64,000 nt of DNA from Chitinophagaceae bacterium (GCA_947380905.1 CANCSS010000004.1:8549-72548); one strand, 5' to 3'; shown: positions 1 through 64,000, numbered from the stretch's first letter. Made by a program: numbers and translations. The notes: a model not told the origin generated them from the sequence alone.

Positions 1-217
1 GATTACAAACTGCTTGTTGGCAATAAGCTTTGTTAAAAACAATTCCTTTTTTTGCCAGTCGGTCTATATTCGGGGTTTTAATATTGGTATTTCCATAACA
101 GCCAAGTATGGGACGCAAATCATCCACAGGAATAAAAACAATATTGGGCCTAGCATTTTGTTGCGCCATAGTGGATACACTTAGCAATAGCAAAACAATC
201 ACCCCTATTTTTTTCAT
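1..217 (-). CDS. Sulfatase (S1 family, iduronate-2-sulfatase-like), 5' part only; truncated by window edge
   Basis: Not in the ORF track. Manual translation from ATG at 217: MKKIGVIVLLLLSVSTMAQQNARPNIVFIPVDDLRPILGCYGNTNIKTPNIDRLAKKGIVFNKAYCQQAVCN. This shows a signal peptide, PNIVFI-DDLR, TPNID-LA and the start of the C-x-P-x-R formylglycine motif. Confidence 0.9.
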   Translation of the reverse strand, partial: MKKIGVIVLLLLSVSTMAQQNARPNIVFIPVDDLRPILGCYGNTNIKTPNIDRLAKKGIVFNKAYCQQAVCN

Positions 218-505
218 AAATTTTATCTTGTTTGTTTTTCTTCCTAAACCTAGGACATTTTTTTTACTTGATACAGTAGAGATCGAGATAAGAAATAGCA
301 AAGCCTCGCGAATAGTATTTGCTTTTTCTATCGGTTATTAATGACTAAACAGTTATTAATCAATCATTTACAATTTTAAAGTCTGGTCTTCAACGGCGGT
401 ACTCCTAAGCGAATAAAAAACAATTTCACCCTCGTTATTCCACGAAACAATGGTTAATTTTAGTTCACTCATTTTTTTATTTGAAAGTTTCAAAATATAA
501 TTCCA

Positions 506-2848
506 ATGAAAACAACCAAGCATAAATTATCCAGACTAGATTTTTTAAAAAACACAGGAATCATTGCAACAGGATTGGCTTTCTTTCCTGGTCATGTGAG
601 TGCGAACTTAAAATTGTCAAGTATGGGTTCGACAATAGCAACTGGCGCTGCTTTATCATTAAAAATATTTATCTCTAAACAAGCAAAACCAATAGAAAAG
701 CAAGCAGCACAACAATTACAAAAGTATTTATTAACCCTACCAGGAGCAAAGGTGGAGTTATTAGAAGAAGACCAAGCAAAAGAGGGTTTAGCCATTTATG
801 TAGGCCAAACCAATTTTTCAAAATCAAAAAACATTGATTTTAATTCAATTGAAGAAGATGGCTACTTGAGTAAAATAGATGGTGATCAAATTATTTTAGT
901 AGGTGGTAGCAAGAGTGGTGTATTATATGGAGCATATGACTTATTAGAAGAATTAGGTTTTAAACGTTTTGGTGCCAATGAAAGCTTCCTTCCCAATACA
1001 CCCTCCATTATTTTGCCTAAAAAAGAAAAGCTTTTTAATCCCAAGATAAAATATAGAACTACTTCTTATAGCCAGATGGCCCCACAAGAATATTCAGACT
1101 GGCACAAACTTTCTTCTAGAGACGATTGGGGTTTATTTGTACATACACTAGATGCATTGGTTCCTGCAAAAAAATATGCAAAAGCACACCCTGAATATTA
1201 TTCATTGATTGAGGGTGTCCGCAGACCCGGCACACAATTGTGTTTGTCTAATCCAGAAGTACTTCAAGTTTTAACGGACAACTTAAAAATTAAAATAGCA
1301 GAAAAACCGAATGCAATTTATTGGTCTGTGAGTCAAGACGACAACGATCGATACTGTGCATGTGACAATTGCAAAGCATTGAATGTAAAATATGGGGGCG
1401 TTCCAAGTGGATCAATTATTTGGTTTGTGAATCAGGTGGCGAAAGCTTTCCCCAATAAAATAATTTCCACTTTGGCTTATTGGTATTCAAGAAAAGCACC
1501 TAAAAATATTCAGATAGAACCCAATGTGAATATCATGTTGTGCAATATAGAAAGCTCAAGAGAGGCGCCGGTTTTTGTTACTGACAAAGCTTTTTCCAAT
1601 GATCTTAAAGACTGGGGAGCACTTTCAAAAGATATTTTAATATGGGATTATAATATTCAGTTTACCAATTTTGTTTCTCCTTTTCCAAATTTATTTACCA
1701 TACAACCCAATATTAAATTTTATACAGACAACAATGTGAATGCGTTATTTATGCAAGCCAACAACGAACCGGCTGCAGAAATGGCATTGTTGCGCTCGTA
1801 TCTAATTTCTAAATGTATGTGGAATCCGGCATTGGACGCGAATGATGTAATGAATGAATTTATAAATGGTTATTTCGGAGCCGCTGGAATATTTATTCGA
1901 AAATACATAGATAGCATGCAAGCAGCTTTACAAAAAAGTAAAATGAAGCTGAGTATTTTTGGAGATCCTATTCATGCTAAAGAAGCTTATTTATCATCCA
2001 CCATGTTACCTTCTTATAATGTATTATTTGATCAGGCAGAAAAGGCCGTGGCTAATAACCCAGCAATGTTACAACGTGTGCAAACTGCAAGATTGCCATT
2101 AATGTATGCTGCTATTCAAATTGGCAGAACTGAAATAGATACTGCTAGAAGTATGTATTATACAAAAGCAAATGGGAATATAGCAGTGAGGCCTGCTATG
2201 AAAACATTGGTGAGCACTTTTGTAAATAGATGTTTGAATGAAAAAATTAAATTATTAAGAGAACGTGCAGGAACCCCTCAACATTATTTAAGTTCTTACG
2301 AACGTATTTTTTCGAATATGGATGTGGTAGAAAAAGCATTGTCTTTTAAGAAAAAAATTATTCCAATAACAGTTGCTGCCGAAAAATCAAAACCTTTCCA
2401 ATCCTTGACGGAAGGCGTTTTTGCTTCTTTCGAATCCTGGCAAGAGCCCGATCAAAATTGGGTGTATGCTACTGGCACGCACATGGAGTTTATTTTAGAT
2501 TTGGGCAAAGAAACCAACGTAAATGCTATTAATATGGATTTTTTAAATCCACAAGCACAACCCGACTGGCATTTATTTGCCTTGCCTAAATACGTTTCTT
2601 ATTCGCTATCGCTAGATGGAGAAAAGTATGAAGAAGCCATTGTTATTAATAATCCGAACAACCCAAATCCCATTGAAAATCCAGATGTGAAATTGATTTC
2701 ATTTCTATCTTTTACACAAACATTTAAAACAAAAACAAAGACAAGGTTTATTAAAGTGCATGCAGAAAGCTTATTGAAAACTCCTTCTTGGCACATTCGG
2801 TCTGGATCGCCCCTCTCTATTTATTGTGATCATATCGTTGTGAAATAA
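506..2848 (+). CDS. DUF4838-domain exported glycosidase-like protein (GH20/GH67-type N domain, C-terminal galactose-binding-like domain)
   Basis: 780 aa ORF with a Tat-like leader (SRLDFLK) and GVLYGAYDLLEELG, QLCLSNPEV, SQDD-YCACDNC and TLAY motifs typical of DUF4838 proteins. Confidence 0.75.
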   Translation: MKTTKHKLSRLDFLKNTGIIATGLAFFPGHVSANLKLSSMGSTIATGAALSLKIFISKQAKPIEKQAAQQLQKYLLTLPGAKVELLEEDQAKEGLAIYVGQTNFSKSKNIDFNSIEEDGYLSKIDGDQIILVGGSKSGVLYGAYDLLEELGFKRFGANESFLPNTPSIILPKKEKLFNPKIKYRTTSYSQMAPQEYSDWHKLSSRDDWGLFVHTLDALVPAKKYAKAHPEYYSLIEGVRRPGTQLCLSNPEVLQVLTDNLKIKIAEKPNAIYWSVSQDDNDRYCACDNCKALNVKYGGVPSGSIIWFVNQVAKAFPNKIISTLAYWYSRKAPKNIQIEPNVNIMLCNIESSREAPVFVTDKAFSNDLKDWGALSKDILIWDYNIQFTNFVSPFPNLFTIQPNIKFYTDNNVNALFMQANNEPAAEMALLRSYLISKCMWNPALDANDVMNEFINGYFGAAGIFIRKYIDSMQAALQKSKMKLSIFGDPIHAKEAYLSSTMLPSYNVLFDQAEKAVANNPAMLQRVQTARLPLMYAAIQIGRTEIDTARSMYYTKANGNIAVRPAMKTLVSTFVNRCLNEKIKLLRERAGTPQHYLSSYERIFSNMDVVEKALSFKKKIIPITVAAEKSKPFQSLTEGVFASFESWQEPDQNWVYATGTHMEFILDLGKETNVNAINMDFLNPQAQPDWHLFALPKYVSYSLSLDGEKYEEAIVINNPNNPNPIENPDVKLISFLSFTQTFKTKTKTRFIKVHAESLLKTPSWHIRSGSPLSIYCDHIVVK

Positions 2849-2912
2849 GTTGTATTACTATAGTGCATCCTCTTCTTGTCGTATATCATTATTAATTTTT
2901 ATTCAAAAACAA

Positions 2913-4343
2913 ATGAACAGCCGCCGAAAATTTATTCAAAATTCTGTACTAGCCAGTACCGCCTTAATGTATAAAAAAGTTATTCCATTTAATTTGGAGC
3001 AAGCTTATATCACAAAACGACCAGCGATTGAAAAAAGAAATTTTACAAGCACGGGGGTCAATCAATTTATAGCAAAAGCCAAAGCTAAAATCAAAGATCC
3101 TGAACTGGCATGGTTGTTTGAAAACTGTTACCCGAATACCCTAGACACTACCGTGGAGCATGAAATAATTAATAATATACCTGACACCTATGTCATTACG
3201 GGTGATATTGATGCCATGTGGCTTCGTGATAGTACTGCACAAATCACACCTTACCTGCCTTTTGTAAAAGAGGATCAAACACTTGCTAAACTAGTAGAAG
3301 GAGTTATTAATAGACAAAAAAAATGTGTTTTATTGGATAGCTATGCCAATGCATTTTATAAAGATGTTAAAAAAGTAAGTGAATGGAAAAGCGATTTAAC
3401 TACCATGCAACCCGGTATTCACGAACGCAAATGGGAGATTGATTCTTTGTGTTATCCAATAAGGCTTGCTTATAAGTATTGGAAATTAACGGGCCATACC
3501 CAGGTTTTTGATGATCAGTGGGTAAGTGCTATAGCGCTTACAGTGAAAACATTTAAAGAACAACAAAGAAAAGAAAACAATGGCCCCTATACTTTTCAAA
3601 GAACCACGGCTTGGGCTACCGATGGGGTGCCATTGGGCGGCTACGGTTATCCTACCAAGCCCGTAGGTTTAATTTGTTCTATGTTCAGACCCAGTGATGA
3701 TGCCACTATCTTTCCTTTTTTAATTCCTTCTAATTGTTTTGCAGTCGTGTCACTGCGTCAAGCAGCTGAATTATTAACTAAAGTAAAAAATAATACCACA
3801 CTCGCTTCTAGCTGTTTAGCCTTGGCCAATGAAGTAGATGCCGCCATCCGTAAATATGGCATTGTGCATCATCCAACATTGGGCGCTGTCTTTGCTTATG
3901 AAGTAAATGGCTTTGGTAGTTTTAATTTAATGGACGATGCCAATGTGCCTAGCTTATTGTCTTTGCCTTATTTAGGCTATGTAAAAAACAATGATCCTAT
4001 CTATAGGAATACCAGAAAATTAGTGCTTAGCACCAACAATCCTTTTTATTACAAAGGAAGCAAGGCCGAGGGTATTGGTGGGCCCCATGCTGGTGTAAAT
4101 ATGATTTGGCCACTGAGTATTATCATGAGAGGATTAACCACCGATTCTAAAACTGAAATGCAGTACTGTTTAAAAATGCTTAAGGAAACACATGCAAATA
4201 CGGGATTTATGCACGAGTCTTTTCATAAAGACGATGCGAATAACTTTACCAGAAAATGGTTTGCTTGGGCCAATACTTTATTTGGGGAGCTGATTCAACA
4301 TATTTTAATCGAGCAACCTAGTATTTTAGAAAATCTTGTATAA
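2913..4343 (+). CDS. GH125 exo-alpha-1,6-mannosidase family protein, Tat signal
   Basis: NTLDTT, TGDIDAMWLRDS, ERKWEIDSLCY, FRPSDDA, MDDANVPSLL, HESF and FAWAN motifs. Start moved to ATG 2913 (MNSRRKFIQ). Confidence 0.92.
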   Translation: MNSRRKFIQNSVLASTALMYKKVIPFNLEQAYITKRPAIEKRNFTSTGVNQFIAKAKAKIKDPELAWLFENCYPNTLDTTVEHEIINNIPDTYVITGDIDAMWLRDSTAQITPYLPFVKEDQTLAKLVEGVINRQKKCVLLDSYANAFYKDVKKVSEWKSDLTTMQPGIHERKWEIDSLCYPIRLAYKYWKLTGHTQVFDDQWVSAIALTVKTFKEQQRKENNGPYTFQRTTAWATDGVPLGGYGYPTKPVGLICSMFRPSDDATIFPFLIPSNCFAVVSLRQAAELLTKVKNNTTLASSCLALANEVDAAIRKYGIVHHPTLGAVFAYEVNGFGSFNLMDDANVPSLLSLPYLGYVKNNDPIYRNTRKLVLSTNNPFYYKGSKAEGIGGPHAGVNMIWPLSIIMRGLTTDSKTEMQYCLKMLKETHANTGFMHESFHKDDANNFTRKWFAWANTLFGELIQHILIEQPSILENLV

Positions 4344-4394
4344 TATTTTTTAAATGATTTGTAAATAATTAAATTACAGTATAATTTTTAAATT

Positions 4395-6074
4395 ATGGCT
4401 ACTAATAATACATTTGATGCGATTGTAATTGGCTCTGGAATTAGCGGTGGATGGGCTGCTAAGGAATTGTGTGAGAAAGGATTAAAAACCTTGGTGTTAG
4501 AAAGAGGAAAAAATGTTGTGCATCTTAAAGATTATCCTACCGCCACCAAAAATCCTTGGGACTTTGATCATCGAGGAAAAAAAACCAAAGCGCTTACAAA
4601 AAACAATCCGGTAGTGAGCAGGTGCTATGCTTACAATGAAACCTCACAACATTTTTTTGTAAAAGATACCGAGCATCCTTATGTTCAAGAAAAACCATAT
4701 GATTGGATTCGGGGCTATCAAGTAGGAGGGAAGTCGTTGTTGTGGGCAAGGCAAACACAAAGATGGAGTAAATATGATTTTGAAGGACCTGCTCGAGATG
4801 GCTTTGGAGATTGGCCTATACGCTATGCTGATATTGAATCCTGGTATACCCATGTAGAACTTTTTGCAGGCATCAGTGGTAATTATGATAAACTAGATAC
4901 TTTGCCTGATGGTTCTTTTTTACCCGCTTGGGAAATGAACAGTGTAGAAAAAGAAATGCAAGGCAATATCATGAAAAAGTTCACCGATCGTCATGTAGTT
5001 CAAGGAAGGTGTGCTCATTTAACCGTACCTGAGCCTATTCATATACAACAAGGAAGACAACAATGTCAAGCGCGTTCCTTATGTGAAAGAGGCTGTCCTT
5101 TTGGTGGTTATTTTAGTTCCAATGCTTCCACCATTCCTTGGGCGCAGAAAACAGGCAACCTAACCCTGCAACCCAACTCGGTAGTGCATTCTATTATTTA
5201 TGATGAAAGCCTGCAAAAAGCGACGGGCGTTCGAGTAATAGATACCATCACTAAAAAAACAACAGAATATTTTGCTAAAATAATTTTTGTTAACGCTGCG
5301 ACATTAAATACCAATTTAATTTTACTTAACTCCACTTCAAAACGCTTTCCGAATGGGCTAGGCAATGATAGTGGCTTATTGGGAAAATACATTGCATTTC
5401 ATAATTATCGTGGAAATTTATCTGCCACCATCGATGGAAATTTAGATAAATATTATTACGGTCGTCGACCCACACAACCCATGATGCCTAATTTTAGAAA
5501 CGTGCACAAACAAGAAACCGATTTTCAAAGAGGCTATATGGTTTTCTTTGGAGCCGGCCGATCGGCAGCATCTGCCGAAGGCATTGGAGCGGACTTTAAA
5601 GAACAAAGTACTGAACTAGGCGGTTGGCATGTATCTATGATGATGCAAGGAGAAACGGTTCCCAAGGAATCCAATCATGTAAGATTAAGTCCTGATCAAA
5701 AAGACGAGTGGGGCATTCCTCAATTAATTACGTCTATTGGTTATGATGAGAACGACGAAAGATTGTTAAAAGATTTTTTACAAGTGGGCAGTGAATTATT
5801 AGACGCAGCCGGTTGTAAAAATATTCATTCCTGGGACACCAAACAAGCACCAGGATTGGACATTCATGAAATGGGCGGAGTGCGCATGGGCAATGATCCT
5901 TCAACTTCTTTGTTAAATAAGTGGAATCAAATGCATCATTGTAAAAATGTGTTTGTGACCGACGGCGCTTGTATGGCAAGTACCAGTACGCAAAATCCTT
6001 CCTTAACTTTTATGGCCATCACAGCTAGGGCTGCGAACTATGCAGTGGAGGCATTAAAAAAAGGAGAATTGTAA
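4395..6074 (+). CDS. GMC-family FAD oxidoreductase (glycoside 3-dehydrogenase large-subunit type)
   Basis: GSGISGG FAD motif, VGGKSLLW, Cys cluster CQARSLCERGC, HEMGG and QNPSLT catalytic region. Confidence 0.88.
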   Translation: MATNNTFDAIVIGSGISGGWAAKELCEKGLKTLVLERGKNVVHLKDYPTATKNPWDFDHRGKKTKALTKNNPVVSRCYAYNETSQHFFVKDTEHPYVQEKPYDWIRGYQVGGKSLLWARQTQRWSKYDFEGPARDGFGDWPIRYADIESWYTHVELFAGISGNYDKLDTLPDGSFLPAWEMNSVEKEMQGNIMKKFTDRHVVQGRCAHLTVPEPIHIQQGRQQCQARSLCERGCPFGGYFSSNASTIPWAQKTGNLTLQPNSVVHSIIYDESLQKATGVRVIDTITKKTTEYFAKIIFVNAATLNTNLILLNSTSKRFPNGLGNDSGLLGKYIAFHNYRGNLSATIDGNLDKYYYGRRPTQPMMPNFRNVHKQETDFQRGYMVFFGAGRSAASAEGIGADFKEQSTELGGWHVSMMMQGETVPKESNHVRLSPDQKDEWGIPQLITSIGYDENDERLLKDFLQVGSELLDAAGCKNIHSWDTKQAPGLDIHEMGGVRMGNDPSTSLLNKWNQMHHCKNVFVTDGACMASTSTQNPSLTFMAITARAANYAVEALKKGEL

Positions 6075-6107
6075 TATTTTATAAATGATTCTTAATCACT
6101 ATTATTT

Positions 6108-8027
6108 ATGAACAATTGTTTTAATAATTTAATGTGTAAAAAATTAAAAAGTATTCAAACGGCATTTATTTTTTTATTTTTTATTTCCAATACCGTTTTT
6201 GCACAAGTAACTAAAAAAGTAATTCATACCGATGTGCTGGTTGTAGGCGGTTCTGCAAGTGGCATTGCTGCTGGCATTCAGGCTGCGCGCATGGGGGTGA
6301 ATACCTTAATTGTAGAACCCACCACTTGGTTAGGAGGTATGATTACTTCGGCTGGCGTGTCAGCTTTTGATGGGAATCATTTAATGCCTGCTGGATTGTT
6401 TGGAGAATTTAGAAATCAATTGTATAAAGTATATGGTGGCCCCAAACAAGTAGAAACAGGATGGGTAAGCAATACTTTATTTGAACCACATATTGGGGAT
6501 AGTATTTTTAAAGCATTGGCTGCGAAGGAAAAAAAATTACAAATTCAATATCAGTACAGTTTTAAAGAAGTGATTGTAAATGGATTAACCATTATTGGCG
6601 CTAAATTTATTTCTAATATCAACCCAACAGAATTATGGGTTTATGCCAAAAGAACCATTGATGCTACCGAGCTGGGCGATGTCATGGCCAGTGCTAAGAT
6701 TCCCTATAGCCTTGGGATGGAGTCTTATAAAGAAACGGGCGAAAATGTACATGTACCTGCTACCAATGATATTATTCAAGACATTACTTATGTTGCTATC
6801 TTAAAAGATTTTGGAACCCCTCAGCCTTTAATTGAAAAGCCCGCTAATTATGACGCTAAAGAATTTGATGCTTCCAATTCAGATTTTTATTTTGATACCA
6901 CTCGAAAAAAACCTGGCGTCAATGCAAGAAAAATGTTGGACTATGGAAAAATGCCCAATGAAAAATACATGTTGAATTGGCCCATTTATGGAAATGATAT
7001 TTTTTTGAATGTGATTGAACAAGATCCTATTACACGTGAAAAATTATTGGAAAAAGCAAAACAACAAACCTTACGCTTTGTTTATTTTATTCAAAAAGAC
7101 CTAGGATATAAAAATTATGCTTTGGCTGTTGATGAATTTCCAACAAAAGATAAATTAGCATTACATCCTTATTACAGAGAATCTAGACGTTTGAAAGGAG
7201 TGGTTAGAATGAAAGTTCAAAACATTGCAACGCCTTTTGACACCGAATCACCTTTGTATCGAACTGGTATTGCAGTGGGAGATTATGCCATTGATCATCA
7301 TCACAAAAAAAACAGCAACGCACCGCAACACTTAGATTTTTATCCTGTACCATCTTTTAATATTGCATTGGGAACCTTACTTCCCCCAAAACATAAAAAT
7401 ATTATTATCGCAGAAAAATCAATTAGTGTTTCTAATGTTGTTAATGGTACTACTCGATTACAACCCTGTGTGTTGCAAATAGGTCAAGCCGCTGGTATGT
7501 TGGCTGCGCTAAGCGTCCTACATAATAGGGCGCCTATAGATGTTCCTGTAAGGCTGGTTCAAGAAAAATTATTAGCTGGGGGTTCTTATATCATGCCTTA
7601 TGTGGACCTAGAAAAAACAGATATGCATTTTGTTGCTGCTCAAAAGTTAGGTGCTACAGGATTGTTGAAAGGCAAGGGCGTTCCAATGGGATGGGCCAAC
7701 AAAACTTATTTTAATCCCAATGACAGTGTAGCATCAAGTTCGTTTTTAGAAGTTTGGTTGAAAAAATTTCCGAATGATAAAATAGCCACCCACGAAAAGA
7801 TGACCATCAAGGAGGCGTTGTATTTTGCTTCCAAATTGACTAAAAATAATCAGATGCAACAAACCGCCATGGCAAAAAATAAATGGAATAGTTGGGGTTT
7901 CACCCAATTTGATTTGGATAGGCCCATTCATCGAATTGAATTGGCGGCGCTGTTGAATGAAGTCAATGTTTTTAATTATTTTTCCGTGGACCTAAAAGGG
8001 AACTTTATAACAAGTGCTTCTAAATAA
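6108..8027 (+). CDS. Exported FAD-dependent oxidoreductase (PF12831-like)
   Basis: DVLVVGGSASGIAAGIQAAR, IDATELGD, YYRESRR and TRLQP-GQAAG motifs. N-terminal signal peptide; exact start uncertain. Confidence 0.8.
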   Translation: MNNCFNNLMCKKLKSIQTAFIFLFFISNTVFAQVTKKVIHTDVLVVGGSASGIAAGIQAARMGVNTLIVEPTTWLGGMITSAGVSAFDGNHLMPAGLFGEFRNQLYKVYGGPKQVETGWVSNTLFEPHIGDSIFKALAAKEKKLQIQYQYSFKEVIVNGLTIIGAKFISNINPTELWVYAKRTIDATELGDVMASAKIPYSLGMESYKETGENVHVPATNDIIQDITYVAILKDFGTPQPLIEKPANYDAKEFDASNSDFYFDTTRKKPGVNARKMLDYGKMPNEKYMLNWPIYGNDIFLNVIEQDPITREKLLEKAKQQTLRFVYFIQKDLGYKNYALAVDEFPTKDKLALHPYYRESRRLKGVVRMKVQNIATPFDTESPLYRTGIAVGDYAIDHHHKKNSNAPQHLDFYPVPSFNIALGTLLPPKHKNIIIAEKSISVSNVVNGTTRLQPCVLQIGQAAGMLAALSVLHNRAPIDVPVRLVQEKLLAGGSYIMPYVDLEKTDMHFVAAQKLGATGLLKGKGVPMGWANKTYFNPNDSVASSSFLEVWLKKFPNDKIATHEKMTIKEALYFASKLTKNNQMQQTAMAKNKWNSWGFTQFDLDRPIHRIELAALLNEVNVFNYFSVDLKGNFITSASK

Positions 8028-8064
8028 ATATCTGCAACATAAATATTTATTACTGCAAAATATT

Positions 8065-8841
8065 TTAAAGGGGCCTTACCCAAATATTTCTATAGCTAAT
8101 GGGTTCACTCTTGTCTCCATGCGCTTGTAATTTTAGCGGGCTCGCGCCATGTTTTATATACACAGGGTCTCCTCTATTTGGGGTATCTCCAATTAATTCA
8201 AAATTATTTTGAACTAAAATACCATTGTGTAAAGCAGTCATTCTAGCTGCTGATTTTAAACTCCCATCTTCATTAAATAAAGGAGCAGTCCAAATAACAT
8301 CAAATATTTGCCATTCTCCAGGAGGCAATGCTGCATTCACTAATGGAGGAGATTGCTTGTAGATACTCCCCACTTGTCCGTTGACATAAGTGGTATTGGT
8401 GTAGTTGTCTAATACTTGTAATTCATATCCTCCTGCATTGCCCATGCCAGTTGGTAATGCTGCTAAAAAAATTCCGCTATTGCCTCTTGATTGACCTTCA
8501 CCGGTAACATAACTTGGTATAAGATATTCAATATGCAATTGAAAACTCATAAATTTTCTTTTGGTTTGTATGTCTCCATTGGGTTTATTCACGCGCATCG
8601 TACCATCCACTAAATCCCATTTTGAACTGCTATTGGGATTTTTTACCAATTCCCATTCATCCATATTGGATCCGTTGAACAATACAATTGCATCTGAAGG
8701 CGCACTGGTAATGCCTTTTGCTGGAGTTACTTTAGTTGGTACAGGGCTATAATACTCTGCATCTTTTGGTTGCCCTTTTACTTGTGCATGTAAATTCATG
8801 GCAAAGGCCAGTGCAATTATTAAAAGAAATCTAATTTTCAT
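8065..8841 (-). CDS. DUF1080 (3-keto-disaccharide hydrolase/lyase) protein
   Basis: Signal peptide; APSDAIVLFNG, RGNSGIF, YELQVLD, LQAHG and YRNIW motifs. Confidence 0.9.
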   Translation of the reverse strand: MKIRFLLIIALAFAMNLHAQVKGQPKDAEYYSPVPTKVTPAKGITSAPSDAIVLFNGSNMDEWELVKNPNSSSKWDLVDGTMRVNKPNGDIQTKRKFMSFQLHIEYLIPSYVTGEGQSRGNSGIFLAALPTGMGNAGGYELQVLDNYTNTTYVNGQVGSIYKQSPPLVNAALPPGEWQIFDVIWTAPLFNEDGSLKSAARMTALHNGILVQNNFELIGDTPNRGDPVYIKHGASPLKLQAHGDKSEPISYRNIWVRPL

Positions 8842-8867
8842 AGCAATAAAATTTATGTATAAATATA

Positions 8868-9098
8868 TTATTTAGCTCTTCTTCTAGCTTCTTCTGCTTC
8901 TTTGTAAATTCTAATCCAAGTTAGCGAAATATCTATCACTGCCAATAAAGGACCTAACAATACTACCATGATCACTTCTAATCCAGGGGTATATCCAATC
9001 ACGCCATCTAAAGAAATAGATTTTGATCTTTTGGTTAATTTATAAAGGCAATAGACAGAGGATAAAACCCAAATAACGATGATAATATTTTGACTCAT
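8868..9098 (-). CDS. Small hypothetical membrane protein (76 aa, two hydrophobic segments)
   Basis: ATG ORF filling the gap upstream of DUF1080 in the same orientation; two TM-like stretches and a charged tail. Confidence 0.6.
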   Translation of the reverse strand: MSQNIIIVIWVLSSVYCLYKLTKRSKSISLDGVIGYTPGLEVIMVVLLGPLLAVIDISLTWIRIYKEAEEARRRAK

Positions 9099-9232
9099 AG
9101 TATAATTTTATAATGCAAAGATAATATAAATTGAACTTTTATATTTAGAAATGATTATAGACGCTGTTAAAATTAGGATATCCGTATTTGCAATAATTTT
9201 TGTTGTAAATTGGTATTCTTAATTTATATCGT

Positions 9233-11230
9233 ATGAAAAAAAGCCCTTTGTTCTTTTTCTTTGCCTTTTTATTGGTCTGCCAACCATCGGCCATGGGCCA
9301 AAACACGCCAAGCTCAAGTACTGTCAATTCTAAATACAATTATCACGATGCTTTTGCCCCTTTCTTTTATACCCACAATGGAAACGAATACCGGGCAGCA
9401 TCTGGCGAACCTGGTCCAAAATATTGGCAAAATAAAGCAGATTATCACTTAGCGGTTAAGCTCAATGAAGCCACCAATGAAATAAGCGGAACAGAAATAT
9501 TGTCTTATACCAACAACAGTCCTCAAAACTTAAATTTTATTTGGATGCAGTTGGATCAAAATTTATTTAAAGATGATGCACGTGGCAATGCCATTGTTCC
9601 AATAAATGGCAGTAGAAATGCAGGGCATGGGCAACAATTTAATGCAGGTTATAATATTCAATCAGTGAGCATTTTATCGGGAGTTAAAAATGAAATAGTT
9701 ACCCATGTTAAGTACATGATTGAAGACACAAGAATGCAAGTTTTTTTGCCCAAAGCAATTTCATCCAATGGGGGCCATTTAAAAATAAAAATTAATTATT
9801 CTTTTATTTCACCTGACTATGGCTCAGATAGAATGGGTGTGCTTACAACAAAAAATGGTAAAATATTTACGGTAGCTCAATGGTATCCAAGAATGTGTGT
9901 ATATGATGATGTGCTTGGTTGGAATACGCATCCTTATACGGGTCCTGGTGAATTTTATTTAGAGTATGGTGATTTTGATTTTACCATCACCGCCGCCTCA
10001 AATATAATTGTGGTGGGATCTGGTGAATTAATGAATCCTAAAGAAGTGTATACGCCTGAACAATTAAAACGCTGGTCGATAGCAGCAGCATCAGATAAAA
10101 CTATTTTAATTAGAACAGCCGCCGAAGTAGCAAAAGAAAATTCAAATGTAGTATCCACCAAAGAACGCAGTTGGCATTTTAAAATTACCAATGCCCGTGA
10201 TGCTGCCTGGGCAGCTTCTTCAGCATTTATAGTTGATGCTGCAAAAATCAATTTACCTAGTGATAAAAAATCAATTGCTATTTCTGCCTATCCTGTAGAA
10301 AGCAATGGAGATAGCGCTTGGGGACGTTCTACAGAATATGTAAAAAAATCTATTGAATACAATTCTGCTAAATGGTACAGCTTTCCTTATCCAGCTGCTA
10401 CCTGTGTTGCAGGAAATGTAGGTGGTATGGAATATCCGGGTATTGTATTTTGTGGAGCACGTGCTACAAGAGGAGGACTTATGGGCGTCAACGATCATGA
10501 ATTTGGACACACATGGTTCCCCATGATTGTAGGATCCAATGAAAGATTGTACGGTTGGATGGACGAGGGATTCAATACTTTTATTAATACATTATCTACC
10601 GCTGATTTTAACAATGGAGAATACAAATACAAAGGAACCATAGACAAGCATCTCATGGGCAATGTATTTACTTATCCTGGGCTTGAGCCAATGTTAAGTT
10701 ATGTGGACAATTACAAAGAAAGAAACAACGGAATACTTTCTTACAGCAAACCAGGCGAAGGGCTTACTTTGCTTCGGGAACAAATTCTTGGGAAAGAGCG
10801 TTTTGATCGCGCGTTTACTACTTATATTCAAAGATGGGCCTTTAAACATCCTACGCCCGACGATTTTTTTAGAACCATAGAAAATGTGGCGGGAGAAAGT
10901 TTGCAATGGTTTTGGAGAGGTTGGTTTGTCAACAATTGGAGATTAGATGTAGCAGTAAGTGATGTGAAGTACATTGATAGTAATGATGTTACACAAGGGG
11001 CCATGATTACTTTAGACAATTTAGAAAAAATGGCGATGCCCGTGGTTGTAGAAATTAAATTAAGTAGCGGTAAAAAAGAGCGTATAAAATTACCAGTTGA
11101 AATTTGGGAAAGAAATATTTCCTGGACTTTTAAATACAATTGTAAAGAAGCCATTGAATCTGTAACCTATGATCCAGACAAAGCCATGCCCGACTTTAAT
11201 GCCTCCAATAATACTTGGACTAAAAAATAA
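9233..11230 (+). CDS. M1 family zinc aminopeptidase
   Basis: GGMEYP, HEFGH-x18-E (WMDEG), YWQNKADY and AQWYPR motifs; signal peptide. Confidence 0.92.
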
Positions 11231-11245
11231 TTTAATTGCACGCTT

Positions 11246-13684
11246 ATGAAACTGTACAAATTTATTTTGCTCCTAGCGGCTTGCCCTGTTATTTTATTTG
11301 CTCAAAAAAAGCAGATTAAAAAAAAGGAACTGCCAAAACCAGCGGTCGCCAATATACAAGCGGCTTCTATTCAGCAGCCACTAAAGCTTTGGTACGACCA
11401 ACCAGCTAGGTATTTTGAAGAAGCAGTGGTATTGGGCAATGGCCGTCAAGGGGCTACGGTATTTGGTGGTATTGCCATGGATAAAATTTATTTAAATGAC
11501 CTTAGTTTATGGTCGGGCGAACCTGTCAATGCCAATATGAATCCTCAAGCGTATAAAAATTTACCTGCGGTCAGAAAGGCTTTACAAGAAAAAAATTATA
11601 AAAAAGCGAATGAGCTAATAAAAAAATTACAAGGAAAGTTTTCCGAATCTTATGCACCCCTTGGTACTTTGTTTTTAGAAATGAATGACGATCCTTATAT
11701 CACAGATTATTATCGTGAATTAGACATTGATCAAGCCATTGCAAAAGTAAAAACCACTTCTAATACGAATGTTATAGAAAGAGAATACTTGGTCTCCAAT
11801 CCAGATAAAATAATGGCCATTCATTTAACCAGTAAAAAAGTCGGCGCATTGGGCTTCACTGTATATTTTCAATCCTTATTACAACATACTACTACCAATA
11901 CCAATAATACCATTCAGATAAATGGAGTTGCACCCGTGAAGGCCGATCCCAACTATGTTCAAAAAACCCGCAACGCTATTGTGTTTGATAAAAAAAGAGG
12001 AACACGTTTTTCAACTGATATTCAAATACAATCTGCCACTGGGGAAATTAAAAAAACCGATTCTTCATTAAGTTTATCTGGAGCAACAGAAGCCATTATT
12101 TATATTTCAATGGCTACCAGCTTCAACGGATTTGATAAAGATCCGGCGACGAAAGGATTGAACAATGTAGCCATGGCCGAATCGCAATTAAACCATGCCA
12201 AACAAACAGGCTGGGGGGATATTAAAAAACAACATGTTAAAGACTATCAAACGTTTTTTAAACGCGTTGAATTAAAGTTGGCAGATAAAGATTTGGTGAA
12301 TTTACCAACCGATGAACGTTTGAAGCGTTATGCCAAAGGCGAATCAGATCCTTATTTAGAAACCTTGTATTTTCAATATGGTCGTTACTTGTTAATTTCT
12401 AGTTCGCGTACACCAGGCGTGCCTGCTAATTTACAGGGTTTATGGAATCCTTATTTACAACCCCCTTGGTCTAGTAACTATACGATTAATATCAATGCAG
12501 AAGAAAATTATTGGTTGGCCGAAAACACCAATCTTTCTGAAATGCATTTGCCTTTTTTACAATTTGTTGGCAACTTAGCTACCACTGGAAAAGTGACAGC
12601 TAAAACTTTTTACAACATGCCAGGTTGGGTGGCACATCACAACTCAGATATTTGGGCGATGTCCAATCCGGTGGGAAATTTTGGTAATGGGGATCCGGTT
12701 TGGGCCAATTGGACCATGGGCGGCACTTGGGCCTCTACGCATTTATGGGAACATTATTTATTTACACAAGACCCCACTTTTTTAGAACAAAAAGCTTACC
12801 CAATCATGCGTGGTGCTGCAGAATTTTGTTTGGCTTGGCTGGTGCCTGATAGCAGTGGTCAATTAATTACTTCTCCTTCTACTTCTCCAGAAAATTCTTT
12901 TAAAACACCTGCTGGTTTAGTGGGCTCCGTTTTATTTGGTGGTACTGCCGATTTAGCCATGATACGTGAATTGTTTTTAGACGTTATAGCCGCGCAGAAA
13001 ATTTTAAAAAATGACAATGACTTTGTACAAAAAATTAATACTGCGTTAAATAATCTACATGGTTATCAAGTGGGCAAGGCGGGCAATTTGCAAGAATGGT
13101 ATTATGATTGGGAAGACAACGAGCCCAAACATCGTCATCAGAGTCATTTATTTGGATTGTATCCAGGCACTCACGTGACAGTAGCAAACACGCCAAACAT
13201 TGCAGCCGCAGCAAAACGAACATTAGAAATAAAAGGAGACGAAACCACCGGTTGGTCCAAGGGCTGGAGAATTAATTTATGGGCCAGATTAAAAGACGGA
13301 GACCATGCTTATAAAATGTATCGTGAATTATTAAAGTATGTTGCCCCCGATGAAACAAAAGAAAACTATACCAATGCAGGGGGTACCTACCCTAATTTAT
13401 TAGATGCGCATCCACCATTTCAAATTGATGGCAATTTTGGAGGCGCTGCTGCTGTAGCCGAAATGCTGCTACAGTCCAACACCGACTATATTGAATTGTT
13501 GCCAGCACTGCCTAAAGCCTGGCCTTCGGGTGCTGTTAAAGGACTAAAAGCAAGAGGCAATTATGAAATTGACATGAGCTGGAATGCGGGCCAGGTTACC
13601 AATGTAAAAATAAAATCAACCACCCAATCCACGGCCAAAGTATTAATGAATGGGAAAATGCAAGTTATCAAAACAAGTAAATAA
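11246..13684 (+). CDS. GH95 alpha-L-fucosidase/alpha-L-galactosidase
   Basis: LGNGRQGA, FQYGRYLLISSSR, PANLQGLWN, SPEN, HRHQSHL and PFQIDGNFG motifs. Confidence 0.93.
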   Translation: MKLYKFILLLAACPVILFAQKKQIKKKELPKPAVANIQAASIQQPLKLWYDQPARYFEEAVVLGNGRQGATVFGGIAMDKIYLNDLSLWSGEPVNANMNPQAYKNLPAVRKALQEKNYKKANELIKKLQGKFSESYAPLGTLFLEMNDDPYITDYYRELDIDQAIAKVKTTSNTNVIEREYLVSNPDKIMAIHLTSKKVGALGFTVYFQSLLQHTTTNTNNTIQINGVAPVKADPNYVQKTRNAIVFDKKRGTRFSTDIQIQSATGEIKKTDSSLSLSGATEAIIYISMATSFNGFDKDPATKGLNNVAMAESQLNHAKQTGWGDIKKQHVKDYQTFFKRVELKLADKDLVNLPTDERLKRYAKGESDPYLETLYFQYGRYLLISSSRTPGVPANLQGLWNPYLQPPWSSNYTININAEENYWLAENTNLSEMHLPFLQFVGNLATTGKVTAKTFYNMPGWVAHHNSDIWAMSNPVGNFGNGDPVWANWTMGGTWASTHLWEHYLFTQDPTFLEQKAYPIMRGAAEFCLAWLVPDSSGQLITSPSTSPENSFKTPAGLVGSVLFGGTADLAMIRELFLDVIAAQKILKNDNDFVQKINTALNNLHGYQVGKAGNLQEWYYDWEDNEPKHRHQSHLFGLYPGTHVTVANTPNIAAAAKRTLEIKGDETTGWSKGWRINLWARLKDGDHAYKMYRELLKYVAPDETKENYTNAGGTYPNLLDAHPPFQIDGNFGGAAAVAEMLLQSNTDYIELLPALPKAWPSGAVKGLKARGNYEIDMSWNAGQVTNVKIKSTTQSTAKVLMNGKMQVIKTSK

Positions 13685-13770
13685 TTATAAACCATTTCAT
13701 TCATCACAAATTCAATAAAAAAGTAGCAAGAAAACAACACTTGCAGTAACTTTAATAAAAGCAATAAGAT

Positions 13771-14370
13771 ATGTCATTGATTTTGGGCAGAACTGAGTTT
13801 GGAAATCCTGCAAATAAAGGCAAAGTACTTTCGGTAACGGAAGCCAATGATTTATTTATGAGTTGGGTGTTAAATCCAAAGTTGCAACTGCACATGAAAC
13901 AAGTAGCTCATTTAATGAAGGCTTGGGCCAAGGAAAAAGAAAATTTAAATGAAGCAGATCAATGGCGCTGGGAAATGGCCGGGCTTTTGCATGATGCGGA
14001 TTGGGACCAATGGCCAGAACTTCATTGTAAAAAAATAATTGAATATTTAGAGGAAAAAGAGATTGATCCTGAAATTATTAGGGCGATTGCTTCTCATGGG
14101 CCTGTTCATTTTGGGGTAGAACCCATTACCAATATGGACAAAATGTTGTTCGCTTTCGATGAACTCTCTGGATTAATTCATGCGTATTCATTGATGCGGC
14201 CCGAAGGATATCATGGGATGGAATTGAAGGGCGCTAAAAAAAGAATTAAAGACAAAGCCTTTGCTGCTAATGTTTCTAGAGAAGATATAGCAGATGCTTG
14301 TACAAGAGCTAATATTTCATTGGATGATTTAATTCAATTTATTATTGACAGACAAGCTCATGCTGTATAA
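13771..14370 (+). CDS. HD-domain metal-dependent hydrolase (COG2316-like)
   Basis: GLLHDADW, AIASH, DELSGLI and KDKAFAANVSR motifs. Confidence 0.8.
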   Translation: MSLILGRTEFGNPANKGKVLSVTEANDLFMSWVLNPKLQLHMKQVAHLMKAWAKEKENLNEADQWRWEMAGLLHDADWDQWPELHCKKIIEYLEEKEIDPEIIRAIASHGPVHFGVEPITNMDKMLFAFDELSGLIHAYSLMRPEGYHGMELKGAKKRIKDKAFAANVSREDIADACTRANISLDDLIQFIIDRQAHAV

Positions 14371-14419
14371 AATTTCAAATTATACTATTTTAAAAATACA
14401 TTTATTTAAACCTGCTACC

Positions 14420-17110
14420 ATGCGTAAAATACTGTTTTCGATTTTAATGATTGTTGCCACACAATTTTTTGTGTCTGCACAAAATGTACCTACTCCAAAA
14501 TCACATTTTGGTTTTGCCATAGGAGATAATTATCAACTGGCCACTTTTACACAAACGGAAGCGTATTTAAAAAAAATTGCAGCGGCTTCTAAAAAAGTAA
14601 AATTACAAATAATAGGCAAAACCGAAGAAGGACGCAATCAATACATGCTCATCGTTTCTGATCCTAGCAATCTTGCCAATTTAGAAAAATACAAATCTAT
14701 TTCTCAAAAATTAGCGCATGCAGAAAATCTATCTGTAGAAGAAGCTACTCAATTGGCTAAAGAAGGAAAAGCGGTGGTATGGATTGATGGTGGCTTGCAT
14801 GCAACCGAGGTTACGGGCATCCATCAATGGATAGAATCTATTTATCAAATCATTACTAGAGAAGACGAAGAAACAAAACGTATTTTAAAATCTACCATCA
14901 TTTTATTTGTACATGCCAATCCGGATGGACAAGAATTGGTTTCTAATTGGTACATGAGAAATAGCGATACCTTAAAAAGAACTACTTCTAATTTACCTCG
15001 CTTGTATGAAAAGTACATTGGTCACGATAACAACCGAGATTTTTTTATGACCAATATGCAGGAGTCCAAAAACATGAGTCGTCAACAATATATTGAATGG
15101 ATGCCGCAAGTGCTTTACAATCACCATCAAACAGGACCTCCTGGTTCAGTAGTAGCGGGGCCTCCGTATCGTGATCCATTCAATTATGTGTATGATCCGT
15201 TATTGGTTACTGGCATTGATGCTTTGGGAGCAGCCATGAGCAGTCGTTTGAATGCAGAGGGTAAACCTGGTTATACCATGAAAGGTGGGTCGGTATATTC
15301 TACTTGGTGGAACGGGGGATTAAGAACCACGGCCTATTATCACAATATTATTGGACTCCTAACTGAAATAATTGGTAATCCAACACCCATGTCTATTCCT
15401 TTGGTGCCGCAAAGACTAATTCCTAATAGCGCTACTCCATTTCCTATTACTCCACAAAAATGGTATTTTAAAAATTCAATTGATTATTCTATCTCACTTA
15501 ACTATGCCGTGTTAAATTATGCAGCTAGGTATAAAGATGAATTGTTGTTCAATATATACACCATGGGCAGACACAGTATTGAAGCTGGAAGCAAAGACAG
15601 TTGGACGATGTCTCCTAAAAAATCAGACTTAGTTACTGAATTGTATAAAGCAGATAAAAAAGACAGCAAGTCAGATACCATTCCAGTAGCCTATTTCGAC
15701 AAAGTGTATAAAAATCCAGTGTTAAGAGATCCAAGAGGTTATATTATTCCCATTACACAATCTACATCTGCCGTTGCTTTTATTAATATTTTAATTCAAA
15801 GTGGAATTAAAATTGAAAAAGCAACTGTCGATTTTAAAGTAGCAGGAAAAAATTATCCTGCAGGATCTTATATCGTTAAAACCAATCAAGCGTTTAGACC
15901 ACATGTATTGGATATGTTTGAACCACAAGATCATCCCAATGATTTTTTATATCCAGGAGGCCCTCCTGTGAGACCCTATGATGCGGCAGGTTGGACGCCC
16001 GCGTTTACTATGGGCATTGAGTTTGATAGAATACTTGATGATTTTACTGGTCCTTTTGAAACCATTCCTTATGGAGTTCGACAACAATCTATAGGTCAAA
16101 TTAACAAAGCAAGCAAAGAATGGGTAGGCTATACTTTTCCTACCAATGAAAATGCTGCATATGTGGCGATCAATGAATTTTTAAATGCCGGTGTTGAGGT
16201 ATTAAAAAATAAAGACCAATATTTTGTTGCTACCAATAAAAATGTAGAAGTACAAATAGAAAAATTAAGTACCGAACAAGGTATTAGATTTACTGCTGTA
16301 AATAAAAAACCAGAAAGTATCAACGACAAAGTAAACATACAAAGAATTGCACTTTGGGATAAATATGGTGGATCTATTTCTTCCGGTTGGGTAAGATGGA
16401 TTTTTGAACAATACCATTTTCCTTTTAAACTTATTTATCCAAAACAAATAGATGCGGGGTCTTTAAAAGATCAATACGATGTAATAGTTTTTGTAGAAGG
16501 TGCCATACCTTCTTTGAAACCAGAGGGCGTTTCCTCATTTGAAGAAAGAGAGCCAAAAGCCGAAGAAATTCCTGAAGAATTGCATTATATGTTGGGTAAA
16601 ATAAATACGCAAAAGTCAATTCCTGCATTGCAAGAATTTTTACAAAAAGGAGGAAAGGTCATTGCCATTGGCTCCAGTGCCAACCTAGCCTATCATTTAA
16701 ATTTACCTGTTAAAAACGCTTTGGTGGAAATGGTAGCAGGAAAAGAAAGAACCTTGCCTGGTGAAAAATATTACATCCCTGGTAGTATCATGCAAATAAC
16801 GGTGGACAATGAATACAAAGCCAATTGGGGCATGAATAAAAAAGCAGATGTTTATTTTAGTGCCAGTCCTGTTTTTAAATTATTGCCGGATGCCATTGCA
16901 CATAAAGAGGTGGTGCCATTGGCTTGGTATGCAAGTGATAAAACATTAAGAAGCGGTTGGGCTTTTGGCCAAAACTATTTACAAGATGGTGTTGCAGCTT
17001 TTGAAGCCAAAGTGGGCAATGGCAAGCTTTTTGTTTATGGGCCAGAAATTACATTCAGAGGACAAACACATAGTAATTATAAAATGCTATTCAATCAATT
17101 GTATCAATAA
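14420..17110 (+). CDS. M14 zinc carboxypeptidase family protein
   Basis: DGGLHATE (HxxE), ANPDG, HDNNRD and NHHQ motifs. Start moved to ATG 14420 (MRKILFSIL, signal peptide). Confidence 0.88.
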   Translation: MRKILFSILMIVATQFFVSAQNVPTPKSHFGFAIGDNYQLATFTQTEAYLKKIAAASKKVKLQIIGKTEEGRNQYMLIVSDPSNLANLEKYKSISQKLAHAENLSVEEATQLAKEGKAVVWIDGGLHATEVTGIHQWIESIYQIITREDEETKRILKSTIILFVHANPDGQELVSNWYMRNSDTLKRTTSNLPRLYEKYIGHDNNRDFFMTNMQESKNMSRQQYIEWMPQVLYNHHQTGPPGSVVAGPPYRDPFNYVYDPLLVTGIDALGAAMSSRLNAEGKPGYTMKGGSVYSTWWNGGLRTTAYYHNIIGLLTEIIGNPTPMSIPLVPQRLIPNSATPFPITPQKWYFKNSIDYSISLNYAVLNYAARYKDELLFNIYTMGRHSIEAGSKDSWTMSPKKSDLVTELYKADKKDSKSDTIPVAYFDKVYKNPVLRDPRGYIIPITQSTSAVAFINILIQSGIKIEKATVDFKVAGKNYPAGSYIVKTNQAFRPHVLDMFEPQDHPNDFLYPGGPPVRPYDAAGWTPAFTMGIEFDRILDDFTGPFETIPYGVRQQSIGQINKASKEWVGYTFPTNENAAYVAINEFLNAGVEVLKNKDQYFVATNKNVEVQIEKLSTEQGIRFTAVNKKPESINDKVNIQRIALWDKYGGSISSGWVRWIFEQYHFPFKLIYPKQIDAGSLKDQYDVIVFVEGAIPSLKPEGVSSFEEREPKAEEIPEELHYMLGKINTQKSIPALQEFLQKGGKVIAIGSSANLAYHLNLPVKNALVEMVAGKERTLPGEKYYIPGSIMQITVDNEYKANWGMNKKADVYFSASPVFKLLPDAIAHKEVVPLAWYASDKTLRSGWAFGQNYLQDGVAAFEAKVGNGKLFVYGPEITFRGQTHSNYKMLFNQLYQ

Positions 17111-17122
17111 ATAAAATAAATT

Positions 17123-18178
17123 TTAAGCCATCTTCTTAGCAAAGTTGGGTCTTACTACCCAGCTTTGTTTGTTTGGTTTTCTTAAGACCAACCAATAAAA
17201 AAAGAAACCAGTGGTAACCATTCTCATTGCGGGCACCATCCATATGGGCAATGATTTACTCAAATCAATTAATAAACCATCGTCTTGGAATGTGCCAAAT
17301 CCAATCCAAGCAGGCAATCGATACCAATAATAACAGGATACGCCAGCTGCAGCAAAAATGCTAATGAGTTTTCTTTTGTGTTCAGCTTTAATAATTTTAT
17401 CAATATTAAAATAGAGAATGGCTGTGGTCGCCAAACCTACCATGGGCATATAATATACACTTACAAAATTTTCAAGATTTTTGATGACAATCGTATCTGG
17501 TACATGAAACCAGCCCCAAATAAATCCAGGTAAGCCGCCAATAATCATAAGACCACTTAACACATTGTATTCTGTTTTATGAGCGCTCAGTGGATTGATA
17601 TTGGGTGTTGAATCGGGGCAAGGAATAACACAATTCATACAATTATCACAATTGGCGTTGGGCATGGACCTAAAAACATTGCCCCCATACAATTTTTCAA
17701 CTGGATGAACTGGACACAAACCTGAACACCAAGCACTTTTCCATTCGTAAAAAAAACCTAAAGTCACTCCTATTGCGGCCATGGTTATAATCATGATTCC
17801 TGTGGCCATCCCATTGTTGTTAAATAAAGAATGCCTTAACGGTACAATTATAAACAATGCAAAAGTGGCTATGACATTAAAAATTCCAATTTGCTTTGCT
17901 GTTAATTTTTTTCTTTTAGACAATCCCAGATGTCTTGGCAATAAATTAGTAGTGGCCAATGGACAAACATTTCTCCAAATACCCACCGCAACTACAAATA
18001 AAAATGGAGCAATAGGTATCAATACATTCCAAAACAATAAAATACCTAAGCGCGGATAAAACAACAAACAAGTTAATATATAAGCGCCACCAAGCCATAC
18101 CAAAAATTGTACTATTCTCCATATGGCAATGGATTGTGTTGATAATTGAGCGCCGGATTTGTAAGTGACAGTAGACAT
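17123..18178 (-). CDS. Polytopic membrane protein with 4Fe-4S-binding motifs (polyferredoxin/NapH-like)
   Basis: Multiple TM segments; RNVCP, WCSGLCP and CDNCMNCVIPCP motifs. Confidence 0.7.
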   Translation of the reverse strand: MSTVTYKSGAQLSTQSIAIWRIVQFLVWLGGAYILTCLLFYPRLGILLFWNVLIPIAPFLFVVAVGIWRNVCPLATTNLLPRHLGLSKRKKLTAKQIGIFNVIATFALFIIVPLRHSLFNNNGMATGIMIITMAAIGVTLGFFYEWKSAWCSGLCPVHPVEKLYGGNVFRSMPNANCDNCMNCVIPCPDSTPNINPLSAHKTEYNVLSGLMIIGGLPGFIWGWFHVPDTIVIKNLENFVSVYYMPMVGLATTAILYFNIDKIIKAEHKRKLISIFAAAGVSCYYWYRLPAWIGFGTFQDDGLLIDLSKSLPIWMVPAMRMVTTGFFFYWLVLRKPNKQSWVVRPNFAKKMA

Positions 18179-18323
18179 ATTTTTCGATTTAAGGCCTTAG
18201 GCCCATTTATTTAAAAATGAAAAGTATACATTACGAAAATTTAAAAGAATGATTTACATCATAATACTTATTTTTGAGGTACCATTTTTTTAACCACTTC
18301 TAAAAATTTTTCTTTTGGACAAG

Positions 18324-19142
18324 ATGTATTGCTACGTTGATAATGAAATTAAACTCATGGAAGAAGCGGGTGTTCCTGTCACTGATTTATTGGTACAAAG
18401 AGGCTATGGTATTTTTGATTTCTTAAGAGTAGCAGATAACAAACCTTTATTTTTAGAGGATCATTTAGAGCGTTTTTTTAATTCAGCTCAGGTAATGCAT
18501 TTAAAAATTAAAGAGACAAAGGAGGAGATTAAAAAAATTGTTGCTGACTTGATTGAAAAAAACAACATGCCCTTCTCTGGATTTAGGATGTTAGTTTCAG
18601 GCGGTGATGCAGCGGATGGCTATACCATTACTGCACCAAGACTTATTATATTACAACAAGTTTTAGCCGCACCAGACGGTCAACTTTCTAGTAAGGGGAT
18701 ACATTTAGTGAGCTATCCTTTTCAACGTCAATTGTCGGAGGTAAAAACCACCGATTATTTAATGGCTATTTGGCTTCAGCCTTGGATGAAAACCAAGGGA
18801 GCAGATGATATTTTATATTATCAAGAGGCAGGTATCACGGAGTGCCCTAGGTCAAATATTTTTATGGTAACCCTTGAAAATAAGCTCATTACACCCGCCG
18901 ATCGCATGTTAAAAGGCATTACCCGTAAAAACATATTAAAAATAGCCGCCCAAGAGGGCATTGAATTTGAGCTTAGGGATATTTCCCTGGAAGAGCTAAA
19001 AACAGCCAAAGAGGTGTTTATAAGCAGTTCTACCAAAAGAATCCTGCCTGTGGCCCAGTTGGACGATCAGGTTTATCAACTAACTGGTTCAAGTTCAATA
19101 AGTTATAAAATATTTAACCTATTGCTGGCCCTAGAAAAGTAA
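18324..19142 (+). CDS. Class IV PLP aminotransferase (D-amino-acid/branched-chain aminotransferase-like)
   Basis: RGYGIFD, HLERF, VKT (PLP Lys), ECPRSNIF, LKGITR and EVFISSS motifs. Confidence 0.88.
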   Translation: MYCYVDNEIKLMEEAGVPVTDLLVQRGYGIFDFLRVADNKPLFLEDHLERFFNSAQVMHLKIKETKEEIKKIVADLIEKNNMPFSGFRMLVSGGDAADGYTITAPRLIILQQVLAAPDGQLSSKGIHLVSYPFQRQLSEVKTTDYLMAIWLQPWMKTKGADDILYYQEAGITECPRSNIFMVTLENKLITPADRMLKGITRKNILKIAAQEGIEFELRDISLEELKTAKEVFISSSTKRILPVAQLDDQVYQLTGSSSISYKIFNLLLALEK

Positions 19143-19215
19143 TATTTCATATCCCCCCTCTATAACTAATAATCATTTGTTAATGCTTTGTGAATTTAAT
19201 TAACAAGTTTTAGAT

Positions 19216-19223
19216 TAATTTTG
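19216..19223 (+). promoter_or_regulatory. Putative Bacteroidota -7 promoter box (TAATTTTG) for the TonB receptor
   Basis: Matches the TAnnTTTG consensus about 35 bp upstream of ATG 19258; TTTG at 19187-19190. Confidence 0.45.
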
Positions 19224-19257
19224 CGCTTATATATTCTAAAAATAAACACTGAATAAA

Positions 19258-22200
19258 ATGAAAAGATTTTTAAAACAAGCTGTTTCTGTATTGTTAATAC
19301 TCTTAATAGCTATTATTAAGGTCAATGCACAAGAAACTACTGCGGAAATTCAAGGAACAATCACTGCTGGTGCTGCAGGATTGGCTGGCGTTACTGTTAC
19401 AGCCACTCACCAACCTACAGGAACTAAATATGTAACTACTTCTCGTGTAGATGGTAGGTACAATTTAACCAACTTAAAAATTGGCGGTCCTTACCTAATT
19501 CAAGTTTCTTATGTTGGTTTTAAAAACGATCAACAAGAGGATGTTACTTTATTATTGGGTCAAGCCTACAAAGCAAATTTTAAATTAGCGGAAAGCACCA
19601 ACAATACTTTAAAAGAGGTGGTGGTAACTGCTGGAAAGCAAGATAAAATTTTTAACAACGCAAGAACTGGTTCTCAAGAAACTTTTAGTAGAACGCAAAT
19701 TACAAGCATGCCTACTATCTCTCGTTCTTACAAAGACATCATCAAATTAACACCTACTTATAATGGTATGTCTTTTGGTGGTATGAGTTCTCAATTAAAT
19801 AATATTACTGTTGATGGTGCTAACTTCAACAACTCATTTGGATTGGCTGGTGATATTGGTGGTCAAACTGGAGCACAAGCCGTTTCATTAGATGCGATTG
19901 AGCAAATTCAAGTGAACACTTCACCATTTGATGTTCGTCAAGGTGGATTTGTTGGAGGCGGAGTAAACAGTGTTTCTCGTAGTGGTGCCAACAAAAATTT
20001 TGGATCCGTATACGAGTATACTAAAAACAAGGATCTTCAAGGATATGAAATAGGCCCAGCTTCAAGCAGAATTGTGGTACCAAAACAAGACTTTAATTAT
20101 GATTTAAAAGGATTCACAGTAGGTGGCGCTTTAATTAAAAATAAATTATTCTATTTTGTAAACGCAGAGCAAGAAGAAAGATCTGTTCCTGGAACATTAT
20201 GGACCGCTTCTACCTCTTCCTCTCCTGCAGATGGAGTAACTGTTTCTGCTGCAAAAGCAGCCGATTTAGATGCCTTATCTACTTTCTTAAAATCTAAATA
20301 CAATTACGATCCAGGACCTTATCAAGGTTATTCATATGCACAAAAATCTAAACGTTTGACTGCAAAAATTGATTGGAACATCGATCCAAACAATACTTTT
20401 ACTTTCAAGTATAGTTACTTATCATCATCTAGCCAAATACCACCATCCAATAGTGGTTCTTTAGCTCCAAGACAAGCAAGTGGTACTGCACTACCTTTCT
20501 TTGGCGCAGGTTATGAGATCAACAACAACGCCAATGTATTTATTGCGGAGTTGAATACTAAGTTCTCTAATAAAATGAGCAATAAATTACAAATTGGATA
20601 TACCGCTTTAAGAGATTTTAGAAACGCATTGTCTGGTAAAGAATTTCCAATGGTGGATATCTTAGATGGCAATGGTAAAGGCTTTACCTCTTTCGGTTAT
20701 GAATTATATACCTATGGCAATAAATTGAATACAGATGTTTTTCAATTAAATGATAACTTAACATTTTATGCTGGTAATCATGAGATTACTTTAGGTACAC
20801 AAACTTCTTATAAAAAATATTTAAATGGATTCTCTCCTAATTACGAGGGTACTTTCCAATTCAATAGCTTAGCCGATTTCTACGCATCTGCTGCAGGAAC
20901 TAAAACTGCTGCCAAATACAATTTATCTTATACCTTGGGTGGTGGTGATTTCCCATTGGTAGGTCCAAAAGATTTTGAGTCTGGCGTTTTTGTTCAAGAC
21001 AAATACAGGGTTACCGATAAGTTGACCATTACTTATGGATTAAGATTAGATTATACAAAATTCTTCAACACTTTCTTATACAATCCAGTTGTTGATACCT
21101 TGCATTATTTCTACAATAGCATTCATGCCAATACAGGTTCTCAACCTAGTACTGCAGTTCAAGTTTCTCCAAGACTTGGTTTCAACTATGATGTTTATGG
21201 AGATCAATCTTTACAACTTAGAGGTGGTGTTGGTTTGTTCCAAGGAGCTCCTCCTTTTGTATGGATTTCTAACCAAGCTTCTAACTCAGGTATGGCCTTA
21301 TTTGGATCTTTCTCTAATTCCAATACCAATATCTTTAATCCAGATGTGAACGCCTACAGACCTAGCGCTACAGCTGGTTTAAGTTCTTCTTATTCAATTA
21401 ACGTAACAGATCCTAATTATAAATTCCCTCAAGTATTTAAAAGTACTTTGGCTGCAGATAAAAAGTTAGGCAATGGTTGGACCATTACTGCTGAAGGAAC
21501 TTATACCAAACAAATTGACGCTTCTGTATTTCAAAACATAGCACTACCAAACGGTCCATTGACTTTATTAAGCGATGGTCGATACAGATTCCCTTATACA
21601 ACTACTTTGCCAAATGGGGGCTCTCAAATGGGAGGAACTGCTAAAGCATCTGCAAGCAATCCATCAATTGGTAATGCTATTTACATGACCAATTCTAGCG
21701 CTGGTTATGCTGCTACTGGAACTTTACAAATTCAAAAAATAACAAAGAACTTTATAGCAACAGCTGCTTATACAAGACAAGTTGCCTATGATGCTTCTGT
21801 GAGTGGTTCAACCGCAGCTACTATGTGGGGTTCTAAAACAGTTTCTGATAACCCAAACAATTTTACCGTGGGTTATTCTAACAACTACTTGCCTCACAGA
21901 ATTATTGCGAGCTTAATTTACAAAACAGAATTAAGTTCTAACACTTTGACTTCATTTGGCTTTGTATATGAAGGCGCACCTAACTTTGCTACTTCATACT
22001 ATGTAAATGGAGACGTGAATGGGGATGGTATTACTTACAATGATTTAATGTTTATCCCTAACGATCCATCTCAAATCAAATTGGCCAACGCTTCTGCAGT
22101 AGGGGGTGTTGCTGATACAAGAACGCAAGGTGAATTATGGCAACAATTAGATAATTACATTTCTCAAAATCCATATTTGTCTAAACACGTTGGAACTTTT

Positions 22201-22545
22201 GCAGAAAGAAATGCATTCGTTTTACCTTGGACCCATAAAGTAGATTTTAATTTTACTCAAGATTTTAGATTTACTGCTGGTAAAGACAAGCATACCATTC
22301 GTTTGTCATTTGATATTTACAATTTAACCAACTTGTTAAACAAAGATTGGGGTACTTACTATATACCAACAACAACAGCTCCTTTATCTTTTGTTAAAAT
22401 TGATACCGATGGAAAAACACCTATCTATACTTTCCCTTATTTAGATGGTGTTAATAAAGTACCTTATACCAGTGCTTACAAGCCTGATCCTAGTATCGCT
22501 TCTCGTTGGCAGTTACAAATTGGTGTTAGATATTTATTTAACTAG
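19258..22545 (+). CDS. Oar-type TonB-dependent receptor with carboxypeptidase regulatory-like N domain
   Basis: 1095 aa with signal peptide; TDGRY-like/GGPY N domain, NNITVDGANFNNSFGL plug, SPRLGFNYDV and C-terminal GVRYLF motifs. Confidence 0.9.
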   Translation: MKRFLKQAVSVLLILLIAIIKVNAQETTAEIQGTITAGAAGLAGVTVTATHQPTGTKYVTTSRVDGRYNLTNLKIGGPYLIQVSYVGFKNDQQEDVTLLLGQAYKANFKLAESTNNTLKEVVVTAGKQDKIFNNARTGSQETFSRTQITSMPTISRSYKDIIKLTPTYNGMSFGGMSSQLNNITVDGANFNNSFGLAGDIGGQTGAQAVSLDAIEQIQVNTSPFDVRQGGFVGGGVNSVSRSGANKNFGSVYEYTKNKDLQGYEIGPASSRIVVPKQDFNYDLKGFTVGGALIKNKLFYFVNAEQEERSVPGTLWTASTSSSPADGVTVSAAKAADLDALSTFLKSKYNYDPGPYQGYSYAQKSKRLTAKIDWNIDPNNTFTFKYSYLSSSSQIPPSNSGSLAPRQASGTALPFFGAGYEINNNANVFIAELNTKFSNKMSNKLQIGYTALRDFRNALSGKEFPMVDILDGNGKGFTSFGYELYTYGNKLNTDVFQLNDNLTFYAGNHEITLGTQTSYKKYLNGFSPNYEGTFQFNSLADFYASAAGTKTAAKYNLSYTLGGGDFPLVGPKDFESGVFVQDKYRVTDKLTITYGLRLDYTKFFNTFLYNPVVDTLHYFYNSIHANTGSQPSTAVQVSPRLGFNYDVYGDQSLQLRGGVGLFQGAPPFVWISNQASNSGMALFGSFSNSNTNIFNPDVNAYRPSATAGLSSSYSINVTDPNYKFPQVFKSTLAADKKLGNGWTITAEGTYTKQIDASVFQNIALPNGPLTLLSDGRYRFPYTTTLPNGGSQMGGTAKASASNPSIGNAIYMTNSSAGYAATGTLQIQKITKNFIATAAYTRQVAYDASVSGSTAATMWGSKTVSDNPNNFTVGYSNNYLPHRIIASLIYKTELSSNTLTSFGFVYEGAPNFATSYYVNGDVNGDGITYNDLMFIPNDPSQIKLANASAVGGVADTRTQGELWQQLDNYISQNPYLSKHVGTFAERNAFVLPWTHKVDFNFTQDFRFTAGKDKHTIRLSFDIYNLTNLLNKDWGTYYIPTTTAPLSFVKIDTDGKTPIYTFPYLDGVNKVPYTSAYKPDPSIASRWQLQIGVRYLFN

Positions 22546-22580
22546 TCAGTTTAATAATTCTATATTAGAATAGCTTATAC

Positions 22581-22612
22581 AAAAAAGCCCTCCCCATTCG
22601 GGAGGGCTTTTT
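22581..22612. terminator. Bidirectional rho-independent terminator
   Basis: AAAAAGCCCTCCC-cattc-GGGAGGGCTTTTT between convergent genes. Confidence 0.88.
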
Positions 22613-22652
22613 AATGAAGTTTATTTTTTCTCCACCACCTGAAGTCAAATTT

Positions 22653-24812
22653 TTATTTCTTCTTCTTTTTCTTCTCTTTTTTATCCGCTTCTAAAACCTT
22701 CACACGCATATTTTTAAATCTGACCACTTCTCCATGTCCTAAGAAGCCTAAATGGCCGGTGGTTCTTTTTAGTCCTGGGTGTTCTTTGTGATCGATGGTC
22801 CCGTTAATAGAAGCAGCCGCATAATCTCCATCTACAATCACGGTTCCATTTAAGGTTACTTTTATTTTAGTACCATTGACTATAATCTCTTCCTGATTCC
22901 ACTCTCCAGTAGGTTTTAAATAACCTCTCTTGGCAGGTATTACACCATACACAGAGCCATGGGCTTGATAAGGCTGTATCCATCCATACATCGGAATTTC
23001 GCTATCTAATATTTGAACCTCAATGCCTACATAAGCTGCATCACCTTCTAAGGGAGCATGAACACCAATGCCGTTGTTGGCACCAGGAGTCATTTGAAAT
23101 TCAAAACGATAAATAAAATTATCATACTCTTGCTTGGTATATAAATTACCACCACTGCCATCATCAGGACTCACCATCAGGCTGCCATCTTGAATCAAAT
23201 ACCCTTTTGTGTTTCCTGTCCACTGATCGATATTAGTGCCATCAAATAAGGAGACAAAACCTTGTTGTTGCTCTTCTTCTGTAATTGTTTTGGTAGTTTC
23301 TGTGGGCAATTCTTTGATATAAATATTGCGGTAAGCGACATAAGTACCATGGGCTTGTAATTCAATTTGTTCTTTAACAAATATGGGTAAACTATGGTCC
23401 CAATAGTTTTCAAGTACAATATGATCCGTTACTAAAATACCATTTAAAAACACCGTTACTTTATCGCCCTTCATGATAATGTGAAAAGTATTCCATTCCC
23501 CCACTTTATTATCGGCTACCACCAATGGCTTGCTTATATTTTTTTGATTGTTGTACAAACCACCAGAACCCACTTGAGCACCAGCATCTCTTCGGCTGGT
23601 ATCCCATATTTGAACCTGTGGTGTTCCGCGTAAGTAGATGCCCGCATCCCCCTTCTCAGTAATTTTCCAATCTACATACATTTCAAAATCACCATACTTT
23701 TTTTCTGTGGCTAAATTATCGCCATGCCCAGTAAATACGAGTAACCCATCTTTGGCAATCCAATCTCCTTTTGTTTTTTCATTGGCAATTTTTTCTGCTG
23801 CTAACAACTCAGCGTCACTCATTTTAGAACGCGTAATGGGATTACCCACCAACGCCTTCCAATTAGAAATATCTTTGCCATTAAATAAATTTACAAATCC
23901 ATAATCGTAGGGTAATTTTTTTAAATGAGCTATTAATTTAGTAACTAAGACAGCACTGTCTTCGCCATGTATCAATGCTAAAGATTTTTCTAAAGCGGCT
24001 CTTACTTCTGCACCCTTAATATTTTTATCTTCTAATGCCAACCTAGTTACAATGAGCGCTGCTACTTTATTTACTTCTGCATCATTTAATGATTTACTTA
24101 CAAACATAAAACTACTAAAGCCAGGAATTTTTGCAGCCCTTGCTAAAATCCTACTTTTTTCTATATAATTAGAAGCTTTTTCCATTTCATCTTGAAGCAA
24201 GAGTAATTCTTGTGCATGGGTCATTGCCTTTTTGTTTTCAGCTTCTGTCAATTTTATTTCAGGTAAAATAAAATTCACATTGTCCAATGCGGCTTGGATG
24301 TTTTTTTTATTTTCTTCTTTTGCGTTTTTGAGTGCGTTTGTTAAGGCTGCAATCGCATTTTCTGAATGGATACCCGCTAATGCCCTAGCGGCATTCCCGT
24401 TAAAGCTTTCGTCTTTTAATAACCCGGTTAATAATTTTACAGCTGCATCATCCTTCAAAAGGGCAAGCTCTTTTATAAGCAATTCTTTGGCATAAGAAGT
24501 TTTAGCTTCTGAATAGGCACTTGCTAATAAGGTTGCCGTTGCTGTTTTTAATCCATTATGTAAACTGGCTTCATGTACAAAGGCATTGAGTGCATAGCTG
24601 GATTTTAATTTTAAAGAATCATCATTTAACAAACGAATTAATTGCTTCCATTCATTTTTTCCCCACGACTGCATGGTAATTATAGCAGTAGCAGCTTCTG
24701 ATTTTTGATGGTAGGGAAATACCTCAATGGTTTGAGTGATGGATTCTTTTTGAGCAGTAACCTGTGTGATGCTCATTGATAAGAATAATATGGTAACGAT
24801 CAAATTTTTCAT
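22653..24812 (-). CDS. HEAT-repeat + tandem DUF1080 protein
   Basis: Helical Ala/Leu-rich N half (AARALAGI); two DUF1080 domains (LFNGKD...ELQAHG and LFDGT...GFLGHG). Confidence 0.85.
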   Translation of the reverse strand: MKNLIVTILFLSMSITQVTAQKESITQTIEVFPYHQKSEAATAIITMQSWGKNEWKQLIRLLNDDSLKLKSSYALNAFVHEASLHNGLKTATATLLASAYSEAKTSYAKELLIKELALLKDDAAVKLLTGLLKDESFNGNAARALAGIHSENAIAALTNALKNAKEENKKNIQAALDNVNFILPEIKLTEAENKKAMTHAQELLLLQDEMEKASNYIEKSRILARAAKIPGFSSFMFVSKSLNDAEVNKVAALIVTRLALEDKNIKGAEVRAALEKSLALIHGEDSAVLVTKLIAHLKKLPYDYGFVNLFNGKDISNWKALVGNPITRSKMSDAELLAAEKIANEKTKGDWIAKDGLLVFTGHGDNLATEKKYGDFEMYVDWKITEKGDAGIYLRGTPQVQIWDTSRRDAGAQVGSGGLYNNQKNISKPLVVADNKVGEWNTFHIIMKGDKVTVFLNGILVTDHIVLENYWDHSLPIFVKEQIELQAHGTYVAYRNIYIKELPTETTKTITEEEQQQGFVSLFDGTNIDQWTGNTKGYLIQDGSLMVSPDDGSGGNLYTKQEYDNFIYRFEFQMTPGANNGIGVHAPLEGDAAYVGIEVQILDSEIPMYGWIQPYQAHGSVYGVIPAKRGYLKPTGEWNQEEIIVNGTKIKVTLNGTVIVDGDYAAASINGTIDHKEHPGLKRTTGHLGFLGHGEVVRFKNMRVKVLEADKKEKKKKKK

Positions 24813-24833
24813 TGTACAGTTTTATTTCTTTAA

Positions 24834-26099
24834 TTAAATATTCCATGGCGAACGCATGGGAGGATTTACAAGTTGATTGGCTTCCTCATCATTTATAAAC
24901 TCTTGCGTCATTGGATTAAAATGTAAAGTTCTTCCTAATTGTAACGCAATTTTTCCCATGTTAATAATAGTACAAGATCTAAATCCATTTGATTCATTTA
25001 GAGCAAACGGTGTTCTGTATTTTACAGCGTCTAAAAAATTAGTGACTTGTGGTTTGGGATCGGGCATCAAAGCCAATTTTTCTTTTAAATTAGGAATGTC
25101 CGATTTAAAGCCCGCAAATAATTTTCCTTTCGGTCCTGTTATGTATGCTGCATTTGGGTCGGTAGCTTCACCATCTAAAATTATTTTACATCCATCTGCA
25201 TACGTAAAAGTTAATTTCCTAAAAGTGCCACAGGCATCTGGATGTTGTTGCTCTGCATCTACTTCAACCATAACAGGACTTGTTTCATCTTTTCCTAAAA
25301 AATACTGAATGGGATCAATATAGTGTTGTCCCATATCTCCCAATCCACCGCCATCATAATCCCAGTAACCTCTAAAAGTAGTATGTACTCGATGTGCATT
25401 ATATGGTTTGTAAGGCGCAGGCCCTAGCCATCTTTCATAATTTAATTCTTCTGGAATAGGCTGCTCTTCCAATTTTGTTTTACCTACCCAATAAAATTTC
25501 CAATCAAAGCCAGTTGTTTTACTTACGGTAACGGTTAAAGGCCAACCCAACAATCCTGATTCAACTAATTTTTTGATAGGCTTCACGGTTGTGTTCATGC
25601 CATAAAAATTATCTTCAAATCGGAACCAAGTATTTAATCTAAACATACGTTTGTACTGCTGAACTGCTTCTACCACTCGCTTTCCTTCTCCAATGGTTCT
25701 GGTCATTGGTTTTTCACACCAAATATCTTTACCCGCTTTGGCGGCATCAATTGAAATAATACCATGCCAATGAGGAGGCGTTGCTATGTGTACAATATCT
25801 ACTTCGGGAAGTGCAATTAAAGCTCGATGATCATGAAAAGTTTTCACATTGCCACCAATGAGTTCTGCCGCACTTTGTAAATGTTTTTTATCTACATCAC
25901 AAATTGCAACTACCCTAGTTCCTGCATAAGGAATATGTCCTCTGCCCATACCCCCCACACCAATGATTCCTTTTGTAAGCTGATCACTTGGAGCTAAAAA
26001 TCCTCGGCCTAAAACCTGTCTTGGTACAATGGAGAATCCTGCAACAACGGCTGCTGTATTTTTTAAAAAACGACGTCTACTGTTTTTTTCTTTCATCAT
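24834..26099 (-). CDS. Gfo/Idh/MocA NAD(P)-dependent oxidoreductase, Tat signal
   Basis: SRRRFLK, GVGGMG, ATPPHWH, CEKP and DMGQHYID motifs. Confidence 0.92.
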   Translation of the reverse strand: MMKEKNSRRRFLKNTAAVVAGFSIVPRQVLGRGFLAPSDQLTKGIIGVGGMGRGHIPYAGTRVVAICDVDKKHLQSAAELIGGNVKTFHDHRALIALPEVDIVHIATPPHWHGIISIDAAKAGKDIWCEKPMTRTIGEGKRVVEAVQQYKRMFRLNTWFRFEDNFYGMNTTVKPIKKLVESGLLGWPLTVTVSKTTGFDWKFYWVGKTKLEEQPIPEELNYERWLGPAPYKPYNAHRVHTTFRGYWDYDGGGLGDMGQHYIDPIQYFLGKDETSPVMVEVDAEQQHPDACGTFRKLTFTYADGCKIILDGEATDPNAAYITGPKGKLFAGFKSDIPNLKEKLALMPDPKPQVTNFLDAVKYRTPFALNESNGFRSCTIINMGKIALQLGRTLHFNPMTQEFINDEEANQLVNPPMRSPWNI

Positions 26100-26121
26100 T
26101 TTTATTTTAATAAATAAATTA

Positions 26122-26799
26122 TTAACTCAATGCCTTTATTTTAACATTTTTGAAATAAATAGGAGCGCCTGCATGCTTCCCCTGTAATCCAACATGGCCA
26201 TGCAATGGGAGCGCTGACATAGGAGTACTTAACCAAGAAGGAATTTTTGTTCCATCAGGATTTGTTTTAGAAGATGTATAATCATCCATATTACATTCAT
26301 TTACTTTTGTTCCGTTTAAAACGATGGTAATCATTTTTCCTTTACAGGTAATGGTATAATGATTCCATTCTCCAGGTTCTTTTAATGATTTATTGGTAGC
26401 CGCTTTGTGTCCAAAAATAGCAGCACATTGCCAAGTGGGATCTGCTTTACTCCATTCTTTTGAGTAATCATCGGCAATTTGAATTTCTACAGAATGGGGT
26501 ATCCACTCCACCACTTCGGTAGCATGAACTATTACACCACTATTGGTTCCATCGGCATTTTGAAAATCTAAATCCAAAATAAAATCATCGTATTCATTTT
26601 TACTCCAGATGCACTCATCTTTGCTTGCAGTTAAAACGCCACTTGAATCTTTCCATATGGCTGGGTTATAAATGGCACCTGCTAAATTTTGTCCAAACAA
26701 ATTTTCCCAACCTTTATTGCTTGTAGATTTTTTTTGAGCCAACAATTGCATGGAAATTGCAACAAGAGAAAATAGTAAATAAAATTTCATTTTTTTCAT
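26122..26799 (-). CDS. DUF1080 protein
   Basis: Signal peptide; TNSGV, EIQIAD, GEWNHY, LQGKH and FKNVKI motifs. Confidence 0.88.
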   Translation of the reverse strand: MKKMKFYLLFSLVAISMQLLAQKKSTSNKGWENLFGQNLAGAIYNPAIWKDSSGVLTASKDECIWSKNEYDDFILDLDFQNADGTNSGVIVHATEVVEWIPHSVEIQIADDYSKEWSKADPTWQCAAIFGHKAATNKSLKEPGEWNHYTITCKGKMITIVLNGTKVNECNMDDYTSSKTNPDGTKIPSWLSTPMSALPLHGHVGLQGKHAGAPIYFKNVKIKALS

Positions 26800-26937
26800 A
26801 AAAAATAGTTTGTAAGTGTTTAGTTGATGTTAGATTTTAACAACTTCACAGGTGAATGGGGGTGAATAAATTTGCTTCTCTAAATTTATTAAAATTTGCT
26901 TAAATTTGGTGTAATTAAGTTATTTAAAATCAAGGCT

Positions 26938-27642
26938 ATGAACGATACCCATTTACACCTAGAAGAGCATTTACAGAGCAGTGATTTACTAACAGATATT
27001 GTGATTGGAATGAGTGATGGACTTACCGTACCCTTTGCATTGGCAGCAGGCCTAAGCGGAGCAGTTCAAGGCAATGTTAACTTAATTTGGATTGCAGGTA
27101 TTGCAGAAATTGCTGCAGGCTCCATTGCCATGGGTTTAGGGGGATTTTTGGCTGGTAAAACCGAACAAGATCACTATGCAAGTGAATTAAAAAAGGAATA
27201 TTGGGAATTGGTTCATAAAAGAGACGTAGAAATTGAAGAAGTTAGAAAAGTTTTTTTAGCCTGGGGCTTAAGTGCAAGTACGGCCGAAGAGGCAACGCAA
27301 GAAATAATAAAAGACGATAAGCGTTGGGTAGATTTTATGATGAAACATGAGCTTGGATTAACCGAGCCGGATCCAAAAAGAGCTCGAAAAAGTGCATTCA
27401 ACATTGGAATGAGTTATATCGTTGGAGGTTTTATCCCATTAACACCTTATTTTTTTGTAAACGATGCCATTGAAGGGCTTACTTTATCAGCCATGATTAC
27501 TTTGGTTTGTTTATTTATATTCGGATTTTTTAAAAGCAAAATGACAGGCGTCAATCCTTGGTGGGGAGGTGTGAAAGTAATGATGACAGGTGCACTGGCA
27601 GCCACGGTAGCCTTTGGTATTGCCAAACTTATTCAAGGTTAA
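26938..27642 (+). CDS. VIT1/CCC1 iron/manganese transporter
   Basis: DIVIGMSDGLTVPFALAAG, EIAAGSIAMGLGG and FMMKHELGL motifs. Start at ATG 26938, with a TAAATTTG box at 26901. Confidence 0.92.
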   Translation: MNDTHLHLEEHLQSSDLLTDIVIGMSDGLTVPFALAAGLSGAVQGNVNLIWIAGIAEIAAGSIAMGLGGFLAGKTEQDHYASELKKEYWELVHKRDVEIEEVRKVFLAWGLSASTAEEATQEIIKDDKRWVDFMMKHELGLTEPDPKRARKSAFNIGMSYIVGGFIPLTPYFFVNDAIEGLTLSAMITLVCLFIFGFFKSKMTGVNPWWGGVKVMMTGALAATVAFGIAKLIQG

Positions 27643-27674
27643 TAATAACCCCTTAATTTATATCAGCGCCTAAT

Positions 27675-28418
27675 TTACTTATGTAAACTATTGAAATAGT
27701 TGAGTAAACTAATGACGTCTTCTTCGGATTTTAATTTATTTTTATTTTCCTTCAACCAATTTTCGATCGTAGCATCAAATGGGATGGCCGATACAATACT
27801 TGTTTTATCTATTCCTTTTAAAGGAATTAATTTTTCGTTATTGTAAATTGCATAATTATTTTTTATATAAAAATTACTTGCATTTTTTGCTGTGATGGGA
27901 TCGTAGGGGCTAACCTTAATCAAGTTTTTTTGCAATAAAACCAATGCTAAAGTACCGCTATTAAACATTTTATAAAATGCAGCTGGTTTGTTTTCTACAT
28001 AATCAGGCAGTACCACAAAAACAGCCAAGGCTTTAGTAGTGTCATTTTTGTTTAAAAAAATTATTTTATTAACCAAGTTGGTTTCGGCTACCAATTCAAC
28101 ACCTGCATTGTCTACGTAATGCACTTCGCTGGTATATAAATTTAGTTTTGCTTTAGGAAGTTTGTACACTGTTCCATTTTTATAATAGAGATAAGCACTA
28201 TTCCAGTTGTCCTTCCAAAAAGGACTTCCACCTATGTCTGCATAACTGAGACCGGTTATTTTTTTACCCATACCCGAAGGATCAATCACCCGAACGGTAT
28301 TAGAAGTGGCCCCATTGCCATCAGATGCATCAATGGATAGTTGTTGCGCTTGAGCCGTATTGGTGAACACCAAAAAAATTAAAAAAATACCTGTAAAGCA
28401 TTGATTAAACAATTTCAT
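27675..28418 (-). CDS. Hypothetical exported protein
   Basis: 247 aa with signal peptide; GSPFW-W motif typical of Bacteroidota hypotheticals. Confidence 0.65.
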   Translation of the reverse strand: MKLFNQCFTGIFLIFLVFTNTAQAQQLSIDASDGNGATSNTVRVIDPSGMGKKITGLSYADIGGSPFWKDNWNSAYLYYKNGTVYKLPKAKLNLYTSEVHYVDNAGVELVAETNLVNKIIFLNKNDTTKALAVFVVLPDYVENKPAAFYKMFNSGTLALVLLQKNLIKVSPYDPITAKNASNFYIKNNYAIYNNEKLIPLKGIDKTSIVSAIPFDATIENWLKENKNKLKSEEDVISLLNYFNSLHK

Positions 28419-28445
28419 GACGTTTATTTTACTATTTTATTAAAC

Positions 28446-30014
28446 TTAATTTTTATTTCGAATCGACACTCCTTTGCGCGTTCCATTGTGTTCGCTATTA
28501 TTGATCGTTAAAGCACCATTCACCCAAATATATTTAAAACCAACTGAAAAATGATGTGGATCATCATATTTTGCTTTGTCTCCTACTTCATTTTCATCAA
28601 ATAAAACGATGTCTGCAAAGTAACCCTCTTTAATCAGGCCTCTGTTTTGCAAATTAAATTTTTCTGCAGGCAAGGAAGTCATTCTTCTTATGGCTTCTTC
28701 CAGTGGTATTACTTTTTCTTCTCTTACATATTTACCTAAGACTCTTGCATTGGTTCCATACGCCCTAGGGTGCGGCCTGCCTTCATTCATTATAGCAATG
28801 CCAGCATCACTCGCAATCATGTTAAAAGGGTATTTCATAATATTGGTCACATCGGATTCGCCCATCCCGTGATACACCATTTGAGCACCTCCTTTTTCCA
28901 TCATTTGAATAATCGTTTCTGCTTCATTTTTAGCAGTAGGTTTATTTCCTCTTATAATATTTATCTCTTCAATGCTTTTACCATTATAAGAAGTATCTGC
29001 ATTGTAATTCGCCACCATGGCATAACCGAAATGTTTCAATCCTCTCTTTTTAATAATAGCTAAAGCATGTTCGCTTACTTGTTTTCTTATTTCAGGGCGT
29101 TGTAATCTGGTTAAAATTGAATCTTGCCCATCTGCCAATACCCATTCAGGCAATAAAATACTTAATTGGGTACTACTTGCTGTATAAGGATATTGATCCA
29201 TCGTAACATCAATCCCTTCTTTACGTGCCGCTACCACCAATGCAATGGTTTCATTGCTTCTTCCCCAATTTTGTTGTGCATTTACTTTAAAATGTGAAAT
29301 TTCCACTGGCAATTTTGCGGCCCTACCAATTTGAATGGCTTCTTGAATGGCTTCTGCCACTTTATCTTCCTCATTTCTTATATGTGAAACATAAACACCC
29401 CCATTGTTTGCCACTACTTTTGCCAAGCGAATTATTTCATCCGTGGGCGTATACGCACCTGGGATGTATATCAATCCGGTTGACATTCCAACCGCACCTT
29501 CGTTCATCGCAGTTTGAGTAATTTTTTCCATCGCCATCAATTCAGTTTCAGTCGCATTGCGATTGGCTGTCCCCATGACTTCTTTTCGAATGGTATTTTG
29601 TCCTATTAAAGAAGCAATATTGATGGACGTGCCCATAGAATCTATTTTATCAAAATATGTTTTTAAGTGCGCAAAGGAACCTCCGCAGTTTCCTGTAATA
29701 ACGGTCGTTACCCCATCGTAAATAAAATTAGATGCCAATGGATTTCGAGTTTCATCTCCTTCAATATGTGTATGCACATCAATAAAACCAGGGGCTACCA
29801 CCAAGCCTTTGGCATCAATTTCTTTGGCTGCCTTCCAGTTTTTTAAATTTCCAACGGCCACTATTTTATTTTGTTTAATTGCTACGTCTTTGTATTGCCA
29901 GTTATTACCAGATCCATCTATTAATTTACCATTTCTAATAATGTAATCGGCTTCTTGTGCAAAATTGATGGTTGAATAAAAAATACTTAGCCCAACGAGT
30001 AAACCCTTTTTCAT
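28446..30014 (-). CDS. N-acyl-D-amino-acid deacylase (D-aminoacylase), canonical motifs
   Basis: PGFIDVHTH, GNCG, STGLIY-PG, SHIRNE, SHFK, DQYPY, ASDA and HPRAYG motifs. Confidence 0.9.
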   Translation of the reverse strand: MKKGLLVGLSIFYSTINFAQEADYIIRNGKLIDGSGNNWQYKDVAIKQNKIVAVGNLKNWKAAKEIDAKGLVVAPGFIDVHTHIEGDETRNPLASNFIYDGVTTVITGNCGGSFAHLKTYFDKIDSMGTSINIASLIGQNTIRKEVMGTANRNATETELMAMEKITQTAMNEGAVGMSTGLIYIPGAYTPTDEIIRLAKVVANNGGVYVSHIRNEEDKVAEAIQEAIQIGRAAKLPVEISHFKVNAQQNWGRSNETIALVVAARKEGIDVTMDQYPYTASSTQLSILLPEWVLADGQDSILTRLQRPEIRKQVSEHALAIIKKRGLKHFGYAMVANYNADTSYNGKSIEEINIIRGNKPTAKNEAETIIQMMEKGGAQMVYHGMGESDVTNIMKYPFNMIASDAGIAIMNEGRPHPRAYGTNARVLGKYVREEKVIPLEEAIRRMTSLPAEKFNLQNRGLIKEGYFADIVLFDENEVGDKAKYDDPHHFSVGFKYIWVNGALTINNSEHNGTRKGVSIRNKN

Positions 30015-30159
30015 AGTGTGTAAGTTGAACTATAAATTTACTACTTCCTTGGTACAAATTTTATAATTTAAACCCTATAAACACAAAAATCAGTATTTTT
30101 AAGGAAGATCCTGAAAACCATTCCGACCCTTTCAAATTCACCAACTCAATAGTTGCATC

Positions 30160-31665
30160 ATGAAAAAACATCTACTCCTTCTTTTATGCCCCTTCGTTTT
30201 ATTGACGATGTATGTAAGCGCTCAAAAAAATAAATCTATAGATACTGCGGCAACATTTGATGCCTATGTTCAAAAAGCCATAAAAGATTGGGAGATACCT
30301 GGCTTAGCGATTGTGGTAGTGAAGAACAATAAAGTAGTATTTAAAAACACTTATGGTACTACCGAACTAGGGACAGGCAATAAAGTAAACAATGAAACTT
30401 TATTTGCATGTGCTTCAACTACCAAGGCCATGACCGCTGCAGCTATGGGCATATTGGTAGATCAGGGGAAAGTGAAATGGGACGATCCTGTCATTAAATA
30501 CCTTCCAGGGTTTAGATTGTTTGACCCCTATGTGACTACTCAAATGCGCGTTAGAGATTTATTTTTACACAATTCTGGAGTAGGCAATACCGATTTTTTG
30601 TGGACCTTTAATTCAATAACAGGGGATGAAACAGTTGAAAAAATGCAACTGGTACCCCCTTCTTATTCTTTTCGTGCAGGATTTATTTATCAAAATATTT
30701 TTTACCATATTGCAGGGAAGGTAATTGAAAAAGTGAGTGGCATACCTTGGGCTGAGTTTGTTACTAAAAACATTTTTAAACCTTTAGGGATGAATCGCAC
30801 CAAAGCACAATTGGCTTGGGTAAAAGACAATAATATTTCCAAACCACATTTTAAAGTAGAGGGAAAAATTCAAGTGATAGATCGAGATACCGTTGATACA
30901 GACGGAGCGGCAGGGGCTGTTTACTCTACGATTGATGAAATTTCAATTTGGTTAAAATGTATGTTGGATAGTAGTAAGTATGAAGGTGGCCGATTGGTTA
31001 CACCAGCCACTTGGATGACTTTATTAAAACCTCAAACCTTCGTAACTGAATCCGAATTTTATCCTACCCAACAAATTACCAAACCCAACTTTACCACTTA
31101 TGCACTTGGTTGGTTTCAGCAAGATTACAAAGGAAAAAAATTAAATTTTCATACAGGTAGTTTGTCAGGGGAAATTGCCATTCATGGTCAAATGCCTTCA
31201 GAAAAAACAGGTGTTTATATTTTTGCCAATCTAGATCATGCCGAAGCAAGACACGCTTTAATGTTTAAAGCGTTTGATCAATATGCATTGGGGGGCGATA
31301 CAGATTGGAGCAAAGAATTCTTAGATTTATATGCAGGCATTAAAAAGAAAAGCGAAGACAATACCAAACAACAGGAAGCCAAAAGAGTGCTCAACACAAA
31401 GCCTAGCATGGATTTGACGGGATATGTGGGCACTTATAGCGATCCTTTATATGGAACGGTCACTATTTCGATTCAAAATAATTTGTTGCAATTAAGCAAT
31501 ATAAAAGCGGGCACTGCTAGTTTAACACATTGGAATTATGACAGCTTTTTATTGAACTGGAACAAGAAGTGGCAAGGTAAGGGCGTGGCAAATTTTCATA
31601 TTAATGTAGAAGGACAAGTAGACCATATCAATATAGATGGGGTGGTATTAGCCAAAATAAAATAA
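30160..31665 (+). CDS. Serine hydrolase (beta-lactamase class C/D-peptidase fold) with DUF3471-like C domain
   Basis: SxxK (STTK), YQN and HTG motifs; YVGTYSDPLYG C-terminal domain; signal peptide. Confidence 0.88.
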   Translation: MKKHLLLLLCPFVLLTMYVSAQKNKSIDTAATFDAYVQKAIKDWEIPGLAIVVVKNNKVVFKNTYGTTELGTGNKVNNETLFACASTTKAMTAAAMGILVDQGKVKWDDPVIKYLPGFRLFDPYVTTQMRVRDLFLHNSGVGNTDFLWTFNSITGDETVEKMQLVPPSYSFRAGFIYQNIFYHIAGKVIEKVSGIPWAEFVTKNIFKPLGMNRTKAQLAWVKDNNISKPHFKVEGKIQVIDRDTVDTDGAAGAVYSTIDEISIWLKCMLDSSKYEGGRLVTPATWMTLLKPQTFVTESEFYPTQQITKPNFTTYALGWFQQDYKGKKLNFHTGSLSGEIAIHGQMPSEKTGVYIFANLDHAEARHALMFKAFDQYALGGDTDWSKEFLDLYAGIKKKSEDNTKQQEAKRVLNTKPSMDLTGYVGTYSDPLYGTVTISIQNNLLQLSNIKAGTASLTHWNYDSFLLNWNKKWQGKGVANFHINVEGQVDHINIDGVVLAKIK

Positions 31666-31677
31666 AATAGATCAACC

Positions 31678-32859
31678 ATGGATTTTTCAAAATTTAAAAA
31701 AAGTACCACATCGGTTTGGGGTGGCGAAAGTGATTTAAATGTAAAAGGGGCGGTGACCACTCCTATTGTGAACAGTGTTGCTTTTGCATACGATGATGTA
31801 GATCATTGGCACGATGTTTCTTTGGGGAAAGCTCCTGGTTTTATTTACAGTAGAAATACAAATCCTACTGTGGCGGTACTAGAAGAAAAAATTCGTTTGC
31901 TTGAAGGAGCAGAAGCGGCTACTTCTTTTGCTACAGGCATGGCAGCCATTAGCAATACCTTATATACTTTTTTAACTGCAGGCAAAAGAGTGGTTTCTCA
32001 AAAAGACAATTATGGAGGCACGAGTAAAATATTTTTAGATTTTCTTCCTTTATACAATGTGCAAGTTCAATTATGTGACACCACGGATTTTGATCAGTTT
32101 GAAAAAGAAATTGCAAAAGGTTGTGATTTGGTTTATTTAGAAACACCTACCAATCCAACCCTTAAAGTAGTGGATATTAAAAGATTGGCCATAGCTGCAA
32201 AAAAAGTAGGTGCCATTGTGGTTGTAGACAATACTTTTGCCACTCCTATCAATCAAAATCCATTAGCATTAGGTGCCGATTTAGTAATTCATAGTGCTAC
32301 CAAATTTTTAGGTGGTCACTCGGATGCCATGGGTGGTGTGGTGGCAGGAAAAAAAGAATTGGTTCAAAAGATTTATCAATACCGTGAAATCAATGGAGCC
32401 AGTTTACAAGCAGATCCTGCATATATGATTGCAAGAGGAATGAAAACATTAGAATTAAGAATAGAAAGACAAAATGCTTCCGCTTTAAAAATTGCCCAAT
32501 ACTTAAAAGCGCATTCAAAAGTGGCTGACGTTTTTTATCCAGGATTGGAAACACATCCAGGTCATGCCATTGCCAAGCAACAAATGTCTGGCTTTGGCGG
32601 CATTATGAGTTTTGCTTTAGATGGCGGGTATGACCATGTCAAAAAATTATTAACGACCTTAAAATTGGTTCATTTAGCAGCAAGCTTAGGATCGGTAAGT
32701 ACTTTGGCTGGTCCGCCCAGAACTACCAGTCATGTGGAATTAACCGAAGCACAACGTAAATTATTAGGCATCCCTGAAAGTTTAATACGTTATTCGGTGG
32801 GCATTGAAAACGTAGATGACTTACTTCAAGATTTAGCAACCGCTTTAGCTAGTTTGTAG
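31678..32859 (+). CDS. Cystathionine gamma-synthase/lyase family PLP enzyme
   Basis: YSRNTNPT, GMAAI, ETPTNP, DNTFATP, HSATKFLGGHSD and SLG motifs. Confidence 0.92.
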   Translation: MDFSKFKKSTTSVWGGESDLNVKGAVTTPIVNSVAFAYDDVDHWHDVSLGKAPGFIYSRNTNPTVAVLEEKIRLLEGAEAATSFATGMAAISNTLYTFLTAGKRVVSQKDNYGGTSKIFLDFLPLYNVQVQLCDTTDFDQFEKEIAKGCDLVYLETPTNPTLKVVDIKRLAIAAKKVGAIVVVDNTFATPINQNPLALGADLVIHSATKFLGGHSDAMGGVVAGKKELVQKIYQYREINGASLQADPAYMIARGMKTLELRIERQNASALKIAQYLKAHSKVADVFYPGLETHPGHAIAKQQMSGFGGIMSFALDGGYDHVKKLLTTLKLVHLAASLGSVSTLAGPPRTTSHVELTEAQRKLLGIPESLIRYSVGIENVDDLLQDLATALASL

Positions 32860-32865
32860 CAAAAA

Positions 32866-34533
32866 CTATTTTGCTCCTGCTCCTTTTACAAATCGGCCAG
32901 GTTTTGCATTGGTATGTTCACCCTCCTTTAAAACTTGCACACCATTCACCCAAACATGCGACATTCCGGTTGCATATTGTCTTGGCTTTTCAAAGGTTGC
33001 GTGGTCTTTTATTTTACTTGGGTCAAATACCAATACATCAGCAAAATTGCCCACTTTCAATTCGCCACGTTTTTGCAGGTGTAAACTGGTTGCTGCTACT
33101 TTAGCAAGTTTATTAATGGCTTTTTCTAATGGCATTAATTTTTCTTCATTTACATATTGACCAATGACGCGAGAAAAGTTTCCATAGGCACGTGGATGGG
33201 CACTTTGTTTCATAAAGATTGAATCTGTAGATTCAGACGCGGCATCAGATCCAAAACTTACCCAAGGAAGCACGATTTGTTTTTTTACATTTTCTTCGCT
33301 CATTAAAAAATAAGCCACTTCAACACGACTGCTGTCTTGTATGATTAAATCAATTGCACAATCTTCAGGCGATGTATTTCTAATTTTTGCGACTTCCTCC
33401 AGTGTTTTGCCCGCATATTTAAATAAAGAATCTCTTCTAAAACCAAGCAACAAAACTTTATTAGCACTGCCTGCTCCATAATATAAATTTTCCCAATCTT
33501 TCGCATTGGTCTTCATGGCTAGTTTCATCTCGGCTCTTATTTTTGGATCTTGCAAACGAAGCCACAATTTACCAAAGCCTCCATCTTGTAAAGAAGGAGG
33601 AAAAGCTGCTGTCATACCAGTTGCGCCAGCCGTATAAGTATACATATTGGCAGCAATACTTATTCCATTTGCTCTGGCTTGCTCAACTAATTTAATCACA
33701 CTATCCATTTTAGACCAGTTCGCAATGCCTCCTGCTTTTAAATGATAAATTTCACCGTGCACTTTAGCCTCTTTAGCAATGGTTATTAATTCATTGACTG
33801 CTTCTATAAAATTATTGCCTTCGCTACGCATGTGTGAAATATAGCCCCCGCCATATGGAGCGGCTGCTTTACACAATTCAATCAGCTCTTCTGTTTTTGC
33901 AAAAAAAGCAGGCGGATAAATTAAGGAAGATCCTATTCCCAATGCCCCTTCTTCCATGGCTTGTCTAACCAAAGCTTTCATGCTTTCTAATTCAGCAGTA
34001 GTGGGGGCACGATTGTCTTCCCCAATAATATTTTCTCTTATGGTTGTCGCTCCTATAAAAGAAGCGATGTTGCAACTAATGCCCCGCTTTTCCATAAAAT
34101 GCATATACTCTCCCAAGGTATTCCAAGCAATAGGTATTTTATTAGGACCCCTTTGATTGTCTTCCATTTCTTTTTTCATCTTCGCATTCAAGGGCCCCAT
34201 ACTACCTCCTTCGCCAAATACTTCTAAGGTGACGCCTTGTCTAATATCGCCTTGAGAATTTCCATCTATAATTAACGAGGTGGGCGCCCAACTTAACATA
34301 TTAATAAAGCCTGGTGTAATAGCCATTCCCTTGGCATCAATTATATTTGAGGCGGTTTCTTTAGATAGATCTCCAATAAAAGCAATGGTATCTTTTTTTA
34401 TGGCGAGGTCGGCTTTGTATGGCGCGCCGCCATTGCCATCATAGACCAAACCATTTTTTATGATGGTATCATATTTATTATTTGAACAAGAAAATAAAAC
34501 GCTTACAATTGAGCACCATAATAGTTTACGCAT
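32866..34533 (-). CDS. D-aminoacylase-like amidohydrolase lipoprotein (variant metal site)
   Basis: Lipobox LFSC from ATG 34533; PGFINMLSW, GEG, SHMRSE, YHLK, GSDA and HPRAYG motifs. Confidence 0.82.
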   Translation of the reverse strand: MRKLLWCSIVSVLFSCSNNKYDTIIKNGLVYDGNGGAPYKADLAIKKDTIAFIGDLSKETASNIIDAKGMAITPGFINMLSWAPTSLIIDGNSQGDIRQGVTLEVFGEGGSMGPLNAKMKKEMEDNQRGPNKIPIAWNTLGEYMHFMEKRGISCNIASFIGATTIRENIIGEDNRAPTTAELESMKALVRQAMEEGALGIGSSLIYPPAFFAKTEELIELCKAAAPYGGGYISHMRSEGNNFIEAVNELITIAKEAKVHGEIYHLKAGGIANWSKMDSVIKLVEQARANGISIAANMYTYTAGATGMTAAFPPSLQDGGFGKLWLRLQDPKIRAEMKLAMKTNAKDWENLYYGAGSANKVLLLGFRRDSLFKYAGKTLEEVAKIRNTSPEDCAIDLIIQDSSRVEVAYFLMSEENVKKQIVLPWVSFGSDAASESTDSIFMKQSAHPRAYGNFSRVIGQYVNEEKLMPLEKAINKLAKVAATSLHLQKRGELKVGNFADVLVFDPSKIKDHATFEKPRQYATGMSHVWVNGVQVLKEGEHTNAKPGRFVKGAGAK

Positions 34534-34802
34534 GAAGTTGTATTTTAAGAAGTAGATAAAAAGTAAAGTTGATCTATGTAATTTAAGGATTTTTTTCAAA
34601 CTCATTTTAGGAATGGAAGCTTTGTCTTGTATTTCAGAGTAGGATATTTTTCACTAATTAGTGTTATTTTTCTACATCAAACATTGATATAAAGGCATTG
34701 TAAAGCAATACATTATGAAAATAATAGTTGGATATTTTGGAAAAAAGGCCAAGATTATTTAGCTTGAGAGTACTTAAACCAAATCACTAAACCATTTTAC
34801 TT

Positions 34803-36011
34803 ATGAGCCAACCTATTAATGCAAATCGACTGTTTTATGCTAGTTGCTTTGCACTTATCACGACCGCTTTCTCATTCAGTATCCGTGCTGGTATTTTGAC
34901 ACAGCTTGGAACAGAAATGCATTTAGACACCGTTCAACTTGGAACCATTAATTCAATGTGGTTTCTTGGATTTCCTATTTCTATGATTTTAGGAGGAATT
35001 TTTTATTCTTCTATTGGGCCAAAATTTATTATGCAAATTGCTTTGATCGCACATGCCATTGGTATTTTTTTAACGATTTATGCTACCGGTTACAACACCT
35101 TATTAATTTCTACTTTATTAATTGGGTTAGGCAATGGTTGTACCGAAGCAGCTTGTAATCCTATGATTGCAGACTCTTATTCAGGCATTCAAATGAACAG
35201 CAAATTAAATCGTTTTCATATGTGGTTCCCAGGTGGAATTGTATTGGGCGCTTTAGTTTCAAAATTTATGACAGATGCAGGCATGCATTGGCAAGCACAA
35301 ATTTGGGTTATTTTAATTCCAACGATTATTTATGCAATCTTGTTTTTTGGACAAAGTTTTCCTAAACCTAGAATTGCAGAAAATTCAGTAGTGGCTAATT
35401 TTAAAGCCATGTTGAATCCTTTGTATTTATTCATGGCAGCCTGTATGGCTTTAACGGCTATTTCTGAATTTGGTCCACAACAATGGGTAGGACCTATTTT
35501 AGCAAAAGCAGGTGCTAGCCCCATGTTGATATTGGCTTTGGTAACGGGCTTAATGGCTGTGGGAAGATATTTTGCAGGACCCTTGATTAAGCAATTGAAT
35601 ACCGTTGGTGTATTACTTACTTCAGCTGTATTTGGCGTTATTGGTATATACATGATGAGTACCATGAGCGGATCTATGTTGTATGTGGCCGCTGTATTTT
35701 ATGCCTTAGGTATTTGTTATTTCTGGCCTAATATGCTTGGCTATATTGCTGAGAATTTACCTCAAACTGGTGCTCTTGGACTTTCTATTTTAGGAGGTAT
35801 TGGAATGTTTTCTTCTTCTATGTTCCAACCTGTTATTGGTGGATGGATCAAAGCACACAAAGTGGTAGCAGAAGCAAGTGGATTAACTGGTGATGCCGCT
35901 GATTTAGCAGCTGGGCAAGCTACATTATCTAATATGCTGCTTTTCCCATCCATTTTAATTGTTGCTTTTATTGCCTTGTATTTTATAGGAAAAAAGAAAC
36001 AAACAGCTTAA
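34803..36011 (+). CDS. MFS transporter (putative sugar)
   Basis: About 12 TM segments; GNGCTEAACNP and FHMWFPGG motifs. Confidence 0.85.
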   Translation: MSQPINANRLFYASCFALITTAFSFSIRAGILTQLGTEMHLDTVQLGTINSMWFLGFPISMILGGIFYSSIGPKFIMQIALIAHAIGIFLTIYATGYNTLLISTLLIGLGNGCTEAACNPMIADSYSGIQMNSKLNRFHMWFPGGIVLGALVSKFMTDAGMHWQAQIWVILIPTIIYAILFFGQSFPKPRIAENSVVANFKAMLNPLYLFMAACMALTAISEFGPQQWVGPILAKAGASPMLILALVTGLMAVGRYFAGPLIKQLNTVGVLLTSAVFGVIGIYMMSTMSGSMLYVAAVFYALGICYFWPNMLGYIAENLPQTGALGLSILGGIGMFSSSMFQPVIGGWIKAHKVVAEASGLTGDAADLAAGQATLSNMLLFPSILIVAFIALYFIGKKKQTA

Positions 36012-36029
36012 TTAATTTAGCTTTTATAA

Positions 36030-36063
36030 AAAAGGGAGTCCCAATTACTCGGGACTCCCTTTT
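36030..36063. terminator. Bidirectional rho-independent terminator
   Basis: AAAAGGGAGTCCC-aattactc-GGGACTCCCTTTT between convergent genes. Confidence 0.88.
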
Positions 36064-36086
36064 AAGTTTTATAAATACTTCGTAAG

Positions 36087-37034
36087 TTATTTTAAAAATT
36101 CCTTGATGGCTTTTGCAACTGCATCGGGGGATTCTTCCATTGGAATATGCCCTACATTTTTTAAAATGACCATGGAATTATTCTGTAGATCTTTTTGAAA
36201 CAAATATGCGTCTTCTACCGCAATCAATTGATCTTGCGCTCCCCATATAATTAAAGTAGGCGCAGTAATCGTTTTTATAGGACTTGCATCTTGTATGGTT
36301 CTGTTTTGAAACAAAGACAGCGCAGCACGTCTATTACCTTCACGCAATAACATTTCATGGTATCTAGTTACAGTGGCTTCCGTAACTAAACTGGGGTCAT
36401 AAAAAACTGTTTCTAAACTTTTTTTAACCAATGATTTAGGAGTGATAAACAATAATAAATTATTGATGATGGGCATGCTGGCTATCTTAAAACCTAAACT
36501 TCCTTTTTCATTTTTTCTAGGATATCCTGCTGCATCAATTAAAACAAGTTGATTTACTTTATTAGGATGGGCCACCGTATACTGCCAAGCGATGGCGCCC
36601 CCCAAAGAATTTCCTGCTAAAATACATCGATTGATATGGAGCTGCATTAAAAAGGAATCTAAAAAACGAATATAATACGAAGAAGTGTAATTGTTTGCTG
36701 GATTAGGACCAGTGAGTCCAAAGGCAGGCAAATCCAATCGAATGATTCTTTTATGGGTAGTCGCTACTAATAAATTTACCAAGCTGTCCCAAGTGTGTAA
36801 AGAGGAAGAAGTGCCATGAATTAAAACAAGTGGAAGGGTATCCTCATTGCTCCCTTCTGAACGATAATGTACTTGCATCCCCATTATTGGCATAAAGGAA
36901 GAAGCGGCGGTAGTATATTTTGCTTTCAGCTTCTCTAATGGAATGTCTTTTTGTCCAAATACGGTAAAACCTACTAGCAGTAATAGGATCAGCCCTATAG
37001 CAATAGCACCTATTGCTTTACTTATTTTTTTCAT
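36087..37034 (-). CDS. Alpha/beta-fold hydrolase, N-terminally anchored
   Basis: LIHG, DLPAFG, GNSLGG nucleophile, WGAQD and GHIP motifs. Confidence 0.9.
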   Translation of the reverse strand: MKKISKAIGAIAIGLILLLLVGFTVFGQKDIPLEKLKAKYTTAASSFMPIMGMQVHYRSEGSNEDTLPLVLIHGTSSSLHTWDSLVNLLVATTHKRIIRLDLPAFGLTGPNPANNYTSSYYIRFLDSFLMQLHINRCILAGNSLGGAIAWQYTVAHPNKVNQLVLIDAAGYPRKNEKGSLGFKIASMPIINNLLLFITPKSLVKKSLETVFYDPSLVTEATVTRYHEMLLREGNRRAALSLFQNRTIQDASPIKTITAPTLIIWGAQDQLIAVEDAYLFQKDLQNNSMVILKNVGHIPMEESPDAVAKAIKEFLK

Positions 37035-37039
37035 GCTTT

Positions 37040-38437
37040 CTACTTTTTTGGAGGTACTTTTACTACCATGGTATCTGTTGGTAAATTTTCGGTCCGGTAA
37101 TTGCCAAAAATAATTTTAGCTTTTGGAAATGTTTTTTGAATTAATATAGAATCTTTATTGATGATGTTGGATTCGCCAAGGTATAATTCATTTAAATTAG
37201 AAAGTCTTTTTAATTGTAATAAACCCTTTAAGGTAATTTTTGTTCCTACTAAATTTAAATAATGTATTCTTTTTAAATTTTGAAAACTATTTAGTTGATT
37301 GTCCGTGATGCTGGAGTGTTCTATACTTAACCTGGTTAACGAGTCGCAAAAGGAAATAGCAGTAGCTAGCGCACTCGTAAAATTCATTCTTGGCATTTTT
37401 AGCCAAACAATATTGGCACCTAAATTTTTAATTAAATTATCAATGGTATCTGTGGTTTTTGCAACGGTAATAAAATTTGCCGTTAAGTAATTAGAATTAT
37501 TGGCCACTTTTAAAATGGTGACGCCCCATTTAGTTAAAGCATTGATATTATTTTGATTGGCTTGTTGAATTTCTTTAACAGGCACTTCGTTGTTGGTCAA
37601 AGGCTGGATGGTATTTTTTTCTAGTTTAGTCAAGATAGGAGCTATACTGGGTGGCTGTGTTAATTCTTTTACTTTTTTATCAAAATAGCCCCCCGAATTA
37701 ATCCACCATTCAAGTAAAATTCTTTCCTGTTCTGTTATTTGAGGTTTTCCTTTAGGTGGCATGTGTTTTTCATCCACAGGATCTAATATAATTTTTTTAT
37801 ACAGTGGGCTATTTAGGGCAGCCCCGTTATGAATAATGATGCCATCTTCTCCTCCTTTCAAAATCCATTCTTTGGTATCTAACCTTAATTTTCCTTTTTG
37901 TTTGATCTTAGAATGGCAGCCATAACATTTTTCTTCTAAAATAGGCTGGATAATATCGGCATACAAATAAGCTTCCTGTGCCATCGTAATAATGGGCTTC
38001 ACTTTTACTATTTTTTCTGAGGAGGTACTTTTTGTTAAATAACCTTCTCCATGGGTGAGTGTGCCCCCCAAATGTCCCGTAATAAAAATCAATACCAGTA
38101 AAGTGATCGAAATCCAATTTAATAATTTCTCTTTTTTCTTTTTTGTAAAATAAACACCCAGTATGGAAAATAACGCTACCGAAATGCCCAGCCATTGATG
38201 GTAAAATAAAACCTGTTCATCATATTCACCTTGGGAGGACAATGCCAATCCGCTTAAACAGGATAGGATAGCGGCTAGGGCACCTATTAAATAAGTAAAA
38301 GGAATAATAATCACAAAAGAAGCAAAGCGCTCTTTATAGGAGAGCCCATGTATTAAAATGGAAAACAACAATATCCCAATAGGTAAATGCACCAATAAGG
38401 GATGAAAATGTCCAAATAAATTAATAATGCGCTCCAA
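37040..38437 (-). CDS. Membrane His-rich (DUF2231-like) + planctomycete-type cytochrome c + LRR protein
   Basis: Four TM segments with HPLLVHLP, HQW and GHLGG-LTHG; CYGCH...HMPP; C-terminal LxxLxLxxxxI repeats. Confidence 0.8.
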   Translation of the reverse strand: MERIINLFGHFHPLLVHLPIGILLFSILIHGLSYKERFASFVIIIPFTYLIGALAAILSCLSGLALSSQGEYDEQVLFYHQWLGISVALFSILGVYFTKKKKEKLLNWISITLLVLIFITGHLGGTLTHGEGYLTKSTSSEKIVKVKPIITMAQEAYLYADIIQPILEEKCYGCHSKIKQKGKLRLDTKEWILKGGEDGIIIHNGAALNSPLYKKIILDPVDEKHMPPKGKPQITEQERILLEWWINSGGYFDKKVKELTQPPSIAPILTKLEKNTIQPLTNNEVPVKEIQQANQNNINALTKWGVTILKVANNSNYLTANFITVAKTTDTIDNLIKNLGANIVWLKMPRMNFTSALATAISFCDSLTRLSIEHSSITDNQLNSFQNLKRIHYLNLVGTKITLKGLLQLKRLSNLNELYLGESNIINKDSILIQKTFPKAKIIFGNYRTENLPTDTMVVKVPPKK

Positions 38438-38462
38438 TGAATTTTATTTTTTAAATAAAGAA

Positions 38463-39392
38463 TTAACTATGCTGATACCTTTTTCTTAATAACTGCATCA
38501 TGTATACATTGATCTCCCATTGATTGGATAGGGGCTGTTGAGTATAAGGCATGGTGGGCATATAATTGGGTGGACCAAATTCTGTTAAGAAAGTGAGTTG
38601 ATGTGCTCCTTTTTTAATTTTCATTTGTACCACTGCATCCCACCATTCCAAATGACGTTGCAGGGTGGTTTCCCATTCGGGGGCTCGTGGGTCATTTACT
38701 TGAGGACCTTCTGCATGACCAACGCGAGCATGAATATGATCGGTTCTAGACAAAGCCAATTGCACAGTTTTTTCTTGATCATGCAACAAGGATTCGTGCA
38801 CATTGCACCAATGTGAAATGTCCAATGTAATTCTAAGCGCTTCATTTTTTTCCATAAACTTTTTCGCATTGGGCGCAGCAAACAACATTCTTGAACGATG
38901 TGTTTCATGACAAATAGGAATGCCTGATTTTTTTGATTGTTCCGTGGTAAATTCTATTATTTCATTGTTCTCATCAAAAGAAAAATAATCTTTACCTGAA
39001 TGGCAATTGATATACAAAGGAGTTTGCTTTGTATTTTGAAGTAGGCTGCTTAGCATATTTTTGAATGCCGCTATATGTTTGTTGGGATCTTCTTCGCCTA
39101 CTCCACATAAAAATCCAATCGCTAAATCATGTTTTTTTAAAGCATCAAACAATTCGGTTTGGCCTTGTTGCTCCATGGGCCACCACATTTCTATACCATC
39201 GTATCCTGCTTTTTTTGCTTTGCCACAAAACGCATCTACGGTGCCTTCATAGCCCCAGTTGGTGGCCATGATAATGGGTTTAAAATTAGTAGGTTGCATT
39301 GTTTTAGTTGCATTTAAATATTTAAAAGGAGCCAGGCTTATCGCTGCAAGGCCTGTTGTATTGGTTAAAAATTTACGTCGATCTATTTTCAC
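38463..39392 (-). CDS. Sugar phosphate isomerase/epimerase TIM-barrel protein, Tat signal
   Basis: GTG start; DRRKFL, GYDGIE, HETHR, DISHW, HIHAR and TEFGP motifs. Confidence 0.85.
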   Translation of the reverse strand: MKIDRRKFLTNTTGLAAISLAPFKYLNATKTMQPTNFKPIIMATNWGYEGTVDAFCGKAKKAGYDGIEMWWPMEQQGQTELFDALKKHDLAIGFLCGVGEEDPNKHIAAFKNMLSSLLQNTKQTPLYINCHSGKDYFSFDENNEIIEFTTEQSKKSGIPICHETHRSRMLFAAPNAKKFMEKNEALRITLDISHWCNVHESLLHDQEKTVQLALSRTDHIHARVGHAEGPQVNDPRAPEWETTLQRHLEWWDAVVQMKIKKGAHQLTFLTEFGPPNYMPTMPYTQQPLSNQWEINVYMMQLLRKRYQHS

Positions 39393-39403
39393 AATGATTA
39401 TTT

Positions 39404-40903
39404 TTAAGCAACAATTTCATTAATCACTCTGCCGTGAACATCTGTTAATCTAAATTGTCTTCCTTGAGAAGTGTAGGTTAGTTTTTCATGATCAAAACCC
39501 AATTGGTTTAAAATGGTTGCTTGCATATCGTGCGCAGTCACTTTTCCGCTTATGGCACTGTATCCAATTTCATCCGTCTCTCCAAAACTACTTCCTTGTT
39601 TAATTCCACCACCCGCCATCCAAGTAGTAAAAGCTTCTGTATGATGATCTCTGCCCTTAAAAGGCATTGATTTCCCATCTCTGTTTTCTTGCATTGGGGT
39701 GCGTCCAAATTCTCCACCCCATACCACCAATGTTTCGTCTAATAAGCCTCTTTGTTTTAGATCTAACAACAATGCGGTGATGGGCTTGTCTATATTTCTA
39801 CATTTGTTTACCAATCCAATGTCAACGGCAGTACTGCCATCTGTGCCATGACTGTCCCAACCCCAATCAAACAATTGTACAAAGCGTACCCCTTTTTCTA
39901 CCAACTTACGGGCCAATAAAACATTGTTGGCAAAACTTGCTTTGCCTGGTTGCGTACCATACATTTCGTGGATATAAGCAGGTTCGTCATTGATGTTCAT
40001 TACATCAGGAACTGAAATTTGCATTTTAAATGCCATTTCATATTGCGCCATTCTAGCAATGATCTCCGGATCTTGAAATTCATTGTAGGTTAATTGATTC
40101 GCTTCGTTGATGGCATCGATGGATGCTTTGCGTAAATCTCGATCTATGCCTGCAGGATCTTTTAAAAATAAAACAGGATCCCCTTCATTGCGACATTGCA
40201 CGCCTTGATATACAGATGGTAAAAAGCCACTTCCCCAAACACTTTTTCCCGCATCTGGATTATTTCCACCCGATGTAAGCACTACAAATCCTGGCAGATT
40301 GCTGTTCTCACTTCCTAGACCATAGGTAACCCAGGCACCAATACTAGGTCGGCCTAAACGGGGCGAACCGGTATGCATTAATAATTGTGCTGGACCATGA
40401 TTGAATTGATCGGTCTGTACTGCTTTTAAAAAACTTATTTCGTCTGCTACCGTTGCTAAATGAGGAAGGTTATCGGATATCCAAGCGCCACTTTGGCCCC
40501 TTTGTTTAAACACGGCTTGTGGTCCTAACATTTTTGGTACGCCTCTTATAAATGCGAATTTTTTTCCTTCCAATAAACTTTGCGGACAATCTTGACCATC
40601 TAATTTTAATAAGTCAGGTTTAAAATCAAACAATTCTAATTGAGAGGGCGCTCCTGCCATGTGCAAGTAAATAACTGATTTTGCTTTTCCAATAAAATGA
40701 GGCGCACGCGCCATTAAAGGATTGGTATTTGTAAAATTGCCAAAGCTGTCTTTGTTTCCTAGCCAATCACAGCCTTGTAACATGGAGCCCAATGCCATTG
40801 CACCCATCCCCGAAAAACATTCTTTAAAAAAATATTTTCTGGTGATATGTTCGGTGGTCGCAATGGTCGCCTCCTTAATTATTTTTTTATTTTCTTTACT
40901 CAT
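39404..40903 (-). CDS. DUF1501 family protein (copy 1), probable Tat lipoprotein
   Basis: KAKSVIYLHMAGAPSQLELFD, NHGPA, WDSH, WGGEFGRTP, RDHH and RLTDV motifs; LQGC lipobox. Confidence 0.9.
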   Translation of the reverse strand: MSKENKKIIKEATIATTEHITRKYFFKECFSGMGAMALGSMLQGCDWLGNKDSFGNFTNTNPLMARAPHFIGKAKSVIYLHMAGAPSQLELFDFKPDLLKLDGQDCPQSLLEGKKFAFIRGVPKMLGPQAVFKQRGQSGAWISDNLPHLATVADEISFLKAVQTDQFNHGPAQLLMHTGSPRLGRPSIGAWVTYGLGSENSNLPGFVVLTSGGNNPDAGKSVWGSGFLPSVYQGVQCRNEGDPVLFLKDPAGIDRDLRKASIDAINEANQLTYNEFQDPEIIARMAQYEMAFKMQISVPDVMNINDEPAYIHEMYGTQPGKASFANNVLLARKLVEKGVRFVQLFDWGWDSHGTDGSTAVDIGLVNKCRNIDKPITALLLDLKQRGLLDETLVVWGGEFGRTPMQENRDGKSMPFKGRDHHTEAFTTWMAGGGIKQGSSFGETDEIGYSAISGKVTAHDMQATILNQLGFDHEKLTYTSQGRQFRLTDVHGRVINEIVA

Positions 40904-40907
40904 TCCA

Positions 40908-43664
40908 TTAATTTTTTGTCAAAAATTCATCCGTATTTAATAAAGCAGTTGCCACCATCACCAAAGCTGCCCCAGAAGGCCCTGCTTTTTTATCACCTGT
41001 GATTTGTTCTATTTTTATGGTGTCTTGACTATATTTTGCAAAAGCATTGTTGTATAATTTTTCAAAAACTTTTTGTTTTTCTGGTGAAATTGTTTTGTTA
41101 AAAGCCAGCTCATAGCCCATACTTATCTGTTTGCTTGCATTTTGTGGCACCATGGATTTAATTCTTTGTGCAAAATGTTGAGCTGCTTCAATGTAAACAG
41201 AATCGTTTAATAAATTTAATGCTTGCAAAGGTGTATTGGTTCTAATTCTTCTCACCGTACATACTTCTCTACTGGTTCCATCAAAACTTAACATGGTTGG
41301 ATAAGGAGCAGATCTTTTCAAAAAGGTATACAAAGCCCTTCTGTATTGATTGCCTTCTTTGCTTAAATTCCAGGTAGCTCCATTGTAAGGCGATTTCCAA
41401 ACACCTTCAGGTTGATAAGGCATGACACTAGGGCCATACATTTTTGCACTTAACAACCCACTCACTGCCAATGCTTGATCTCTAATTTGTTCTGCAGACA
41501 ATCTTATGCGTGGCCCCCTTGCATAATATTTATTGAATGGATCTTTTAACACCGCCTCTTTATTAAATCTTGAATCTTGCTGATAGGTAGCACTCATCAC
41601 TACTTCTTTGATTGTTTTTTTCAAACTCCATTGATGCGTATTCATCAACTGATAGGAGAAATAATTTAATAAACTTTCATGGGTAGGTGCAATGCCTTGA
41701 GTCCCTAAGTCTTCTAAAGTTTCTGCAATGCCTTGACCAAACAATTGCTCCCAAATTCTATTTACAATGGTTCTAGAGGTAAGTGGATTTTTTTTATCCG
41801 TCAACCACATGGCCATTCCAAGTCGATTGCGCGGAGCACCTGCTGGCAATCCACCTAAGGAAGCAGGAACATCTGCTGTCACCTCTTTTCCTTTCACCAA
41901 CCAATTTCCCCTTTCAAATACATTGGTAGTTCTTGATAGGTTGAATGGATTCTCCATCATGATGGGGGTCTCCGTTGTATTTTTTGAATACAATAATGAA
42001 TCGAAATTTTTATAAGCGGTTTCAAAACCTGCCAAGTCTTTTCCTGGAAATGGATTGGTAAAATGAAACCAATCAAATTGAATACCACTTTCATCTGGAC
42101 CTTTTAAAAGGGAGTTGCTGTAGGTTAAATAAAAAGAATGTCTGCCGATGGTTTGCGGGATAGTTATCGTCGCAATTTTCCAAGCACCTTTAGAATTTTC
42201 AACTGGAATATTTTTTACGATTTCGCCATTAGCGGAATCGATGCGAATTTGAAAATGACCACCTTGCTTCCAACTAATATATCTATAGTACAACTGTGTA
42301 AAGCCGGTTAAATCTATATTTTTTATTCTAGCAGATCCATGGTTTCTAAACTGCAACCATTTGGTATCGGCTAAAGCACCATTTTTTATTTCATCAGCAA
42401 CCAAAGAATTGATGGCAGGTTGACCCGTTTTTACAAATTGAATGATTTCTTTTTCTCTTGTGGGAGCATTGCTGTGCAACCAATTTCTTAAAGCAACCAA
42501 TTTGATACTATCGGTATTGTGAAACTCTTTTAACACGGGGTATTCTGCCCAGGTATCTTCATCTCGAGTATTATTGAACAAGGCTAAAAATTTATAATAC
42601 TCCTCTTGTCTAAAAGGATCATAAGGATGACTGTGGCATTGCACGCAGGCAAAACTAGTTCCCATTATACTTACCCAAGTAGTGTTGACTCTATCTATGA
42701 CAGCGGCAGTTCTAAATTCTTCATTGTCTGTACCTCCCTCATCATTGGTTAAAGTGTTGCGATGAAAAGCAGTCGCAATGTATTGTGCATCTGTAGGATT
42801 GGGTAATAAGTCTCCCGCCAACTGCTCCGTTAAAAAAATATTATAAGGTTTATCGGTATTAAAAGCATCGATTAACCAATCACGATACCTCCAAATATTT
42901 CTAGCATCATCTTTTTCAAATCCTTTGGTATCTGCATACCTGGCCATGTCCATCCACATACTGGTCCACTTCTCACCATATTTAGGCAATGCCAATAATT
43001 CATCTACCAATGTTTCAAATGCATTTTCTTTTGTGCTTGATAAATATTTTTTTGCAATCGCATCTGGGGCAGGCATTCCAATGATATCTAAACTTACTCT
43101 TCTTAATAGCGTTGCTTTGTCTGCCATTTCCGAAGGCGTTAATTTTTCTTGTTTTAATTTTTCATAAATAAAAGCATCTACATTGTTTTTGATCCATTTG
43201 GGTTTGCCAAATAATCCAAAAGGTCCTTTCCCAATAGTAGGAATCGGTGTTTCTTTTACAGGCACATAAGCCCAATGGTCTCCCCATTCAGCTCCTTGAT
43301 TGATCCATTTTATTAATAAGGCAATTTCCTCGTTGCTTAAAGGGGGATGCTTATAAGGCATACGCTCCTCAGGGTCTTTTAAATAAAGACGTTTGATCAT
43401 TTCACTATTACTGGCATCTCCTGGAATGATGGCCACTTTGCCTGATTTATTTTTGGCAAGTGCATCTGATCTAAATAGCAAGCTAAAACCACTTTGTCTT
43501 TTTACACCACCATGGCAGGTGATACATTTTTTATTTAAAAGGGGTTTGATTTCTGCATTAAAATCAACCTTATTATTGCTTACAAAATAACTAGATACAA
43601 CCGTAACCAAAATAACAGAAGAGACCACTATCCAATAAGCGGTGGGTATTTTAATAAAACGCAT
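40908..43664 (-). CDS. PSCyt1/DUF1549(PSCyt2)/DUF1553(PSD1) di-heme protein with CBM6-like insert (copy 1)
   Basis: CITCH...RMP, HWAY, RYRDW, CVQCHSHPYDP, NPLTSR and TPLQAL motifs. Confidence 0.9.
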   Translation of the reverse strand: MRFIKIPTAYWIVVSSVILVTVVSSYFVSNNKVDFNAEIKPLLNKKCITCHGGVKRQSGFSLLFRSDALAKNKSGKVAIIPGDASNSEMIKRLYLKDPEERMPYKHPPLSNEEIALLIKWINQGAEWGDHWAYVPVKETPIPTIGKGPFGLFGKPKWIKNNVDAFIYEKLKQEKLTPSEMADKATLLRRVSLDIIGMPAPDAIAKKYLSSTKENAFETLVDELLALPKYGEKWTSMWMDMARYADTKGFEKDDARNIWRYRDWLIDAFNTDKPYNIFLTEQLAGDLLPNPTDAQYIATAFHRNTLTNDEGGTDNEEFRTAAVIDRVNTTWVSIMGTSFACVQCHSHPYDPFRQEEYYKFLALFNNTRDEDTWAEYPVLKEFHNTDSIKLVALRNWLHSNAPTREKEIIQFVKTGQPAINSLVADEIKNGALADTKWLQFRNHGSARIKNIDLTGFTQLYYRYISWKQGGHFQIRIDSANGEIVKNIPVENSKGAWKIATITIPQTIGRHSFYLTYSNSLLKGPDESGIQFDWFHFTNPFPGKDLAGFETAYKNFDSLLYSKNTTETPIMMENPFNLSRTTNVFERGNWLVKGKEVTADVPASLGGLPAGAPRNRLGMAMWLTDKKNPLTSRTIVNRIWEQLFGQGIAETLEDLGTQGIAPTHESLLNYFSYQLMNTHQWSLKKTIKEVVMSATYQQDSRFNKEAVLKDPFNKYYARGPRIRLSAEQIRDQALAVSGLLSAKMYGPSVMPYQPEGVWKSPYNGATWNLSKEGNQYRRALYTFLKRSAPYPTMLSFDGTSREVCTVRRIRTNTPLQALNLLNDSVYIEAAQHFAQRIKSMVPQNASKQISMGYELAFNKTISPEKQKVFEKLYNNAFAKYSQDTIKIEQITGDKKAGPSGAALVMVATALLNTDEFLTKN

Positions 43665-43959
43665 TCGTACTCAATATTAATCAACGATTAAGTTATATCA
43701 TTTTTTAATAATAATCAATTCTTGTTCAATGATTTAAGTCCACCATTTCATTAGTTTACTAAAATTAAATGTTAAGAAAAACATAAAATTCGAATTAATA
43801 AGAAAAAAAATAATTGCGCTTACAAACTGATAGTCAATAGTTTAAAAACGAGATGCAAGTGACACTTGGCTTTAGTATTTTAAAGAAATGAGAATATATG
43901 AGAATTATATGTAATTTTTATATGTCGATTTGCATATTAAAAAACCAAACCAAACCAAT

Positions 43960-44763
43960 ATGAAAAAAATCTATCAACAAATCCTTGATTTCCCCCAGAT
44001 GGTAAATCAAAAGGTTTTGAATGCGCAGTTAAATGCAGCAGTGGATAATTTCGATTCTCAACATGGGGTTAGATCTTATACCAAAAGTATCTACCAGATT
44101 GTCTCCATGGCGGTGTTTATTCTTATGGAAGTAGCCATTATTCATGGCGCTATGACTTATTTTAGCAATCCAGCTACTGGCCTTGCCAAATTAGGCAGTG
44201 TGCTTACTACTCTTTTGCTGGTTTATTCTGCCTTTCCCATTGCACACATTATTAGAGCCAGAGGTGAAAGCCTAGGCGCTTCTCATAATGGCATGGTAGG
44301 TTTTATTTTTAAAGATTTTGTTACCACCAATATTAGAATAGTAGGGGAAGTGGCAGCAGTAGGGGCTTTTATTGGCGCTTGTTGCTTCACTTTGTCTTTC
44401 GTATTTGACAGTAATTTATACAATGCCGCTGCTGAAGTGCCTTTAAGCGCTGTGAGCGGGGTAGCTGGTTTGCCTATGGATGGATTAAACACTTTATTTA
44501 ATGCTTTAAAATTAGAGTACTTGACTACCGTGTTACATACATTTACTGGTTTTAAAATGGCTGGTACGCAAAACTTTACTGGTGATATGTTATGGAACAT
44601 CAATGACGTATTACTAGTAGGGGGTGCTTTTGTAAATGTAGTAGCTGGTTTAGTTGTTTTGTATGTAAACCTGGCTATTTATCATTTCTTATACAGCATC
44701 GTTGCTAACTTTATTAAATGGATTCAAAGCCCTTCTATTCCAATTTCAATGAAAAGCAAATAG
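43960..44763 (+). CDS. Hypothetical polytopic membrane protein
   Basis: ATG at 43960 after an A/C-rich leader; several TM segments; followed by a terminator. Confidence 0.7.
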   Translation: MKKIYQQILDFPQMVNQKVLNAQLNAAVDNFDSQHGVRSYTKSIYQIVSMAVFILMEVAIIHGAMTYFSNPATGLAKLGSVLTTLLLVYSAFPIAHIIRARGESLGASHNGMVGFIFKDFVTTNIRIVGEVAAVGAFIGACCFTLSFVFDSNLYNAAAEVPLSAVSGVAGLPMDGLNTLFNALKLEYLTTVLHTFTGFKMAGTQNFTGDMLWNINDVLLVGGAFVNVVAGLVVLYVNLAIYHFLYSIVANFIKWIQSPSIPISMKSK

Positions 44764-44788
44764 TAGCGGAATAAAAATTTAAAATTTT

Positions 44789-44822
44789 GCCCTGCTTCGA
44801 GACATCGAGGCGGGGCTTTTTT
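44789..44822 (+). terminator. Rho-independent terminator
   Basis: GCCCTGCTTCGA-gaca-TCGAGGCGGGGC (with G-U pairs) followed by a T run. Confidence 0.75.
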
Positions 44823-45495
44823 ATGGAAGAATTTTTCCATCTTCCATATGAATGATGCGATGGGTTCGTTCAGCAAAGCTGGGGTCGTGTGTCACAATTA
44901 ATAAAGTTTGGTTAAACTCATCGGATAATTTATTAAAAATATCAAATACCAAGTCGCTATTTTTTTTATCTAAATTCCCAGTGGGTTCGTCCCCCATAAT
45001 AATATGTGGGTCGTTAATAAGGGCTCTGGCAATGGCTACTCTTTGTTTTTCTCCTCCTGAAATATGGTTTGATTTTTTTAAAGCCAATTGTTCAATACCC
45101 AATATTTTTAATTTTTCCATGGCACGATGTTCTACTTCTTCCCTACTGTATTTATTGAGCTTTAAACCAGGCAGCATTACATTTTCTAAAACATTGAATT
45201 CGTTTAATAAATAATGAAACTGAAAAACAAATCCAATTTTTTCATTTCTTATCTTAGCCAAAAAAGCTTCATTCTTTTTTGGCATCTCTTCTCCATCAAT
45301 GAATAAGGTCCCTTCATAATCCGTATCCATCGTAGACAATACATACAATAGTGTTGATTTTCCACAACCCGATTTTCCTGTTAAAGAAACAAATTCTCCT
45401 TTATTGATACTAAAGGTCAAGTCCGCTAATACCTGTATGCGGACAGGATCATGAAAGAATTTATTGATATTTTTTGCTTCTAATATTTTGTTCAT
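44821..45495 (-). CDS. ABC transporter ATP-binding protein (LolD/MacB-like)
   Basis: GKSGCGKST, GFVFQF, SGGEKQR, DEPTGNLD and VTHD motifs. Confidence 0.92.
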   Translation of the reverse strand: MNKILEAKNINKFFHDPVRIQVLADLTFSINKGEFVSLTGKSGCGKSTLLYVLSTMDTDYEGTLFIDGEEMPKKNEAFLAKIRNEKIGFVFQFHYLLNEFNVLENVMLPGLKLNKYSREEVEHRAMEKLKILGIEQLALKKSNHISGGEKQRVAIARALINDPHIIMGDEPTGNLDKKNSDLVFDIFNKLSDEFNQTLLIVTHDPSFAERTHRIIHMEDGKILP

Positions 45496-45496
45496 G

Positions 45497-46756
45497 TTAT
45501 TTTCCTCTTATAATCACTACCGGATCAATTTTACTTGCTTTGCGTGCTGGAAACCAACCAGCTAGATAAGTGGTAATTAATGAAAACACAATCCCTATCA
45601 TATAAAATTTGGGGTTGTAATTGATAGGATAGGTTTTAATCGTAGGCAAAGAAGCGGTATTAAATGGAATTTGATCAATGGTAGCAGATAGGCCAAAACC
45701 AAATAAGAGCCCTACTATTCCACCAAAAAATCCGATAGAAATAGCAATATAAATGAAAACTCTTTTTACATCGTTCCCAGAAAAACCGGTGGCTTTTAAA
45801 ATAGCAATAGAATCCATCTTTTCAAAAATCATCATATTCAGAATATTGTAAATGCCAAAACCTGCCACAATCAATAAAGTAATACCTACTGAATAAGAAA
45901 TTAAAGTTCTTATAGAACTTCCTGTTTCAAATTGTGAATTTGCGGTTTGAATGTCTTCTGCGTCTGTTTGAAACAATTGTTCATATTCTTTGGCCACTTT
46001 GGGCGCTTGCGTAATGTCTTTTAATTTTACTTGAATGCTGGTAATGTAATCTTTAGGCACCGACAATATTTTTTGAACCGTATTAATGGAAGCATAGCTT
46101 TGGACATTATCAAAATCTTTAATCCCCGACTGGAAAGTACCTACTACTTTTAATTGAAAACGATCTCCTTTGGACGTGGTAATTTGAACTGCATCGCCAA
46201 TACCCACCAACAATTTATCAGCCAATCCTTTTCCCAATATAATTCCATTGCTTACATTGTCTAAATCGGCCGAATTCCCGGCGGTTACATATTCGTCAAA
46301 GTGGTATAATTTACTTTCTTCAGTTGAATTGATTCCAAAAATACTTCCAGTGATATCTATACTCCCATCATTAAAAAATACTTGCGCAGTCACTTTTGGA
46401 GACAAGCCCAATACACGCGTATCTTTTTTTATAGTTTCCATAATCGCTGCACTATTATAAATGGCTTGGCGACTCGCATCAGATTTGATAGAACCAATAA
46501 AGTTATGCGCATTTTTATATGCTGCATTACTATTGATAGGCTGATTCTTATTGGGTTTAATGTCATTGTATATTCTGACATGTGCAGTACGATTCAGGAT
46601 AAGACCATCCAATAAATCGTTTAATCCTGACATGAAACTTAATAAGGTAATAAACATGGTAATGCTGAAAGTAACACCCACTGCCGCTACTAGGGTTTGT
46701 TTCCATCTTGCTAATAACAACGATTTAGCAATACTTACTAGCAGCTTATTTCTCAT
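45497..46756 (-). CDS. ABC permease (MacB/FtsX/LolE-like)
   Basis: One TM + periplasmic domain + three TM; IAILKATG and PARKASKIDPV motifs. Confidence 0.9.
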   Translation of the reverse strand: MRNKLLVSIAKSLLLARWKQTLVAAVGVTFSITMFITLLSFMSGLNDLLDGLILNRTAHVRIYNDIKPNKNQPINSNAAYKNAHNFIGSIKSDASRQAIYNSAAIMETIKKDTRVLGLSPKVTAQVFFNDGSIDITGSIFGINSTEESKLYHFDEYVTAGNSADLDNVSNGIILGKGLADKLLVGIGDAVQITTSKGDRFQLKVVGTFQSGIKDFDNVQSYASINTVQKILSVPKDYITSIQVKLKDITQAPKVAKEYEQLFQTDAEDIQTANSQFETGSSIRTLISYSVGITLLIVAGFGIYNILNMMIFEKMDSIAILKATGFSGNDVKRVFIYIAISIGFFGGIVGLLFGFGLSATIDQIPFNTASLPTIKTYPINYNPKFYMIGIVFSLITTYLAGWFPARKASKIDPVVIIRGK

Positions 46757-47856
46757 TGAATGGATTTTACTAATGCATCCTTTTCGGTAATTCCAGCAAC
46801 TATTTCTACTTTTTCATAATCCATCAATCCTATTTTTATTTTTCTTTTTTCTTTATTCGCTAAGTAAACATATTCATTATCAATTAAAAAAGCACGAGGA
46901 ATGGTAAGTGCTTTATCTTTTACTTCGATGATGATATTGGCCTGAGCACTTAAATTAGGGAATAAATTTTTAGAGGGATTGGTAAATAAGGCATCCACTT
47001 TAAATGATTTTGTTTTTTCATTCATTAGGGGATAAATTTTTTCAATCACTGCTTCAAAGGTTTCGTCTTTATAACTATCCATTGAAATGATTGCTTTTTG
47101 ACCTGTTTTTAATTTAGCTATATCATATTCGTCTACTTGTAATTCAATATAAAATTTATTGGCATCTCCAATGATGGCAACAGGAGTTTGAGTAGTAATC
47201 ATTTCGCCTTTATCTTTTGACAAACTGTATACCCTGCCTGCTATTTCACTCTTTACTACATAATCATTCATAGAGGTGGAGGAGATGGCGGCACTTTTTT
47301 CTGTTTGTTTAGATTGAAAGGCTATCTGTTTTTTTAAATCGTTTAATTTTAATTCACTTGCATTATAAAGCGCTACCGAATTTTTATAGGAAAGCGCTCT
47401 TTGTTCTAGATCATTTTTTGTCCCAATTTCATTACTCCATAATTTCTTTTGACGTTCTAACAAAGACAAATCGTTTTCCATTTTTAATTTTGCTACTTCC
47501 AATTCTGTTAGTGCTTGATTTAATTTTTCTTGGTTAGCATTTTCCGAACTGTAATTGGCTAATAGTTTTGCATTTTCAAAACTTAATTCCTGGGCTTTAT
47601 TAGCTAATTTTAAAATGGGCTGACCCTTACTTACGACAGCTCCCTCTTTCACTAAAATTTGTTCTACGATACCATTTACTTTTGAATATACTTCATATTG
47701 GGCAACGCTTTTAATGGTTCCAGAGGCATAGACAGAATGGGTGATTTTGTGGATGGTTGGGTAGATAGCTACAGGCTTTTTACCACAGGCGCTAAGTAGG
47801 ATTAATAGCAGTGTTATATAGAGGTGGTTACTACTGAAATTGAGTTTATATTTCAT
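46753..47856 (-). CDS. Efflux periplasmic adaptor (HlyD/MacA-like) lipoprotein
   Basis: LSAC lipobox; lipoyl motif VKEGAVVSKGQ, coiled coil and VDEYDI. Confidence 0.88.
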   Translation of the reverse strand: MKYKLNFSSNHLYITLLLILLSACGKKPVAIYPTIHKITHSVYASGTIKSVAQYEVYSKVNGIVEQILVKEGAVVSKGQPILKLANKAQELSFENAKLLANYSSENANQEKLNQALTELEVAKLKMENDLSLLERQKKLWSNEIGTKNDLEQRALSYKNSVALYNASELKLNDLKKQIAFQSKQTEKSAAISSTSMNDYVVKSEIAGRVYSLSKDKGEMITTQTPVAIIGDANKFYIELQVDEYDIAKLKTGQKAIISMDSYKDETFEAVIEKIYPLMNEKTKSFKVDALFTNPSKNLFPNLSAQANIIIEVKDKALTIPRAFLIDNEYVYLANKEKRKIKIGLMDYEKVEIVAGITEKDALVKSIQ

Positions 47857-47940
47857 AGTATAAAGTTATGATTTATTTAGAAGTTCTTAATTGAATAAAT
47901 TGCTTTTTTAGTATATTTATAAACAACTATATGCGTTTAG

Positions 47941-48774
47941 ATGTTTACAGCTTTCCCCTCTTTTAGGTATTTAATTTTATCCCACTTATTTGTATTGGCC
48001 TCTACCTTACAGGCGCATTCTTTTTTTAATGATGTTATCAAGTTAGATACGCCATTGATTAAATCTTATACCGTTACATACACCAAACATCCTATTCAAA
48101 TAGATGGCAAAATAAACGATCCTGCCTGGAAAAGGGCGGAATGGAGCGACTTGTTTGTAGACATTGAAGGAGATCAGAAGCCCAAACCACTGTATGATAC
48201 CAAAGTGAAACTATTGTGGGACAGTCAATATTTATACATCGCAGCTTATTTAAAAGAGCCTCATTTATGGGCTACGCTAAAAAATCATGATGACATTATT
48301 TATAGAGACCATGATTTTGAAGTTTTTATTGATCCTAATAATGACGAAAATCAGTATTTCGAAATCGAAATCAATACCCTTGGAACGGTGATGGATTTAT
48401 TTATGTTTAAATCCTATAAAAAAGGAGGTCCCATGGATATGTCTTGGAATACCAGTGGTATGAAAAGTGCTGTTACCTATGTTGGCACGCTTAATGACAA
48501 CCGAGATATAGACCAGGGCTGGTATGTTGAAATGGCCATTCCTTATGATTGTTTAAAAAAACCAGGCCGCAATTATTTGCCTCAAATCAATACGCCTTGG
48601 CGCATTGATTTTTCTAGAGTGGAATGGACCCTAGAGAAAGAAGGTCTAGGATATACCAAAAAATTACAAACCAATGGGAAGCCTATTCCAGAATTCAATT
48701 GGGTATGGTCACCAATTGGCTTCATTGACATGCATATTCCCAATCGATGGGGTTATTTATATTTTAAGCAATAG
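47941..48774 (+). CDS. Carbohydrate-binding family 9-like protein
   Basis: IDGKINDPAW, TKVKLLWD, DFEVFIDP, EMAIP and WVWSP motifs. Confidence 0.82.
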   Translation: MFTAFPSFRYLILSHLFVLASTLQAHSFFNDVIKLDTPLIKSYTVTYTKHPIQIDGKINDPAWKRAEWSDLFVDIEGDQKPKPLYDTKVKLLWDSQYLYIAAYLKEPHLWATLKNHDDIIYRDHDFEVFIDPNNDENQYFEIEINTLGTVMDLFMFKSYKKGGPMDMSWNTSGMKSAVTYVGTLNDNRDIDQGWYVEMAIPYDCLKKPGRNYLPQINTPWRIDFSRVEWTLEKEGLGYTKKLQTNGKPIPEFNWVWSPIGFIDMHIPNRWGYLYFKQ

Positions 48775-48834
48775 TATTAAATTTATTTCTTCTAATCGAA
48801 TCCACTTTTATCTAACTTCTTTCAAATTAGCTTC

Positions 48835-50973
48835 ATGAAAAAAAATATTGTTTATCTATTCTTCTGTTTTAGTGCATTCGCACATGCGCAATCAAATGAT
48901 TGGCTAGTAAGTTCATTTACACAAAAAGCAAAAATTACCTTAGAAGGTCAAAAGATAGTATTGAACAATGGATTGGTAAATAGGGTTTTTATCATCCAAC
49001 CCAATGTGGCTTGTATTGATTATACTAATTTATCCAATGGGCAACAATTACTTAGAAGCATTGAACCTGAAGCTGAAGTAATTTTTGATCAAAAAATATA
49101 TAAAGTGGGAGGCTTGTCTGGACAAAAAGAAAAAGCATATTTAAAATTAGAAATCTTACAAAACTTACATAAAAACGACTCCGACTTTGTTTTTTCTAAG
49201 TACACCATCGCTGCCATTGAACCTTTTATACGTTGGAAACCTACTACCTGGGTATCCAATGGAAAACAACCCAGTGGTGCTAGTATTGAATTTGAGTATA
49301 CATCTCCCCTTGCTTCCCTAAAAGACATTGTTATAAAGGTGCATTATGAATTATATGACGGTATTCCGTTAATTACCAAATGGGTATCTATTGACAACCA
49401 TTCTAATAAATCAATTAAAATAAATAGAGTGGTGAATGAAATTCTTGGCTTGGTAGAAGAAGAAAGTGCAGTAGTGGGTAAGCCAGAAGAAATGAAAAAA
49501 CAACATGGTATTTATTTTGAAACGAATTATGCTTTTAACAATGCCATGCGTTATGATATCAGTGATCAAACCACTCATTGGAAAACAGACTTAAATTATA
49601 CTTCGCAAGTAAATTATAATTATGAAACACCTTGTTTACTCGAAATCTATCCAGAAAAGGCTCCTGGTATTGATTTAGCGCCGAATGAAAATTTTAAATC
49701 GGTTCGGACCAATGAACTATTAATGGATAGTTATGACCGTCAAAGAAGAGGCTTAATGTTAAAAAAAATGTATCGGACCCTTGCACCATGGACCACACAG
49801 AATCCCATTTTTATGCACTTGGTAAGTAAAAATGATCAGGAAGTAATCAATGCCATTGATCAATGTGTTGCCACAGGATATGAAGCGGTCATATTGAGCT
49901 TTGGTAGCCATCTTGATATGGAAGACAGTTCGGCTGCCAATATTAAAAGATGGACCAACCTCACCAACTATGCGCATCAGCACAAAATATTATTAGGAGG
50001 GTATTCTTTATTTAGCAGTAGACGCATTAGTGACAAAGACGATGTAGTTGACATTAAAACTGGTAAACCAGGTGGTGCATTTTTTGGGAATGCACCTTGT
50101 TTTGGAAGCAAATGGGGTTTAGGTTACAGAGATAAAATAAAATATTTTTTCACTCAAACTAAATTTGACATATGGGAAAACGATGGACCCTACCCCGGAG
50201 ATGTATGTGCATCCATTACCCATCCTGGACATAAAGGATATGATGATTCTCAATGGAGACAAATGGAAATACAGAAAGAATTGTACCATTGGCTAAATGA
50301 GCGTGGTGTTTATATCAATGCGCCTGATTGGTATTTTTTAGATGGTACCCATAAAATTGCATTAGGGTATAGAGAAGTAAATTTTTCTTTGTCGAGAGCA
50401 CAACAAAAATTATTGAATCGTCAAAATATTCATGATGGTACTTTGGAAAAAATACCGTCTATGGCATGGGGCTTTGTTCCACTGACCAAATACCAGGGAG
50501 GAACGGAAGACGCAGTATTGGAGCCATTATCAGAACATTTAAAAGACTATGAACAATTGATGATGCAATATTATGGCGCTGGCGTACAAGCTTGTTACAG
50601 AGGCCCAAGATTGTATGATACAGAAAAAACCAGAGTGGTAGTAGCGCATACGATTGATTGGTATAAAAAATATAGAACTATTTTAAATGCTGATATCATT
50701 CAATTGCGCAGAGCAGATGGACGTGATTGGGATGGCTGGATGCATGTGAATCCCCAATTAAAAGAAAAAGGGTTGATGATGTTTTTTAATCCTACCCAGC
50801 TTCCAATGACTAAAAACATTTCTTTACCCTTGTATTATACAGGACTTACAAAAGAAGCAACCATTATTAATTCCATGGGTGCGGCAAAAAAGTACACTTT
50901 AAATAGGGATTATACAATCAATTTTACGGTGAACATTCCTGCGGATTCTTATAGCTGGTATGTGATTGAATAA
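48835..50973 (+). CDS. Putative glycoside hydrolase (alpha-galactosidase/GH36-like clan D)
   Basis: 712 aa with signal peptide; N-terminal beta-sandwich, then a barrel with SFGS and WENDGPYPG, then a C-terminal beta domain. Confidence 0.55.
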   Translation: MKKNIVYLFFCFSAFAHAQSNDWLVSSFTQKAKITLEGQKIVLNNGLVNRVFIIQPNVACIDYTNLSNGQQLLRSIEPEAEVIFDQKIYKVGGLSGQKEKAYLKLEILQNLHKNDSDFVFSKYTIAAIEPFIRWKPTTWVSNGKQPSGASIEFEYTSPLASLKDIVIKVHYELYDGIPLITKWVSIDNHSNKSIKINRVVNEILGLVEEESAVVGKPEEMKKQHGIYFETNYAFNNAMRYDISDQTTHWKTDLNYTSQVNYNYETPCLLEIYPEKAPGIDLAPNENFKSVRTNELLMDSYDRQRRGLMLKKMYRTLAPWTTQNPIFMHLVSKNDQEVINAIDQCVATGYEAVILSFGSHLDMEDSSAANIKRWTNLTNYAHQHKILLGGYSLFSSRRISDKDDVVDIKTGKPGGAFFGNAPCFGSKWGLGYRDKIKYFFTQTKFDIWENDGPYPGDVCASITHPGHKGYDDSQWRQMEIQKELYHWLNERGVYINAPDWYFLDGTHKIALGYREVNFSLSRAQQKLLNRQNIHDGTLEKIPSMAWGFVPLTKYQGGTEDAVLEPLSEHLKDYEQLMMQYYGAGVQACYRGPRLYDTEKTRVVVAHTIDWYKKYRTILNADIIQLRRADGRDWDGWMHVNPQLKEKGLMMFFNPTQLPMTKNISLPLYYTGLTKEATIINSMGAAKKYTLNRDYTINFTVNIPADSYSWYVIE

Positions 50974-50985
50974 TCTAAAAAGGAA

Positions 50986-53118
50986 TTAGTCTAAAAAAAG
51001 TTCATCTACAAAAATCCATGCTGGCTTCCCTTTTCCTGGGTGCCATTTTGGTAATTTTTTTACATTTAGTAAAGTAAACCTATAATATTTAAAGGCTTTA
51101 TTGTCAGGGAAAGAACAGCTGAATGATTTATTGCCCCTAAACTTATTTGTTTTTTCAAGAGAAGGGAAGGAGGCTTGATTTAAATATTTAAAAGCTTTGC
51201 CATCATTACTGCCTTCAATTTTAATGGAAATAATAGGAAATATATAGGCGCCCATATCTATAAAAGCATTGAAAGTAGCGTGCTTTAATTGTTTTGCTTG
51301 TAAAAAGCTGGTTACAAAAATCATATTGCTGTCTTTGTATGCCAACCATTTTCCACCAGAAAAATTTTGCTCCCCCAACTCATAATCAACAAGTGTTTTA
51401 GCCCCTTTGCCAGCATATTTTTTATCCGGGTTGGTAATCAAATAGATAGAGTCTGGATGAATTTCCGATTTATAGAAAGTTTTTTCAACGATATCGCTGC
51501 CTAGCCAACCTGGTTTATAGGCCTTCGTCTTTAAAATACCACTTTTTGTAAGCTGAAACTTTTTGGTGTAAATCGGACTATTAATAGAATCTGGTACAGT
51601 GCCATCAATGGTGTATCTAACAATAGCGCCCTTCATAAAATGCTTTAGTGTTACATCCAAGTGGTTCACGATAATACTGGAGTCTTGCTCAATAACCGGA
51701 CTGGTTATTTGTAAAACTTTATCGTCTAAATTATCTCCAATAATAATTTTAGTTTTTTTATTGCTAGCCATTAATGCAGCGTATTCTTTTTCGACAGCTT
51801 TGTTATTCCATATATGAACTAAGGTAAAAGGGCTTTTTTCAATAAAGGAGGCTAAGGTGGTTGGATTTAAATCTATGCCACAAATAGAAATGTTTTTTAA
51901 TTTTAATAAACCCTTTAAAGGCAACAAGTCATTTAAACTAAGTTTGGTATAATTTAAATTTAATTTTCTGAGGTTTGAAAATGAGCTAATAATACCGATG
52001 TCTTCTTTGGTAAGCGGCATGCCTTGCATATTCAAACTGGCCACTTTTTCTTTAATGGGCTCCAATTTTTTCAAAGATTCTGTTTTATAAAAAGAACCTT
52101 GAAAAAAATCAACAAAAATTTCTTCTGATCCAAAGTAAGAATAGTTGACCGTGCAATAGCTGGTATTGTATACTTTTAAATCTGGGGCATTGTTTTTATT
52201 GTTATCCTCCCCCTTTTTTGGTGCCTTATAGGCATTGACCAATAAGGCTAAAGTATCTGTGTTTGTTAATTCATTTAATTTTTTCTTAAAATCACCGCCT
52301 GCTTTTACCCATCTATTTAGTAAGTTAAGTTCTTCTAGGGTAAGTTGAAGCTTTCCATCTGGAGGCATGTGTTTTTCATCAGCATTAGGCAAATGAATTC
52401 TTTGCAGCAACAAGGCTTCTTGATTGTTTATGCTATTTAATAAATTACCATCCTTTCCCCCTTTGATAATAAATTCGGGTGTATTTAATTGTAATTTGCC
52501 TTTTACTTTTTCAGGTCCATGGCAACCCACACATTTTTGTTCTAAAATGGGTGCAATTGCTTTTTCATATACCGTGAGCGTACTATCTACTTTATTTATT
52601 TCTTGGACTGGCGCTGAGGTAGGAAATGCTAGTACATCTTCTCCATGAGTGAGTTGTGCTCCTTTATGTGTAAAAAATAATAAAACAATTAAATAAGCTA
52701 CCCCTATTGCTTTTTTCCAGTTAAATTTTAATGAAGCCATATAAATAAATGCCCAACTGATGCAGGCAATGGCTACGCCACCCCATTTGTGTAAATCAAC
52801 AATGGTTTTATCATAGGCGTCTTGCTTGGACAAAAAGATACCAAACAAAGCTACCAGAGTAGCCAATACAGCATTGCTAGTGAATAGCAATCTTTCAAGT
52901 GGAAGGTCTAATTTTTTATTGGGTATAAAAATCAAATAGACAACAATGGCCACCCCAAGTACAATAGGGAAATGCAATAGCAAGGGATGTAGTTTCCCTA
53001 ACCATTCTAAACCATGATTTATTTTTGTAGTTTCATTAAAGAAAGCTAAAATAATTAATAAAGGATTTAACAGCCATAACAATCCTTCTCCCCATTGATT
53101 TATTTTATGGATGCGCAT
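50986..53118 (-). CDS. Membrane His-rich + cytochrome c + LRR + Fn3-like + discoidin-like protein
   Basis: HPLLLHFP, HKW and THKG-LTHG; CVGCH...HMPP; LRRs; RYTIDGTVP (Fn3/chitobiase-like); PKWHPGKG-WIFVDE C domain. Confidence 0.8.
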   Translation of the reverse strand: MRIHKINQWGEGLLWLLNPLLIILAFFNETTKINHGLEWLGKLHPLLLHFPIVLGVAIVVYLIFIPNKKLDLPLERLLFTSNAVLATLVALFGIFLSKQDAYDKTIVDLHKWGGVAIACISWAFIYMASLKFNWKKAIGVAYLIVLLFFTHKGAQLTHGEDVLAFPTSAPVQEINKVDSTLTVYEKAIAPILEQKCVGCHGPEKVKGKLQLNTPEFIIKGGKDGNLLNSINNQEALLLQRIHLPNADEKHMPPDGKLQLTLEELNLLNRWVKAGGDFKKKLNELTNTDTLALLVNAYKAPKKGEDNNKNNAPDLKVYNTSYCTVNYSYFGSEEIFVDFFQGSFYKTESLKKLEPIKEKVASLNMQGMPLTKEDIGIISSFSNLRKLNLNYTKLSLNDLLPLKGLLKLKNISICGIDLNPTTLASFIEKSPFTLVHIWNNKAVEKEYAALMASNKKTKIIIGDNLDDKVLQITSPVIEQDSSIIVNHLDVTLKHFMKGAIVRYTIDGTVPDSINSPIYTKKFQLTKSGILKTKAYKPGWLGSDIVEKTFYKSEIHPDSIYLITNPDKKYAGKGAKTLVDYELGEQNFSGGKWLAYKDSNMIFVTSFLQAKQLKHATFNAFIDMGAYIFPIISIKIEGSNDGKAFKYLNQASFPSLEKTNKFRGNKSFSCSFPDNKAFKYYRFTLLNVKKLPKWHPGKGKPAWIFVDELFLD

Positions 53119-53120
53119 AC

Positions 53121-54566
53121 TTAACTAATAATTTCATTCACAACTTTTCCAGCTACATCTGTTAATCTGTAACGGCGTCCTTGATGTTTGTAAGTAAAGC
53201 GCTCATGATCTATGCCCATTAAATGCATTACGGTAGCTTGGAAATCGTGCACATGCACTGGTAAGGAATTAATATTATATCCAAAATCATCTGTTTCGCC
53301 AAATACGCCTGGTTTTACACCTCCTCCAGCCATCCAAATAGTGAAACATTTAGGATGATGGTCTCTACCGTAATTGTCTTTGGTAAGTGCACCTTGACAA
53401 TAATTGGTTCTTCCAAACTCGCCACCCCATATAATTAAAGTTTCATCCAACAAGCCTCTTTGTTTTAAATCTTTTATCAATGCTGCAGAAGATTGATCTA
53501 CATCCTTACATTGTCCTTCTAACTCTTTAGGTAAATTACCATGGGTATCCCAGCCTTGATGGTACAATTGAACAAAGCGTACTCCATTCTCAGAAAGCTT
53601 TCTTGCCAATAAACAATTGGCTGCATACGTACCAGGGATCAAACATTCAGGTCCATACATTTTTACTATGGATTCAGGCTCGTTTTGCAAAGAAGTGATT
53701 TCAGGTACGGCCATTTGCATGCGGTAAGCCAATTCGTATTGTTGTATTTTAGTTACAATTTCAGGATCTCCTATTTTACTATAGGACTCTTGATTCAATG
53801 CTGCAATTTCATCCAGCATCACACGCTTATCGCCACGTTTAATAAATTCAGGGTCGGTTAAATATTTTACAGGCTCTTCACCGCTGCTAAATTGAACGCC
53901 TTGGTGAATAGAATCTAAAAATCCATTGTTCCATAATTTTGAATACACCCCCTGTCCATTTCCTTTCCCTTTGCTTAATAAAACACAAAAAGCAGGTAAA
54001 TTTTTATTTTCACTTCCTAAGCCATAACTAATCCAGGAACCCATACTTGGACGGTTACCTACTTGAGACCCTGTTTGAAAAAATGTAAGTGCAGGATCAT
54101 GATTAATAGCCTCGGTATACATGGTTTTTACGATACAAAGATCATCGGCCATGCTGGCAATATGTGGGAGCGTTTCACTAAACCAAGCACCATTGCTACC
54201 ATGTTGTGAAAAATTAAATTTAGTGCCAGCCAATGGAAATTTGGCTTGATTGGCCGTCATACCAGTTAATCTTTGTCCCATTCGAATACTTGCAGGTAAA
54301 TCAGTTCCTTGCATTTTTTGTAACAATGGTTTGTAATCAAAAAGATCTAATTGAGAGGGAGCTCCATTTTGAAATAAATAAATGACACGTTTTGCTTTAG
54401 GTGCAAAATGGGGCAATACATTGGTAAATAATTCCTCTTCGTTGCTTGCATTAAAAATACCAGGCACCATTAAAGAGCCCAATGCCAGTCCACCAATACC
54501 TAAACTTAATTTAGATAAAAATTTACGACGATTTTGATTTAAGCCATGTTCTAAAAATTCATTCAT
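53121..54566 (-). CDS. DUF1501 family protein (copy 2), Tat signal
   Basis: NRRKFL, KAKRVIYLFQNGAPSQLDLFD, NHDPA, WDTH, WGGEFGRT, RDHH and RLTDV motifs. Confidence 0.9.
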   Translation of the reverse strand: MNEFLEHGLNQNRRKFLSKLSLGIGGLALGSLMVPGIFNASNEEELFTNVLPHFAPKAKRVIYLFQNGAPSQLDLFDYKPLLQKMQGTDLPASIRMGQRLTGMTANQAKFPLAGTKFNFSQHGSNGAWFSETLPHIASMADDLCIVKTMYTEAINHDPALTFFQTGSQVGNRPSMGSWISYGLGSENKNLPAFCVLLSKGKGNGQGVYSKLWNNGFLDSIHQGVQFSSGEEPVKYLTDPEFIKRGDKRVMLDEIAALNQESYSKIGDPEIVTKIQQYELAYRMQMAVPEITSLQNEPESIVKMYGPECLIPGTYAANCLLARKLSENGVRFVQLYHQGWDTHGNLPKELEGQCKDVDQSSAALIKDLKQRGLLDETLIIWGGEFGRTNYCQGALTKDNYGRDHHPKCFTIWMAGGGVKPGVFGETDDFGYNINSLPVHVHDFQATVMHLMGIDHERFTYKHQGRRYRLTDVAGKVVNEIIS

Positions 54567-54575
54567 ATCAATAAT

Positions 54576-56912
54576 TTATGATTTTGTAATGGTTTCCTCC
54601 AAATTATATAGAATAAGTATTGTTTTCATTAAAGCAGCAGCTTCTGCTTCGTTGTATTTTTTAGTTGGATGCATAAATTCACCCACTTCTAATGTATTTT
54701 TTAAAATCTTATTATTTGAATTAAAGAAAGCGACTTGATTTTCACAAAAAGAAATTAATTTTTTCTTTTCAAAGCTGGACGGTTTTCTTATGATGATGGT
54801 TTCAAATGCCTGTTCAATTTTATCTTCCAAATTTTTATTGGTACCAGAAATATTTTCTGCAAGTACACGTGCTGCTTCTAATACTGCAGGGTCATTTAAC
54901 ATGGTCAATGCCTGCAATGGTGTATTGGTGCTCGCTCTTTTGGCTTCGCATTGGTCTCTGTTGCTTGCATCAAAGATCATCATGCTTGGAGGAGGTGCAG
55001 TTAGTTTAATAAAAGTATACAACCCCCTTCTGTATATGGCAGGGCCATGGTCTTGTTTGTAGGTAGCTAAAACTCCTCGGCCAGAAGTAGTACTTTCCCA
55101 TACACCCTTAGGCTGATATGGCTTAACACTTGGTCCGCCAATGGCAGGATTTAACAACCCACTGGTGCTTAAAATCCAATCTCTTACAATTTCTGCTTTA
55201 AATCGAAGGCGAGGTGATCTGGAATAATAAATATTTTCAGGATCCAGCTCCAATTGTTTTTTACTTACTATACTGGATTGTTGATAGGTATTACTGGTTA
55301 GAATTTTTTTAATTAGATATTTAATATCCCAGTTGTGTTCCATAAAATCTACCGCCAACCAATCTAACAATTCAGGATGGGACGGCAACTCACCTTGCAA
55401 TCCATAATCACTAGATGTTTTAACAATGCCTTTTCCAAATAATTCTTGCCAAATAAAATTTACAAATACTCTTGCTGTAAGCGGGTTCTTTTTTTCTACC
55501 GTCCATTTTGCCAAACCCAATCGATTGCGTTCATATTTTAAAGTATCATAAGGTAGGATAGATTCCAAGCCAGTAGGTTTTACCTCAACATCCGTAGGAG
55601 CATCGTATCTGCCTCTGCTTAAAATATAAGTGGGTCTTGCCTTTACAGTATCTCCAATTTTCCAATCACCCATCACGGAAACTTCTAATTTGTTCGTGTC
55701 TGGATGATTGATAAAAGTCATCAATTTATTTTTTTCTTCTGCGTCTATATATAGTTTAGGAGTTTTAGCGGGTGTTGAAACACCAACATCACCTTCGTAT
55801 CCCTTTTCTTTACTCATGTTAAAAAAGGCATACAATTGATAATAATCTTTATTGGAGAAGGGGTCGTATTTATGATCATGACATTGCGCACATTCTATGG
55901 TTACCCCTAAAATGGCTTTCCCATAAGTTCTTGTTTTATCGATATTATAAGAAACTCTGTATTCCTCATCTATAACTCCGCCCTCTTCTGTGTATTTATG
56001 ATTTCTAAAAAAAGCAGTAGCTAATATAGTAGACTTGGTAGCATTGGGCATTAAGTCGCCGGCAATTTGTTGTGTTAAAAATTGATCATACGATAAGTTC
56101 TTGTTGAAAGCATTGATTACCCAATCTCTCCAAGGCCATTGAGATCTTATATTGTCATCCTGAAATCCATAAGAATCAGAATAACGTGCAAGATCCATCC
56201 AAAGCAATGCCATCTTTTCGCCATACGCCGGCTTCTTTAACAATTGATCAATTAATTCTGAATACCAATTTTCACTAGAGGAGCTGTTCCAGCGATTTAT
56301 TTCTTCAAAGGTGGGCGCGATTCCAGTGATATCAGCAAAAGCTCTTTTAATAAGGGTTTCACGGGTAGCAGGCGCATTGGGACTGAAACCCTTTTGTTCC
56401 ATTTTTTGTAAAATAAAAGGGTCAATTTCATTTTTAACCCATTTGCTGTGGTCTACTTCCGGCAACTTTGCCTTTACTGGTGCTACAAAAGCCCAATGCT
56501 TTTCATACTTGGCACCCTGCTCAATCCATTTTTTGAATAATTTAATCTCTTCTGTGCTCAACCTTGCTAAGTGGCTTTCAGGCAAGGGCATCATGATCGC
56601 AGGATCGTTAGAAGAAATGCGTTTTATGAGTTCGCTTTTATCGGGCTGTCCAGGGACAATTGCATAATGCCCTTTATTTTTTTCTAATTCTCCAAAAGCG
56701 CTAGCGGGAAGATCCAATCTTAATCCAGCCCTTACTTTAGATACATCTGGCCCATGACAAGAAAAACATTTATCAGATAATAAAGGACGTATGTCTCTGT
56801 TATAAGAAACAGCTACACTTGAAAACTCTTTTTGTGCATTGGTAAATTTTATCCAACCATATACTAATCCAACAACAATAAGTAGAAGTCCTAATAAGGT
56901 ATATCTTTTCAT
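54576..56912 (-). CDS. PSCyt1/DUF1549/DUF1553 di-heme protein (copy 2)
   Basis: CFSCH...MMP, HWAF, WPWRDW, CAQCHDHKYDP, PSHPELLDWLA and TPLQAL motifs. Confidence 0.9.
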   Translation of the reverse strand: MKRYTLLGLLLIVVGLVYGWIKFTNAQKEFSSVAVSYNRDIRPLLSDKCFSCHGPDVSKVRAGLRLDLPASAFGELEKNKGHYAIVPGQPDKSELIKRISSNDPAIMMPLPESHLARLSTEEIKLFKKWIEQGAKYEKHWAFVAPVKAKLPEVDHSKWVKNEIDPFILQKMEQKGFSPNAPATRETLIKRAFADITGIAPTFEEINRWNSSSSENWYSELIDQLLKKPAYGEKMALLWMDLARYSDSYGFQDDNIRSQWPWRDWVINAFNKNLSYDQFLTQQIAGDLMPNATKSTILATAFFRNHKYTEEGGVIDEEYRVSYNIDKTRTYGKAILGVTIECAQCHDHKYDPFSNKDYYQLYAFFNMSKEKGYEGDVGVSTPAKTPKLYIDAEEKNKLMTFINHPDTNKLEVSVMGDWKIGDTVKARPTYILSRGRYDAPTDVEVKPTGLESILPYDTLKYERNRLGLAKWTVEKKNPLTARVFVNFIWQELFGKGIVKTSSDYGLQGELPSHPELLDWLAVDFMEHNWDIKYLIKKILTSNTYQQSSIVSKKQLELDPENIYYSRSPRLRFKAEIVRDWILSTSGLLNPAIGGPSVKPYQPKGVWESTTSGRGVLATYKQDHGPAIYRRGLYTFIKLTAPPPSMMIFDASNRDQCEAKRASTNTPLQALTMLNDPAVLEAARVLAENISGTNKNLEDKIEQAFETIIIRKPSSFEKKKLISFCENQVAFFNSNNKILKNTLEVGEFMHPTKKYNEAEAAALMKTILILYNLEETITKS

Positions 56913-56952
56913 AGCTAATTTGAGTAAAAAAGTAGGGTGAAATTGGTTGTTT

Positions 56953-57978
56953 TTAAACCTTAGTAAATTTATAAGGGTATACTTTCCCAGAAGCCCATTG
57001 TGCTACATAAATACTTCCTTCATCGTCTACACAAACATCGTGTGGGTGAACAAATATTTTTTCTTTTTGAGACATTGGTTGTAACACATCGTTTTCATAC
57101 ACCGGCGCAGATCCACCTAAATTAGAAACTACTTTATTGTCTTTGTCTAAAATGGTTACAAATCCAGAATTGATGGTATCTAAATTAGGCGAACGCAATA
57201 CAGCAGCATACAAGTAATCGCCTTTAATAACGGGTCTACATACACATGCACCTGGTAAATGAATTACTTCTAATAATTTTCCATCCATAGAGAAACGCTT
57301 GAATGCATTTCTAGTACGGTCGGTGATAATTAAGGTAGGCTTGGCTTTTCTGTAGTCTACACATATTCCATGTGCATTGTCTAAATGCTCCTCTCCTGTT
57401 CCTCTTCCTCCAAATGAATTTTTTAATTTTCCATATTCATCATAATGTAAAATATGTTGAGCGCCATAACCATCTGCAATGTAAAAGTCTCCATTCGCTA
57501 ACACAGCAGTTTCTGTTGGAACAAAAGCTTCCTTTTTTTGATACGCTGGTAAATCGGCAGGGGGATCGATGGTTAATAAAATTTTACCATCAATGGTTGT
57601 TTTATATACTTGATGTCTGTTGGTATCGGTAATGAATAATAAATCTTCTTTCCCATTGTGTTGCACAGTGAGCCCGTGTGCTCCTGGGAATACGGTACCC
57701 CAAGTATCAATCAGCTTACCACTTTTATTATAAATGATGATGTTATTTTTAGTTTCATTGGTCAATAAAAGAATACGACCTTTCCCATCTTGAATCATTT
57801 CATGACAATCGTTCACAGGAGTTTGGTCGGCATTCAAAGTGCCCCAATTGGTATTCAATTGGTAGGTCATTCCATTTTGACCATACACTTGACCTTGCAC
57901 TGGACGCATTAAATTTTTAGTAATTAGTAACCCCGCTGTGGAAACCACGGTGTTTTTTATAAAAGTGCTTCTTTTCAT
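56953..57978 (-). CDS. NHL-repeat six-bladed beta-propeller, peptidyl-alpha-hydroxyglycine lyase-like
   Basis: GAHGL, IADGYG, NAHGI, TDR and HPHDVCVD motifs; Tat-like leader (MKRSTFIK). Confidence 0.78.
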   Translation of the reverse strand: MKRSTFIKNTVVSTAGLLITKNLMRPVQGQVYGQNGMTYQLNTNWGTLNADQTPVNDCHEMIQDGKGRILLLTNETKNNIIIYNKSGKLIDTWGTVFPGAHGLTVQHNGKEDLLFITDTNRHQVYKTTIDGKILLTIDPPADLPAYQKKEAFVPTETAVLANGDFYIADGYGAQHILHYDEYGKLKNSFGGRGTGEEHLDNAHGICVDYRKAKPTLIITDRTRNAFKRFSMDGKLLEVIHLPGACVCRPVIKGDYLYAAVLRSPNLDTINSGFVTILDKDNKVVSNLGGSAPVYENDVLQPMSQKEKIFVHPHDVCVDDEGSIYVAQWASGKVYPYKFTKV

Positions 57979-58020
57979 ATTTAATTTTTTTATAGCGTGT
58001 TTACTAAGATAAGATTTTTA

Positions 58021-58059
58021 ACAAAAGAACGGCGAGCCTCCCTAAAGAAACTCGCCGTT
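58021..58059 (-). terminator. Rho-independent terminator after the phosphoesterase gene
   Basis: Minus strand AACGGCGAGTTTCT-TTAG-GGAGGCTCGCCGTT followed by CTTTTGT. Confidence 0.65.
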
Positions 58060-58091
58060 TGTGTAAAAAATACATGTTAGTTTATTAAAAA

Positions 58092-60524
58092 TCAATCATC
58101 TGAGTCTACCTTAGGATTTACTTTAATAAATGCAGCTCTTTTTGGAGCGGGCACTATTGCATTTTCTCCTCTTAAACCTTTCCACAATACTTCTGTAAAC
58201 TCTAGGTCATCAATACTGTCTTCCTTTTTGAAATTAAATAACTCACTTTTTCTTTGCATGGCAGTTAATGCAGTATTTTTTTCATTGATATCGTATTGCA
58301 ATGGCTTTGCTAAAAAGCCAGTAGCAATGGGTGTTTTATTAAAGCATCTCCAAAGCGGTGTAGCAGCTGCATCATACTGACTCATAGGAGGCATGCCTAA
58401 AATTAATTCAATGGTTTTTAAAATAGAACTGGTGGAATACATGGTATGATCAATGAAATTGCGTTTTACCAATCCACCTGCTACAAAAGCTGGACTTCGG
58501 TGTGCATCTACATGATCGGGTCCATTTTGGGCATCGTCTTCTAAAACAAATACAACACTCTCATTCCAAATGGAACTTTTACTTAAATATTCAATGAACA
58601 TTCCTACGGCCAAATCATTGTCAGCCACATGCGCGTAGGGAGACGGACTGCCTAGTTTCATTCCTTCGGTATGGTCGTTGATAATTCTTAATGTATTTAA
58701 TTGTGGCACTGCATTGATCGCCAACAAGGAATCAAAATCACGTTTCCATTGTCCCACCCTTGTGGTGTCTCTTACTTTTTGATCCCAACTGGTATAATAA
58801 GTACAAAAATGATTTTTTAAAACAGGAATATTGGCTTTAAAATTATCTGCAAATTCACCATAAGTTCTATAAGATACGCCAGCACGTTTTGCAAAATCCC
58901 AAATGAAACCATTTTTGTTGTTGGCAATGGCACGGGTTCCTTCGGCATCATACCCTCCACCACGTCCTCCATAACTTGTCACCCAATTTTTTTCTAAGTA
59001 ATCATTGGCATAACCACCCATTGACCAATTGTGCCCATCGGCGCTTACTTCTCCATCCACATAAAAATTATCTAACAAAACAAATTCTTTGGCTAGGGCA
59101 TGTAAGTTGGGTGTAATTCTTTCACCAAACAGACACAAGCTGGTATCTCCATTGCCTTCTTTGACGTCTCCTAAAACTTGATCATAGGTTCTGTTTTCTT
59201 TTATAATATAAAATACATGTTTGATGGGAGAAGTTTCGCCCACTTTTTGTGGAATGACCGAACCCTTTTCTGCATTGGACAACAATTCATTTTTCTTAGA
59301 ATATGGCGTATTTTGATAAACGGCTTGAGCATACAAACCCAATTGTTTGCTGCTTGGCACATTGATAATACTTAAAGTACCTTTCATAAGACCTCCTATA
59401 TATTGCACATCTTCCATATTTTTTAGTAGGCCCTTTTGAAAATTAATCTGTGCATTTTTTTTATAAGGATCAGGTCCCATTGGATTGGGAAAAGAAGAAA
59501 AGCCTTTGCCGTTGGCTACATAAATTTTAGTTCCAATCACTTTCACACAAGTAGGATACCAGCCAACAGGAATAAAACCTTTTGATGTAGAAGACCCTTG
59601 TTTGCTAACATCAAAAACAGCCAAACAATTGTTATCGGCATTGGCAATGTATAAAGTTTTTTGATCCTCGCTTAAAGCAATACCATTGGTTGCAGAGCCT
59701 GTTGGAGCATCAGGATACAAAGCGCTGTTAAGGGTTTCAATGACTTTTTTATTTTTTATGTCAATCACTGAAACACTGTTGTCCTCGCCATTGGCAACGT
59801 ACATAATTTTCCCATTTTTAGAAATGCAAAAATCATTGGGATGTGTTCCGGTTTTAATTTGACCAGTAATAGTTTGTTGCGTTGTATTGTAGATAAGTAA
59901 TTTTTCATCTCCCCAAATAGTAATATACAATGCTGATTTATCATTCGATAAAGCACAAGTATATGCTTCGGCTGGCAACGCTGTTTTTTTAATAATATTT
60001 TTATTTGTCAAGTTTATTTCATACAAACAACTGTCGTCTTTGGTAACCACGTATAAAATATTTTTTTGATCATTGATGCAAATTCCAGTAGGAGAAATTT
60101 TAGTAGGCCACTTATTCCCCAATTTAATAGAATCGGCTAAAATTAATTTTTCATTTTTTATTTCATATTTCAAAATCCAATTGTCATTTCCGCCAGCGAC
60201 GTATAAATTTTTCTCATCTTTAGAAAATACAATGCCCAACCAAGATTTACCAATGCTAATATTATCAACAATTTTATTGGAGGCTATATTTATTAATTGA
60301 ATACTTTGCTTGCCTTGTCCATTATTGGTAACCGCCATGTATTTTTTTGAAGAAGAGACGGCCATGTTTAAAGGGAAATCGCCTAATGGCAAACTTTTTC
60401 CGGCAGGACTTAAGGACCATCCATTGGGAAGTTGTATTCTATTTAATTTTTCCAAGGAAGCATTCTGAGCTTGACCAATTTTACTAAAACAAATCAAGGT
60501 TAGTAAGAAAAAATATTTTTTCAT
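58092..60524 (-). CDS. YncE/YVTN beta-propeller + phosphoesterase (alkaline-phosphatase-like) fusion
   Basis: LPNGWSLSPAG, YVANG repeats, IPVGWYP, HVFYIIKENRTYD, SADGH, NDH, EDD and DHVDAHRS motifs. Confidence 0.88.
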   Translation of the reverse strand: MKKYFFLLTLICFSKIGQAQNASLEKLNRIQLPNGWSLSPAGKSLPLGDFPLNMAVSSSKKYMAVTNNGQGKQSIQLINIASNKIVDNISIGKSWLGIVFSKDEKNLYVAGGNDNWILKYEIKNEKLILADSIKLGNKWPTKISPTGICINDQKNILYVVTKDDSCLYEINLTNKNIIKKTALPAEAYTCALSNDKSALYITIWGDEKLLIYNTTQQTITGQIKTGTHPNDFCISKNGKIMYVANGEDNSVSVIDIKNKKVIETLNSALYPDAPTGSATNGIALSEDQKTLYIANADNNCLAVFDVSKQGSSTSKGFIPVGWYPTCVKVIGTKIYVANGKGFSSFPNPMGPDPYKKNAQINFQKGLLKNMEDVQYIGGLMKGTLSIINVPSSKQLGLYAQAVYQNTPYSKKNELLSNAEKGSVIPQKVGETSPIKHVFYIIKENRTYDQVLGDVKEGNGDTSLCLFGERITPNLHALAKEFVLLDNFYVDGEVSADGHNWSMGGYANDYLEKNWVTSYGGRGGGYDAEGTRAIANNKNGFIWDFAKRAGVSYRTYGEFADNFKANIPVLKNHFCTYYTSWDQKVRDTTRVGQWKRDFDSLLAINAVPQLNTLRIINDHTEGMKLGSPSPYAHVADNDLAVGMFIEYLSKSSIWNESVVFVLEDDAQNGPDHVDAHRSPAFVAGGLVKRNFIDHTMYSTSSILKTIELILGMPPMSQYDAAATPLWRCFNKTPIATGFLAKPLQYDINEKNTALTAMQRKSELFNFKKEDSIDDLEFTEVLWKGLRGENAIVPAPKRAAFIKVNPKVDSDD

Positions 60525-60664
60525 AATTTAAAAATTAGAGGGTAGTTATTTGTTAATGAGGAGGAGGAGGTTAGAATTTATTTTTGAAACAACAAGTTAT
60601 TGATTCTTCTTTAATTCAAAAAAATTCCTAGTTCCTTTTATGAATGATAACAAATAGGTAACTT

Positions 60665-61936
60665 TTATTTACTGGCTATACCACCTAAAATTGCGAATTG
60701 AATTTTTTTTGTTGCATCAATTTTTAACCAAATAAAGCCACCTATAAAAACAATAATACCTATGTAAAGCACTGGTAAATAATAACCATAGGTCGAAGCC
60801 AAGTAGCCAAAAAATACGGTACTTAAATAAGCCCCCGTTAAGCCAGCACTGTTCATAGACCCCGAAATGGTCCCACTTTTATCTCCCCCAATATCCATGG
60901 CCACGGCCCAAGCCACGGGTGCAGTTACATCCATAAATGCCATTCCAACTCCTAATGCTATTATGGCAGCTAGGTTGTCTGCTATCAATGCTGCACCAAT
61001 GATACATAGGCCAGCAACAAACAATCCTACCATGGGTACGATTCTTCTTCCCCATTTCTTTCCCCAACGCAAACAAGCTTTATCGCTAAGCCATCCCCCA
61101 GTAAAACAACCCATCGCTGCCAATACATAAGGTATCGAAGAAGCCCAAATGAGCTGGTCTTTGGCGATATGCCTTCCCTTTTCTAAATAAGTATGAAACC
61201 AGCTTTGAAAAAAATAAGCGCCCACTGCATAACAAACATACATCAACAATAAAAACCACAAATTGGTCGATTTAAATCCACTCCAAACAGAGATTTTAAT
61301 AGCCTCTTCTTTTTTTACGGGCAAATCTCGGGTAGCCAATATATGTTCTAATTCTTCTTTTGATATAGACTTGCATGTTGCGGGTTCTTCTTGATGCCAA
61401 AACACCCAGAATAAAGTCCATAGGATGCCTACGGCCCCTAAAATATAAAAAGAAGTTTGCCAATTGTACTTTTGTTGAATGGGGAGTACTAAAAAAGGAG
61501 TGAGCGCAGCCCCCAAACGAGAAGCCCCCCAAATAGTTGCTTGGGCACGGCCTCTTTCCAAAACCGGAAACCATTTAGACAAAACAATAGACGTATTTGG
61601 ATATGCACCTGCTTCGCCCATACCAAATAAAAATCGAACACAGAGCAACATCATAAAACTCGATGAGAAGCCGGTCATGATGGTAAAAAAAGACCACCAA
61701 AGCACCACGCGAATTAAAATCCTTTTACCTCCAAATTTGTCGCCCAACCAACCCGTTGGAATTTCAAATGCAGCATAGGCAATGGTAAACATACCTAATA
61801 TCCAACCCCATTCAATGGTAGAAATATGTAATTCTTCCATAATACTGCTGCTGGCAGAAGAAAGGGCGATGCGATCCAAGAAGGTGATCATGGAAAGTAG
61901 CGATAAAACGGTAAGTACCTGGTATCTTTTTTTCAT
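60665..61936 (-). CDS. MFS transporter, ACS (sugar-acid) type
   Basis: FLDR, YAAFEIP-GWLGDKFG, RFLFGMGEAG and WFP-ERG motifs. Start moved to ATG 61936. Confidence 0.9.
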   Translation of the reverse strand: MKKRYQVLTVLSLLSMITFLDRIALSSASSSIMEELHISTIEWGWILGMFTIAYAAFEIPTGWLGDKFGGKRILIRVVLWWSFFTIMTGFSSSFMMLLCVRFLFGMGEAGAYPNTSIVLSKWFPVLERGRAQATIWGASRLGAALTPFLVLPIQQKYNWQTSFYILGAVGILWTLFWVFWHQEEPATCKSISKEELEHILATRDLPVKKEEAIKISVWSGFKSTNLWFLLLMYVCYAVGAYFFQSWFHTYLEKGRHIAKDQLIWASSIPYVLAAMGCFTGGWLSDKACLRWGKKWGRRIVPMVGLFVAGLCIIGAALIADNLAAIIALGVGMAFMDVTAPVAWAVAMDIGGDKSGTISGSMNSAGLTGAYLSTVFFGYLASTYGYYLPVLYIGIIVFIGGFIWLKIDATKKIQFAILGGIASK

Positions 61937-62064
61937 GCAATTAGAGCGATCTGCACACAATATAGTTCATCCATTATTATTTTTCCTAAACAAGATAAGG
62001 GGGCTAATTTTTGCTTATGATTTATAAATTTTTTAAATTAGTATTTCAAACCTAAAAATTTTTT

Positions 62065-62577
62065 ATGTATTTAAACCCCAACCCCGCTGATTTTATTTTT
62101 ATTAGCAAACATGATCATTGTGAAGTAAGACAGAACAAAGACAATCAACATAAATCTTTATTTGCCAATACAGCATTTAAAGTGGGTGATCAGATTGCTA
62201 CTTTTGATGCTTCTAAAATCGTAGATACACCCAATTATTTAACTGTACAGATTAGCGAGACCAAACACATTCATTTATTTCCAGCATATTTACAATACAT
62301 CAATCATTCTTGTGAGCCCAATGTTTTATTTAATACCACTACCATGCAATTAGAATGTGTGAGTGATATTAAAGTGGGCGATGAACTTTGCTTTTTTTAT
62401 CCAGCCACCGAATGGCGAATGGCACAACAATTTGTTTGTAATTGCGGCAGGCCTAGTTGTGTGGGCTTAATACAAGGGGCAGCCGATACAGACTCAGCAA
62501 TTTTGAAAAAATACAAGCTTACCGATTTTATTAAATCCATGGCAGCTCAATACAAATCTTTACTGTTACTATTTTAA
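62065..62577 (+). CDS. SET-domain protein-lysine methyltransferase with post-SET motif
   Basis: YINHSCEPN, GDELCFFY and post-SET CNCGRPSC motifs. Confidence 0.88.
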   Translation: MYLNPNPADFIFISKHDHCEVRQNKDNQHKSLFANTAFKVGDQIATFDASKIVDTPNYLTVQISETKHIHLFPAYLQYINHSCEPNVLFNTTTMQLECVSDIKVGDELCFFYPATEWRMAQQFVCNCGRPSCVGLIQGAADTDSAILKKYKLTDFIKSMAAQYKSLLLLF

Positions 62578-62579
62578 AT

Positions 62580-62618
62580 AAAAAACCTCCAAAATGAATT
62601 GCATCTTGGAGGTTTTTA
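62580..62618. terminator. Bidirectional rho-independent terminator
   Basis: AAAAACCTCCAA...TTGGAGGTTTTT between convergent genes. Confidence 0.8.
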
Positions 62619-62646
62619 TTAAAGAATTTATTTCTAATAATAATTA

Positions 62647-63978
62647 TTAAAAATATTTAGTAACACCAGGTATTGCTACAGGATAGAACCCATCTGCATT
62701 TGGCATTATTGGAGGTTCGGCGTTCCAATCATATACTTTTGGATGAATGTCTATGCCAGAATTAATGGCTTTGTCCCATTCAATCACTTGACCACTATAA
62801 GTAGCCATACGTCCTAAAATAGAAGTCATGGTACTACTTGCTCCATTTTCAGCATCTGCAAATTTGTATTCTCCTTTTGCAATGGCTGCAAACAATTCAT
62901 CATGTTCTGTTTGATAAGGATTGTTTTCTAATTTGGTATCATACTGATAAATGAGTTTGCCACTGTGGTCTTTGATATTGGCTGCACCACAATAAATTTT
63001 TCCTTTGGTGCCCACTAGTAATTCATCCACTTTACTCATGGTGCCAGGAATATGTCTACACTGGCTATTTAAAATAGAACCATCTGCGTATTGAAATTCT
63101 ACAAAATGATGGTCAAAAATTTCTCCATGCTCTTTGCCTTTTCTAACTTGACGACCTCCTAAACCTTGCGCTTTTACTGGGTGTCCTCCTTTGAACCAAT
63201 TGATCACATCTATATTATGAATGTGTTGTTCATTGATATGATCCCCACACAACCAATTAAAATAATACCAATTTCGCATTTGGTATTCCATTTCTGTTTG
63301 ATTGTATTTTCTTGGTCTTACCCATACACCATCGTTGTTCCACCATGCTTGTGCAGAAGTAATGTCGCCTATTAAATCCTTTCTCTTGTACAATTCACGA
63401 TAAGAATTTTGGTAGTGTCTTTGTAAGCCTACTACTACATTTAATTTTTTTTGTTTGGCAATAGCCGCAGTGGCTAAAACACTTTGGATACCTGCAGGGT
63501 CAGTAGCTACTGGTTTTTCCATAAATACATGCTTGCCTTGTTTAATGGCTTCTGCAAAATGGATAGGTCTAAAGCCCGGAGGGGTAGCAAGTATCACTAC
63601 ATCGGCAAGTGCAATGGCTTTTTGATAGCCATCAAATCCAGTAAATCTTCTTTCTTCTGGAACGTCTAATCTTTTGGCTAGTTCTCCTATGCTATTGTTG
63701 ATTTCATCTGTCAATGCTTTGTGGCAATTGTTTAAATTGTCTTTAAAAGCATCTGCCATCGCAACAATTTTTACATTTTGTTTGCTTGATAAAGCTTGTG
63801 TGGCGGCACCCGTACCTCTTCCTCCGCAACCCACTACTGCAATTTTTATTACGTCATCTGATCCTGAAAAGAAATTGGCTCTTGATATCAAGGGTGCAGC
63901 AATCAGGCCGCTGGTCAGCAGGCTGGTCCCCTTCACAAATTCTCTTCTTGAATTTTTTCCGTAGAATGGTTTGTTCAT
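62647..63978 (-). CDS. Gfo/Idh/MocA oxidoreductase, Tat signal
   Basis: SRREFVK, GCGGRG, ATPPGFR, MEKP and EQHIHNID motifs. Confidence 0.92.
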   Translation of the reverse strand: MNKPFYGKNSRREFVKGTSLLTSGLIAAPLISRANFFSGSDDVIKIAVVGCGGRGTGAATQALSSKQNVKIVAMADAFKDNLNNCHKALTDEINNSIGELAKRLDVPEERRFTGFDGYQKAIALADVVILATPPGFRPIHFAEAIKQGKHVFMEKPVATDPAGIQSVLATAAIAKQKKLNVVVGLQRHYQNSYRELYKRKDLIGDITSAQAWWNNDGVWVRPRKYNQTEMEYQMRNWYYFNWLCGDHINEQHIHNIDVINWFKGGHPVKAQGLGGRQVRKGKEHGEIFDHHFVEFQYADGSILNSQCRHIPGTMSKVDELLVGTKGKIYCGAANIKDHSGKLIYQYDTKLENNPYQTEHDELFAAIAKGEYKFADAENGASSTMTSILGRMATYSGQVIEWDKAINSGIDIHPKVYDWNAEPPIMPNADGFYPVAIPGVTKYF

Positions 63979-64000
63979 AATCTTAGTTTTTAATTTATAA

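What the first reader, a model, noticed from the sequence alone, without database searches (positions are those of the whole stretch)
37040..57978. Two paralogous di-heme PSD1 / DUF1501 / membrane-cytochrome operons with different accessory enzymes: candidate uncharacterised periplasmic redox-cleavage system
Seen in sequence: operon A (43664 to 36087) is PSD1, DUF1501, TIM-barrel isomerase, TM-His/cyt c/LRR, alpha/beta hydrolase. Operon B (57978 to 50986) is NHL propeller, PSD1, DUF1501, TM-His/cyt c/LRR/Fn3/discoidin. Intergenic gaps are 2-40 bp. Each PSD1 has two CxxCH motifs and each membrane protein has one. Established: DUF1501 with DUF1549/DUF1553 is a recurrent gene pair, expanded in Planctomycetes, with no function I know of. 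Inference: the conserved three-gene core is an electron conduit (membrane heme carrier, cytochrome c, di-heme enzyme) working with a Tat-exported metalloenzyme. A variable lyase/isomerase and binding modules would set the substrate. The carbohydrate-rich neighbourhood points to glycans or glycoconjugates.
Basis: partly seen in the sequence, partly recalled or inferred. Interest (0 to 1): 0.82.

Follow-up and report, generated by a model that had tools for sequence, protein, structure and literature searches.

The report
Membrane-wired haem-DUF1501 oxidative cleavage operons
Two related gene clusters in a Bacteroidota genome each encode a two-haem-motif protein that is predicted to bind a sulfatase-fold protein of a long-unexplained family, plus a membrane cytochrome that likely feeds the pair electrons and a likely lyase, so they probably oxidise and then split a sugar-linked substrate outside the inner membrane; the core pair was described in 2012 but its chemistry is still unknown.

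Summary
In detail: both operons, the gaps (2-40 bp) and all six CxxCH motifs are present, and the genome has two further copies. The PSD1+DUF1501 pair is the known, functionally unexplained PVC module (Kamneva 2012).

Added here:
(1) The membrane DUF2231-cytochrome gene follows the pair in 76 of 80 close loci and 17 of 24 sampled Bacteroidota places, and is fused to PSD1 in this genome's C2 copy.
(2) DUF1501 has the sulfatase/alkaline-phosphatase fold with an invariant His at the nucleophile position, so it is probably not a standard hydrolase.
(3) PSD1 and DUF1501 are predicted to bind (0.78, best control 0.00), with that His and the second CxxCH at the interface.
(4) The NHL protein keeps PAL's catalytic residues.

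Against: DUF1501s whose partners lack haem keep the same site; the lyases are optional; the alpha/beta hydrolase is not co-conserved; no substrate or expression data.

Best reading: menaquinol-fed periplasmic oxidation followed by lyase cleavage (0.35). This scan noted both operon types earlier on other DNA. New variant of a known kind.

The parts
40908..43664 (-). PSD1-A, 918 aa: N-terminal hydrophobic stretch, PSCyt1 (CxxCH at 47), PSCyt2/DUF1549 (CxxCH at 340), inserted CBM6-like domain, PSD1/DUF1553
39404..40903 (-). DUF1501-A, 499 aa; R-K-Y-F variant of the Tat motif followed by a lipobox-like Cys (read by eye); keeps the invariant H, D-x-H, E-F-G-R and H set
38463..39392 (-). Twin-arginine TIM-barrel protein of the AP_endonuc_2 clan, 309 aa; conserved E163, D191, H194, H219/H221, R223, E271; inferred metal lyase or isomerase
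37040..38437 (-). Membrane cytochrome A, 465 aa: DUF2231 helices with conserved H12, H17, H80, H122, H129 (inferred b-haem ligands), PSCyt1 C171/C174/H175 with M226, LRR
36087..37034 (-). Alpha/beta hydrolase, 315 aa; 5 bp behind operon A but not co-conserved, so probably not part of the system
36030..36063 (.). Terminator-like hairpin between the convergent MFS gene and the alpha/beta hydrolase; likely end of operon A
   Evidence: listed on +; T-run also on -
56953..57978 (-). PAL-like NHL propeller, 341 aa, Tat-like N-terminus (K-R-S-T-F here, R-R consensus in homologues); H101, H203, H313, Y171 and R221 invariant in 33 homologues
54576..56912 (-). PSD1-B, 778 aa: N-terminal helix, PSCyt1 (C49/C52/H53, M108; FoxE-like domain), PSCyt2 (C341/C344/H345), PSD1; no inserted sugar-binding domain
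53121..54566 (-). DUF1501-B, 481 aa, twin-arginine signal; alkaline-phosphatase/sulfatase fold; H156, D340, H342, E383, R386 and H403 invariant
50986..53118 (-). Membrane cytochrome B, 710 aa: His-bearing membrane helices, PSCyt1 (CxxCH at 196), LRR, C-terminal Fn3-associated module like that of a GH20 hexosaminidase
58027..58059 (-). GC-rich hairpin followed by T-rich sequence between the upstream phosphoesterase gene and the NHL gene (read by eye, coordinates approximate); suggests operon B starts at the NHL gene

Best explanation
Each operon likely encodes a membrane-wired periplasmic oxidation system: the DUF2231 membrane cytochrome would take electrons from menaquinol and pass them through c-type haems to a predicted PSD1-DUF1501 heterodimer, which would oxidise a sugar or glycoconjugate so that a likely metal lyase can split the activated bond. 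Steps: (1) quinol oxidation at b-type haems held by the conserved membrane histidines (inferred); (2) transfer via the membrane protein's His/Met PSCyt1 haem and PSD1 haem 1 (motifs shown, haem binding inferred from FoxE likeness); (3) catalysis at the PSD1-DUF1501 interface, where the second CxxCH faces His156 of a His3/Asp/Glu metal site (interface predicted, metal inferred); (4) O2-dependent hydroxylation of the substrate, held by a CBM6, LamG or Fn3-linked module (inferred); (5) cleavage by the PAL-like zinc lyase in B, which implies a carbinolamide (a carbon hydroxylated next to an amide nitrogen), or by the TIM-barrel enzyme in A (residues shown, activity inferred).
For: Membrane cytochrome gene behind the pair in 76 of 80 B-type loci (hand count: 2 cut by contig ends, 2 without) and in 17 of 24 places from a 200-genome phylum draw, plus 1 fusion. 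DUF2231-PSCyt1-PSCyt2-PSD1 is one polypeptide in this genome's C2 copy and in L141 and L081. A planctomycete with 42 PSD1 matches has a stand-alone PSCyt1-DUF2231 gene. Membrane histidines, CxxCH and Met are conserved in 90% or more of 50 homologues. PSCyt1 matches the haem protein FoxE (E 6e-13; Z 9.7, rmsd 3.4 over 101 residues). Complex PSD1(136-700)+DUF1501(50-481): score 0.78, best of 3 controls 0.00; mark reached by 116 of 157 solved complexes and 2 of 215 mismatched pairs (counts hold only roughly with my alignments); runs agree in at least 94% of contacts; partner pLDDT at least 87; interface lists PSD1 338, 341, 308-314 and DUF1501 154-157. His sits at the nucleophile position in 105 of 105 rows with a residue there, and no Asp is conserved after strand 1. 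PAL residues are conserved. PAL-like or TIM gene at E<=1e-100 in 11 of 12 PSD1-positive genomes against 3 of 188 negative. The genome has a futalosine-type menaquinone gene, cytochrome c assembly genes and TatC. Direction rests on recalled potentials: menaquinol is low, His/Met c-haems usually high.
Against: Three DUF1501 proteins partnered by DUF1800, with no CxxCH seen in those partners, keep H156, D340, H342, E383, R386 and H403, so the site exists without a c-haem partner. No membrane partner was seen next to 5 of 24 sampled places. PAL-like gene adjacent in only 46 of 80 B-type loci; 2 of 5 such genomes had no match at all, one of them a small MAG. PAL-like genes also stand alone among unrelated genes. 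No O2-activating motif is recognisable, and the PSD1 core has no solved relative to argue from. No coordinates were available, so no haem or metal distances were measured. Many neighbours are peptidases or housekeeping genes, not sugar enzymes, with no baseline computed. The co-occurrence counts are inflated by kinship and by profiles built from operon-linked copies.
Confidence: 0.35

Rival explanations
1. Same complex, opposite direction: a dehydrogenase that oxidises a sugar (for example to a keto-glycoside) and sends electrons to the membrane chain, after which the TIM-barrel or PAL-like enzyme eliminates, as in the 3-keto-glycoside pathway.
For: All architectural evidence of the best explanation. 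Gfo/Idh/MocA and 3-keto-disaccharide hydrolase genes lie between PSD1 and DUF1501 in L090 and behind the triad in L072. TIM-barrel 'sugar phosphate isomerases' are 3-keto-glucoside lyases in 10.1101/2024.03.25.586180 (passages).
Against: The TIM profile matched no solved structure at E<=1. Reducing menaquinone through His/Met haems would be uphill (recalled). A PAL-type substrate is not a keto sugar.
Confidence: 0.2
2. DUF1501 is a non-redox hydrolase or transferase for an anionic ester or amide (His nucleophile or metal-activated water); PSD1 or DUF1800 is a structural subunit, and the haems and membrane cytochrome only load, reduce or regulate its metal site.
For: Sulfatase/phosphatase fold; E383 aligns with the metal Asp of the sulfatase G-D-H-G motif; R386 invariant; the same site is kept with haem-less DUF1800 partners; sulfatases lie next to some loci (L146; He 2017).
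Against: Canonical Ser/Thr/formylglycine-Cys nucleophile and strand-1 Asp are absent. A dedicated, sometimes fused membrane conduit and a lyase needing a pre-oxidised substrate are hard to explain by regulation alone.
Confidence: 0.2
3. PSD1 is a maturation enzyme in the manner of MauG or MbnH (recalled) that oxidatively modifies DUF1501, for example at Trp339 next to the metal ligands.
For: Two CxxCH motifs; predicted contact near the partner's site; W339 in 104 of 106 and W178 in 103 of 105 rows of alignment A1.
Against: W339 is Phe in 2 of 3 DUF1800-linked DUF1501s; no cytochrome c peroxidase/MauG Pfam hit; variable sugar-binding inserts in PSD1 point to an outside substrate.
Confidence: 0.08
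4. The system is a quinol-fed reductase or peroxidase for envelope protection or metal handling, unrelated to catabolism; lyases and sugar genes are neighbours by habit.
For: Quinol-to-periplasm wiring fits reductases; many loci have housekeeping neighbours; one R. baltica PSD1 gene is discussed under stress response (passage).
Against: Sugar-binding modules sit inside PSD1 and the membrane protein; 42 PSD1 matches in one planctomycete suggest many substrates; the PAL-like gene moves within the operon yet stays (13 upstream, 33 internal).
Confidence: 0.1

Closest known systems
DUF1501 (PF07394) + PSCyt1/PSCyt2/PSD1 (PF07635/PF07583/PF07587) module of PVC bacteria (Kamneva et al. 2012, PMC3542564, section 22 read; He et al. 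2017, PMC5615132, passages)
   Same: Same two-gene core, twin-arginine DUF1501, carbohydrate-binding inserts; those papers already propose electron transfer, an exported enzyme and a carbohydrate role, function unknown.
   Different: Here a third gene, DUF2231-PSCyt1-LRR, is linked or fused, with a PAL-like or TIM-barrel enzyme. The four-gene form in Kamneva has PPC-like and PSCyt1/WD40 proteins instead. Supplements of both papers were not read and may show Bacteroidetes loci.
Alkaline phosphatase / sulfatase / NPP superfamily (ENPP6 5ege, PafA 5too, steroid sulfatase 1p49)
   Same: Core fold (Z 19.1, rmsd 3.0 over 239 residues; Foldseek E 9e-8); E383 at the metal-Asp position.
   Different: His at the nucleophile position, no conserved Asp after strand 1, D-x-H motif, predicted haem-protein partner; 8-17% identity.
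Peptidylglycine alpha-amidating monooxygenase (PHM + PAL); PAL structure 3fvz
   Same: The NHL protein keeps the Tyr/Arg dyad and three histidines; the logic 'hydroxylate, then cleave' would be the same.
   Different: No PHM copper monooxygenase is in the locus; the proposed oxidising half is unrelated; substrate unknown; the PAL-like gene is optional.
FoxE (5mab) and the c-haem domain of hydrazine synthase alpha (5c2v)
   Same: The PSCyt1 domain matches by sequence profile and fold.
   Different: Only residues 33-137 match; the PSCyt2-PSD1 core has no clear solved relative.
3-keto-glycoside oxidation/elimination pathway (10.1101/2024.03.25.586180, passages)
   Same: Periplasmic oxidation followed by a metal TIM-barrel lyase; its gene families occur in the window and in some related loci.
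   Different: That pathway uses NAD Gfo/Idh/MocA oxidoreductases; no sequence match of this TIM family to the solved lyases was found.
DUF1501 + DUF1800 pair (Goncalves-type chitin-synthase loci, PMC5122149, passages)
   Same: Same invariant DUF1501 residues; twin-arginine signal; helical partner gene adjacent.
   Different: Partner has no CxxCH; profile comparison with PSD1 gave only 39 columns at probability 13% (3-sequence profile).

Membership tests
DUF1501 + PSCyt1/PSCyt2/PSD1 module | DUF1501 gene adjacent to a PSCyt1-PSCyt2-PSD1 gene | tested here: met
   both operons, gaps 4 and 9 bp
DUF1501 + PSCyt1/PSCyt2/PSD1 module | twin-arginine signal on DUF1501 (sometimes present) | tested here: met
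   R-R-K-F in B; R-K-Y-F variant in A; motif search only, no signal-peptide predictor
DUF1501 + PSCyt1/PSCyt2/PSD1 module | c-type haem actually bound at the CxxCH motifs | not testable with these tools
   motifs invariant; genome has cytochrome c assembly genes
Alkaline phosphatase superfamily | core alpha/beta fold | tested here: met
Formylglycine sulfatases | Cys/Ser nucleophile in C/S-x-P-x-R at the start of the helix | tested here: not met
   H156-D-P at the start of helix 156-165; position mapped by topology and motif spacing, not by superposed coordinates
Alkaline phosphatase / NPP hydrolases | Ser/Thr nucleophile and metal Asp at the end of strand 1 | tested here: not met
   consensus L-F-x-x-G-G-P-S, no conserved Asp; same mapping caveat
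Alkaline phosphatase / NPP hydrolases | C-terminal metal ligands (Asp/His set) | tested here: inconclusive
   E383 aligns to the Asp of G-D-H-G (E 0.16); D340, H342, H403 invariant, geometry not measured
PAL lyase | Tyr/Arg catalytic dyad (rat Tyr654/Arg706; human Tyr651/Arg703 in PMC10303134) | tested here: met
   Y171 and R221 align to 3fvz residues 163 and 215, offset 491; invariant in 33
PAL lyase | three zinc histidines (585, 690, 786; roles recalled) | tested here: met
   H101 and H313 aligned by HMMER; H203 matched by motif by eye because that stretch was misregistered; all invariant
PAL lyase | cleaves alpha-hydroxyglycine amides | not testable with these tools
   needs an assay
3-keto-beta-glucoside lyase (TIM barrel) | sequence or structure match to the solved lyases | tested here: inconclusive
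   AP_endonuc_2 clan only; five-sequence profile; not folded
DUF2231 membrane cytochrome b | conserved membrane histidines able to hold b-haem | tested here: inconclusive
   five His in 90% or more of 50; one member hits cytochrome b561 at E 3.5e-4; not folded
MauG / cytochrome c peroxidase di-haem enzymes | CCP_MauG domain and fold | tested here: inconclusive
   only the N-terminal domain resembles YhjA (Z 5.4); the core was not searched alone

The most novel reading that the evidence does not exclude
A menaquinol-fed periplasmic oxygenase with a haem and a non-haem metal site shared across a PSD1-DUF1501 interface, paired with a PAL-type lyase: a bacterial working counterpart of the animal cytochrome b561/PHM/PAL amidation chain built from unrelated parts. 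It would be a redox enzyme in the alkaline phosphatase superfamily and a new oxidative route for breaking glycan or glycoconjugate bonds, explaining the dozens of copies in Planctomycetes and Verrucomicrobia.
Probability: 0.17. Interest if true: 0.9.

Novelty: new variant of a known kind. Interest (0 to 1): 0.6.

Why it matters
The DUF1501/PSD1 module has 41 domain copies in R. baltica (passage) and 42 PSD1 matches in one Pirellulaceae genome, yet no function. The Bacteroidota form carries its membrane partner and a recognisable lyase in the same operon, in few copies, and in cultured strains named (Pedobacter frigoris, Flavihumibacter profundi, Niabella insulamsoli, Compostibacter hankyongensis). 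That gives specific residues, a predicted interface and a handful of assays. A 2.0 Mb MAG keeping four copies suggests the function matters to such cells.

Tried and rejected
Sequence search of DUF1501-B against the PDB: 0 hits at E<=10; the profile gave only weak sulfatase hits. PSD1 model: no Foldseek match at E<=0.001; VIA matched only the PSCyt1 domain clearly; the core was not folded alone, so 'no known fold' is not claimed. TIM barrel: no informative PDB or NCBIfam match. No MauG/CCP family hit. DUF1800 against PSD1 profile: probability 13%, homology not established. The search for homologous proteins returned only 84-90% identical relatives, not used. No RNA holder was listed. Promoter scan at chance level, 62 against 69.1 +/- 8.9. 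menD not over the cut-off; a futalosine-pathway gene was found instead. The Atlas gave no answer. The DUF1501 tree was not obtained, so 'A-type' and 'B-type' are best-BLAST labels and all locus counts are hand counts. The original PAL structure paper was not held. Rejected: the alpha/beta hydrolase as a member (orthologues in L004, L006, L007 lie away from any A operon; none in 5 TIM-bearing A loci); His156 as merely a haem ligand (kept with haem-less partners); strict one-to-one pairing of lyase and clade. Literature: 13 papers hold DUF1501 or DUF1553, 8 hold PSCyt1/PSCyt2/DUF1549 terms, 1 holds DUF2231 (listing only), 18 hold the PSCyt phrases, 6 hold DUF1800. In the passages I read none assigns a function or names the membrane or PAL-like partner. 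Subscription journals and supplements were not searched.
Full report
Observation. The nine genes are intact on the minus strand at the stated places. Gaps are 4, 11, 25 and 5 bp in operon A and 40, 9 and 2 bp in operon B. Each PSD1 protein has two CxxCH motifs and each membrane protein one. Pfam gives PSCyt1, PSCyt2 and PSD1 in both large proteins, a CBM6 insert in A, DUF1501 twice, DUF2231+PSCyt1 in membrane protein A and PSCyt1+Fn3_assoc in B. Hairpins lie after the alpha/beta hydrolase and between the upstream phosphoesterase and the NHL gene (by eye). The genome is a 1.97 Mb assembly, 82% complete; close loci carry Chitinophagaceae/Sediminibacterium titles. It has two more copies: C3 (membrane cytochrome, PSD1 with a LamG insert, DUF1501) and C2.

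What is already known. Kamneva et al. 2012 (PMC3542564, section 22 read) described DUF1501 with PSCyt1/PSCyt2/PSD1 as a conserved module of PVC bacteria and a few Bacteroidetes. They proposed cytochromes passing electrons to proteins or sugars and a Tat-exported enzyme, function unclear. He et al. 2017 (passages) tied it to carbohydrate modules and sulfatases and found it richer in epilimnion genomes. My searches showed no functional assignment and no mention of the membrane or PAL-like partner; supplements and subscription journals were not seen. This scan had noted both operon types in other genomes; those are unchecked notes and are not counted as support.

Is the triad real? In the best 80 of 591 loci related to DUF1501-B, a membrane-cytochrome gene follows in 76, two are cut by contig ends and two lack it; PSD1 precedes in 79 (hand count). 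These are close relatives. In an even draw of 200 Bacteroidota genomes 12 have PSD1. I fetched 24 of their 25 places: all have DUF1501 within three genes, 17 have a separate membrane-cytochrome gene on the same strand, 1 has it fused, 5 show none, and 1 is cut off. DUF2231, PSCyt1, PSCyt2 and PSD1 form one chain in this genome's C2 copy and in L141 and L081. In a Pirellulaceae genome with 42 PSD1 matches, none of the 39 inspected has such a neighbour, but one stand-alone PSCyt1-DUF2231 gene exists. That Pfam search is insensitive: it found 2 of the 4 copies in G000. Five membrane histidines, the CxxCH and a Met are conserved in 90% or more of 50 homologues.

DUF1501. The model (pLDDT 91, pTM 0.89) has the alkaline phosphatase/sulfatase fold (Foldseek E 9e-8; Z 19.1, rmsd 3.0 over 239 residues to ENPP6). 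His156 starts the helix where that family keeps its nucleophile and is present in 105 of 105 rows with a residue there. No Asp is conserved after strand 1. E383 aligns with the metal Asp of G-D-H-G. Across 11 proteins of 15-58% identity, H156, D340, H342, E383, R386 and H403 are invariant. I infer a metal site of three His and two carboxylates rather than a standard hydrolase site.

PSD1 and the complex. The model (pLDDT 93.8) matches FoxE and hydrazine synthase alpha in the PSCyt1 domain. The remaining core has no clear solved relative, though it was not searched alone. C341, C344 and H345 are invariant in 103 rows, and no distant His or Met is conserved that could be a sixth ligand for haem 2. 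The complex of PSD1 136-700 with DUF1501 50-481 scored 0.78 against 0.00 for the best of three controls. That mark was reached by 116 of 157 solved complexes and 2 of 215 mismatched pairs (roughly valid here); runs agree in at least 94% of contacts and the partner's pLDDT is at least 87. No solved complex of these families turned up. The interface lists PSD1 338, 341 and 308-314 and DUF1501 154-157, so the second haem motif and His156 both lie at the interface; a direct contact between them is not among the printed pairs. This supports binding and does not show it.

Accessory genes. The NHL protein aligns with rat PAL (3fvz): Y171 and R221 with the Tyr654/Arg706 dyad (dyad role from PMC10303134, passages), H101 and H313 with His585 and His786, and H203 with His690 by motif. 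All five are invariant in 33 homologues. It is adjacent in 46 of the 80 loci, upstream in 13 and internal in 33, and also occurs in A-type and LamG-type operons. The TIM barrel occurs in five A-type loci. In the 200-genome draw, at E<=1e-100, PAL-like genes are in 8 of 12 PSD1-positive and 3 of 188 negative genomes, the TIM gene in 6 of 12 and 0 of 188, and either in 11 of 12. At looser cut-offs each is in 5 of 188. Kinship and profiles built from linked copies inflate this. Several PAL-like genes stand alone. The alpha/beta hydrolase does not travel with operon A.

Substrate. Sugar-binding modules sit inside the proteins: CBM6 in A, LamG in C3, and in membrane protein B a module matching the C-terminus of a GH20 hexosaminidase (E 6e-40). 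Some operons enclose GH95, or Gfo/Idh/MocA with a 3-keto-disaccharide hydrolase; others follow SusC/SusD or lie beside NagB, GH43, GH144-like or sulfatase genes. A 66% identical orthologue of the window's GH36-like gene lies inside an A-type operon. Many other neighbours are peptidases or housekeeping genes, I scanned only selected neighbours, and there is no baseline. Glycans or glycoconjugates are the best guess, not a result.

Counter-evidence. Three DUF1501 proteins next to DUF1800 genes, whose products show no CxxCH, keep the full invariant set. His156 is therefore not merely a haem ligand, and the family's chemistry may not need c-haem. This keeps a hydrolase or transferase reading alive.

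Mechanism. The genome has a futalosine-type menaquinone gene, cytochrome c assembly genes and TatC. Menaquinol is a good donor and His/Met c-haems are usually high in potential (recalled), so flow from the membrane outward is the easier direction. With a PAL-type lyase, whose known substrates are hydroxylated amides, I commit to quinol-fed oxidation at the PSD1-DUF1501 interface followed by lyase cleavage (0.35). The broader claim of a membrane-wired redox complex is about 0.7. Rivals: dehydrogenase (0.2), non-redox hydrolase with redox support (0.2), protective reductase (0.1), maturase (0.08).

Verdict. Real, conserved, and a member of the known DUF1501-PSCyt/PSD1 module; not a canonical sulfatase or phosphatase by the residues tested. 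The linked or fused membrane cytochrome, the predicted interface and the PAL-like partner make a twenty-year-old unknown testable, but no activity is shown and the same operons were already seen elsewhere in this scan. New variant of a known kind, interest 0.6.

Noticed in passing
window 4395-8841 and 22653-26799: GMC oxidoreductase, FAD oxidoreductase, three genes with 3-keto-disaccharide hydrolase (DUF1080) domains and a Gfo/Idh/MocA gene: likely parts of the 3-keto-glycoside pathway.
   Followed up: no
window 48835-50973 (+): 712 aa GH36-like protein (weak Pfam hit only), convergent with operon B; a 66% identical orthologue lies inside an A-type operon in G041.
   Followed up: partly
window 58092-60524 (-): Beta-propeller + phosphoesterase fusion directly upstream of operon B in the closest relatives only (L004-L007); separated by a hairpin.
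   Followed up: partly
L001:3687-8226 (G000 contig C3): Genes that look like a sialic acid cluster (aldolase-like, Kelch protein, MFS, sialidase-like; read by eye, not scanned) end 2 bp from the convergent third DUF1501 operon.
   Followed up: no
L002:8528-12515 (G000 contig C2): Natural DUF2231-PSCyt1-PSCyt2-PSD1 fusion followed by a divergent DUF1501 with a lipobox-like Cys: a two-gene minimal version, the best target for expression.
   Followed up: partly
L013, L021-L023, L031, L035, L037, L042, L049, L052, L060, L090, L091: A stand-alone gene of about 260 aa repeating the Fn3-associated C-terminal module lies between the NHL and membrane genes.
   Followed up: partly
L145:5083-9515 (G241): A close PAL-like gene follows an AXE1 esterase and an FAD oxidoreductase (PF12831) with no DUF1501 among the scanned neighbours: possibly another oxidoreductase-lyase pairing.
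   Followed up: no
L103:8473-10188 and L009:3016-3945: Formylglycine-generating-enzyme-like domains near DUF1501 loci, one fused to two PSCyt1 domains, although DUF1501 lacks the sulfatase Cys.
   Followed up: no
L022: A contig labelled Synechococcus carries a Chitinophagaceae-like operon (80% identity); probably misbinned.
   Followed up: no
window 17123-18178, 27675-28418, 43930-44763: Three ORFs (351, 247 and 277 aa) with no Pfam match.
   Followed up: no
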